Below are positions 1 through 32,000 of a stretch of 32,000 nucleotides of DNA, piece by piece. The notes under the pieces were generated by a model. That model searched no databases, was not told where the DNA came from, and worked only from the letters and a program-made list of their open reading frames with translations. Position 1 is the stretch's first letter, and each line of letters opens with the position of its first letter. The translations under genes and the position numbers were made by a program. The stretch is from an uncultured Nitrososphaerota archaeon (GTDB lineage Archaea > Korarchaeota > Korarchaeia > Korarchaeales > Korarchaeaceae): contig CAYZRF010000017.1 in the NCBI GenBank assembly GCA_964480775.1, forward strand, positions 1 through 32,000. The letters are read 5' to 3'.

Positions 1-591
1 GAGTTCTTTTTTCAACGAAGTAAGCCATAGCTCCATAGAAGATACTAACTTATCTCTAAACTTTTCATCTGGAACCCTAAGTACACTAACTAGCTTTCTT
101 GGATCTATGTCCATTATAACATTCCCTATTAATATGTCTGCTCCCTCTATTGTTTCTGCTGCATTCCCGGACGCTTTCTTTCCGTTTATCACTACATCGT
201 TTATCGGTTTATATTCGGCGTTGAGACCATATTTTCTGTATACATAAACTGTAGGCTGAAGATACTTCCTGTAAAAGGCTTCTACATCCATCGGTCCTTT
301 ACTCTTCACGATTAGATGATAGAACTGTTGCCCATCATCTAAATAGACTGCACCCCCTCCCTGTCTTCTTCTTACTATTGGTATTCCTTGAGATGAGCAG
401 TACTCCACATTCACTTCTTTGAAGACTATCTGATGGACACCTATGCAGACATAAGGTTCAGAAGGATAGCACAGAACTACGGTATTAGGCGATTTACCAC
501 TTCCTACGAATTTTGCTATTGATTCATAAACTGATTGAATGGAATAGCCGTCTAATGCACCTAGATCCAATAACCTCCACTTTTCTAGCAT
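1..591 (-). CDS. lplA: Lipoate-protein ligase A, catalytic domain (partial; 3' end runs off the window start)
   Basis: This gene is not in the supplied ORF track because it has no stop inside the window. My translation of the minus strand from the ATG at 591..589 stays open to base 1 (197 codons): MLEKWRLLDLGALDGYSIQSVYES...GIPIVRRRQGGGAVYLDDGQQFYHL...VINGKKASGNAAE...LVSVLRVPDEKFRDKLVSS. The RRxxGGGAVY.D.G motif and the GKK.SG lysine motif are BPL/LplA/LipB signatures. The VPDEKFRDK stretch matches my memory of Thermoplasma LplA. Confidence 0.85.
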   Translation of the reverse strand, partial: MLEKWRLLDLGALDGYSIQSVYESIAKFVGSGKSPNTVVLCYPSEPYVCIGVHQIVFKEVNVEYCSSQGIPIVRRRQGGGAVYLDDGQQFYHLIVKSKGPMDVEAFYRKYLQPTVYVYRKYGLNAEYKPINDVVINGKKASGNAAETIEGADILIGNVIMDIDPRKLVSVLRVPDEKFRDKLVSSMELWLTSLKKEL

Positions 592-647
592 CGGAGAAAC
601 CAATTGAGGTAATTATAAAGTGTTTTGTAGAATTAGTATGTTCCGAG

Positions 648-1088
648 TCACCTTGTAAGGATCTTAATTATGCTATAAACTATCAACAAACCAACGATTA
701 GAAAAACAACATCGTAAATTATCCCCGGATTAACTGTTTGGCCAATGTAAATTCCAAGAGCCCTTACAAGAATGTTTCTTAGATAAATGTAAAGTACGGA
801 CAAATCAACGAGGTTAAGTATATGACCTGTGATGTCTGACACCAATTCTGCCTTCTCAGGGATGCTCTCTTCATATATCATTGAAAGTGGCCTTCCTAGT
901 CCTTTGATAAGTCCTGCCATAATGAGAGCCAATAAAACCACTATGACATCCGAAACGGTAACGCCTAGCAGAGGAATTACGATGGTGCTTATTACGTAAA
1001 CCTTCATGAATACCCATAACAGAATGAAGGTAATCACTATCGCTGAAATCTGTCTGACAAGTAGCTTGCTACCTTCCTTTACTGACAC
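648..1088 (-). CDS. Small hypothetical integral membrane protein
   Basis: 146-aa ORF with a GTG start at 1088. It has several long hydrophobic segments (AIVITFILLWVFMKVYVISTIVIPLLGV, VIVVLLALIMAGLI, VVFLIVGLLIVYSII). I recognise no family. Confidence 0.45.
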   Translation of the reverse strand: MSVKEGSKLLVRQISAIVITFILLWVFMKVYVISTIVIPLLGVTVSDVIVVLLALIMAGLIKGLGRPLSMIYEESIPEKAELVSDITGHILNLVDLSVLYIYLRNILVRALGIYIGQTVNPGIIYDVVFLIVGLLIVYSIIKILTR

Positions 1089-1279
1089 ACAATCACCTAC
1101 TTCCTAAAGAAACGAGGAGATAAAAACATAACCAGGGACATAGAGAAATGGTTGTAGGAAGTGTCAATCTTCATCAAAAAATTAGAAATTAAAGACACAA
1201 ACTTAAACTCGAGCTTTAAAAATGAAAAATAAAAGAAATCTACCTTGAAAATGCTTTTAATCTCTGTTGGGCTAAGAAT

Positions 1280-1696
1280 TCATCTCTTCTTAAGGTCTTC
1301 TTTTATGAACTCGATGTATTGGTCTTTGCTCATCAAATTCTTCAAATCCTCATCCAAATTTGATGGCTTTATCTTAGCTATCCATCCCTCTCCATAAGGA
1401 TCCTCGTTAAGAAGGCTAGGCTGATCCTCTAGCTTTTCATTAACCTCCAAAACTTCTCCAGATATTGGGGACTCTATTGGTCCTGACCATTTTCCGCTCT
1501 CAATTGTACCTATCGGCTCATCTTGAGCTACCTCATCTCCAACAAGAGGTAGCTCAACGAAGACTATTTTCTTGGCGAGATACTGACCATAATCGGTCAG
1601 ACCAACAACAACGGTGTCGTCTTCTATTTTTGCATACATATTTCCTTTGGAGTAGTACAATCCTTCGGGTACCTTAAAGTCCTCTGCACTTGCCAT
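1280..1696 (-). CDS. gcvH: Glycine-cleavage H-protein-like lipoyl carrier protein
   Basis: The H-protein fold is recognisable: KVPEGLYYSKGNMYAKIEDD...VGLTDYGQ, lipoyl-lysine context IGTIESGKWSGPIESPISGEVLEVNEKL, and C-terminal DPYGEGWIAKIK. I place the start at the ATG at 1696 (MASAEDFKVPEGLYY) rather than the longest-ORF ATG at 1744, because the extra 16 residues have no H-protein counterpart. Confidence 0.85.
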   Translation of the reverse strand: MASAEDFKVPEGLYYSKGNMYAKIEDDTVVVGLTDYGQYLAKKIVFVELPLVGDEVAQDEPIGTIESGKWSGPIESPISGEVLEVNEKLEDQPSLLNEDPYGEGWIAKIKPSNLDEDLKNLMSKDQYIEFIKEDLKKR

Positions 1697-1889
1697 ATAT
1701 ATCACCAATTTAGTGAGTTCAAGGGAAAGAATAAAACCTTTCATAAGTTCGAACCTTTACAGTGAATTCTTAGTTAAGGGCGAGATTGTTGCAAAATGTG
1801 TATTTCAAATTGAGTAGTTGATCAGTTAAACTCAAACCCCTTAATTTGAAACTGTTGAATTTTTAACTGATTGAATTTACCTCAAGGCT

Positions 1890-3944
1890 GTGAACACAGA
1901 GAACGTCCTCTTCAGATTCGTAGCTCATGTGGTACCGTACTTAACATTAGGGACTCTTATAGTAGGAATCGCTCTAAAAGCAAGAAATTGGCTTAAAACT
2001 GGAACCTGGCCTAAAGCAAGGAGTTCTTTAAGTAAGTGGCTCTCTCATTTTTTGAAGAGATCTGCTTCTAATCTAATCTTGTTCTCTAAAATATACAAAC
2101 AGAGGAAGTTCTTCTGGTTTCTAAGTCTAGGCTTTCACGTGACCGTATTTATGATATTGTTCGGACACCTTAGGGGTTTTGGGGTTTGGTCAAAAGAAAT
2201 TCTTCAAAAAGTGGGCGCTAACTTCACTCATTTTATGATTGAGACGTTACCACTTTACCTCGGAATACTTTCCACAATTCTAATAGGCGGGTTGCTATTC
2301 TATAGACTCGCTAATAAAACACTTAAACTACAATCAGAGTTAGAAGACTACATAACAACTACTTTAGTTCTTCTAACAGTTGCTTCCGGTACTGCTATGA
2401 GGCTACTTCCTCCAGAATCGTTCAATCCAATGAAAATAGAATTCTTACCTGGTATTATCCTTAGGATTGAGAAAACACCAAATATACCTTTCTTTTTACT
2501 TCATATCTTATCCGCCCAGCTTCTCATAATGTATCTACCGTTCAGCAAGCTTGTCCATATAATAACGTCAGTAGTGAATGTAGCATACTCATCAATTGAG
2601 GATAAAGCAGAAGAATTTACTCCCTACGTTACTAAATGTGGAGAAAAATTAGAAATTAAGGGTAAGGAAGACGCTGCTGATAGAATTGATTTATCTGCTC
2701 TGCCAGGGAAGTTTGTACTTGCCCTTGACACATGTGTAGCATGCAGTAATTGCACTCTAAATTGTCCGACCTATAGTTTATCAGGAGAAAAAGCCCACAT
2801 ACCAGGTGTAAGACTCAAAGGTATACATAAGGCGTATTATCAGCAATCTCCGCTCTCCAAAATCCTCGGTTTAACGATAAGAAGGCAAACTTTAGAAAAA
2901 ATGATCTGGGAATGTGCTTTATGCGGTTACTGCAGCGAAAGTTGCCCATTGGAAATAAAGACAGATTCTATCTACCTACTACTGAGAATAGCAATGACAA
3001 GCGCAACTTGGACTCCAGAACCTCTAATTGATTTTTCTAATATCGTTAAAGAGACTCACAACCCTCTTGGTAGAGACAATAAAGAAAGAACTAGGTGGAT
3101 AAAGTACAGGCTTATAAGAAATAAGAAAATTGTTGAAAAGCTTGGTTCTGAAGCTGCTCCCTATTACTTCGAACTAACCGATGAGGATCTGATAAAAGAC
3201 AAGGCTGAAACAGTATACTTTGTGGGTTGCATTGCCTCGTTCTTCAGAAGCCTTTCTAGAGTTCCAGATGCGATGGTTCACATTCTAAAAGCAGCAGACG
3301 AAAACTTCACAATTCTTGGGGAAGAGGAGTGGTGTTGCGGATATCCTTTGCTATTGGCTGGAGATTTTGAAGGTTTCAAAAGGGCAGCATTACATAACAT
3401 TGAAGCAATAAAAGCCAGAGGAGCCAAAAAGGTGGTGTTTACGTGTGCTGGGTGTTATAAGACGTTCAAACACTTATACACCAAACTGTTGGGATTTAAA
3501 CCTGAATTCAAATTACTTCACTCTTCTGAGTTATTACACGAGCTGTATATAAAGGGAAGACTCAGATCAATCAAACCTAGGATCAAAGTAACGTATCATG
3601 ATCCTTGTGATATAGGAAGACATGATCACATATATCTAGAACCCAGGGCAGTGATGAGGTTTGCGGGCTGTGATTATCTTGAAATGGAAAAAGCGAAAAG
3701 AAATAGCTTCTGCTGTGGAGGAGGTGGCTTGCTTAAGCTTTCAAACCCTGAGCTTAGCACAAAAATTGCTATAGAAAGAACAAAGCAAGCAGCAATGACG
3801 GGAGCCGAATTTATTGTTACAGCCTGCCCTTCCTGTGAGATTACATTACGAGAAGGAATTCAGGCCCTTAAAGGTAAAAATCTCAAAGTCTTGGATATAG
3901 TAGAAGTTGTAGCAATTCAAACAGGTTTACTTCCCTTATCCTGA
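1890..3944 (+). CDS. Fusion of a NarI/DsrM/HdrE-type membrane cytochrome b with an HdrD/DsrK/GlpC-type CCG iron-sulfur protein (HdrED / DsrMK / EMO-like)
   Basis: GTG start at 1890. The N-terminal ~230 aa contain about 5 hydrophobic helices with paired His (LGFHVTVFMILFGHLRG; LLHILSAQLLIMYLPFSKLVHII, a NarI-family PF..LVH motif). The middle carries two ferredoxin motifs (CVACSNCTLNCP; CALCGYCSESCP). The C-terminal part has two CCG-type cysteine-rich domains (VGC...CCGYPLL...TCAGC; HDPC...FCCGGGG...TACPSC). Confidence 0.85.
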   Translation: MNTENVLFRFVAHVVPYLTLGTLIVGIALKARNWLKTGTWPKARSSLSKWLSHFLKRSASNLILFSKIYKQRKFFWFLSLGFHVTVFMILFGHLRGFGVWSKEILQKVGANFTHFMIETLPLYLGILSTILIGGLLFYRLANKTLKLQSELEDYITTTLVLLTVASGTAMRLLPPESFNPMKIEFLPGIILRIEKTPNIPFFLLHILSAQLLIMYLPFSKLVHIITSVVNVAYSSIEDKAEEFTPYVTKCGEKLEIKGKEDAADRIDLSALPGKFVLALDTCVACSNCTLNCPTYSLSGEKAHIPGVRLKGIHKAYYQQSPLSKILGLTIRRQTLEKMIWECALCGYCSESCPLEIKTDSIYLLLRIAMTSATWTPEPLIDFSNIVKETHNPLGRDNKERTRWIKYRLIRNKKIVEKLGSEAAPYYFELTDEDLIKDKAETVYFVGCIASFFRSLSRVPDAMVHILKAADENFTILGEEEWCCGYPLLLAGDFEGFKRAALHNIEAIKARGAKKVVFTCAGCYKTFKHLYTKLLGFKPEFKLLHSSELLHELYIKGRLRSIKPRIKVTYHDPCDIGRHDHIYLEPRAVMRFAGCDYLEMEKAKRNSFCCGGGGLLKLSNPELSTKIAIERTKQAAMTGAEFIVTACPSCEITLREGIQALKGKNLKVLDIVEVVAIQTGLLPLS

Positions 3945-4183
3945 CTTCTCTTTTCACATAAATTTCGTTGCAATTAAACTATTGACATCTATTGGCAAAA
4001 TAATTTACAAGTCTCTAAATCCCATTGTGCTTTTCAGGGAACAATTTTATATTGTGAAGCAATCATAAAATCCGATTTTAGCCCATGTGGTCCGATTTCA
4101 AGGACAAAGTTATAGCTCTGGAGGGCTACAATAACTTTGGCAGATTTTATCTCTAAAAAAAGCTTAAGAAGGAGCTGCTCAGG

Positions 4184-6808
4184 ATGAATGAACGATTTTC
4201 ATACTTATCGGCTCTTGGCCGCTTGGATCTACCGTTCGCCTTGACCGCATCTCCTCTTATTTACGGGTTTATTGCAGCCACCCCATTTTATCCGAAAAAA
4301 GTGGTGTTAGTCGCTTCGGCAATTCTAATTTTTCTATCTCTAAAGAAAGGGGTTCTCGCTCTTGGAATCGCGGCACTTCTTTCTACATTTTCAATCTTTT
4401 ATCAATTTGGGGGTTTGGGCTTTGTATATCTCTTAGCTGTCGGATTAGTTGTAGCTGCTGTAGCTTCCTATGGACTGGAGGCGCTTATCTTATTAGATGC
4501 TATTTACTTCAGCTTAACGCCATTTTTCTACCTTACTCCAGCACTGATAATCTTCGGGGGCTATGAATTTGGAAGTAATTCGGGACGAAATCAAGGGCTC
4601 ATAGCCTCTCTAGTTTGTCTAGGACTAGCTGCTTTATTGGGGAATCCGATGAGAAATCTATTTCCATCAATAATGGTGGATCTGCCTGTTTTAGAAGCAA
4701 CGAAACCTCTTGTTAATGAGTTTACACCAAAAGTCCTTCTTGAGGCTCTTAAATATGGGATAGAGAAGGGGATCGACCCTCAAATCTCCAAACAAATTAA
4801 TTTGGCCCTATCTCGCATATTTCTTGAAGATTTGAAACCATATGCAATAATTCTTATCTGGTCTTTAATGGGTTACATATCTGGATATATTTCAAATAAG
4901 AGGGAAGGATACTCTCGCCCCCTGCTTGGCTCTTTTGTTGGTAGTCTAACCTTAGCGCCTCTTGTTCTACTCGATAAAAACTACGCGAACATAGTTTTTA
5001 CAACACTTCTACTTTCAATAGGGATATTAAGTACAAGATACTCCATAACTCTATTAGAAAGAAAGAAAGCCGGCAAAAAAGCAGAAATCTCACTTAAAAA
5101 ACACCCAATTGGTGTTAGGGAAATATTAGAAGCGAAGAAGGTAACTCTTAGGGACATGGATCCCGAAAGACTCTTCAAAGGTGTAGCGAACTATTCAGAA
5201 ATAAAGCAAGAGTTAACAGAAGCCATAATTTGGCCTTTGATTAGATCAGACCTAGCAAAAGAGTATGGAGTTGAAATGGCTAAAGGAATTCTACTCTTTG
5301 GACCTCCCGGATGTGGGAAAACCCTATTGATGAGAACACTTGCAGAGAATACTGGACTATCCTTTATTCACGTCAGACTGGGCGAAATATTAAGTAAATG
5401 GTATGGAGAAAGCGAGAGAAACTTGTTAACTCTATTTGAGAGAGCTAGAGCGATGAAACCATGTATAATCTTCTTAGACGAATTAGATTCCATTGGAAAA
5501 AGAAGAGATATGTATGCTTCGGATGACGTGACTCCCAGGCTTCTAAGTTTAATGCTTAGCGAGATGGATGGAATGAAATATGAGGCAGGAATAATTGTTG
5601 TGGGCGCAACTAACATGCCAAACCTTTTAGATCCAGCCCTACTAAGGCCTGGAAGATTTGATAAACTAATATACGTTCCTCCTCCAGATTTCAAGGCTAG
5701 ATTTGAGATTCTAAAGTCTAAATGCATCAATCTACCGCTAGCTGAGGATATAGACTTCGAATATCTGGCAAAAATTACAGAAAGATTTAGTGGAGCAGAT
5801 ATAGCGGCTCTTTGTTCTGAAGTAAGTAGAATGGTTGCTTTTGAGACCATTAAAACAGGAAAAAAGAGAAAGATAACTCAAGAGGACTTCATTGAAGTGA
5901 TAAGATCTATGAAACCTAGTATTTCGATGCAAATGTTAGATTCTTTCCAGAGATTCAAATTAGATTATGAAAGAAGCAGGATTAAGAGAAAAAGAGAGGA
6001 AAAGAAAATCAGCTGGGATGATATTGGAAACTTGGAAGAGGTCAAGACAAAACTTTTAGAGAGCATAGAGCTTCATTTGAAGCACTCTGATTTAATGGAA
6101 AAGTACAAATTAGAACCTATAAGGGGGATTCTACTCTTTGGACCTCCCGGATGTGGGAAAACCCTATTGTCCAAGGCAGTGGCTGAAGAACTGGAGATGC
6201 CTTTTATCTACATAACAGGATCTGATGTGTTGAGCGAGGGCTTAACAAAAGCAATGAATAAGATAAAAAAGGTGTTTTACAGGGCAAAAGAAAACGCTCC
6301 TTCAATTATATTCATCGATGAGCTTGATGAGTTAGCTCCAGTGAGAGGAACAGGCTTTCCAGGTCTTGTCGGAGAGCTTCTTTCTAATATGGATGGCATT
6401 AGGGAATTTAAGGGAGTTGTAATTCTTGCGGCCTCTAACAGACCATGGGAAGTGGATCCTGCCCTTCTGAGGCCTGGTAGGTTTGATTACATTATGTACA
6501 TCCCACCTCCAAACAAGGAAGCCCGAAAAGAGATCTTCTGGGTCCATTTAAAGGGAGTCCCTACAAAAGAAATAGATTTTGAGGAGCTGGCAAATCTTTC
6601 AGAAGGATATAGCGGAGCAGATATAGCTGCTGTGTGTAGAGAAGCTAAACTCCTTGCTATTAGAGAAAAAATAGAAAAATCGGGAGAGGGGCTTGTTGCA
6701 ATGGATCACCTGAAAAAAGCTCTTCACAAGGTGAATCCTTCTCTAGACAAAAGTTTGCTTGCAAAATACGAAAAATTTGCCCAAGATTTAGGACAAAAGC
6801 TTCATTAA
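4184..6808 (+). CDS. Membrane-anchored tandem AAA+ ATPase (Cdc48/VCP-like D1-D2 with a polytopic N-terminal membrane domain)
   Basis: AAGGAG lies 12 nt upstream of the ATG. The N-terminal ~300 aa are strongly hydrophobic with multiple predicted TM helices. Two AAA modules follow. Each has Walker A GILLFGPPGCGKTLL, a Walker B (IIFLDELD / IIFIDELD) and SRH/Arg-finger DPALLRPGRFD. D1 has the pore loop SKWYGESE; D2 has none. Confidence 0.85.
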   Translation: MNERFSYLSALGRLDLPFALTASPLIYGFIAATPFYPKKVVLVASAILIFLSLKKGVLALGIAALLSTFSIFYQFGGLGFVYLLAVGLVVAAVASYGLEALILLDAIYFSLTPFFYLTPALIIFGGYEFGSNSGRNQGLIASLVCLGLAALLGNPMRNLFPSIMVDLPVLEATKPLVNEFTPKVLLEALKYGIEKGIDPQISKQINLALSRIFLEDLKPYAIILIWSLMGYISGYISNKREGYSRPLLGSFVGSLTLAPLVLLDKNYANIVFTTLLLSIGILSTRYSITLLERKKAGKKAEISLKKHPIGVREILEAKKVTLRDMDPERLFKGVANYSEIKQELTEAIIWPLIRSDLAKEYGVEMAKGILLFGPPGCGKTLLMRTLAENTGLSFIHVRLGEILSKWYGESERNLLTLFERARAMKPCIIFLDELDSIGKRRDMYASDDVTPRLLSLMLSEMDGMKYEAGIIVVGATNMPNLLDPALLRPGRFDKLIYVPPPDFKARFEILKSKCINLPLAEDIDFEYLAKITERFSGADIAALCSEVSRMVAFETIKTGKKRKITQEDFIEVIRSMKPSISMQMLDSFQRFKLDYERSRIKRKREEKKISWDDIGNLEEVKTKLLESIELHLKHSDLMEKYKLEPIRGILLFGPPGCGKTLLSKAVAEELEMPFIYITGSDVLSEGLTKAMNKIKKVFYRAKENAPSIIFIDELDELAPVRGTGFPGLVGELLSNMDGIREFKGVVILAASNRPWEVDPALLRPGRFDYIMYIPPPNKEARKEIFWVHLKGVPTKEIDFEELANLSEGYSGADIAAVCREAKLLAIREKIEKSGEGLVAMDHLKKALHKVNPSLDKSLLAKYEKFAQDLGQKLH
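5288..5329 (+). repeat. Copy 1 of a 42-nt perfect direct repeat inside the AAA+ gene (Walker A of D1)
   Basis: attctactctttggacctcccggatgtgggaaaaccctattg is identical at 5288..5329 and 6128..6169. The offset is exactly 840 nt (280 codons, in frame). The flanking bases diverge immediately on both sides. Confidence 0.9.
6128..6169 (+). repeat. Copy 2 of the 42-nt perfect direct repeat (Walker A of D2)
   Basis: Same 42-mer as 5288..5329. Other motifs conserved between D1 and D2 (for example the PALLRPGRFD region, ~5638 vs ~6461) differ at several synonymous positions. Confidence 0.9.
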
Positions 6809-6957
6809 TGTTATCAATGCTACAAATAATTGATCATTTAGTCGCTAAATGTCTTAAAGTGTAAGAGATGTCTAATAGATACTTCTAGTAAACTATTGGA
6901 GGAGATATCACGGCAGAATAGTTTTATTAATGCAAAACACATTAGGGCTGAGAGGCA

Positions 6958-7548
6958 TTGGACTCGCTATTCGACAAGATGTACTTGGATTTCTATGCAG
7001 AAAAGGGTAAACTTATGTGGGGACAGTCTCCTTCGCCCGGTGTAGTTCGTTTCGCTGAATTCTTGAAAAGCAAAGAAATGTCTGACGCCATCGTATTGGA
7101 TTCTGGTTGCGGAGAGGGAAGAAATAGCATTCATCTAGCAAAACAGGGGTTCAGGGTTTACGGCTTGGATATATCGGCTATTGCGATAGATAAAGCTAGG
7201 GAATGGGCTGAAAAAGAGGGTTTATTGGAAAAGATATGGTTTGAAGTCGGTGATGTTTCACAAATGGAGTTTAGAAATGAGTTCTTCGACGCCGCCATAG
7301 ACATCAACACCATAAATTTTGTCAAATCAAGAAGAAGATATGTCGCTGAGCTTTCAAGAGTACTTAAACCAAAAGGATATCTGTTTATTGAAACTTTATC
7401 AGAGAAGAGCAAAGAATACGGAATACCAAGGGAAGAACTTGACTGGCTGATAACTCCTTTCTTTGAAATTTTAGAAATAGAGGAGTTTAACGCCCCTTGG
7501 GGAGGACATAACCTTCTACATTATAGAATCTTAGCTCAGAACAGATGA
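6958..7548 (+). CDS. Class I SAM-dependent methyltransferase (TehB/Methyltransf_11-25-like)
   Basis: Motif I VLDSGCGEGRNSIHLA, followed by VYGLDIS, VGDV and the post-motif LKPKGYLFIE. The longest ORF starts at a TTG at 6958; an in-frame ATG at 6979 is an alternative start. Confidence 0.75.
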   Translation: MDSLFDKMYLDFYAEKGKLMWGQSPSPGVVRFAEFLKSKEMSDAIVLDSGCGEGRNSIHLAKQGFRVYGLDISAIAIDKAREWAEKEGLLEKIWFEVGDVSQMEFRNEFFDAAIDINTINFVKSRRRYVAELSRVLKPKGYLFIETLSEKSKEYGIPREELDWLITPFFEILEIEEFNAPWGGHNLLHYRILAQNR

Positions 7549-7711
7549 ATGATTATAACTGATTTATTCGTAAAAAGGTAGCTCGTACTTCATCTTTTTC
7601 AATTAACTAGTTTTGTCGAGATAAGACATTTTTCTCTTCTCATAGGGTGGTTTTGGATTCAAAAACGAGATCTCCTAAAGTTTTTGCTATAGCCTTTCTC
7701 TCCTAAACTAG

Positions 7712-7727
7712 GAAAAAATTTAATTAA
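7712..7727 (+). promoter_or_regulatory. Candidate archaeal BRE/TATA element for the acyl-CoA dehydrogenase gene
   Basis: A purine-rich gaaaaaa is followed by tttaattaa, 26-34 nt upstream of the ATG at 7753. That spacing fits a leaderless or near-leaderless archaeal transcript. This is sequence pattern only. Confidence 0.3.
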
Positions 7728-7752
7728 TCCCAATAAAGAGCATAGGGTCACT

Positions 7753-8985
7753 ATGGACTTTAGTTTCTCTGAGGAGGAGGAGCTTTTCAGAAGTAGCGTT
7801 AGAGAGTTCTGCGAGAAGTATATAGCCCCAAAATGGATAGAAATTGATGAAGCCAGGGAAGGAACCCCTGTAGATCTAATTAAAACAATGGGACAGCAAG
7901 GACTCTTTTGTATCCCGGTAAGCGAAGAATATGGAGGAATGGGTGGAACGCTCACTATGGCAGCCATAGCTGTAGATGAAATGGCCTACTACGATCCCTC
8001 AATAGCTATCCCAGTTTATACCCTTCTTGTCAACGGATGGCCCATGTTACTTGACCTTTATGGAAGTGAAGAAGCCAAATCAGAGATTTTACCAAAAGTA
8101 GCTGCTGGAGAAGCTTTCTTTGGAATTGCAACAACTGAACCCCAAGGAGGTTCAGATATCGCTGGTACAAGGGTAACTGCTAGAAAAGAAAATGGAAAAT
8201 GGATTTTTAATGGAGAAAAAGCCTATATCAGCGGGGTGAAGGAGACATTAGAACTTCCTTGGGGAGGAGGCTTTTTCTTGATCGCAAGAACTGGTCCAAA
8301 AGAAGCTGGACACAGAGTTCTCACAACTTTTGCGTTCTTGGTCAAGAAAGACGGAGAAATAGTCAAAGGATTTGAACCGACCTATTATGAAGATATTGGA
8401 AGAGCGGGCATCTCCTGCGGAGGCTTTATGCTCAACGACGTTGAAGTAGACGACAAGTATAGGCTTGGAGATGAGAACAAGGGATTTTACGTAAATATGG
8501 AAGGCTTTAACGTAGCAAGGATACTTGTAGCAGCAGCAGCCATAGGTTCTGCTAGATGGGCCCTTGATCAGGCCAAAGAATGGTTTAGAGTGAGAAAACT
8601 CTTTGGTAGGTATATTTCCAGCTTCCAAGGAGTCAACTTCAAGTTCGCAGAGCTTTATGCAAAGCTGGAAGCGGCTAGGCTCATAGTTTACAAGGCCGCT
8701 TGGCTCGCTGACCAGATATACATTTACAAGAACCCGGCTTACAGTCCCAGAGACCTTAACGTTCCCGTTGCTATGGCAAAGATGATGGGACCAGAGGCTG
8801 CTGCGGACATATATGAGGAGGTCATGAAGTGGCACGGAGCATACGGCTACACAAGGGAGTGCCCAATCTTCAGAGGTTGGTTAGGAACTTTCTCCTACGT
8901 GATAGGAGCAGAAGGAGCTCAAAACATCATGAGATACATAATAGCCCGTGATACAATAGGTGCAGAATACGTTAGACCAGGCTAG
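7753..8985 (+). CDS. acd: Acyl-CoA dehydrogenase
   Basis: 410 aa with the typical ACAD layout: N-terminal helical domain (EEEELFRSSVREFCEKYIAP), FGIATTEPQGGSDIAG FAD/substrate motif, GEKAYISG, middle beta domain, and C-terminal helical domain ending IGAEGAQNIMRYIIARD (catalytic Glu region). Confidence 0.9.
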   Translation: MDFSFSEEEELFRSSVREFCEKYIAPKWIEIDEAREGTPVDLIKTMGQQGLFCIPVSEEYGGMGGTLTMAAIAVDEMAYYDPSIAIPVYTLLVNGWPMLLDLYGSEEAKSEILPKVAAGEAFFGIATTEPQGGSDIAGTRVTARKENGKWIFNGEKAYISGVKETLELPWGGGFFLIARTGPKEAGHRVLTTFAFLVKKDGEIVKGFEPTYYEDIGRAGISCGGFMLNDVEVDDKYRLGDENKGFYVNMEGFNVARILVAAAAIGSARWALDQAKEWFRVRKLFGRYISSFQGVNFKFAELYAKLEAARLIVYKAAWLADQIYIYKNPAYSPRDLNVPVAMAKMMGPEAAADIYEEVMKWHGAYGYTRECPIFRGWLGTFSYVIGAEGAQNIMRYIIARDTIGAEYVRPG

Positions 8986-9040
8986 ATCCAAAAATAGATA
9001 GGGAAAAGCAGAGTTGAACACTCAACCAACTTTCTTACCC

Positions 9041-9064
9041 CTTTTCCCTTTTTTATGCCTTTTC
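9041..9064 (+). terminator. Candidate oligo-T archaeal terminator downstream of acd
   Basis: T4, T6 (9049..9054) and T4 runs lie about 55-80 nt after the TAG at 8983..8985. They are preceded by a weak 5-bp hairpin, gttga-acac-tcaac (9013..9026). Pattern only. Confidence 0.3.
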
Positions 9065-9251
9065 TACCTATCTTCTCTATATTTTCAATTCCTCCCTTTG
9101 TCTTATGAGCTTATATCAAATTTTAGAGATATTGCTTTGGAAAACATTTCTTTTGCCTAGGAATGCCCTCAAGCCTGCTCATTAACACTTCTATATCCTC
9201 AAAATATAGATAAAGAAAAGAGAAGAGGGAAAAGATGTGCCTGGTGCTAAC

Positions 9252-10220
9252 TCATCCTTCTTTCTCAGAGACCTCTTTCAGCGCCTTCATCAGTTCTGGA
9301 ATAACTTCATAGAGATCTCCTACAATGCCGTAATCTGCGGACTTGAAGATCGGGGCCTCTGGATCTTTGTTTATCGCTACTATTACCTTTGAGTCCTTTA
9401 TGCCTGCAACGTGTTGTATTGCTCCGGAAACCCCTACTCCTATGTAAAGCTTTGGTTTTATTGCTACTCCTGAGAGGCCAATCCATTCTGTGTACCATCC
9501 CAGGTCAGCTGCAATTGGTCTTGTGCATCCTACACATCCTCCAAGCATTTCAGCCAGTTGCTCCAGCATCCGAAAGTCCTCTTTCTTCTTTATACCTCTT
9601 CCTCCAAGCACAACGACCTCTGCTTCCTCTACCCTAACAGCTTTGATTTCTTTCGGTTTGAATTCAATGAGTTTTAGGCTTGGCTCTGGCAACTCCAAGC
9701 CGAGTTCGACAATTTCCCCTTTACCTCCAGAGGGGGCCTTTTCATACCTCCCTGGCTTCAGCAAAACTACCGCTGGTGTGCTCTTACATCTCTCTGTAGC
9801 GACCGCCATTCCAGCGTAAGCTGCACGTTTCGCTACGACGCTCCCATCGTCACCAATGTCAACTTCCGTGCATTCCGACATACAGCCTGCATTGAGCCTA
9901 GCTGCTAACCTTCCAGCCAGCTCCTTGCCTCTCTTAGTTGCGCCAATTAGCAGCACCTTTGGTTTTTCCTGCTTGGCAATGGTCTCGATGGCAGCAGCAT
10001 AGGACACAGGATCGAATCTCTCTAAGGAAGCATGATCTATAAGATAGACTTTATTTGGTCCGTGTTCAGACAGCTCTTCAGCCATATCCTTTACTCCATG
10101 TCCCAAGATGACTGAAGCTAAAGGAACATTCAGCTTCTCTGATAATCCTTTTCCAGCCGTTAAGAGCTCGAGACTAACGTTTTTATTCTCTGAATAAACC
10201 CAAACCTCGTTTTCAGCCAC
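9252..10220 (-). CDS. etfA: Electron transfer flavoprotein, alpha (large) subunit
   Basis: 322 aa. The C-terminal FAD domain has [64 protein letters not shown], the classic ETF-alpha signature. It overlaps etfB by 8 nt. Confidence 0.9.
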
Positions 10221-11010
10221 CTAGAACTCCCTCCCTAATCAAAGCTTCAACGAGCTTTTTCACCGCTTCGCTTGCTGGCATTTCCTCAAATATGACTCCC
10301 TTTCTCTTTATCTCGGGAGCTTTAGCATCTAAAATTTGCACTGCTGAGCCATTTTGGCCAAGTAATTCGCTGGGTATACCGAGTTCAGATGCATTCAGCA
10401 TTTTCATGGGCTTTTTAGAGGCTCTCATTATTGCCGGTAGGGGTGGAATTCTTGGATCGTTTATCTCTCTCGTTACTGTGAGTAGGGCAGGCAATTTGAC
10501 CTCCACAACCTCATATCCGTCCTCTAGGTCTCTTTCGACTACTATTGAATCGTCTTTGACCTCTATGATTCTCTTTACGTAAGCTACTTGGGGAATTCCT
10601 AGCAATCCAGCTAACCTAGGGCCTACTAAAGAGGAGTAACCATCACTCGTAGCTTCTCCGCATATTATCAGGTCGAATCCTTCCAGCTTTTCAATGGCCG
10701 TTTTTAGAACGAGGGACGTTACAAGAGTATCTATGTCATTGAACAAGGGATCGACGAGCAAATAAGCTTCGTCTGCACCCATTGCAAGAGCTTCTCTGAG
10801 TCCCATCTTTGCGCTTTCTGGACCAACTGTTAAGACCGTTACATGCCCACCGTGCTTTTCCTTGAGTCTAATAGCTTCTTCTATTGCCCTTTTATCGACA
10901 TCGCTGAGTTTCATCTTTGCTCCGGCCAATATTGGCTCTCCAGTTGACGAATCAAACCTAAGCTCGCTCACATCAACAGCATACTTAGCACAGGTGATTA
11001 CTCTCAACAC
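10213..11010 (-). CDS. etfB: Electron transfer flavoprotein, beta (small) subunit
   Basis: 265 aa with a GTG start. The ETF-beta layout is present: VITCAKYAVD, LSDVDKRAIEEAIRLKE, DLIICGEATSDGYSSLVGPRLAGLLGIPQV, LPALLTV. It lies directly upstream of, and overlaps, etfA. Confidence 0.9.
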   Translation of the reverse strand: MLRVITCAKYAVDVSELRFDSSTGEPILAGAKMKLSDVDKRAIEEAIRLKEKHGGHVTVLTVGPESAKMGLREALAMGADEAYLLVDPLFNDIDTLVTSLVLKTAIEKLEGFDLIICGEATSDGYSSLVGPRLAGLLGIPQVAYVKRIIEVKDDSIVVERDLEDGYEVVEVKLPALLTVTREINDPRIPPLPAIMRASKKPMKMLNASELGIPSELLGQNGSAVQILDAKAPEIKRKGVIFEEMPASEAVKKLVEALIREGVLGG

Positions 11011-11338
11011 ACTCTTGATCTCCGATTGTTTAGTTATAAGTAATTATGTCGGCAGGTTCGACTGGGCCAGATGGAGAGATTTCTATTATTAAAATAGTGA
11101 GATTATTGGAAGTGACAGGTAATTAAGATGTTCTCAGATTTCTGGCTAACTTGTTGGTTACCATGGTTCCAGTAGCTTCGGCCCCAAGATCGGAATTTTC
11201 ATCGTTTTCAAATTGTAATTTCACTATGTGGTGCAGCTGTAGATTTCTGTACCCCTTTCTTATAGCTATAAGAATAAGCTAACAAATTAATAATCTAAGA
11301 AAAGAGAATTTTATCCAAAAATTTCTAATTTCTCATAG

Positions 11339-12649
11339 TTAGGATTCAGGGACTCCCATCTTTTCTTTTAGATAAATCAAAGTGCTTGTGGCAGCGGCTC
11401 TGGCATGAGAAATGCTACTCATAATATCCATTGGACCGGTGCAGCATCCTGACAGAAATACACCATCGATTTGTGTCTCATTAACTGATCGTAGAGGATC
11501 TAAAACCTTAAAGAAAGTATCTCCATTTATTTGAACGCCCAGCTGGTTTCCAACATTCCTAGCATGGCTTGAACCAGTTACTCCAGGAATCAAGATGACG
11601 AGGTCGACATTTAACTCCTCTAACTTCCATGTTCCTGCGTCAAAGATCCTTAAGGTTAACTTTCCCTCTTTATCTCTTATCTCAGAAGGAATTCCGTGGA
11701 GCATAACGATGCCACTGTCTCTAGCGGTCTGATAAAATTCCTCGTGCATTCTTCCAGAAGCTCTTATGTCGTTGTAACAGACGTATACCTCTACCTCTTC
11801 CCTATATAACTGCTTTATCTCGTATGCTTGTTTTAGTGCTGTCATGCATCCTATCCTGCAGCAGTGCTTTAGAAATCGTCTGTCTCTTGAACCAGCACAT
11901 AAGACAAAGGCAACTGATTTGGGTCTCTTCCCATCAGATGGTCTTACCACCTCTCCTTTAGTTGGCCCTCCTGGATCTAGCATCCTTTCTAATTCCAAGC
12001 TCGTAATTATGTTCTTATATCGGCCATATCCCAGCTCCTTTACCCTTGAAATGTCAAATAACTCCATCCCAGTGGCTAAAATCAAAGCCTTAACTTGGAT
12101 TTTTGTTTCTTCTGGTCTTTCATCTAAGTTTATTGCATCATTTGGGCAGGCCTCGACGCAAGCATAACATTCCTCTCCTTTGAAATGAAGACATGCTCTT
12201 TCATCTATTGCAAATCCCTCCGGAAAGGGCCTCACAGAAGGATAATCTATAGCCTTCCTTTTTCCTATACCGAGTTCATATTCTCTATTGTACTCGACTG
12301 GGCATACTTCAGAACACTTCCCGCATGAGATGCACTTGTTTATGTCCACATGCCTAGGCTTCTTAATGATTTGAAGTTCAAAACCCTCTTCAGTCTTCTT
12401 TATAGCTTTAATTTCAACATTTGTCATTATCTGAATATTCTCTAAGTTTCTTAGCTCCTTGAACATCCCATCTAGTATGCTTGATGTTGGATCAAGCGTC
12501 GGGAACACTTTGCTTAAAAGCGAAACATTTCCTCCTAAGCTGAAGTTTCTCTCAAGCAGGTAAACTCTCACACCTTGTTTTGAGAGGCATAGGGAAGACT
12601 CAATGCCAGCTACTCCTCCTCCCACAACTGCTACCGGTCCTATAACCAT
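11339..12649 (-). CDS. hdrA: Short HdrA-like FAD/iron-sulfur protein (thioredoxin-reductase fold with an inserted 2x[4Fe-4S] ferredoxin domain)
   Basis: 436 aa. It has dinucleotide fold VAVVGGGVAGIESSL, inserted ferredoxin motifs CISCGKCSEVCP and CYACVEACP, HdrA-type VLCAGSRD...HCCRIGCM cluster motif, and C-terminal GVFLSGCCTGPMDI. The N-terminal FeS domain and C-terminal ferredoxin domain of ~650-aa methanogen HdrA are absent. Confidence 0.85.
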   Translation of the reverse strand: MVIGPVAVVGGGVAGIESSLCLSKQGVRVYLLERNFSLGGNVSLLSKVFPTLDPTSSILDGMFKELRNLENIQIMTNVEIKAIKKTEEGFELQIIKKPRHVDINKCISCGKCSEVCPVEYNREYELGIGKRKAIDYPSVRPFPEGFAIDERACLHFKGEECYACVEACPNDAINLDERPEETKIQVKALILATGMELFDISRVKELGYGRYKNIITSLELERMLDPGGPTKGEVVRPSDGKRPKSVAFVLCAGSRDRRFLKHCCRIGCMTALKQAYEIKQLYREEVEVYVCYNDIRASGRMHEEFYQTARDSGIVMLHGIPSEIRDKEGKLTLRIFDAGTWKLEELNVDLVILIPGVTGSSHARNVGNQLGVQINGDTFFKVLDPLRSVNETQIDGVFLSGCCTGPMDIMSSISHARAAATSTLIYLKEKMGVPES

Positions 12650-12753
12650 ATCTATCGGCCTCTACTCATTGTGTATTATTGCTTGGTTACTCATCACTGA
12701 CACTGGATCTTTTTATGGTTAATCCTTAATCTTTTGAGGGCAGGAGGGGACAG
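12650..12753. promoter_or_regulatory. Divergent hdrA / hdrCB promoter region
   Basis: This 104-nt spacer separates divergent starts. On the plus strand, AT-rich ctttttatgg (12708..12717) and SD-like GGAGGGG sit 5 nt before the hdrC ATG at 12754. On the minus strand, aataatac (plus coordinates 12672..12679) lies 23-30 nt upstream of the hdrA ATG. Pattern only. Confidence 0.3.
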
Positions 12754-13287
12754 ATGGCAAGCGGTATGTCTAGCAGCCTATTGGATCTGATGACTCTAAA
12801 AAGAGCAGACTGGAGTATTCTGAAGGAAATAGCTAAGAAAATTGGAGAACAAAACCCAAAGAGTTGCTTTGAATGTACGAAATGCACCAGCGGTTGTCCA
12901 GCAGCAGAATTCTTGGAGATGTATCCCCACAACATAGTGTGTGCCGTCAGGGAAGGACTAGCAGAGGAGATTATCAACTCTGATGTGATCTGGAGGTGTG
13001 CTCTCTGTCTTAAATGCAAGGAAAGGTGTCCTCAAGAAGTAGCGCCTTCGGATCTCATAATAGCTCTAAGAAATATCGCCACGGACCGGGGAGTTGGCGT
13101 TCCCGAAGACCTAAACTCCGTTCTCAACTCGATCATGGAAATTGGATACATTCATCCCCCTATGAAGGCCTTCTCGAGAAGGCTAAGGAAAACTTACACG
13201 CGGGAAGATCTTGGCCTGAAAGTTCTGAAGGGACCTAAGGATATGGATGCTTTCAGGGAGGCTCTGATGGCTGCCTTCGAAGAGTAA
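12754..13287 (+). CDS. hdrC: Heterodisulfide reductase subunit C-like (2x[4Fe-4S])
   Basis: 177 aa with CFECTKCTSGCP and CALCLKCKERCP. It is coupled to hdrB through a TAATG stop/start overlap at 13285..13289. Confidence 0.85.
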   Translation: MASGMSSSLLDLMTLKRADWSILKEIAKKIGEQNPKSCFECTKCTSGCPAAEFLEMYPHNIVCAVREGLAEEIINSDVIWRCALCLKCKERCPQEVAPSDLIIALRNIATDRGVGVPEDLNSVLNSIMEIGYIHPPMKAFSRRLRKTYTREDLGLKVLKGPKDMDAFREALMAAFEE

Positions 13288-14183
13288 TGGGAGGGTTTCG
13301 ATTGGGAAGCGATGGTCCGAGATATGCTCTCTATCTGGGATGTATGATAGCGAATGAGGAGTATGCATATGAGATGTCCACTAGAGAAATCATGAGGGAG
13401 CTTGGCGTTGAATTAGTAGATCTAGAAGGAGAAAGCTGTTGTGGTAGTCCAATCCGCAGCTTGAACACAAGATTATGGCTATACCTTGCAGCCAGAAACC
13501 TTTCTCTTGCCGAAAGAACGGGATTAGATGTTCTTTGTCTCTGTAGTGGGTGCTTCGAATCCCTGCTCGAAGCAAAAAATTTCCTAGAGAACAGCGAAAG
13601 TCTAAAGAAGTGGGTTAACGAGGCGTTATCTCTTGAAGGGCTTGAGTATACAGGCAGGTGTAAGGTGAAGCATCTTGTCCAGGTTTTGCATGACGACTTG
13701 GGCGTTGAAAGACTGAGAGAGCACGTAAAAAATGAGCTTAAAGGTCTAAAATTAGCATCTCATCCAGGGTGTCATCTGCTTAGGCCAAGCAAGGTGCTTA
13801 GAGCAGATGATCCAGAGGATCCGAGGAAACTGGATGAACTTATCGAAGCAAGCGGCGCTGAGGCTATCGACTATCCAGAAAAACTAGATTGTTGCGGAGC
13901 AGGACTGCTTCTAATGAAACCAGAGGGGACTATGAGCTTTGCTGGGACTAAACTAAAGGCTTTGGCAGCCAGAGAAGTGGATGGTTTGGTAACGGTGTGT
14001 CCTGCTTGTCATGTCGTGTTCGATAAAAGACAGGGGGCCATAAGCAGACAGGTGGGCGTCGATAAGAGGATTCCAATAATTTACTACCCACAGCTACTGG
14101 GACTGGCCTTTGGTATAGAGTCTGAGAGGTTGGGAATCCATCTGAATAGCAGCCCTGTGGAGGAAATCCTATCCAAGATATAG
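13287..14183 (+). CDS. hdrB: Heterodisulfide reductase subunit B-like (two CCG domains)
   Basis: 298 aa: LGC...ESCCGSP...CSGC and HPGCH...LDCCGAGLL...VCPACH, the duplicated CCG cysteine pattern of HdrB. Confidence 0.9.
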   Translation: MGGFRLGSDGPRYALYLGCMIANEEYAYEMSTREIMRELGVELVDLEGESCCGSPIRSLNTRLWLYLAARNLSLAERTGLDVLCLCSGCFESLLEAKNFLENSESLKKWVNEALSLEGLEYTGRCKVKHLVQVLHDDLGVERLREHVKNELKGLKLASHPGCHLLRPSKVLRADDPEDPRKLDELIEASGAEAIDYPEKLDCCGAGLLLMKPEGTMSFAGTKLKALAAREVDGLVTVCPACHVVFDKRQGAISRQVGVDKRIPIIYYPQLLGLAFGIESERLGIHLNSSPVEEILSKI

Positions 14184-14185
14184 AT

Positions 14186-14974
14186 TCATTTCCCCTTGAA
14201 CTCAGGCTTTCTCTTTGAAAGAAAAGCCTGTAGTCCCTCTTTTGCATCTTCGGTTGAAAAAACAGCGCTAAAAGCGTGCTTCTCTAGTTCTAACCCTACA
14301 TCAATGGGAACCTGAGAACCGAAGATCAAGACTCGTTTTATAAGACTTTGAGCTATTGTAGGTCCTTCAGCGATTCTTTCTGCTAGAGACATGACCTCCT
14401 CTCTAAGCTTCTCCTGAGGAACAACTTTGTGGACAAGTCCCATGTCCAAGGCTTCTGAAGCAGAGATTCTATCTCCAAACATCAAAAATTCCATTGCTCT
14501 GGACAAACCTATGATCCTAGCCAGCCTTTGAGTGGCTCCCCATCCAGGAATAATCCCCAATTTAACTTCGGGGTTTCCTAGTTGAGCATTTTCGACCGAT
14601 ATTCTGAAATCACAGGCCAAGGTGAGTTCAAATCCACCACCTAGAGCATAGCCGTTTATAGCTGCTATTACAGGAACACGAAGACTTTCAATTTTCTTCA
14701 TCAATCTCTGCCCTATCTCGGATAGCTCCAGAGCCCCCTGAGAATCTAGCTTAGATAACAATCCTAAGTCAGCACCAGCGCAAAAGGCCTTTTCTCCCTC
14801 GCCGGTTATTACAACACATTTTACTTCCTTATCTTCTTCTACCTTGTCCATGACATCTGAGAGCTCCTTTAACATCTTCATGTTGAAGACGTTCAGCTTA
14901 TCTGGTCTGTTAAGATAAACCCAGAGAACCCCCTTCTCCTTCTCCACCCTTAACGTCTCATAATTAGTATACAT
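14186..14974 (-). CDS. Enoyl-CoA hydratase (crotonase family)
   Basis: GVLWVYLNRPDKLN, AFCAGADL, INGYALGGGFELTLACDFR and FLSKRKPEFKG are crotonase signatures. I chose the ATG at 14974 (MYTNYETLRVEKEKG) over the longest-ORF ATG at 15019. It overlaps the upstream gene's stop by 11 nt. Confidence 0.85.
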   Translation of the reverse strand: MYTNYETLRVEKEKGVLWVYLNRPDKLNVFNMKMLKELSDVMDKVEEDKEVKCVVITGEGEKAFCAGADLGLLSKLDSQGALELSEIGQRLMKKIESLRVPVIAAINGYALGGGFELTLACDFRISVENAQLGNPEVKLGIIPGWGATQRLARIIGLSRAMEFLMFGDRISASEALDMGLVHKVVPQEKLREEVMSLAERIAEGPTIAQSLIKRVLIFGSQVPIDVGLELEKHAFSAVFSTEDAKEGLQAFLSKRKPEFKGK

Positions 14975-16148
14975 AGAACCCTCTCCCTGCCTCTCTACCC
15001 ACCCAACCTCTCTTAACATAATCCTTTAAAATAGGGCATGGCTTGTAAATATCCTCTCCTCTCTCTGAGAACAGAGCTTCAAGCTTACTAACAACTTCCT
15101 CGATTCCTAACTCATCTGCCAGTTCTAAGGGCCCTTTGGGCCAACCAGCCCCCAGTTTCATCGCTGTATCCACGTCTTTCGTTTCAGCCACCTCATCCAT
15201 AACTATCCAAGCGGCCTCATTCACTGCAACTGAAAGAAATTCTAAGGCATCATACTCTTTTGCCAGCTCTTTTGGTATGTTTGGTCTTCCTGCACTCCAA
15301 TCATAGAAACCTCTGCCTGTTTTCCTTCCTAAATTGCCTTGGGCAATCAGCTCATCTATGATAGGGCAGTACTTGAGCCTGTCTCCGTAAGCATCAGATA
15401 GGATTCTCATTATCTCTGCCAGTACATCTAGCCCTATGTAATCGGCTAGCTCAAACAGACCCATTGGGAGTCTAGCACTATATTTAGCTGCAGCATCAAT
15501 CTCCTCTTTCTTTGCTCTTCCTAGGTGAACGTCCCAAAACACCTTGTTAAACAATGCACCAAGTATCCTGTTCACGATGAAACCTCTGAAATCCTTCTTT
15601 ACAAGCACCGGCGTCTTTCCTAAAGCTTTTGCAAGCTCCATTACTCTTCTAAGCGTTTCTTCACTTGTATAATCCCCTTTTATCACTTCAACTAAAGCCA
15701 TAATCTGAGGAGGGTTGAAAAAGTGCATTCCAGCGACTTTATCAGGTCTTCTGGTAATTTTTGAAATCTCGGTTATGCTAAGGCTTGATGTATTTGAGGT
15801 AAGGATAGCCTCCCTTGGAGTTACCTGATCAAGTTTTTGAAATACCAATGTTTTGAGTTTCATTTTCTCTGGAACCGCCTCTATCGCTAGATCTACATCG
15901 GTTAGATCTTCATAGCTCGTTGTCGGCTTTATTCTGGAAAAAGAAGCCTCAGCTTCTTCTTTACCTATTTTACCTTTCTCCATGAGCTTATTAATGCTCC
16001 ATTTTATTCTTTCCATGGCCTTATCAAGTATTTCATCGCTTATGTCGACGATGTATACTTTTAGTCCAGCCATGGCACAAAGCTGGGCAATACCATGACC
16101 CATAACTCCAGCTCCCACAACAGCTACGGTTTCCACCTTCTTACCCAT
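14964..16148 (-). CDS. 3-hydroxyacyl-CoA dehydrogenase (NAD-binding plus C-terminal dimerisation repeats)
   Basis: VAVVGAGVMGHGIAQ Rossmann motif, NTSSLSITE, MHFFNPP, and GRKTGRGFYDW / GREAGRGFYVY C-terminal repeats. Its ATG directly abuts the DUF35 stop (TGAATG). Confidence 0.9.
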   Translation of the reverse strand: MGKKVETVAVVGAGVMGHGIAQLCAMAGLKVYIVDISDEILDKAMERIKWSINKLMEKGKIGKEEAEASFSRIKPTTSYEDLTDVDLAIEAVPEKMKLKTLVFQKLDQVTPREAILTSNTSSLSITEISKITRRPDKVAGMHFFNPPQIMALVEVIKGDYTSEETLRRVMELAKALGKTPVLVKKDFRGFIVNRILGALFNKVFWDVHLGRAKKEEIDAAAKYSARLPMGLFELADYIGLDVLAEIMRILSDAYGDRLKYCPIIDELIAQGNLGRKTGRGFYDWSAGRPNIPKELAKEYDALEFLSVAVNEAAWIVMDEVAETKDVDTAMKLGAGWPKGPLELADELGIEEVVSKLEALFSERGEDIYKPCPILKDYVKRGWVGREAGRGFYVY

Positions 16149-16577
16149 TCAACCACCCTGTTCTTCCCAAGGCACAAACCTATAGGTCAAAGAACCATGT
16201 TCTTCTTTTGCTAAAAGCCTAACTTTCATGCCAATTGAGACGTGCTCTCCTTCGTACCAAGCTAAAACTTTGACACCTTCTTTCATTCTCGCAACAACTA
16301 CTGTATAAGGAGCTTCACCTGAAAAGCTAGCTGGTGCCGCCATTATCCTAGTATAAGTTTCGACTATGCCTTCACCGCTTAATTCAACCCACTCTACATC
16401 AGAACTTAAGCAGGAAGGACATGTAGTTGAAGGGGGAAACCTTAACGTTTGACAGTTCTTACATCTTGTGGCTAAGACCTTTCCTTCCTTTAGACCGTTC
16501 CAAAACTTTTCAATTCTCGATATAGGGATCCTGTACACCAAGCTCAAGGTTTTTGACGTTATAAATGGCTCGCTCAC
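16149..16577 (-). CDS. DUF35 OB-fold / zinc-ribbon protein (thiolase partner)
   Basis: 142 aa with zinc ribbon CKNCQTLRFPPSTTCPSCLS followed by an OB-fold-like region. It has a GTG start with GGTGA about 8 nt upstream and lies 6 nt downstream of the thiolase stop. Confidence 0.8.
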   Translation of the reverse strand: MSEPFITSKTLSLVYRIPISRIEKFWNGLKEGKVLATRCKNCQTLRFPPSTTCPSCLSSDVEWVELSGEGIVETYTRIMAAPASFSGEAPYTVVVARMKEGVKVLAWYEGEHVSIGMKVRLLAKEEHGSLTYRFVPWEEQGG

Positions 16578-16583
16578 TCTACT

Positions 16584-17747
16584 TCACCTTCCCAACACAG
16601 TCACAAAACAATACTGCCCAGTTCCTCCAACATTATGAGCCAGGGCTATGTATTTATTCAAGGGAACCTGCCTACTAGGTTCCACTTCTTCCCTCAACTG
16701 TTTTGTGAGTTCAACTATCATTGAAATTCCAGTAGCTCCCAAAGGATGTCCTTTTGCCTTCAGTCCTCCATCGATGTTCACAGGGATTCTACCACCAATT
16801 TCGGTTTCTCCCTCTCTTATCAATTTCGCGCCTTCGCCCTTTTTGCAAAACCCCAAATCCTCATAAGCAAGGATTTCTGCTATGGTAAAGCAGTCATGAA
16901 CTTCCGCTACCTCTATCTCTTTAGCTTCTACTTTCGCCATCCTGTAAGCCATTTGAGCTGCTTCCATACTAGATTGAAGCCCAATGAAATTAGTTCTGTT
17001 TACCATTGTTGAAGTATCCGAAGATACTCCTATACCTTTTATCCAAACAGGGGTATCTACTCCTATCTCTTTTACCTTGTCCTTTGATGCTAAAACCACC
17101 GCCGCAGCCCCATCGCTTATCGGACAACAGTCATAAAGCTTAAGCGGCCAAGCGATCATTCTAGAAGAAAGTACATCCTCGACTGTTATCTCTTTTTGGA
17201 ACTGAGCAAGGGGGTTCCTAGCACCATACTTGTGGTTTTTGACAGCAACAAGTGCTAGATCTTCTTCAGTAGTTCCATACTTTTTCATGTGGGCCGTGGC
17301 ATAGAGGGCATAGTAAGCAGGGAAGGTAACCCCAAACTCATGAAATTCCCAGAAGTAGGATCCTGCTCTTCCTAAGATCTCTATCATGGTAGGAGTTTCT
17401 ACCTCTGTCATCTTTTCTACTCCAAGGGCTACTGCTACATCAAACATTCCTGATGAGACAGCAAACCAAGCTGCATAGAAAGCGGCGCTTCCACTTGCAC
17501 ATGCCGCTTCGCACCTCATGGTTGCAATTCCTTGTAGTCCTGACTGTTCAGCCACTAGTACTGCAGGAGTGATGTCCTCGGAACTCAGCCCAAAGTTTCC
17601 CACGGAAAGAAATTTTATCTCTTTTTTATTCACGCCAGCGTTCTTAATAGCACTCTTCAGAGCATCTACGGATAGTTCGGAGAGGCTAGCATCTCTCCTT
17701 TTTCCAAACTTAGTTTGTCCAACCCCAATTACAGCTACTTCCTTCAT
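16584..17747 (-). CDS. Thiolase (archaeal/SCP-x-type acetyl-CoA C-acyltransferase)
   Basis: 387 aa with VAVIGVGQTKFG, active-site region CEAACASGSAAF, HDCFTIAE, GGLKAKGHPLGATG and NVGGTG. Confidence 0.9.
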   Translation of the reverse strand: MKEVAVIGVGQTKFGKRRDASLSELSVDALKSAIKNAGVNKKEIKFLSVGNFGLSSEDITPAVLVAEQSGLQGIATMRCEAACASGSAAFYAAWFAVSSGMFDVAVALGVEKMTEVETPTMIEILGRAGSYFWEFHEFGVTFPAYYALYATAHMKKYGTTEEDLALVAVKNHKYGARNPLAQFQKEITVEDVLSSRMIAWPLKLYDCCPISDGAAAVVLASKDKVKEIGVDTPVWIKGIGVSSDTSTMVNRTNFIGLQSSMEAAQMAYRMAKVEAKEIEVAEVHDCFTIAEILAYEDLGFCKKGEGAKLIREGETEIGGRIPVNIDGGLKAKGHPLGATGISMIVELTKQLREEVEPSRQVPLNKYIALAHNVGGTGQYCFVTVLGR

Positions 17748-17939
17748 TTGACAGCTATTCCCCCCTATTTTTGGTTGTTTAAAATTATTAGGGAATTGAA
17801 GCTTTTCATAGAAGGAAACTTCGTCGATGTGGGATCTCTTGAGCTTTTTGCATATAAATAATGCTATAAAGTGGTCCTATTTATGCTATCTTTTCTCTTA
17901 GAAGATCTTAATCCTTATTACGCCACGTGTTGTGCAATT

Positions 17940-18839
17940 TCAGTAGAAGAATATCCTTCCTGCGGAAATAAGCTTCCTTACATCGTCTACAAACACTTCG
18001 ACCCCTATAACCTTTGGTAGTTTTAGGAGGAAATCTCTCTCCGTTATTATGCCCTGTCCTTTTCCTACTATTAAGTGGCCAATTCCGTGCTTCCGCATCA
18101 GGGAGATCGCTTTTCCTATATCCTCAAGAGGATCGACAGTTACTATCTTCCTGGGATTTAAAGCTTGGAGCGGAGTTGCGTGCACTTCTTTCAGTCTTTT
18201 TTCCTTAAGCATTCCAAGCGTCTTCTCGCTGGAGTAAAAGGATATCAGGTCCATTATGGTCAAGATTCCTTTAAGACCCGTTGATGTCCTTAGAACTAAT
18301 CTTCTTATATCATTGGAGATCATCACTTTTTGTCCTTCTATGACAGAGGCTTGGGGAGGAAGCGTTATCAAGCAGGGAGTCATGATTTCTCCCACTCTTA
18401 CATGAGTTTCTACATCAGAAAAGAGGGCCATTAGATGCTTCTCGGATATTACTCCTACAACCCTTCCATTCTCGTCTAACACGGGAAGAGCGCCTATATC
18501 TCTCTCCATCATTAAGTCTACCACTTCAACCAAGGAATCATCTAATGAGCACCAAGGATATGGAAACATTATCGAATAAGCTGTCTCTTTCTCTAAAGCC
18601 GTATATAGATCCGAATTGTACTCCTCGACAACTTTGTTGAACCTTTCTCCTCCCCCCATAAAGTCTATTAGGTACTTGGCAGATACCACTCCTTCAAGCT
18701 TCCCTTCTTGATTTGCAACAATTGCATGCCTTACTTTCTTCTTATTCATTTCTAACATGACTTTTAGCAAGCTATCTTCTGGCTTAACCACTATAGCCGG
18801 CGGATAACGACCCACCTTAAGTTCTCTAAGCGTTCTCAA
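17940..18839 (-). CDS. Four-CBS-domain (double Bateman module) protein
   Basis: 299 aa with four repeats of the CBS pattern (...RHAIVANQEGKLEGVVS, IGALPVLDENGRVVGVISEKHL, IRRLVLRTSTGLKGILTIMDL, IGHLIVGKGQGIITERDF). It has a TTG start at 18839 and no fused effector domain. Confidence 0.75.
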   Translation of the reverse strand: MRTLRELKVGRYPPAIVVKPEDSLLKVMLEMNKKKVRHAIVANQEGKLEGVVSAKYLIDFMGGGERFNKVVEEYNSDLYTALEKETAYSIMFPYPWCSLDDSLVEVVDLMMERDIGALPVLDENGRVVGVISEKHLMALFSDVETHVRVGEIMTPCLITLPPQASVIEGQKVMISNDIRRLVLRTSTGLKGILTIMDLISFYSSEKTLGMLKEKRLKEVHATPLQALNPRKIVTVDPLEDIGKAISLMRKHGIGHLIVGKGQGIITERDFLLKLPKVIGVEVFVDDVRKLISAGRIFFY

Positions 18840-19171
18840 GAAATCTCCCCCAAGATATTGTATAAAATTTTTACAATCGCCTGCTTCGAGAGACTTAGTG
18901 CGCTATACTTTCATTTAACTATTACGTCGCTATGTCACAATTCTAAAAGAAAATAAGGAGCCAAGCTTTATTGGAATGATTGTCCAAGGTGTGACGAAAA
19001 TAACTTGCCAAAATTTCATTTTTTGTGTTGATTTTAATAAGATCTTCATTGCCTTACATATACACTAAATCACAGTAAAAAGAAGATTAGAAAATCGGCA
19101 TCCAAACAAATTCTAGGCATTGTCAGAAACGTATTAATCTTTTACCACACCTTGCAACTAAGGGATGTCCC

Positions 19172-20008
19172 TTGGTCGTGAAAGTAGGTTTTGTCAAGCT
19201 GGGGAACATAGGTTGTGCGCCTTTAATTGAGTTCTTACTTGATGAGAGAGCAGAAAGAGAGGACATTATAGTAAGAGTCTTAGGATCTGGTGCAAAGATG
19301 AGTCCAGAAGAAGCAGAGGAAGTTAGCAAAAAGCTCCTAGAATTCCAACCAGATTTTGTAGTTATAACAAGTCCAAACGCTGCCTTACCAGGCCCTACAA
19401 AGGCTAGGGAGATAATATCATCAAAGGTTCCTGTCATTGTAGTTTCGGATCTCCCAGCAAAGAAAATAATTCCTGACCTGGAGGAGAAAGGCATCGGATA
19501 TATAATAGTAGAGGCAGACGCTATGTTAGGGGCTAGAAGGGAGTTCTTAGATCCCATAGAAATGGCTTTATTCAATGCTGACTTGATTAAAGTTCTATCC
19601 ATAACAGGAGTCTATAATATCCTGTTTGAATCCATAGATAATGTCATTAAAGCTTTTAAAGAAGGTAAAAAGCCCGAACTTCCTCAAATTGTAGTGAAAG
19701 GAAAGAAAGCTGTAAAAGCAGCTGGATTTTCCAACCCATATGCGGCATCAAAGGCCTTTGCTGCCTTTGAAATCGCCAAAAACGTAGCTGATGTCACGGT
19801 AGCTGCATGTTTCAAGGAGAAAGATTGGGAGAAATACACCCTGTTATGCTCTGCAGCTCATGAGATGATGGCAACAGCAGCCAAACTTGCTTCTGAGGCA
19901 CGAGAAATGGAAAAATGCGGTGATAAAGTGCTTAGAAAACCGCACTATGACGATGGAACCATCTTATTCAAGAGAGCTCTGATTGAAAAACCATCAAAGC
20001 CAGAATAA
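19172..20008 (+). CDS. mtd: F420-dependent methylene-tetrahydromethanopterin dehydrogenase
   Basis: MVVKVGFVKLGNIGCAPLIEFLLDERAERED..., DAMLGARREFLDPIEMALFNADLIKVL, NPYAASKAFAAFEIAKNVADV and SAAHEMMATAAKLASEAREMEK closely match the Mtd sequences I remember from Methanopyrus and Methanothermobacter. The TTG start gives the consensus MVVK N-terminus. Confidence 0.95.
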   Translation: MVVKVGFVKLGNIGCAPLIEFLLDERAEREDIIVRVLGSGAKMSPEEAEEVSKKLLEFQPDFVVITSPNAALPGPTKAREIISSKVPVIVVSDLPAKKIIPDLEEKGIGYIIVEADAMLGARREFLDPIEMALFNADLIKVLSITGVYNILFESIDNVIKAFKEGKKPELPQIVVKGKKAVKAAGFSNPYAASKAFAAFEIAKNVADVTVAACFKEKDWEKYTLLCSAAHEMMATAAKLASEAREMEKCGDKVLRKPHYDDGTILFKRALIEKPSKPE

Positions 20009-20019
20009 CTCTGACGTGA

Positions 20020-20039
20020 GGGCAGGATATATTCTGCCC
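20020..20039. terminator. 8-bp hairpin between convergent mtd and MFS genes
   Basis: gggcagga-tata-ttctgccc forms 7 Watson-Crick pairs plus one G-U with a tetraloop. It sits in the 36-nt gap between the mtd stop (20008) and the MFS stop (20045). Whether it terminates transcription in archaea is unproven. Confidence 0.3.
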
Positions 20040-20044
20040 ATATC

Positions 20045-21184
20045 TTACTTTTTCTCTTTAAGAAAGATTGATAGAATGCCACTAATCACTAAATTAAGAG
20101 CTAGAAAAATAAACAATGCTCTATAACCCGCTCTGTCAAGGAGAAATCCTCCAAAACCCGTTCCAAAAGATGCACCAATGAAGGTACCTGTGTTCTGAAA
20201 TGCTAAGGCGGAAGCCCTTCTCTTCTCCGGAACTATCTGTGAGATTAAAGAAATTATAGGAGCAGGTACCAACGAGTTAACAAATCCAAAAAGAAGCAGG
20301 AAGAGCAGTATCGTTTTGTTTGAAAAGAAATAAGTTGAAATCATAAAGAGAGCTGAAACAAGGTTTGTAATAGATACTAAAAGCCCTTTATCGAACTTAT
20401 CAGCAACGACGCCTCCAAATAGATTTCCGAGAAAGCCAACAGCTGGAATCACACTTGAGAAGACTGCCGCAATTTCAATGGAAAGCCCTCTTTCATTCAC
20501 CAAAAATAAAGGCAGAAATGTAGAGAAGCCCATGACAGTCGTCATTCCTAAGAAGGGGACAAGGCAAGCTATGATGAACTTTAAGGAGATAAATCCCTCC
20601 TTGACCTTGTCTTCTTTAACTTTATGCAAATCCTCTTGCAAGGTCAAAAAGAAGGCGATAGCTACAAGAAATCCAGGCAATGATAGCCCTATGAAAGCAA
20701 ACCTCCATCCTCCAAGTAGAGCTATGGGAACGGATATTACTGGAGCTATAGCCGTCCCTATTGACGTTCCAGACATAAGAACTCCTATCGCTTTTCCTCT
20801 CTTATCTGTTGGAAAGGCTGCTGAGATTGCGGACGTAATGGGGGGAAAGTAAGTACCAGCAAATAAACCGAATAATATCCTCAAAACAAGGAATTGTACA
20901 AAACTTCTTGAAAACCCTATAAGGAGTGTAGCAGCAGAAAAAACAGCAATTCCTAAGGAGACAACTTTTCGAGATCCATACTTATCGCTAAGATAGCCAG
21001 CTGGTATCTGGGCTATTGCATAGCTTATCATAAACCCCGACATCAGTAGACCCGCCTGAGTATTGCTTATCCTCAAATCGTCCATTATCATTGGCAACAA
21101 AGGAGGTACCATCATCCTGTGAATGTAGCTTATAATCCAGCCTACCAAGCCTAAGATCAGTAAAACGAAACCATAGTTTTTCAT
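20045..21184 (-). CDS. Major facilitator superfamily transporter
   Basis: 379 aa, about 12 hydrophobic helices, with the MFS loop motif GYLSDKYGSRKV between TM2 and TM3. Confidence 0.8.
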   Translation of the reverse strand: MKNYGFVLLILGLVGWIISYIHRMMVPPLLPMIMDDLRISNTQAGLLMSGFMISYAIAQIPAGYLSDKYGSRKVVSLGIAVFSAATLLIGFSRSFVQFLVLRILFGLFAGTYFPPITSAISAAFPTDKRGKAIGVLMSGTSIGTAIAPVISVPIALLGGWRFAFIGLSLPGFLVAIAFFLTLQEDLHKVKEDKVKEGFISLKFIIACLVPFLGMTTVMGFSTFLPLFLVNERGLSIEIAAVFSSVIPAVGFLGNLFGGVVADKFDKGLLVSITNLVSALFMISTYFFSNKTILLFLLLFGFVNSLVPAPIISLISQIVPEKRRASALAFQNTGTFIGASFGTGFGGFLLDRAGYRALFIFLALNLVISGILSIFLKEKK

Positions 21185-21201
21185 TTGTGCCCAACACCTT
21201 T

Positions 21202-22089
21202 CTAATGTGAATTATGCGAAATGTTTTTCGTTCTATTCTGATCACTCTTCCTTCTTCTTAATATAACTAGAGGGCGGTGTTCTACCTTCTCTAACATATT
21301 CCAGCTCACTCCAGTAAGAGATGTACCGAACTTATTTGCCATGTCCCATACGGTTGGTCCGGCTCCGTGGCCCCTTACCCTATCTGCTCTTTCAGCCATA
21401 TCCAAGATCTCTTCAACATCGGCTTGCAGTCCACAAACGGCTATAGGAGTTGATCTACGCTTTAAGTGAAGGATCCTTCCTATAAAATAGGCTATAGGAC
21501 CTAGATCTCTAATTCCCTTGACAAAGCTTTTTCTTGGTGCTATGTGGTAGGATTTGAAAGAATAGGTCTTATCGCTGTCGACTATCATGACGGCCACATT
21601 TTTACCGGTTTTCTTCAAGATTTGCTTCTTTATGTCCTCAGCCACCTGTTCTGCCTGCATTAGAGGTAAAGCAACGAAGGAATAGGCAACGTTGGACCCA
21701 TCGATACCTCCTTCCGATCCGTGTCTTAGCGCAGAGAACAGGCCGACCTCGTCAATGCAAACTTGCTTGTGTTGAGCACCCTCTGGAATAGGATAGTTCC
21801 TGAATCTATTGATGTTCTCTCTCTTCATCCTTAGAATAGGACCTAAGAAAAGACCCCACACGATCTTCATCCAAAATAAAGCCAAAAAATATGCTAATAT
21901 TCCAGGTTTTACCTTGCTTTCGTCAACTATGTTTCCTAAAGCCACAGAAATAGCTTTTTCAGATATTACAAGGATGTCTCCGTCTCTTAACTTAGGGCCT
22001 GCCCTTTTGATTATGTCATCTATATAGCTCGTATTTGGCCTCCAGTAACTCGTTTTGATGGCTATTGCTTTGAATTTTCGCAATTTCAT
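21202..22089 (-). CDS. CofE-like (F420-0:gamma-glutamyl ligase family) protein with a hydrophobic insertion
   Basis: LRDGDILVISEKAISVALG, GSEGGIDGSNV and KTGKNVAVMIVDSDK resemble the CofE motifs GD.LVV.S..VSKAEG, AGIDASNV and TGK.V.VIITDT. A hydrophobic stretch, GILAYFLALFWMKIVWGLFLGPIL, is inserted after the first motif. The assignment is from memory of the A. fulgidus CofE. Confidence 0.55.
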   Translation of the reverse strand: MKLRKFKAIAIKTSYWRPNTSYIDDIIKRAGPKLRDGDILVISEKAISVALGNIVDESKVKPGILAYFLALFWMKIVWGLFLGPILRMKRENINRFRNYPIPEGAQHKQVCIDEVGLFSALRHGSEGGIDGSNVAYSFVALPLMQAEQVAEDIKKQILKKTGKNVAVMIVDSDKTYSFKSYHIAPRKSFVKGIRDLGPIAYFIGRILHLKRRSTPIAVCGLQADVEEILDMAERADRVRGHGAGPTVWDMANKFGTSLTGVSWNMLEKVEHRPLVILRRRKSDQNRTKNISHNSH

Positions 22090-22214
22090 ATGAGTTCGCC
22101 ATTATCCACCAAAATATCGCCTATACGGAGCAAACTAATTCACAATAATAAGATTCACAGATCCTTTAAAGCTAAGCGCTCTTTATCCATTGGCCCATTT
22201 CGTCATCATTTGAC

Positions 22215-22541
22215 TTAGCCAAATTCCTTTATCATAGAGTCTCCTGTGCTTTTTACACGTTCCCAGGTCCTTTCTAGCTCATCATCGTAAACTCCTCTCA
22301 TTTTACATCTTTCATATGTTTCTAAGAACTTGATGAAGCTCCTTAGGATTTCATGCCGTTGTACCCTCAAAACCTCAGAATCTACATTTATTTCCTTAAT
22401 TAAAGCTCCACCAACTGGGATTCGATCTCCCAGTATGTCCATGAGAACTAGTTCTCCATTTTGATATGATGTCCTTACAATATCCTCAGCAATCTTTTCT
22501 TCTCCATCTTTTTCAGTCAGAATTACAGTAAATTCACACAT
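22215..22541 (-). CDS. cooT: CooT-family nickel-binding protein with a C-terminal helical extension
   Basis: The N-terminus MCEFTVILTEKDGEEKIAEDIVRTSYQNGELVLMDILGDRIPVGGALIKEINVD has the invariant Cys2 and the beta-rich ~60-aa pattern of CooT. An extra ~45 aa (RHEILRSFIKFLETYERCKMRG...) follows. Confidence 0.55.
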   Translation of the reverse strand: MCEFTVILTEKDGEEKIAEDIVRTSYQNGELVLMDILGDRIPVGGALIKEINVDSEVLRVQRHEILRSFIKFLETYERCKMRGVYDDELERTWERVKSTGDSMIKEFG

Positions 22542-22698
22542 CTCCCTTCAATCGCTATGTGAATTGATAAACCTTCTTGATCGTGTTAGGTCAAGGATGA
22601 GAAAGCTTTGGGGTATTCCCACGCCCTTTGGTGCTTATAAAGGGCCTTGAATACATAAAAAATCTTAAATTATTCAATACAAGCGAAACTAAAGGGAA

Positions 22699-23004
22699 AT
22701 GGAAAAGCTTAAGTCCTTAGATCCGGAATTAAAGCGATTTTTAGTAAATCTGGGGCAAGAACAGAGGTCCTCACTAAAATGGGACTTGCTCGGCTATCTT
22801 CTTACCTTAAAAGCCAAGGCATGTGCTGGAGCTCCAATTGAACAAGTGAAACTCATGTTGTTATATTGGAAATATGATCTTTTGGAGTCTGATGAAGGCC
22901 TAGGAACTCTAATCGAAATATGCAAGGCATTAGATTCAGGAAAAACGGCAGAAATCTTAGCCAAAAATGGTCTAAATGAGCTTGCAGAACGTATTAAGGG
23001 GTAA
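22699..23004 (+). CDS. Hypothetical 101-aa helical protein upstream of mer
   Basis: The ORF stop (23002..23004) lies 13 nt before the mer ATG. I recognise no family, and coding status rests on position and length only. Confidence 0.4.
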   Translation: MEKLKSLDPELKRFLVNLGQEQRSSLKWDLLGYLLTLKAKACAGAPIEQVKLMLLYWKYDLLESDEGLGTLIEICKALDSGKTAEILAKNGLNELAERIKG

Positions 23005-23017
23005 AGGGGTGGAGACT

Positions 23018-24016
23018 ATGGTCAAGTTTGGTGTCGAGTTTATTCCGCAGGAACCGTTCTGGAGAACAGTCTTTTATGTAGCTCAGGCCGAAAAGGGCGG
23101 ATTTGATAACACATGGATAACTGATCATTTCATGAACAGGAATCCGTATACAACAATGGCAGCCATAGCGCTTTACACAGAGAAGATAACGATGGGAGTG
23201 GGTGTTACAAATCCTTACTTAGTTAACCCTGTAGTAACAGCTCAAAACATAGCTTCTCTAAGCGAGATGGCTCCAAACAGGGTAATACTTGGAATTGGAG
23301 CTGGAGATAAAACCACTCTTGGTTTCCTTGGTGTTGAGACAAGTCTGCCAGTGAGAGCAGTAAGAGAATGCGTAGAAATTTCAAGAACCCTGCTTTCAGG
23401 GGAAAAAGTCAAGAATTACGAAGGCAAGATCTTCAAGATACAAAAGGCTAAGCTGGCTTTCAAACCTGCTGGAAAAATACCGATATACGTTGGTGCTCAA
23501 GGGCCAATGATGCTTAAGTTAGCAGCCAAGATAGGAGACGGCGTTCTAATTAACGCTTCACACCCTGACGACGTTAAGGAAGCCATGGTCCATCTAAAGA
23601 AAGGAGCAGAGAAGGCGGGAAGAGACCTTAGCAATTTTGATGTGGTTGTTTACACATCATTTTCAACCCATAAAGACAGAGAAAAAGCCAGAAAAGCCGC
23701 TCTCCCCGTGGTTGCCTTCATAGTAGCGGGATGTCCTCCACCCATATTAGAAAAACACGGAATATCTCTGGAGAAAGCAACGAAGCTCAAGAATGCCCTT
23801 AATGAGGGAAAATGGGATGAAGCGTTCTCAAGCGTGACAAATGAAATGATGGAGGCCTTCTCGATCTGTGGAACTCCAGAAGAATGCTCAGAGAAGATAG
23901 CGGAGATGTTCAAACTTGGAGTAACCCAATTCGTCATGGGTTCACCGATAGGTCCGAAGGTTCACAAAGCCATTGATACCATAAGCAAGGAGATCATACC
24001 AAGATTCAAAGAATAA
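23018..24016 (+). CDS. mer: F420-dependent methylene-tetrahydromethanopterin reductase
   Basis: MVKFGVEFIP..., ITDHF, GVTNPY, GIGAGDK, VGAQGPMMLKLAAKIGDGVLINAS, VVAFIVAGCPP, MMEAFSICGTPEEC and GVTQFVMGSPIGP...IIPRFKE match Mer closely. The ATG at 23018 has GGTGGAG 5 nt upstream. The longest-ORF start at 22976 adds 14 non-homologous residues. Confidence 0.95.
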   Translation: MVKFGVEFIPQEPFWRTVFYVAQAEKGGFDNTWITDHFMNRNPYTTMAAIALYTEKITMGVGVTNPYLVNPVVTAQNIASLSEMAPNRVILGIGAGDKTTLGFLGVETSLPVRAVRECVEISRTLLSGEKVKNYEGKIFKIQKAKLAFKPAGKIPIYVGAQGPMMLKLAAKIGDGVLINASHPDDVKEAMVHLKKGAEKAGRDLSNFDVVVYTSFSTHKDREKARKAALPVVAFIVAGCPPPILEKHGISLEKATKLKNALNEGKWDEAFSSVTNEMMEAFSICGTPEECSEKIAEMFKLGVTQFVMGSPIGPKVHKAIDTISKEIIPRFKE

Positions 24017-24136
24017 TCTCTTCAAAGAAAGCACTCTGGAGCACCGAAGATATGAGCTTTTCATCTATAATGAGCGAAACGAGCATTCATGCTTAATTAA
24101 CAATATCGTTGATGTTTTTAGCTACAATTTCCAACA

Positions 24137-25117
24137 TCACAAGGGGAGTTCTTTCCCTAACCTCTTCTTTTTCATAGAAACAAACTTGAGCACGAATGAT
24201 CTGGAATCCTCGCTTAGTTTCTTTACCTCTAAAAGATTGGAAGAGATTGCTCTATCTACAAGATCTTTAGCTTCTTGACTCCTTGCAAAAATCGTCGACC
24301 ATCCTTCTTCAGACCCTATACTTCCTACTGACAGATCCGCAGATTCAGCTGCAAAGTCTCCGCAGAAAGAACAAGATCTTCTAGCATATTCTTTCGTTTC
24401 CTTAATTCGAATACCGTGGACTTCTCCATTACTAAGTTTAACTGAGAACTTCCCGTGCTTTATTTCAGATCTAATGACAGATGAAGGATCCACACCCATT
24501 TTACTCTTTAACATCTCACAGAACTTTGTGTAAGGATAGCTCTCCGTGCAAAATAGTCCGATAACTAATTTAATGTGTTTCGCGTATCGTGGTGCCCTCT
24601 TTCTCATGAATTGAATTGCTCTTACTTGGCAAGGAACTCCTACAACTGCTATCGACTGATGCTTGTCAACGATATCCCTTAGGGAGGAAAGACTTGGGCA
24701 CGAAACGTACTTTGATCCAGCCGATGCAATTAAATCCTGCTCAGTTAGAGCTACGAAGGGTTTAGGTCTCAAAGGTTCTTTGTCGCTGAGCTGACATACG
24801 GTCGCAGCCTCAATAATACCATCCCTTAGGGCTTGAATGAGTAAAGTAGTAACAACTCCGCCATCCTGAGCAAATTTAGCTACACCATCTAAGAGAGTTC
24901 TTCCTGTATATGATGCTAAAACGGGGGTCTCTTCGACTCCTCGATTGATTACAGGACACACAAAAGTACAGAGCTTACACTCAATGCACTTCTCTAAATC
25001 AAAGATGGGCTCGTCGCCGTCTATAGTGACTGCCTCTTTAGGACATACAGCTATACATGCACCACAAAAGGCGCACAATCCAGACTCTATGATCCTACCG
25101 ACTGATTTGAGTTCCAT
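24137..25117 (-). CDS. FrhB/FdhB/FpoF-family F420-binding iron-sulfur flavoprotein with N-terminal 2x[4Fe-4S]
   Basis: CAFCGACIAVCP and CIECKLCTFVCP at the N-terminus, then QDGGVVTTL, SAGSKYV, VGVPCQV and CSFCGDFAAESADLSVGSIG, the FrhB_FdhB N and C domain hallmarks. Confidence 0.8.
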   Translation of the reverse strand: MELKSVGRIIESGLCAFCGACIAVCPKEAVTIDGDEPIFDLEKCIECKLCTFVCPVINRGVEETPVLASYTGRTLLDGVAKFAQDGGVVTTLLIQALRDGIIEAATVCQLSDKEPLRPKPFVALTEQDLIASAGSKYVSCPSLSSLRDIVDKHQSIAVVGVPCQVRAIQFMRKRAPRYAKHIKLVIGLFCTESYPYTKFCEMLKSKMGVDPSSVIRSEIKHGKFSVKLSNGEVHGIRIKETKEYARRSCSFCGDFAAESADLSVGSIGSEEGWSTIFARSQEAKDLVDRAISSNLLEVKKLSEDSRSFVLKFVSMKKKRLGKELPL

Positions 25118-25251
25118 CAGGGCAAAAGCTCAGAGCGTTAACAATTTAAGACTTCCTTTAATTGGAGAGTATCAATAGTTTTTATGTAATCTCCTTGAAG
25201 GAAGAGAACCGCCTAGCTTCGAGTAGCTATTATTATGAGAACGAAGAAGCT

Positions 25252-26022
25252 TTAATTCAATAATCCTATCTTCTTGGCGATTTTCTCAGCTGCTTTTAAG
25301 GCTGGTGAATTGCTCGGGAGTTCAAGAAGAGACCTACCTTCTATGTTGAACCTTGTGACATTTGGATCTGAGGGAATGAAACCAGCGAATCCAACACCCA
25401 TACTCTTAGCTTTCTCTTCAAGTAAGCTAACAAGCTCTTCTGGAAATCTATTTCCCACAAGATATATTTTTCCCACATTTATGTGAACCTCATGAGCAAG
25501 TTCCTTTATCCTTTCTGCTGTCTTAAAGCCCATTGATGAGGGATCTGTAACGATCAACATTACGTCTACATCTCTGTCTGTTCTCCTGCTTAGATGCTCG
25601 AGTCCTGCTTCCATATCCATAATTGTTATGTCATAATTCTTCGTGATGGCATCAAGTATCCTCGTGAGAACGCTGTTCACATAGCAATAACATCCCTCCC
25701 CTTCACTCCTACCCATAACCAAGAGGTCAAATTCTGGGAGTTCTACTAGAGTTTCATAAACCCATGCCTCAAGCAAGTCCGCTTTAGATACTCCTAGCGG
25801 AAGTTCTCCTCTTTCTATCTTTTTTTTGAGTTCATCTGCCACAATTCCAACGTTTTTCTCAGCTTTAACCCCTAAGACCTCTTGCAGGTTTGATGCTGGA
25901 TCTGCATCAACCATAAGGATGGAGTCGTTTTTGTTATTATCTAATAAAGTTCTAAGTAGCAAGCCAGCTAAGGTGGTCTTACCCGTTCCTCCCTTGCCAG
26001 AAATGGAAATAACAAAGCTCAT
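25252..26022 (-). CDS. cooC: CooC/AcsF-type Ni-inserting ATPase (CODH/ACS maturation)
   Basis: Deviant Walker A ISISGKGGTGKTTLA, VDADP, CxC metal motif GEGCYCYVN and DMEAGLEHLSRRT. Confidence 0.9.
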   Translation of the reverse strand: MSFVISISGKGGTGKTTLAGLLLRTLLDNNKNDSILMVDADPASNLQEVLGVKAEKNVGIVADELKKKIERGELPLGVSKADLLEAWVYETLVELPEFDLLVMGRSEGEGCYCYVNSVLTRILDAITKNYDITIMDMEAGLEHLSRRTDRDVDVMLIVTDPSSMGFKTAERIKELAHEVHINVGKIYLVGNRFPEELVSLLEEKAKSMGVGFAGFIPSDPNVTRFNIEGRSLLELPSNSPALKAAEKIAKKIGLLN

Positions 26023-26133
26023 TTTTCAGCCCCTAGAACCCTCTTAAAACGTTTCGACATCCTCAAATGATTTGGATTTCTAAGAGAGCTATAAACTCTA
26101 CTAACATCCGAAGTTCCATTTTAGCATAGCAAA

Positions 26134-28011
26134 TCAACTTCTCCTAATTTTTCTGCTGGCTTCCCACCAAGTTGGGAACAGGTCCTTTTTCCCAGGAAGA
26201 AAGTAAGCAGCAGTATACTCATCCATGAAGTCTGGATCTTTAAGAAGATCAAAGTACGTTGTAAGCCTAACTACCTCCTCTGCCTCATACCTGTATTTCA
26301 CCGAAACGAGGGTAAGATAAGCTCCAGCTACAGAACCATTTCCCAGGTAAGTTATCCTAGCCTTGGGAAGCTCCGGTATTAAACCTATGGCAATAGCGCT
26401 ATTTAAGTCCAGGTAATTTCCAAAAGCTCCACAAATAAACATCTGTTCTATGTCCTGAACGCTTAATCTCATCTTTTTCAATAAAACTCCGATAGCAGAG
26501 CACGCTGCAGCCTTGGAGTCGATTAAATTTGCTATGTCTTTCTCAGTTATCACAATGTCCTTACCAATCGCAGTCTTTTCGGCTGGAACAACTACGTATT
26601 CATATCCATCAATTCCCTGCCTTATTAATGGCGTCTTTAACTCAGCATTTATCTTACCAAGGCTGTCAACTATTCCATTTCGGAACATCTCGGATAGTAA
26701 ATCAATTAATCCCGAACCACATATTCCCTTAGGTTTTACATCTCCTATTACACGATATTCTGCCTTCAGTGTAACAGGATCTATTTTAACGTGATCTATC
26801 GCTCCTTCAATCGCTCTAGTTCCAAACCTGATTCCCCAACCCTCAAAGGCAGGACCAGCAGCAGCGGTAGTGGTTACGAACCATGATTCGCAGCCTAGAA
26901 CAGCCTCCACGTTTGTTCCGATATCCACGAGCAATGATATTTTAGGAGATTTATGCATTCCAGATACAAGGATGTCTCCTATAGCATCTCCTCCAAAGAA
27001 TCTACTTACACAAGGAAGACAGTAGACCCTTGCTGCTTCATGAACTTCAAGTTCAATCTCCTTAGCTTCCAAAAACAAAGGGTCTGATGGTACCTTAGCT
27101 CCAGGGTCTAAGAGGGGAGACGCGTCTTTCCCTGCGAAAAGGTATGTCATGACTGTATTTCCAGCAACACAAACGTCGACTATCTCCTCTTTTTTAACCT
27201 GGTATTTCGAAGTTAATTTAGAAATAAGTTCATTTATCGTATCAACAGCCGCTTTCTGAATCTTTTTAGTGCCGTCTTCCTTTTCCATAGTATATCCTAT
27301 CCTAGATACAACGTCTTCACCATACATTAGCTGCTTGTTATATCCTGATTCATATCCAAGGATCTCCCCAGTAGTTAGGTCAACTAGGTAGGCGACTATT
27401 TTTGTAGTTCCTATGTCAACAGCTAGCCCAAAGAGTCTATTTGTTGTATTGCCCTCCTCTAATCCTAATACTTCGACTTTCCCTCCATATCTTCTAATAA
27501 TTAGTGTGGCTCCTTCTGGGCAACATTTAGGCATTGCGTTAAGTTTCTCTTGCACATGTTTTGGAAAGCTCTCGATTCCTACGAAATACAATATTTTCTC
27601 AAGCTGATTACCAGCTTTGTCTGCTAGTTGAGTTGGTTTCACAAAGACTTTCCTAACGGCTGGCTCTGGAATAACTTTAGGGACTTTCGCTTCCATTTGA
27701 ATTTTTTGACCTTCAAGTCTTGTTTCTGGAGGAATAAAGACCTCACAATCAGATGTCGGAAATGTTAAACAGGCTAGGACGTATCCTTGCTTTAACTCTT
27801 CGTCTGTCAATAATTTCTCTTTTGGATCGTAATTAAATTGAACACTACCTTTCTGTACAATAATTTTACATTTTCCACAACCGCCCTTGCCACCACATAC
27901 ACTTCTAAGAGTTATTCCCGCCGATCTAGCTGCTTCCAATAAGTTAGTATCTTTGCTAGCAGATACCCTCCTCCCGTATGGCTGAAAGACTATGGTAAAT
28001 TCTCTAGTCAT
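26134..28011 (-). CDS. RACo/AcsV-type reductive activator of the corrinoid iron-sulfur protein (N-terminal [2Fe-2S] ferredoxin plus ASKHA ATPase, COG3894)
   Basis: Plant-type ferredoxin module CGGKGGCGKCKI...ACLT, followed by ASKHA phosphate motifs GLAVDIGTTKIVAYL and LLVDIGTNVEAVLG. The size (~625 aa) fits. I use the ATG at 28011; an in-frame GTG at 28020 is the alternative start. Confidence 0.85.
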   Translation of the reverse strand: MTREFTIVFQPYGRRVSASKDTNLLEAARSAGITLRSVCGGKGGCGKCKIIVQKGSVQFNYDPKEKLLTDEELKQGYVLACLTFPTSDCEVFIPPETRLEGQKIQMEAKVPKVIPEPAVRKVFVKPTQLADKAGNQLEKILYFVGIESFPKHVQEKLNAMPKCCPEGATLIIRRYGGKVEVLGLEEGNTTNRLFGLAVDIGTTKIVAYLVDLTTGEILGYESGYNKQLMYGEDVVSRIGYTMEKEDGTKKIQKAAVDTINELISKLTSKYQVKKEEIVDVCVAGNTVMTYLFAGKDASPLLDPGAKVPSDPLFLEAKEIELEVHEAARVYCLPCVSRFFGGDAIGDILVSGMHKSPKISLLVDIGTNVEAVLGCESWFVTTTAAAGPAFEGWGIRFGTRAIEGAIDHVKIDPVTLKAEYRVIGDVKPKGICGSGLIDLLSEMFRNGIVDSLGKINAELKTPLIRQGIDGYEYVVVPAEKTAIGKDIVITEKDIANLIDSKAAACSAIGVLLKKMRLSVQDIEQMFICGAFGNYLDLNSAIAIGLIPELPKARITYLGNGSVAGAYLTLVSVKYRYEAEEVVRLTTYFDLLKDPDFMDEYTAAYFLPGKKDLFPTWWEASRKIRRS

Positions 28012-28240
28012 TAGGTTCACCTAAATGGTGAGTTATGGATTATTGTACAGAAGCGATGAAGTTTACTTGAATTTAAACTTAGTTAAGCGCTCATAGCTAG
28101 CTTGTATGCTTCCTTAAAGAATAATTTGATCTTATCCCTATCCTGTAAAAAGAAGGAAGATTGGGCAGGTATAGAAAAAAATAACATTAGTTATATTTAG
28201 TGCTCATCGCAATCCTTGTAGTTATAAAGATGTATGGGGT

Positions 28241-29653
28241 TCAAGCTGTTTCTGCTTTCTTCCATTTTTCATCCAAGAATTTGGGAATTCCTGAAGAATC
28301 GGTAGGACCCACTAGGACCTCCCAACCACTGAGTTCCTCTATTTCTCCTGATAGCCTTGATGCAAGCCCGGGTATGATTAATTTTCTATGTTTCACCACC
28401 TTATCAACCCCATACTCTTTCAAGGCGTCTGCAACCGTTTCAGCAGTTAATTTTCTACCAGCTACTGCACTTTGAACCGAGATTCCTTCTGTGTCAACGA
28501 CCAAGAGGTAGCAATCTATCTTGGCTGCTTCTATGTCTGACAAGACGGTATAATAGGTTAGGGCGAAGTTTGTGGTGACCATCACTGGGGAATTTTCATT
28601 AGGTTGGCCTATGGTTCTAAGACCTGGTTCTACAGAGACAGGCTTTCTTGGATCTGTGTAAATGTTCTCTCTAAGTATTAACAATGGAAGTATGTTCCAT
28701 CCTGCGAGACTGTGCATCATTATTAGATCGGCATACCTCATAACGAGTGTAGCCGCAGTTATTGCCTCCCACCATGTCTTCGTCTCTTCATCTCCTTCTA
28801 TGTAGAACCAACTGGATATAGCTGAGCCTATGAGCGGATATCCTACTCCCTCATCCTCTTCTTTGATACCCTTCCACCTTAACATCGTGAAATTAGTAAC
28901 GGTTTTATGCAAAAGATCCCCCGGGAAGGACCCAGGATCGAGGGCAAGATCTTCGATACCGAACTTCCTTAGGGTTGTCGTTAGAGACAATAGAAGGTCA
29001 AGATCTCCTGGCGCATAGACAGCAAGAGGACATCCATATTTGAGAGCTAGATCACCCATATCAGCCCAGTTATCTTTAGTAGCTGCATAGATTAAGGGCC
29101 TTTCACCTTCAAGTTCTTCAAGCCCAGCTTCCATTACTTTCGGATCAAGTGAGCAAAGGATCAAGGGGAAACTGGTATTTTCCTTAACTTTCCTAACTGC
29201 TTTCCTGAAGGTCTCTGGGTCCCTGCTAACGGATCTTACTGCTATGAGATTGAGGTGTATATTCCTTCCTATGTAGTAATAGATAAGTTCCTCAATCTTC
29301 TTTACCCTATCAACTAGAAGGGCTTCATCCATTGTGTCAGTGACATCTATTGCTACGGGAGGTGGGTTAACGTAGGTTAGCTCATGTCTAAACATGACAT
29401 ATTCTCCACCTATCTTAACTGCTCTGTCGTCAGGTCCTATCTTAACCTCCTTAATTGGAGGTTTTAGCATTTCCCAAAGTTTCCTGTAATTCTCTTTGTG
29501 CTCATCAGTGAGTAAAGGAGGACATTGATCGAGGAAAGCTTCTCTGTTTACTAACTTTACTGCAAAGGCCATACAGGTGCTCTCTCCACATTCACCACAG
29601 TTGGTCCTAGGTAAATACTTGTAAACATCTGTTGGACTTATTGTTGTCGCCAT
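28241..29653 (-). CDS. cdhE: Acetyl-CoA decarbonylase/synthase gamma subunit (corrinoid Fe-S protein, large subunit)
   Basis: N-terminal [4Fe-4S] motif LPRTNCGECGESTCMAFAVKL, a TIM-barrel middle region and a C-terminal Rossmann-like corrinoid domain. It sits directly after cdhD. Confidence 0.9.
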   Translation of the reverse strand: MATTISPTDVYKYLPRTNCGECGESTCMAFAVKLVNREAFLDQCPPLLTDEHKENYRKLWEMLKPPIKEVKIGPDDRAVKIGGEYVMFRHELTYVNPPPVAIDVTDTMDEALLVDRVKKIEELIYYYIGRNIHLNLIAVRSVSRDPETFRKAVRKVKENTSFPLILCSLDPKVMEAGLEELEGERPLIYAATKDNWADMGDLALKYGCPLAVYAPGDLDLLLSLTTTLRKFGIEDLALDPGSFPGDLLHKTVTNFTMLRWKGIKEEDEGVGYPLIGSAISSWFYIEGDEETKTWWEAITAATLVMRYADLIMMHSLAGWNILPLLILRENIYTDPRKPVSVEPGLRTIGQPNENSPVMVTTNFALTYYTVLSDIEAAKIDCYLLVVDTEGISVQSAVAGRKLTAETVADALKEYGVDKVVKHRKLIIPGLASRLSGEIEELSGWEVLVGPTDSSGIPKFLDEKWKKAETA

Positions 29654-29656
29654 CTT

Positions 29657-30871
29657 TCATGCCTCCCTTTCTATCCATTCATAAAGATCTTCAGGCAGCT
29701 CTTTTCTCCCACGAATAAGGCCATTTATCATGTTTCTTGTTAGCTCAACAGCAAGCGGATGTATCATCATGAAATAGTCTACGCCAGCGAACAGCAAAGT
29801 TAGGGCCGTGAAGGCTTCCCATATTGGTCCTCTCAAAGATTTCGGACCCCATTCTGGCGGCAGCTTTATCCAAGCTTCTCTAGCAGCCCAAGCATTTGAA
29901 GCAGCCGCTGCCATTGGGTGCTGAAGCTCTTCATCACCCATGAGAGCAGCCAGGCGGGCTCTTTCCATTATTGTAAAGGCATAATCTATTCCATAACCTA
30001 CGGCAGCCGTTGTAGTGTCCATCACTATGCTTTCCTTTCCCAGATAGTCGTAGAGCTTCCTGTTTAGTTCCCTTGCTTGGTTAAGATCCATTGAGGTGAA
30101 AGCTATGATTGCATGACCATATTTTTTCGTAAGTTCTCCCATCTTAGGGACGTCCATGTCCAATGTTACATCATTTATCAATATCCTCTCTCCCTGCGCG
30201 ACCTCTGCCACTTTCTCGAAAACTTTTTGGTCCTTTGCTGGATCTCCTGAACCTCCAACGCATATTGGCACTTTAACTGCTTGAAGAACTTCTTCAACCA
30301 TCTTGGCAGCCTGTTCTGGAGACGTGTCTTTTAACAAGGGATCAGTACTGATCAGGTGGAAGTTTATCATATCCGCCTTATATTTTTCGACGTTAAACCT
30401 AGCCCACTCCACTGGATCACTCATAACATCCCCATAATACTCTTTTATCGCCTTTGGAAGGCTTATTTCCATATCAAAGACATCCATAGCAACAATTGGT
30501 GGATGGGGCGGGGTTTCCATAAAGAGATGAAAAGCAGGTGCGGACTCACCTCCTATGATTACCGTTTTGTCTCTTGTTCCACCCTCGCTTGGAGTAGCTC
30601 CAATCTTTACTTCTACGACTTTTCCAATCCATTCCTCCTTTGGAGGCTCGAATCTACTCATTATGAGTTCTTTTGGCTTCTCAAGGATCGGCACGGTCTC
30701 TTTTCTAAGAAGAGCACTAGGTTGAATTGTCAAAATGAGTTTTTCGGCCATTATTTGTACATCTTGTAGCTCTATTTCCACTTCTCCAAGTTGACTTAGG
30801 GCCCTTGCTAATTCTTTACCTAATAGATCGGCCAATAAATCTTCAAGCTTAGGACTTCTCTCCTTTTCCAT
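29657..30871 (-). CDS. cdhD: Acetyl-CoA decarbonylase/synthase delta subunit (corrinoid Fe-S protein, small subunit)
   Basis: 404 aa lying between cdhC and cdhE. The stretch GGSGDPAKDQKVFEKVAEVAQGERILIN resembles CdhD/AcsD as I recall it. It overlaps the cdhC stop by 23 nt. Confidence 0.85.
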   Translation of the reverse strand: MEKERSPKLEDLLADLLGKELARALSQLGEVEIELQDVQIMAEKLILTIQPSALLRKETVPILEKPKELIMSRFEPPKEEWIGKVVEVKIGATPSEGGTRDKTVIIGGESAPAFHLFMETPPHPPIVAMDVFDMEISLPKAIKEYYGDVMSDPVEWARFNVEKYKADMINFHLISTDPLLKDTSPEQAAKMVEEVLQAVKVPICVGGSGDPAKDQKVFEKVAEVAQGERILINDVTLDMDVPKMGELTKKYGHAIIAFTSMDLNQARELNRKLYDYLGKESIVMDTTTAAVGYGIDYAFTIMERARLAALMGDEELQHPMAAAASNAWAAREAWIKLPPEWGPKSLRGPIWEAFTALTLLFAGVDYFMMIHPLAVELTRNMINGLIRGRKELPEDLYEWIEREA

Positions 30872-32000
30872 GTTTTGACACCTTCCTTATTACAGCCTTC
30901 TTGGCTACTATCTTCACATTTTTCAACGTTATCCGAAAACCTCCAGCTCCGGCTGGCAACTCCATGAGCTCCCCAATTTCTGGAGCTCCTTCAACAGCTT
31001 CCGCTGCAAGCTCTTCCATCTCCTTCCATCTTTCAACTACGGGGTGATTTCTCTCCTTGAGGAATTCTTTCAGTTCCTCTACGTTCGTGGCATCCTTTTC
31101 TGTGGCTATTTTCCCAATTAGATGGGAGGGGACGAAGTCCTTCACTCTTTCTAGGACCTCGGAGGGAACCCAAACAACTCTTTCCCACCCTCCGTCTGCC
31201 TGTAAGAACTTTGGAGAACGCATATACTCTATGGAAATTCCATGGAACCCATCAACCTGCCTACCACCTGCTGTAGAGTCAGCTATTGTCGTGAACTTCA
31301 ATCCGTTTACGGTTTCACCTCTAAATCCCCTATGAACAATTCCAAAACCATCAACTTCAGGTATATAGAAAGCTGCAGCCTCAAAGCACCCGCAGGATGT
31401 GTGTGGATACCCGAAGGCAGTATAAAGCCAGACTCTTTTAATTGCTCCAAGGGATTTCTTCTTCACAGCTTCATTAACTCCAGTGTACTCTCCTTTGATG
31501 GGATCCAAGCACTCTCCTTTTTCCATAGGAAAGAGAGGTCCTTTTGGATCGACTCTCGCTGAAGCTCTGGCATCAAACCAGCTTATCGCTCCACAATTTG
31601 AATATCTTTGGGGAGTTATGACGCAAACATGGGTTGGGGCGAAGGACTGGCAAAGAGAACAACCGTAAAACATGTCGACCTCTTCATCCTTAAGTCCTCT
31701 TGCCCTTGCATCTCTAGCCTCGTAGATCTCAAGTGCCTCCTTGTATCTCTTCTCAACCTCTTCTGGATCTGTTATGAAGGTTATCTGCATCTTCTCGATT
31801 ATAGGTAGTTCGCTTTTGAATAGCCTTTCCAAAACCTTTCCAATTATCTTAAAGGACGTAAGTCCCTTCTTATATGAACTTTTGCTGATTCTTATCCATA
31901 TGTCATATCTCTGGTTTAGATGCATGACTCCTTCTATGTAATTCGTATACTCATGAATCCTACGCTCTATTACTCCCTCTAAATCCTTCTCTATTTGTTT
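30849..32000 (-). CDS. cdhC: Acetyl-CoA decarbonylase/synthase beta subunit (A-cluster acetyl-CoA synthase), 5'-partial (continues past the window end)
   Basis: A-cluster motifs CSLCQSFAPTHVCVITPQRYSNCG and PHTSCGCFEAAAF (Cys-Gly-Cys Ni site). The minus-strand frame stays open upstream of the track's ATG at 31925 through base 32000 (KQIEKDLEGVIERRIHEYTNYIEGV-MHLNQR), and that stretch is itself conserved ACS sequence. The true start therefore lies outside the window. Confidence 0.9.
   Translation of the reverse strand, partial: KQIEKDLEGVIERRIHEYTNYIEGVMHLNQRYDIWIRISKSSYKKGLTSFKIIGKVLERLFKSELPIIEKMQITFITDPEEVEKRYKEALEIYEARDARARGLKDEEVDMFYGCSLCQSFAPTHVCVITPQRYSNCGAISWFDARASARVDPKGPLFPMEKGECLDPIKGEYTGVNEAVKKKSLGAIKRVWLYTAFGYPHTSCGCFEAAAFYIPEVDGFGIVHRGFRGETVNGLKFTTIADSTAGGRQVDGFHGISIEYMRSPKFLQADGGWERVVWVPSEVLERVKDFVPSHLIGKIATEKDATNVEELKEFLKERNHPVVERWKEMEELAAEAVEGAPEIGELMELPAGAGGFRITLKNVKIVAKKAVIRKVSKHGKGEKS

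Follow-up and report, generated by a model that had tools for sequence, protein, structure and literature searches.

Lipoyl carrier, dedicated ligase and HdrDE-type membrane enzyme at one locus of an anaerobic archaeon: comparison with sHdr-LbpA, HdrDE and EMO systems

HdrDE connects CoM-S-S-CoB with methanophenazine; DsrMK does likewise for DsrC and menaquinol, and in the DsrMK(JOP)-DsrC system of sulfate reducers the thiol-based group sits on a small protein and not on a free cofactor. The type II sHdr-LbpA system of sulfur oxidation is made up of shdrC1B1AHB3-etfAB-emo, lbpA and sLpl(AB) (PMC11094781, PMC6067878), so that the precedent named in the initial annotation, dedicated ligase included, is borne out (PMC11094781). 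In solved structures of EMO and EtfD a histidine (SaEMO H534, MsEtfD H583) blocks the substrate site (PMC13083937; SaEMO preprint). Kohtz et al. 2022 found a GcvH in an Hdr/hydrogenase cluster of Culexarchaeia and speculated that it is the source of HdrB's disulfide, while a second GcvH of these genomes adjoins gcvT (PMC9723716); the system, which the initial annotation took to be possibly undescribed, is therefore not wholly so.

The locus lies in the first 14.2 kb of the window, the whole stretch of 32,000 nucleotides analysed from an uncultured Nitrososphaerota archaeon of hot sediment. ORF listing with Pfam/NCBIfam scans of the window returned each of the seven components of the initial annotation with the same identity and coordinates, as well as a 146-aa protein, absent from its list, between the carrier and LplA.

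1-591, minus strand: lipoate-protein ligase (LplA family), N-terminal 197 aa (PF21948, E 1e-37)
648-1088, minus strand: hydrophobic protein, 146 aa (no Pfam/NCBIfam match)
1280-1696, minus strand: H-protein-like lipoyl carrier, 138 aa (PF01597, E 5e-42)
1890-3944, plus strand: HdrDE-type fusion, 684 aa (Pfam NarI, Fer4_8, 2xCCG)
7753-8985, plus strand: acyl-CoA dehydrogenase, ACAD (Pfam Acyl-CoA_dh N, M and C domains)
9252-10220, minus strand: etfA (Pfam ETF / ETF_alpha)
10213-11010, minus strand: etfB (Pfam ETF / ETF_alpha)
11339-12649, minus strand: short HdrA, 436 aa (similarity to HdrA 9SFI/5ODC)
12754-13287, plus strand: hdrC, 2x[4Fe-4S] subunit (Fer4_8/Fer4_17)
13287-14183, plus strand: hdrB, two complete CCG motifs (2xCCG)

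No gap between genes in 1-14.2 kb reaches 330 bp, and inspection of the two widest turned up no plausible small ORF. Domain scans also found acyl-CoA genes (ACAD, enoyl-CoA hydratase, 3-hydroxyacyl-CoA dehydrogenase, thiolase/DUF35) followed by Mtd, Mer-like, FrhB-like, CooC, CooT, RACo and CdhC/D/E, which bears out the carbon-metabolism setting (acyl-CoA oxidation with H4MPT/ACDS) read earlier. The reported lack of dsrE/tusA-type sulfur-trafficking genes likewise holds, with no TusA, DsrE or rhodanese domain in any window ORF of at least 80 aa.

The locus shares with type II sHdr its HdrC, HdrB, HdrA, EtfAB, haem b/CCG membrane protein, lipoyl carrier and LplA-type ligase, the last about 40% identical, and the K-W motif ESGKWxGP is common to the window carrier and the carriers of sHdr-like clusters. 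The order is hdrB-hdrC-hdrA-etfB-etfA-...-HdrDE-like-carrier-LplA in the window and shdrC1B1-A-H-B3-etfBA-emo-lbpA-lbpA-slpl in type II sHdr. Unlike the latter, the window has its genes on both strands, with ACAD, methyltransferase and Cdc48 inserted, is devoid of sHdrH and sHdrB3 as well as of TusA, DsrE and rhodanese, and belongs to an anaerobic Wood-Ljungdahl/β-oxidation archaeon.

Three domains are fused in the membrane protein: in order, a NarI/HdrE-like cytochrome b domain, a 2x[4Fe-4S] domain resembling HdrC, and a domain resembling HdrB/HdrD in which both CCG (non-cubane cluster) motifs are complete. Like HdrDE of the Methanosarcina type it has a five-helix di-haem cytochrome b domain, with His83/93/205/223 conserved among the archaeal homologues compared, and two cubane clusters with a ten-Cys non-cubane (CCG/NCB) domain that has no blocking His; unlike HdrDE it is a single polypeptide instead of two subunits, its gene adjoins a lipoyl carrier and ligase, and homologous operons occur also in Chloroflexota, a group from which CoM/CoB synthesis is not expected. 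All ten Hdr catalytic cysteines are kept (C447, C482, C483, C519, C522, C573, C608, C609, C646, C649), none of the distal cluster being lost, and Gly521 aligns with the position of the His of EMO/EtfD (H534/H583), a residue present in every ETF-linked homologue examined. Because the ten cysteines are kept and Gly replaces His, the fusion is HdrDE-type and not EMO-type; of the two identities offered originally, "EMO or HdrED", only the second stands. The EMO of type II sHdr differs from it as well, with cysteines of the first domain lost and the His kept.

An AF2 model of the fusion (pLDDT 84.9) gave Foldseek matches to 9OJN EtfD (TM 0.66), HdrB (TMt 0.65-0.73) and NarI (TMt 0.57), and a profile search of the PDB matched 9ojn (416 bits), HdrB, HdrC and NarI; the predicted fold is that of EtfD/HdrDE, and fold and domain order are shared with EMO/EtfD (S. 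aciditrophicus EMO, M. smegmatis EtfD, 9OJN). Identity to EMO/EtfD is 18-29%, however, and the ETF-linked homologues take places 113-126 of 127 when ordered by how far their HdrD domain is from that of the window protein, among the most distant of the sampled family; a true ETF-linked homologue, at L177, is 29% identical. The HdrD domain is 36-39% identical to members of every context and does not resolve a carrier-linked clade. The membrane domain finds matches (39-40% identity, 141-160 bits) only in the fusions of L014 and L015, which lie in carrier-rich archaeal clusters. With DsrMK(JOP)-DsrC the locus shares a NarI-type cytochrome b, an HdrD-like CCG subunit, the membrane location and a thiol group borne on a small protein, but the window carrier is a lipoylated-type H-protein and not DsrC, dsr genes are absent from the window, and NCBIfam DsrM and DsrK match the fusion weakly (DsrK 73 bits, far under cutoff).

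The lipoyl lysine of the carrier (1280-1696) sits in GTIESGKWSGPIE and aligns with the lipoyl-lysine of solved GcvH structures. Fold and lipoyl-lysine hairpin are those of canonical GcvH, and the NCBIfam cutoffs for GcvH (TIGR00527/NF002270) are passed, at 125 against 115.85, and few of the scored K-W carriers are as GcvH-like as that of the window; this cutoff does not discriminate, because Cys-pair LbpAs pass it too. The lipoyl motif is ESGKWSG, against ESVKAxS in the canonical H protein, and the 138-aa carrier contains no cysteine, so that the conserved N- and C-terminal pair of LbpA is absent. The K-W motif also occurs in the Cys-pair (LbpA-type) carriers of sHdr-like clusters L133, L136, L145, L147 and L163. 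In a neighbour-joining tree of 236 carriers the split between KA and KW leaves 1 of 115 sequences on the wrong side, and 77 of 100 bootstraps misplace at most two. On motif and tree the carrier, whose placement against GcvH and LbpA had been left to be settled, groups with the K-W carriers, LbpA included, and is a member of an LbpA-like K-W subfamily of H-proteins, not a canonical glycine-cleavage H protein, though it may have a second role in glycine cleavage.

Genomic context also differs between the two kinds of carrier. In an independent sample of 80 metagenome loci centred on carriers, 20 K-W and 58 KA carriers were compared by Fisher's test: a CCG/Hdr protein adjoins 10/20 K-W and 1/58 KA carriers (p 1.4e-6), LplA adjoins 9/20 and 1/58 (p 7.9e-6), and gcvT/P adjoins 0/20 and 22/58 (p 4.6e-4). 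The other 10 of the 20 K-W loci have no CCG neighbour, many of these contigs being short; at L095 CBS proteins take its place. The initial annotation would have counted gcvT/gcvP just upstream of the window against its reading; none lies beyond LplA in the flanks of relatives. What adjoins the window carrier is instead its own ligase and genes of Hdr type.

The ligase gene runs past the window start, its orthologs being 367-374 aa long; in the full-length one of L002 an LplB-like domain stands C-terminal to the catalytic domain. The match of the window ligase to TIGR00545, at 122 bits, is under the cutoff. The window ligase shares 43-46% identity with Chloroflexota ligases whose genes adjoin K-W carriers, and 40% with those of the type II sHdr-like clusters L136/L147. 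The 146-aa protein has about four TM segments, a hydropathy scan giving four overlapping hydrophobic stretches. In L002-L009 and L012 it likewise lies between carrier and ligase (65-86% identity), and it is missing at the carrier-LplA pair of L010; it is possibly, as a guess, a factor for uptake or anchoring of lipoate/octanoate. Carrier, TM protein and LplA are syntenic among relatives, whose origin is Guaymas hydrothermal sediments.

The short HdrA has the FAD/thioredoxin-reductase core and, inserted, a ferredoxin domain (2x[4Fe-4S]). Its alignment with 5ODC/9SFI covers residues 147-565 of these, and the domains that methanogen HdrA has at its N- and C-termini are missing. It had been called truncated, but the L006 ortholog (74% identical) starts at the same MVIGPVAV and in-frame stops lie upstream of the window hdrA start, which makes it a conserved short form. 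HdrA scores 331 bits to 9SFI/5ODC HdrA against 104 bits to sHdrA 6TJR, and 423 bits, under cutoff, to NCBIfam HdrA2. HdrB, with ten Cys, CxxC motifs CSGC and CPAC and no His, scores 228 bits over its full length to 5ODC_B and 278.9 bits to TIGR03288 (cutoff 345); HdrC reaches 79.9 bits to TIGR03290, also under cutoff. By these comparisons HdrA, HdrC and HdrB are methanogen-like and not sHdr-like, and the kinship to sHdr once considered is given up, HdrA and HdrB being far closer to methanogen Hdr. HdrABC might have an ordinary substrate if the lineage possesses MCR/ACR together with CoM/CoB.

Downstream of hdrA on the same strand, etfBA encodes an ETF of FixAB/clostridial-like type (best NCBIfam matches FixB/YdiR- and AcrA-like, all under cutoff). 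ETF and ACAD genes lie 3.8-6.3 kb from the fusion in the window and in B15_G15, a likeness to EMO/EtfD, but the ACAD beside etfBA is conserved only in close relatives, and of 79 loci centred on the HdrDE-like protein just one, that of the close relative, has an ETF near this gene. ETF, which the initial annotation counted in its set, does not belong to a core conserved across phyla; EtfAB/ACAD are a β-oxidation module alongside, with an uncertain tie to the lipoyl/Hdr system.

These 79 genome loci (1.10 Mb in total) contain an H-protein homologue in 31 cases, 19 of them within 2 kb, LplA in 18, carrier or LplA in 35, and HdrA within 2 kb in 27; among the best matches outside the lineage (L014-L026) all 13 have carrier and/or LplA. 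Where NarI-HdrD/HdrD-like genes occur together with LplA or HdrA, the carriers that adjoin them have the K-W motif; where the neighbours are E2/Lpd/LipA or gcvTP, the carriers are of KA type. Relatives of the fusion in Chloroflexota, a Clostridia MAG and Geothermarchaeota adjoin K-W carriers, LplA and HdrA/B/C, and never ETF. Chloroflexota L020/L024 read gcvH(KW)-narI-hdrD-(heme o synthase-like)-lplA-hdrB-hdrC-...-hdrA-mvhD-nuoEF, and an operon at L093 glcD-hdrD-hdrA-carrier(KW)-hdrC-hdrB; in Geothermarchaeota L015 mvhAGD-hdrABC adjoins the HdrDE-like fusion, an HdrD-like protein and three carriers, and at L091 LipS2-LipS1-LplA-LipT-like adjoins three carriers and three HdrD-like genes. Among close relatives the seven genes proved to be no fixed unit: L006/L007 retain carrier-TM-LplA with a 75-aa remnant of the HdrDE-like gene, the neighbours of the carrier-LplA pair of L010 are unrelated, and L008 and L010 have no ETF nearby. 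The remnant and the L010 neighbours imply that the role of the carrier does not strictly need the fusion. The Culexarchaeia Ehe/HdrA2B2C2 cluster is comparable as a GcvH amid Hdr genes in non-methanogenic Thermoproteota of the same kind of habitat but, as far as its description goes, it differs in having a membrane [NiFe]-hydrogenase, SdhA and CdhA, with lplA 12 genes away, and the report describes no HdrDE-like fusion and no carrier-subfamily or cross-phylum analysis (PMC9723716).

What the locus contains, then, is a carrier with its own ligase and a small membrane protein, divergent from an HdrDE-type membrane enzyme with a ten-Cys site. In the reading towards which we lean, the HdrDE-like enzyme, linked to quinone, turns over the lipoyl dithiol/disulfide, and HdrABC probably does so too. 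The carrier would be lipoylated by LplA and would present its dithiolane/dithiol couple to the HdrDE-like enzyme as the thiol/disulfide that reacts at the CCG site, a turnover that would link it to the membrane quinone pool, as in HdrDE and DsrMK. The soluble short HdrA, HdrC and ten-Cys HdrB probably act on the same carrier, which would connect it to low-potential cytoplasmic carriers, for example ferredoxin or F420; EtfAB/ACAD might feed into either HdrA or the membrane enzyme. The sum would be a lipoyl-protein redox shuttle between cytoplasm and quinone pool in an acyl-CoA/acetyl-CoA-oxidising archaeon, through which electrons might flow in one direction or the other. At about -290 mV, lipoamide lies far below CoM-S-S-CoB (about -140 mV) in potential, so that the energetics of classical Hdr bifurcation are not simply transferable. 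Of the original interpretation, the gene identities, the precedent and the lipoamide-Hdr idea survive, while the EMO type, the ETF core and the fixed unit do not; a link of lipoamide to CCG/Hdr modules now has strong comparative support from the K-W subfamily, its neighbours and other phyla, and its function we still infer.

A use in sulfur handling, in which the carrier dithiol would bind sulfane sulfur (as persulfide or cyclic trisulfide) for Hdr-type enzymes to reduce to sulfide or to oxidise, appears unlikely. The locus would then be an anaerobic counterpart of sHdr-LbpA sulfur oxidation, or of the way DsrMK reduces the DsrC trisulfide, serving sulfur/polysulfide respiration or disproportionation in hydrothermal sediment, and the K-W motif common to Cys-pair LbpAs, the gene order colinear with type II sHdr, the 40% identity to the L136/L147 ligases and the Guaymas provenance of relatives agree with this. 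It is harder to reconcile with the lack of TusA, DsrE and rhodanese in the window and relatives' flanks, the missing sHdrH and sHdrB3, the cysteine-free carrier, an HdrA with a ferredoxin insert and 331 against 104 bits in favour of methanogen HdrA, and a membrane enzyme unlike type II EMO, which has lost first-domain Cys and kept the His. The methanogen-like HdrA and HdrB would in turn suit a chance juxtaposition, with HdrABC a separate enzyme for CoM-S-S-CoB or an unrelated disulfide, the fusion a β-oxidation ETF:menaquinone oxidoreductase, and the carrier a glycine-cleavage H protein with a salvage ligase. β-Oxidation with the Wood-Ljungdahl pathway is also a signature of alkane-oxidising archaea, which use CoM/CoB; an architecture and fold identical to EtfD/EMO, ETF and ACAD 3.8-6.3 kb away in the window and B15_G15, the 29% identity to L177 and the GcvH cutoffs passed by the carrier point the same way. 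The whole is nevertheless distinctly improbable: Gly replaces the His of EMO/EtfD and ETF-linked homologues with all ten Cys kept, those homologues rank 113-126 of 127, ETF occurs at 0 of 78 other loci against carrier or LplA at 35 of 79, K-W carriers never adjoin gcvT/P, with none beyond LplA in relatives, and the GcvH cutoff is passed by Cys-pair LbpAs too.

OsmC/Ohr peroxidases take electrons from lipoylated proteins, and OsmC genes adjoin the HdrDE-like fusion or K-W carriers at L015 and L091/L092 and lie nearby at L014, which would fit Hdr-type enzymes that keep the carrier in dihydrolipoyl form as a stress defence, passing electrons to OsmC/Ohr-type peroxidases or thiol-dependent repair enzymes. 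An antioxidant role of lipoylated proteins has been mentioned (PMC10332631). Such a defence is very improbable here, as domain scans of the window found no OsmC or peroxiredoxin, the 80 carrier-centred loci gave 0 OsmC matches, and the big HdrABC-MvhD-NuoEF/hydrogenase operons of Chloroflexota and L015/L093 resemble energy metabolism.

Turnover of the lipoyl carrier by Hdr-type enzymes is thus the reading that we favour. The pairing of such carriers with Hdr-type enzymes in many unrelated anaerobes suggests that, outside the methanogens, protein-bound lipoate is the disulfide on which these enzymes act.

Open reading frame listing, together with Pfam and NCBIfam scans, bore out the seven genes of the initial annotation at their coordinates, in a window with a G+C content of about 38-45%. 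With their neighbours they lie as follows:

1-591, minus strand: LplA-family ligase, first 197 residues (PF21948, E 1e-37)
648-1088, minus strand: conserved 146-aa membrane protein with about four hydrophobic segments
1280-1696, minus strand: 138-aa H-protein-like carrier (PF01597, E 5e-42; lysine aligned with that of solved GcvH)
1890-3944, plus strand: 684-aa fusion of a NarI-type cytochrome b, a two-[4Fe-4S] domain and two CCG domains
4184-7548, plus strand: Cdc48-type double AAA+ ATPase and SAM methyltransferase, between the HdrDE-like gene and the acyl-CoA dehydrogenase (ACAD) gene
9252-11010, minus strand: etfA/etfB (Pfam ETF, ETF_alpha)
11339-12649, minus strand: HdrA, 436 aa, FAD core with an inserted ferredoxin domain
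12754-14183, plus strand: hdrC and hdrB (Fer4_8; two CCG domains)

Distances of 190 and 145 bp separate the ligase and carrier genes from their neighbours; the HdrDE-like gene runs divergently, and hdrA, hdrC and hdrB lie within 12.5 kb. The acyl-CoA dehydrogenase is also among the neighbours of the seven genes; the remaining β-oxidation set is found further downstream, followed by genes for Mtd, Mer-like and FrhB-like proteins, CooC, CooT, RACo and CdhC/D/E. There is a 56-nt overlap (14964-15019) between the ORFs called for the enoyl-CoA hydratase and the 3-hydroxyacyl-CoA dehydrogenase, and the true hydratase start is probably further downstream than called; the hydratase has 262 aa in an exactly matching 3.3-kb Logan contig (L001, with hdrA'-hdrC-hdrB-ech) versus 277 aa in the window call. 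The absence of sulfur-trafficking genes (dsrE/tusA) remarked on earlier is confirmed by the domain scan and a gap check, with no TusA, DsrE or rhodanese Pfam domain in window ORFs of at least 80 aa, gaps too small to hold one, and none in the flanks of relatives. Rfam and tRNA scans gave no matches, and a sigma-70 promoter/terminator scan, its model unsuited to the archaeal host, stayed at background level.

The carrier has the H-protein fold with its conserved hairpin, and its lysine aligns with the lipoyl-lysine of 1ONL and 1DXM. Two motifs occur at this lysine in the aligned homologues, canonical ESVKA(A/V)S and ESGKW(S/V/T)G, here called K-A and K-W after the residue following the lysine. 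The window carrier reads GTIESGKWSGPIE, with the core ESGKWSG, and so departs from the E-S-V-K-A-x-S pattern of GcvH, which we drew from gcvT/P-linked sequences. Carriers linked to gcvT/P or E2/Lpd all have A, T or S after the lysine; in loci collected around relatives of the fusion, those beside gcvT-gcvPA-gcvPB (L075) or E2-Lpd-LipM-LipA are of the K-A type, and those adjoining NarI-HdrD or HdrD-like genes with LplA or HdrA have the K-W motif. The two types separate in a neighbour-joining tree of 236 carriers, with one of 115 dereplicated sequences misplaced and at most two misplaced in 77 of 100 bootstraps, and the clade of the window carrier (21 sequences) is distinct from that of the Cys-pair LbpAs (11 sequences), LbpA being the lipoate-binding protein of sulfur oxidisers. 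Firm placement among canonical GcvH proteins, which the initial annotation had named, together with gcvT/gcvP just upstream of the window, as a result that would undo its proposal, is not what tree and motif indicate; both put the carrier on the K-W side. Neither gcvT nor gcvP is present in the window or, in relatives, within 6-9 kb beyond LplA. The NCBIfam GcvH cutoffs were rejected as a discriminator, as they do not separate K-W, Cys-pair and gcvT-linked carriers: under TIGR00527 (cutoff 115.85 bits) the window carrier scores 124.8-125.3, above the equivalog cutoff, compared with 166.7 for the gcvT-linked carrier of L075, 135.1 for the Hdr-linked carrier of L097 and 71-102 for Cys-pair LbpAs, and the sister model NF002270 is passed by two of four Cys-pair LbpAs, a third falling 0.4 bits below. 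The identical carrier sequence is present in a 39-kb NCBI contig. GcvH is characterised by aminomethyl shuttling among the P, T and L proteins; by motif, tree placement and gene context, the window carrier belongs to a distinct H-protein subfamily that takes in LbpA as well.

The membrane fusion encoded at 1890-3944, initially described as resembling EMO or HdrED, has the fold of the EtfD/EMO/HdrDE family, as indicated by structure and profile matches. Its AlphaFold2 model (pLDDT 84.9) has M. smegmatis EtfD 9OJN as best Foldseek match (TM 0.66), followed by HdrB and NarI, and a profile search against the PDB gave the same three parts. The architecture is also that of EMO/EtfD, with a haem b domain, two cubane clusters and two NCB/CCG domains in one polypeptide. 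Catalytic Hdr enzymes have ten cysteines and an open cavity. In the solved EMO/EtfD structures the non-cubane clusters conduct electrons and do not form a catalytic centre (PMC13083937; 10.64898/2026.08.18.745454); cluster coordination in MsEtfD is completed by His583, with Thr539 in place of a cysteine (PMC13083937), and the CoM site in SaEMO is filled by His534, with Gly535 in place of Cys81 (preprint 10.64898/2026.08.18.745454). In an alignment of 127 HdrD-like domains, made for comparison of these substrate-site residues, the window fusion keeps all ten cysteines and has Gly521 at the position of SaEMO H534 and MsEtfD H583, so that it has neither the lost or replaced Hdr cysteine at the distal cluster nor the substrate-site histidine typical of EMO/EtfD. 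The fusion of the close relative L012 and the window HdrB likewise have ten cysteines and no such histidine, as do all but one of the carrier (K-W)/LplA-linked members and all GlcD- and HdrA-linked members. The histidine is present in every ETF-linked member examined (L177, from an ACAD-CoA transferase-etfBA-EMO operon; L114; the type II sHdr EMOs; sHdrB3), and in all but three of the EtfD-like homologues of unknown gene context, a Streptomyces copy included.

ETF-linked members also rank 113-126 of 127 in HdrD-domain distance from the window fusion, the one group that distance clearly sets apart. A carrier-linked HdrD clade defined by distance was rejected, the carrier-, GlcD- and HdrA-linked HdrD-like proteins all standing at 36-39% identity, and since these distances do not resolve the contexts, no orthology is claimed on them. 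Clear homologues of the membrane domain are confined to the carrier-rich archaeal clusters L014 and L015 (39-40% identity), and the haem-ligand histidines H83, H93, H205 and H223 are conserved in the window, L014, L015 and the close relatives L008 and L012. The etfA gene is 5.3 kb from the fusion gene with three unrelated genes between, an arrangement found in this lineage only. Operons homologous to that of the fusion are also present in Chloroflexota. A bis-His cytochrome b joined to ten-Cys non-cubane clusters with an unblocked site is the make-up of HdrDE, and these residues, together with its distance from the ETF-linked members, mark the protein as being of HdrDE type and not of EMO type.

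What had been read as a truncated HdrA is an intact short form whose start is conserved: it spans the equivalents of methanogen HdrA residues 147-565 only, without the N- and C-terminal ferredoxin domains of the full-length protein, has a Fer4 insert at residues 94-180, and scores 331 bits to methanogen HdrA versus 104 bits to sHdrA 6TJR. HdrB, with ten cysteines and two complete CCG domains, matches 5ODC_B from end to end (228 bits), and HdrC has the 2x[4Fe-4S] of methanogen-type HdrABC. None of the three reaches its NCBIfam CoB-CoM equivalog cutoff (HdrB 278.9 vs 345; HdrC 79.9 vs 160; HdrA 423 vs 1100), and HdrB is 37-41% identical to the HdrBs of carrier-linked clusters from Geothermarchaeota, Chloroflexota and the metagenome locus L097. 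If the lineage had MCR/ACR and CoM/CoB, HdrB could have its ordinary substrate. A luciferase-family (Mer-like) gene and one for an FrhB-like F420-binding FeS protein lie at 22976-25117, 9-11 kb from hdrA, the FrhB-like protein being a candidate F420H2 input module for the short HdrA, which has no MvhD partner. Standard potentials are about -290 mV for lipoamide, -75 mV for menaquinone and -10 mV for acyl-CoA/enoyl-CoA; on these values oxidation of a dihydrolipoyl carrier by quinone is exergonic and reduction of the carrier by ETF alone is not, which makes a separate β-oxidation module or a partner in confurcation a likelier role for ETF than that of simple donor.

Relatives of the 1890-3944 protein were collected with one genome per GTDB species, giving 79 loci and 1.10 Mb; adjacency was counted from tblastn matches of window proteins rather than ORF calls, because greedy ORF calling placed genes wrongly where GC content was high. 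An H-protein homologue occurs in 31 of the 79 loci (within 2 kb in 19), LplA in 18, HdrA within 2 kb in 27, and ETF in a single one, a close relative. Genomes of several Mb have one or two H-protein genes, so that fewer than one would be expected by chance in 1.1 Mb. All 13 of the best matches outside the lineage (L014-L026) have a carrier and/or LplA. Among these, Chloroflexota L017, L020 and L024 have the operon gcvH-narI-hdrD-(heme o synthase-like)-lplA-hdrB-hdrC-...-hdrA-mvhD-nuoE-nuoF, and Ca. Scotarchaeum (Geothermarchaeota, L015) has mvhAGD-hdrABC, an HdrDE-like fusion, an HdrD-like protein and three carriers; a Clostridia MAG (L083) reads glcD-hdrD-carrier-hdrD-hdrA-(MvhD/[FeFe]-hydrogenase fusion)-lplA. 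A second sample, centred on carriers in metagenome contigs and found by the motif Nx[DS]PY[GE][EK]GW, held 20 K-W and 58 K-A loci. A CCG protein is a neighbour in 10 of the former versus one of the latter (Fisher p 1.4e-6), LplA in nine versus one (p 7.9e-6), and gcvT/P in none versus 22 (p 4.6e-4). K-W carrier, ligase and catalytic-type HdrDE-like enzyme are thus encoded together in the window, and the pairing recurs in many unrelated anaerobes, often with HdrABC. The tie between lipoyl carrier and CCG/Hdr proteins that the initial annotation proposed gains from this cross-phylum adjacency; its functional role is something we infer.

The carrier loci vary in their other genes. L093 reads hdrA-carrier-hdrC-hdrB, and in L091 a LipS2-LipS1-LplA-LipT-like cluster adjoins three carriers, three HdrD-like genes, GlcD and OsmC. 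Pairs of a GlcD-like flavoprotein gene and an HdrD-like gene stand directly beside K-W carriers in L014, L083, L091/L092, L093 and L106, which suggests that 2-hydroxyacid-type dehydrogenases, too, may pass electrons to the lipoyl carrier. A second, separate CCG-lipoate gene link is bacterial: a fusion of about 865 aa (GlcD-like FAD domain, FeS and two CCG) is encoded beside canonical K-A GcvH in L021, L031, L046, L073, L075 and L039, from Syntrophales, Syntrophorhabdales and Dehalococcoidales MAGs, with E2-Lpd-LipM-LipA or gcvT-gcvH-gcvPA-gcvPB as its other neighbours; a role as an L-protein-like partner, or as a metabolic link between glycolate and glycine, is conceivable. In the Geoarchaeota, Geothermarchaeota and Nitrososphaerota MAGs of L014, L015 and L091/L092, the HdrDE-like fusion and the carriers have at their flanks OsmC-family genes and genes encoding a large protein that contains an AbrB/MazE-type domain, and some of the extra carriers have ESGRK at the lysine position, where the lysine may be shifted by one residue. 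A UbiA-family gene lies between hdrD and lplA in the carrier operon of Chloroflexota L017, L019, L020 and L024, the L024 copy scoring 266 bits against the NCBIfam heme o synthase cutoff of 246, a hint that the haem of the NarI-like subunit is modified. Many bacterial clusters linked to carriers have hdrA in two pieces, a short N-terminal ORF (about 60-200 aa) followed after a few codons by a longer one (L020 15771-17732, L022, L045, L053, L064, L067, L069 and L082; also L093 4397-7654), the pattern expected of an in-frame UGA selenocysteine codon. In L095 (8597-11564) the K-W carrier has CBS-domain neighbours only, preceding four such genes, and a four-CBS-domain protein is encoded after the β-oxidation genes of the window (17940-18839, minus strand); this may be coincidence.

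Hydrothermal-sediment MAGs that are labelled Thermoproteota or Korarchaeota (e.g. B15_G15, Guaymas) contain relatives at 75-89% identity. The constant core in these relatives is carrier-(146-aa membrane protein)-LplA, although the membrane protein, which has no family match, is missing from between the two in L010. The homologue of the 1890-3944 gene is divergent from the carrier in most relatives, is absent in L010, and in L006 and L007 has been deleted together with Cdc48, leaving a 75-aa remnant (8381-8605 and 2858-3082, respectively). B15_G15 and L006 still have ETF/ACAD and hdrA close by, though additional genes intervene; between hdrA and etfB (L006 1533-3891; L012 ~16000-18700) relatives have three genes absent from the window, for a 398-419-aa pyridine-nucleotide-disulfide oxidoreductase, a small PF07849 protein and an AsnC-type regulator. 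The synteny check proposed for the seven genes therefore went against a rigid unit, given this patchy retention, and, with no gcvT/P beyond LplA, the carrier lies outside a glycine-cleavage operon. An ECF-transporter-like small gene is found a few kb beyond LplA in relatives, and our guess for the 146-aa protein is a role in lipoate or octanoate uptake. A radical-SAM gene near LplA in relatives was rejected as LipS1/S2, being PA0069/Rv2578c-like. Circular permutation relative to sLpl(AB) was likewise rejected as a mark of the ligase, since the L136 and L147 ligases beside Cys-pair LbpAs are also catalytic-domain-first.

LbpA is defined by two conserved cysteines near its N- and C-termini, with exceptions among archaeal LbpAs (Cao et al. 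2018), whereas the window carrier has no cysteine. It resembles LbpA in having hdr-like genes and a specific ligase of the LplA type alongside and, by a criterion derived in this analysis, in its K-W motif and place on the non-GcvH side of the tree, but it does not keep the company of TusA, DsrE or rhodanese. In the sHdr-like clusters of our samples the order is sHdrA-(263 aa)-single-CCG HdrB3-etfBA-EMO-carrier-carrier-LplA (L136, L147) or LipS1/S2 are included (L133, L145, L163), and the carriers have an N-terminal GC(N/D)IPE cysteine, a C-terminal cysteine and the K-W motif. Type II sHdr is defined by shdrC1B1AHB3 and etfAB in one syntenic cluster (PMC11094781); the window has hdrC, hdrB, hdrA and etfBA but, unlike the positive control L136, neither sHdrH nor single-CCG sHdrB3, and its HdrA differs by the Fer4 insert from sHdrA (~350 aa, without an inserted ferredoxin domain). 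Type II sHdr-LbpA, named in the initial annotation as the precedent, is indeed the closest described system. The idea of GcvH serving Hdr had already been voiced for Culexarchaeia, where GcvH was suggested as a possible source of the as yet unidentified Hdr disulfide of non-methanogenic archaea (PMC9723716). There lplA is 12 genes away from the cluster GcvH, unlike in the window, which makes it unlikely that the window comes from Culexarchaeia; that work defined no carrier subfamily and included no cross-phylum or active-site analysis. Beyond sHdr and the Culexarchaeia remark, the literature searched for HdrD, CCG or menaquinone in connection with GcvH or with lipoate and lipoamide yielded no such system. 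We class the window as an LbpA-like/Hdr system of an anaerobe that does without sulfur transferases and has a quinone module of HdrDE type.

A sulfur-handling role akin to sHdr or DsrC was considered, and the parts list and gene order are common to the window and type II sHdr-LbpA; on the other side, the window is without the Cys pair, sulfur transferases, sHdrH, sHdrB3, sHdrA-type HdrA and EMO-type enzyme of that system. Chance juxtaposition of an EMO, a GcvH and an ordinary Hdr sits poorly with the recurrence of the pairing across phyla and with a fusion that has Gly521 in place of the EMO histidine. Reductant supply to OsmC-type peroxidases was also weighed. In the mechanism that we think most likely, the CCG sites would act on the lipoyl dithiol/disulfide of the carrier, the membrane fusion would join this couple to the quinone pool, and HdrA/CB would join it to low-potential carriers. 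It is possible, though we think it rather doubtful as a general rule, that K-W H-protein-bound lipoamide is the general physiological substrate (disulfide/dithiol) of catalytic Hdr-type enzymes (HdrD/HdrDE-like, HdrB of HdrABC, GlcD-HdrD pairs) in non-methanogenic anaerobes of both domains, with the carrier as a redox shuttle between soluble flavin-based (bi/con)furcating HdrABC and dehydrogenases on one side and the membrane HdrDE-like quinone oxidoreductase on the other. The carrier would then have the role that CoM-S-S-CoB has in methanogens and DsrC in sulfate reducers, and the window would be an archaeal example tied to fatty-acid and acetyl-CoA oxidation.

Hdr-like genes rank among the commonest unexplained redox modules in anaerobes without CoM/CoB, and their disulfide is a long-open question; this locus and its cross-phylum relatives offer a concrete and testable candidate in the form of a lipoylated H-protein paralogue that has a ligase to itself. 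Three diagnostics (K-W versus K-A, ten cysteines in the CCG domains, and no blocking histidine) set such carriers apart from the H proteins of glycine cleavage, and distinguish HdrD-type enzymes that are catalytic from the ETF-dependent EMO/EtfD. Close homologues of the window carrier are annotated "GcvH" at source and the architecture of the membrane enzyme invites "EMO", labels that would mislead metabolic reconstruction into false glycine cleavage or ETF:quinone coupling. If the shuttle role proposed here is true, the role of lipoate would extend from the sHdr-LbpA systems of sulfur oxidisers to the energy metabolism of strict anaerobes.

Follow-up and report, generated by a model that had tools for sequence, protein, structure and literature searches.

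What does a lipoyl carrier do when its gene sits beside a lipoate-protein ligase gene and faces, across a divergent spacer, a membrane protein resembling heterodisulfide reductase (Hdr)? The question is raised by the first 3,944 bases of the window, a 32,000-nucleotide stretch (positions 1 to 32,000 of contig CAYZRF010000017.1) from an uncultured anaerobe with CODH/ACS (Wood-Ljungdahl) that is probably korarchaeal. The four genes that an earlier note, made from the sequence alone, had placed in this segment were all recovered at the same positions by ORF and Pfam scans. Pfam domains also matched the layout given there for the largest of them, a 684-aa fusion of cytochrome b, 2x[4Fe-4S] and a double CCG domain. 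The relevant features, predicted from sequence, are:

1..603, minus strand: truncated lplA (N-terminal 201 aa, catalytic domain; PF21948, E 1.1e-37)
648..1088, minus strand: TM146, a 146-aa hydrophobic membrane ORF without a Pfam or NCBIfam match
1280..1696, minus strand: putative LbpA-type lipoyl carrier, 138 aa, GcvH-like (PF01597, E 4.7e-42)
1280-1744, minus strand: longest ORF of the carrier (GCV_H)
1697..1889, no strand: divergent spacer with two TATA-like boxes (alignment of five same-genus spacers)
1890-3944, plus strand: 684-aa fusion ORF (Nitrate_red_gam, 4Fe-4S dicluster domain, two CCG stretches)
1890..2669, plus strand: HdrE/NarI-type membrane cytochrome b domain of the fusion, aa 1-260 (PF02665, E 2.2e-12)
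2718..2960, plus strand: HdrC-like ferredoxin domain of the fusion with two CxxCxxCxxxCP motifs (Fer4_8, aa 279-356)
3207..3851, plus strand: HdrB-like double-CCG (non-cubane cluster) domain of the fusion (PF02754, E 1.5e-28, two stretches)
9252..14183, no single strand: possible soluble partners, beyond the segment above (Pfam and NCBIfam matches), namely
9252-11010, minus strand: etfA/etfB
11339-12649, minus strand: truncated hdrA
12754-13287, plus strand: hdrC
13287-14183, plus strand: hdrB

The ligase, TM146 and the lipoyl carrier

Base 1 of the window is the end of the contig. The missing C-terminus of lplA (~143 aa, Lip_prot_lig_C domain) lies on another contig of the same genome (C25:2-433), and the full-length orthologue in the same-genus genome G004 is 374 aa long with LplA-B_cat and Lip_prot_lig_C domains. 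The window gene is predicted to encode a lipoate-protein ligase in which LplA and LplB are fused, truncated where the contig stops. It shares 31-38% identity with ligases adjoining LbpA/HdrD in other phyla, and 28-34% over shorter stretches with its own two paralogues. TM146 is 65-86% identical and syntenic in G001, G002, G003 and G004, and is found in this genus only, being absent from every other locus searched, metagenome loci included; in the ESM Atlas it matches unnamed clusters only.

The carrier probably starts at M17 (1696), which fits both the orthologue lengths and a GGTGA Shine-Dalgarno sequence. Its lipoyl-lysine motif is ESGKWSG, with K-W-x-G invariant across the carrier alignment (A1), and the protein contains no cysteine. 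In the carrier tree it falls outside the classical clade of 61 GcvH rows (support 98), in which 32 rows have gcvT/P neighbours and none has Hdr-type neighbours. Among the 36 non-classical rows, which include the window carrier, Hdr/EMO/Etf neighbours are found in 25 and a nearby gcv gene in one. This placement suggests that the carrier is of the LbpA type, distinct from the glycine-cleavage H protein. A housekeeping role, as an additional H protein or an unspecialised substrate for lipoylation, with no meaning in its adjacency to the fusion, appears very improbable. Its NCBIfam score does exceed the GcvH cut-offs, and its closest orthologues in G036, G037 and G041:C15 lie away from any membrane Hdr. 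Against this, the host already has a classical GcvH, 5 kb from gcvP, the tree position and neighbour counts separate the window carrier from that group, and the adjacency of carrier and Hdr genes recurs across phyla and metagenomes, as described below.

No gcvT, gcvP or E2 gene was found in the window among ORFs of at least 100 aa scanned against Pfam. The absence of glycine-cleavage partners noted earlier therefore stands for the window and fails for the genome, in which a full set occurs on other contigs (gcvT on C2, gcvPA/PB and the second GcvH on C4); an E2 lies on C9. Nor do glycine-cleavage genes lie just past base 1, an outcome that the earlier note had named as contrary to its idea: the genes beyond lplA, on C25 and in G004, are unrelated to this pathway.

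The membrane fusion and its relatives

The cytochrome b domain of the fusion carries two haem-ligand-like pairs with dihaem ligand spacing, His83/His93 (x9) and His205/His223 (x17), which are kept in G004 and in the split subunit of G041. The spacing is that of E. coli NarI H56/H66/H187/H205. The cubane cysteines (C282, C285, C288, C292, C342, C345, C348 and C352) are invariant in the fusion's clade, and the motifs of the HdrC-like domain would bind two cubane [4Fe-4S] clusters. The HdrB-like domain has ten cysteines (C447, C482, C483, C519, C522, C573, C608, C609, C646 and C649), all of which are kept in 80/80 metagenome relatives. Methanosarcina HdrDE, the membrane-bound methanophenazine-dependent heterodisulfide reductase, likewise combines a dihaem cytochrome b membrane part with a cytoplasmic part that has a pair of cubane clusters and both CCG motifs complete (10 Cys), and its coupling of thiol/disulfide chemistry to a membrane carrier pool may be shared by the fusion. 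Unlike HdrDE, the window protein unites both subunits in a single chain; related families of the phylum encode them separately. The substrate would also differ: no mcrA was found in the five genomes searched, so that there is no source of CoM-S-S-CoB and a substitute, here probably a protein-bound lipoyl group, would be needed.

The order of NarI-like membrane, HdrC-like and HdrB-like domains, and the similar size, are shared with EMO/EtfD, the ETF:(methyl)menaquinone oxidoreductase of Syntrophus aciditrophicus and mycobacteria (PMC8805022; preprint 10.64898/2026.08.18.745454; PDB 9OJN). The fusion could be a working EMO that passes electrons from EtfAB, loaded by acyl-CoA dehydrogenase (ACAD), to the membrane pool in beta-oxidation, with LbpA and the ligase as mere neighbours. 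This unlikely reading draws on the common single-chain architecture, on the best solved relative of the fusion (mycobacterial EMO/EtfD 9OJN), on the fusion being the sole NarI-fused Hdr in the host genome, and on the neighbourhood. ACAD and EtfAB lie 4-7 kb downstream of the fusion, ACAD at 4 kb; together with a beta-oxidation operon they fall within 4-14 kb, in a layout conserved in the genus, and ACAD recurs about 4 kb from two NarI-fused metagenome relatives.

The cysteine ligands and the tree argue against it. In solved EMOs one of the ten cysteines is missing and the substrate site is obstructed by a histidine, so that their non-cubane clusters only transfer electrons. A column check placed CAGC in the fusion where true EMOs, Etf-adjacent ones from its own phylum among them, show CPHG, the His-Gly signature reported for the structurally solved EMO (preprint 10.64898/2026.08.18.745454). 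In the HdrD tree, the fusion belongs to a clade of 13 rows (support 97), 8 of them LbpA-adjacent, apart from the EMO clade (support 99); an AU test rejects its placement inside the EMO clade (p 1e-6), the tree groups having been named after the tree was seen. In metagenome loci of the fusion's clade the neighbour is LbpA (45/80) and never Etf (0/80). The pure EMO envisaged by the earlier note as a contrary outcome is thus not what was found, and the label "EMO-type" should no longer be used for the fusion. The fusion is predicted to be a single-chain membrane heterodisulfide reductase (HdrE::HdrD), not an ETF-oxidising EMO.

Conserved adjacency and the soluble Hdr genes

The order LplA-TM146-LbpA<->fusion is syntenic in three further same-genus genomes (G004, G003 and G001), and the fusion's HdrD clade adjoins LbpA-type genes, with split hdrE/hdrD, in three other families of the phylum. 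G040, G041 and G042 carry a compact hdrE-hdrD-lbpA unit in unrelated gene contexts with no Etf nearby, which also speaks against an EMO function. An Anaerolineae MAG has lbpA-narI-hdrD and a Terraquivivens MAG lbpA<->hdrD-glcD-lbpA. The 80 metagenome loci, retrieved with the HdrD alignment, contain a KW-type (LbpA-type) carrier in 45 cases, mostly less than 400 nt away, a NarI-like gene in 41, LplA in 23 and GlcD in 15. The adjacency is thus far from unique to this genome, a possibility that had been raised against the original idea; no paper describing a pairing of lipoyl carrier and membrane Hdr was found in the literature.

The divergent spacer, estimated earlier at ~145-190 nt, measures 193 nt from M17 and 145 nt for the longest ORF. 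Five aligned same-genus spacers have one TATA-like A/T-rich box towards lbpA (about 1725-1737) and another towards hdrED (about 1857-1867). The two boxes are conserved separately, the centre is not conserved, and no shared operator or conserved common element was seen in this alignment. In other lineages the carrier and Hdr genes are convergent or co-directional; gene adjacency is conserved, the divergent promoter is not.

Same-genus G002 (93% complete) retains a fusion remnant of about 97 aa and has lost the next gene, with ligase, TM146 and LbpA intact. Because it keeps LbpA without the fusion, the fusion is dispensable for the role of LbpA there and is not its only partner. A related group is formed by the HdrD/GlcD units found in non-methanogenic or methyl-reducing archaea, which have been called "puzzling" in Korarchaeia (PMC10667645): their HdrD falls in the window fusion's clade (as in a GlcD-HdrD fusion of G036), and LbpA-type genes adjoin GlcD/HdrD in Terraquivivens and at G041:C15. 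Unlike the window fusion, these units are soluble; in place of a membrane cytochrome b, an FAD-linked 2-hydroxyacid oxidase-type subunit supplies them.

The sHdr-LbpA systems of types I and II, known from Hyphomicrobium denitrificans, Aquifex, Sulfolobaceae and Actinobacteria/Firmicutes, function in sulfur oxidation (PMC6067878, PMC11094781). They share with the window a lipoate-binding protein that is GcvH-like yet separate from GcvH, a lipoate-protein ligase gene of its own adjoining it and a link to CCG/non-cubane cluster proteins; type II clusters also include EtfAB and a NarI-HdrD-type membrane protein, found here within 14 kb. It is therefore conceivable, though doubtful, that the 14-kb stretch is an archaeal relative of type II (shdrC1B1AHB3-etfAB-emo), in which LbpA would serve the soluble HdrA/HdrCB and the fusion would be an ETF-fed membrane exit. 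The parts correspond (ligase, LbpA, EMO-like protein, EtfAB, HdrA, HdrC, HdrB; PMC11094781), and the window HdrB is 41-43% identical to HdrB of three proteobacterial MAGs, where hdrB and an LbpA-type gene are 226-856 nt apart, compared with 27-33% to its own paralogues. G002 retains LbpA and the Hdr/Etf genes despite loss of the fusion, and a TusA gene lies between lbpA and glcD at G041:C15. However, the window HdrA belongs with the methanogen type (match to PDB 9SFI at 1e-98), its likeness to sHdrA 6TJR being weak (7e-29); neither sHdrH nor sHdrB3 was seen, and DsrE was not found in the five genomes. The host is a CODH/ACS anaerobe, not a sulfur oxidiser, and its Wood-Ljungdahl context is ill-suited to sulfur oxidation. 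Most described LbpAs have two conserved cysteines (PMC6067878) that the window carrier lacks. In type II sHdr EMOs the first set of CCG cysteines is missing altogether, and these proteins belong to the EMO clade; neither is true of the fusion, whose catalytic-type set is full. Finally, sHdr models pair LbpA with a soluble complex, whereas the partner proposed here is a membrane Hdr.

A proposed lipoyl-protein redox module

The analysis shows what the genes are, which cofactor motifs they encode, where they fall in the trees and that their adjacency is conserved; a physical reaction between LbpA and HdrD, its direction, the membrane carrier and the upstream donor are inferred. The link between LbpA and HdrD is one of adjacency, and we put at about 60% the probability that the fused HdrE::HdrD exchanges electrons between lipoyl-LbpA and a membrane carrier pool. 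The earlier note's proposal, in which the CCG domains of the fusion act on the lipoyl group of the carrier, is supported, none of the three contrary outcomes discussed above having been encountered.

The region would form a self-contained module with three working parts: ligase, carrier and fusion. The dedicated LplA-LplB ligase would lipoylate the LbpA-type carrier, and the dithiolane/dithiol on the lipoyl arm of this cytoplasmic protein would meet the HdrD non-cubane clusters as their disulfide/dithiol substrate. From these clusters electrons would run through the cubane clusters and b haems into a lipid-soluble carrier pool, or the opposite way. With standard potentials of about -290 mV for lipoamide and -75 to -165 mV for quinone/phenazine, oxidation of dihydrolipoyl-LbpA would be the downhill direction, and the reverse would need proton-motive force. 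On the cytoplasmic side, soluble Hdr-type modules may charge or discharge LbpA, the candidates being truncated HdrA/HdrCB beside EtfAB here and GlcD-HdrD elsewhere. NuoH is present in 5/5 genomes, so a membrane chain exists, and in G040 the nuo operon is the immediate neighbour of arsA-hdrE-hdrD-lbpA. Only 1/5 genomes yielded a bona fide E3, counted here with the missing mcrA as a sign that a substitute substrate is needed. No futalosine-pathway genes (MqnA/D) were found.

LbpA is probably the missing disulfide substrate of the membrane Hdr enzyme. If this is true, it would take the place of CoM-S-S-CoB, in protein-bound form, in a non-methanogen.

Genes at the contig end

Both the ORF listing and Pfam agree with the earlier note on the four genes at positions 1-3944 of the window, which are arranged as follows:

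1-603, minus strand: catalytic domain of a lipoate-protein ligase, running off the contig (ORF listing and Pfam)
648-1088, minus strand: 146-aa hydrophobic ORF without a Pfam family, here TM146 (ORF listing)
1280-1744 as the longest ORF, 1280-1696 from M17, minus strand: GCV_H protein, here the carrier (ORF listing and Pfam)
1890-3944, plus strand: 684-aa fusion of a NarI-type membrane domain, a 4Fe-4S dicluster domain and two CCG stretches (ORF listing and Pfam)

The most likely start of the carrier is M17 (1696), which gives a protein of 138 aa, the same length as its orthologues. This start is supported by an in-frame stop ahead of it in the same-genus genome G004 and by a GGTGA ahead of the ATG. 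TM146 has no match in Pfam or NCBIfam, belongs to unnamed Atlas clusters only, and no homologue was found outside the genus. Elsewhere, the window codes for a Cdc48-like AAA protein, a methyltransferase, an ACAD, EtfAB, a truncated HdrA, HdrC and HdrB; it also has a beta-oxidation operon, genes related to F420, and genes for CODH/ACS subunits and their accessory factors. The Cdc48-like gene encodes a double AAA+ ATPase directly downstream of the fusion (4184-6808, plus strand), and a class I SAM methyltransferase gene with a weak UbiE/COQ5 match (6958-7548, plus strand; E 1.3e-6) is found between the AAA gene and the ACAD gene. A second etfBA pair, with a longer EtfA of 402 aa, is located elsewhere in the source genome (G000:C3:33467-35483).

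Base 1 of the window is the end of contig C17. The C-terminus of the ligase, absent from C17, is at the start of another contig of the genome (C25), matches the G004 orthologue at residues 232-374 with 90% identity and carries the Lip_prot_lig_C domain (C25:1-433). The two contigs abut inside lplA; set against the 374-aa G004 orthologue, the gap from window base 1 to C25 base 2 amounts to about 27 codons. Beyond the ligase, C25 encodes a hypothetical protein, a metallo-beta-lactamase, a DUF84 NTPase, KaiC, a CDP-alcohol transferase and HtrA; the region past the ligase in G004 likewise bears no relation to glycine cleavage. Glycine cleavage genes directly past base 1, a possibility raised by the earlier note, are thus not present, and the Pfam scan of the window ORFs of 100 aa or more found no gcvT, gcvP or E2 gene, as the note had read from the sequence.

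Assignment of the lipoyl carrier

The carrier matches PF01597 with an E value of 4.7e-42, has its lipoyl-lysine within ESGKWSG and scores above the cut-offs of the NCBIfam GcvH models, so that its automatic name would be GcvH. The K-W-x-G motif is invariant in an alignment of 29 close homologues. When this carrier alignment was used to scan one genome per species, with neighbours read by tblastn, the K-W-type loci had HdrB/HdrA/HdrC-like, HdrD-like, EtfA or LplA neighbours, and the classical ESVKA/S-type loci had gcvT/gcvP neighbours. In a carrier tree of 97 rows, 61 classical proteins form a clade (marked 98) with gcvT/P nearby in 32 cases and Hdr-type neighbours in none. The genome's own GcvH on contig C4 falls inside it. 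Despite its GCV_H fold signature and lipoyl-lysine, the carrier lies outside this clade of gcvT/gcvP-linked H proteins. Its side of the tree comprises 36 rows, 25 with Hdr, EMO or Etf neighbours, and includes an Ectothiorhodospira hdr-like locus together with actinobacterial and Chloroflexota loci that share the etfAB-emo layout of type II sHdr systems (PMC11094781).

In the source genome, the GcvH gene on C4 is 5 kb from gcvP; gcvPA/PB are also on C4, gcvT is on C2 and E2 on C9, and there are three LplA paralogues. Since a complete glycine cleavage set and a second GcvH are encoded elsewhere, the carrier is an extra copy and not the H protein of an incomplete glycine cleavage pathway.

Judged by sequence, the carrier is a predicted protein of the LbpA kind, with one difference: most described LbpAs have two conserved cysteines (PMC6067878), whereas the 138-aa carrier has none. 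LbpA proteins are GcvH-like, have a conserved lipoyl-lysine, and are encoded in or next to hdr-like clusters (Cao et al., 2018). All of these features are found here, with hdrA, hdrC and hdrB within 12.5 kb of the carrier and an HdrE::HdrD gene divergent from it. The LbpA described there is not modified by canonical ligases and is needed for Hdr-dependent sulfur oxidation (Cao et al., 2018). A dedicated ligase is a further likeness: the fused LplA-LplB is encoded two genes from the carrier and is syntenic in the genus.

Assignment of the membrane fusion

The membrane domain of the fusion contains two histidine pairs, H83/H93 and H205/H223, spaced x9 and x17 like the haem ligands of NarI. Its cytoplasmic part has two CxxCxxCxxxCP motifs (eight ferredoxin-type cysteines) and two complete CCG motifs (ten cysteines). 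The single-chain architecture is that of an EMO/EtfD, and the cysteine columns bear on this alternative. In heterodisulfide reductases, ten cysteines bind two non-cubane clusters and the substrate site is open (10.64898/2026.08.18.745454). In the cryo-EM structures of the Syntrophus EMO, reported in the same 2026 preprint, one cysteine is replaced by glycine preceded by a blocking histidine (H534-G535 in SaEMO); the mycobacterial EMO (MsEMO, 9OJN) has threonine in place of the cysteine, and the solved EMOs' non-cubane clusters serve electron transfer only (10.64898/2026.08.18.745454). The fusion and all members of its clade retain the ten cysteines (CAGC) and lack the His-Gly pair. CPHG is found instead in the Etf-adjacent fusions of sister genera (g5) and in the fusions of g3, the largest genus of the family. 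In type II sHdr EMOs, the first cysteine set is missing entirely.

The sister-genus NarI-HdrD fusions carrying the CPHG signature of true EMOs are 626-669 aa long (L024 in G011:C72, L025 in G008:C36, L029, L030 and L037), and those of g5 are convergent with etfAB, a clean internal contrast to the window fusion. At four loci with a type II sHdr-like layout (L082, L094, L100 and L112), the EMO and HdrB3-like proteins have other residues (D/N/A/D/S and similar) at all five cysteine positions of the first CCG motif, and the second motif's last cysteine is likewise replaced.

In the HdrD-domain tree, the fusion belongs to a clade of 13 rows (marked 97), eight of which have an LbpA-type neighbour, separate from the clade (marked 99) that holds all Etf-linked proteins. 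Joining the fusion's clade with the EMO clade costs 60 log-likelihood units (AU test, p 1e-6), in a comparison of groups named once the tree had been seen and with trees from a quick search. No Etf gene was found at 80 metagenome loci of the HdrD clade. Membership of the EMO/EtfD group was rejected on these grounds, and the fusion does not fit the earlier note's case of a pure EMO tied to etfAB. Given its cysteine set, tree placement and AU test, fused HdrE::HdrD is a better name for it than EMO.

The fusion resembles HdrDE-type membrane heterodisulfide reductases in its two histidine pairs, two cubane motifs and ten CCG-domain cysteines. Unlike the methanogen enzyme, which reduces CoM-S-S-CoB with methanophenazine, it is encoded in a genome (90% complete) in which mcrA was not found; nor was mcrA found in four relatives, and CoM-S-S-CoB is therefore not expected.

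Conserved linkage and a candidate redox role

The ligase-TM146-carrier<->fusion order is syntenic in the same-genus genomes G004, G003 and G001. The phylum is small (43 species genomes), and the nearest named proteins are from Korarchaeota/Thermoproteota. In other families of the phylum, members of the fusion's HdrD clade are encoded by split genes that form a compact unit with the carrier gene, surrounded by unrelated genes each time:

G040: hdrE-hdrD then lbpA, convergent
G042: hdrE-hdrD-lbpA
G041: hdrD-lbpA-hdrE-hdrD

Outside the phylum, the order is lbpA-narI-hdrD in an Anaerolineae MAG and lbpA<->hdrD-glcD-lbpA in a Terraquivivens MAG. These neighbourhoods derive from ORF calls and tblastn on loci in MAGs that are 71-94% complete. 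Metagenome contigs were also scanned with the HdrD-clade alignment, so that this sample was not carrier-selected. Among the 80 best loci, a K-W-type carrier was found at 45, usually less than 400 nt away, a NarI-like gene at 41, a ligase at 23, GlcD at 15 and Etf at 0; these counts are lower bounds, since many contigs are short, and come from phylogenetically non-independent loci. All ten cysteines are present at each of the 80 loci; at eight of them the protein is fused to NarI, as in the window. The adjacency described in the earlier note thus recurs well beyond this genome, and gene order together with sequence suggests that carrier and Hdr-type enzymes may be functionally linked.

For shared regulation through a divergent promoter, which the earlier note had read from the layout, no sign was found. 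The spacer between the carrier (start 1696) and the fusion is 193 nt, and alignment of five same-genus spacers revealed two separate A/T-rich TATA-like boxes, each 30-40 nt ahead of a start, with a centre that is not conserved. A shared operator was sought in this alignment and not found, and the orientation of the carrier/Hdr pair varies between lineages.

Several further arrangements were observed. Directly beside hdrE-hdrD-lbpA in G040 (L042, G040:C31:9500-29000) are arsA and, on the minus strand, a nuo operon of complex-I-like type (nuoA to nuoN); arsA also adjoins the LbpA locus at G041:C15. At the latter (L146, 3594-5760), lbpA is co-directional with a TusA-like gene at 4066-4272 and with a GlcD-type gene that is cut by the contig end; a Cas12f/TnpB-like gene is found upstream. 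In G036, an 894-aa GlcD::HdrD fusion (L045:9111-11795, contig C1) has an HdrD part that is sister to an LbpA-adjacent HdrD of G041; contig C1 also carries the LbpA orthologue of G036, 290 kb away, with a TGT-family gene on one side and an unannotated 449-aa ORF on the other.

Three lines of evidence indicate that the membrane enzyme is probably only one of the carrier's Hdr-type partners. The same-genus genome G002 retains a fusion remnant of about 97 aa and has lost the next gene, encoding the AAA protein, while its ligase, TM146 and carrier genes are intact and are followed by ACAD-EtfAB-HdrA. No membrane Hdr adjoins the nearest carrier orthologues of G036/G037 and G041:C15; the G041:C15 copy is followed by the TusA and GlcD-type genes. 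The HdrB of the window shares 41-43% identity with HdrB proteins encoded beside LbpA-type genes in three proteobacterial MAGs, and its own paralogues are more distant. What G002 has lost appears to have gone in one deletion of about 4.6 kb, and the SAM methyltransferase gene (window 6958-7548) is retained beside the remnant.

A canonical sulfur-oxidising sHdr system was considered and rejected. The window HdrA is truncated and of methanogen type (9SFI, 8.5e-98, versus sHdrA 6TJR, 7e-29), and DsrE was not found in the five genomes searched, all MAGs. Type II sHdr systems (shdrC1B1AHB3-etfAB[-emo]) differ in that they combine an sHdrA-type flavoprotein, sHdrH and sHdrB3 in one cluster with etfAB; the window has a single HdrC/HdrB pair, and the fusion is its only HdrB3-like gene. 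TusA genes exist in the searched genomes, one between lbpA and glcD at G041:C15, and none is near the window module; a search near the module at 160 loci gave one weak match (L201). A bona fide E3 was found in only one of the five genomes, so Hdr-type enzymes remain likely redox partners of the carrier. NuoH is present in all five, so a membrane chain is present; MqnA/D were not found in these MAGs.

From the parts, cofactor motifs, clades and linkage we infer a possible mechanism. The ligase would lipoylate the carrier, whose lipoyl dithiol/disulfide would react at the non-cubane clusters of HdrD, with electrons moving between this site and a membrane pool by way of the cubane clusters and b haems. 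By standard potentials, the downhill direction would be the oxidation of dihydrolipoyl-LbpA. More generally, we tentatively propose, at a probability of about 0.4, that LbpA-type lipoyl proteins are physiological protein-bound disulfide substrates of full-cysteine HdrD/HdrB in non-methanogenic anaerobes and would ferry two electrons between HdrED-type enzymes in the membrane and soluble modules (HdrABC-like, GlcD-HdrD).

The association of LbpA with soluble sHdr complexes is already known, as are type II clusters that include EtfAB and EMO. A literature search, thin on subscription journals, found no link of an LbpA/GcvH-like protein to HdrD, HdrDE or GlcD-HdrD, and returned only the sHdr/sulfur-oxidation system or unrelated Hdr topics. 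The conserved Hdr units of Korarchaeia have been called puzzling (PMC10667645), and lipoate is unmentioned in two Korarchaeia papers, of which this is one. To this the window adds an archaeal single-chain form and a cysteine-signature test that sets the fusion apart from EMOs.

Many anaerobes without methyl-coenzyme M reductase have Hdr-like enzymes whose disulfide substrate is still sought. A dedicated lipoyl carrier that accompanies full-cysteine HdrD genes in archaeal as well as bacterial phyla is a concrete candidate, which can be expressed and assayed. Catalytic membrane Hdr enzymes and EMOs are annotated alike at present, and the carrier is misnamed GcvH by automatic pipelines; if the proposal is true, a sequence rule (ten cysteines versus His-Gly, plus an LbpA neighbour) would separate the two enzymes. 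The role of LbpA would widen from aerobic and lithotrophic sulfur oxidation to anaerobic energy metabolism, and protein-bound lipoate would become a respiratory electron carrier. It would also answer what "heterodisulfide reductases" reduce in organisms without CoM-S-S-CoB, including the puzzling Hdr units of Korarchaeia.
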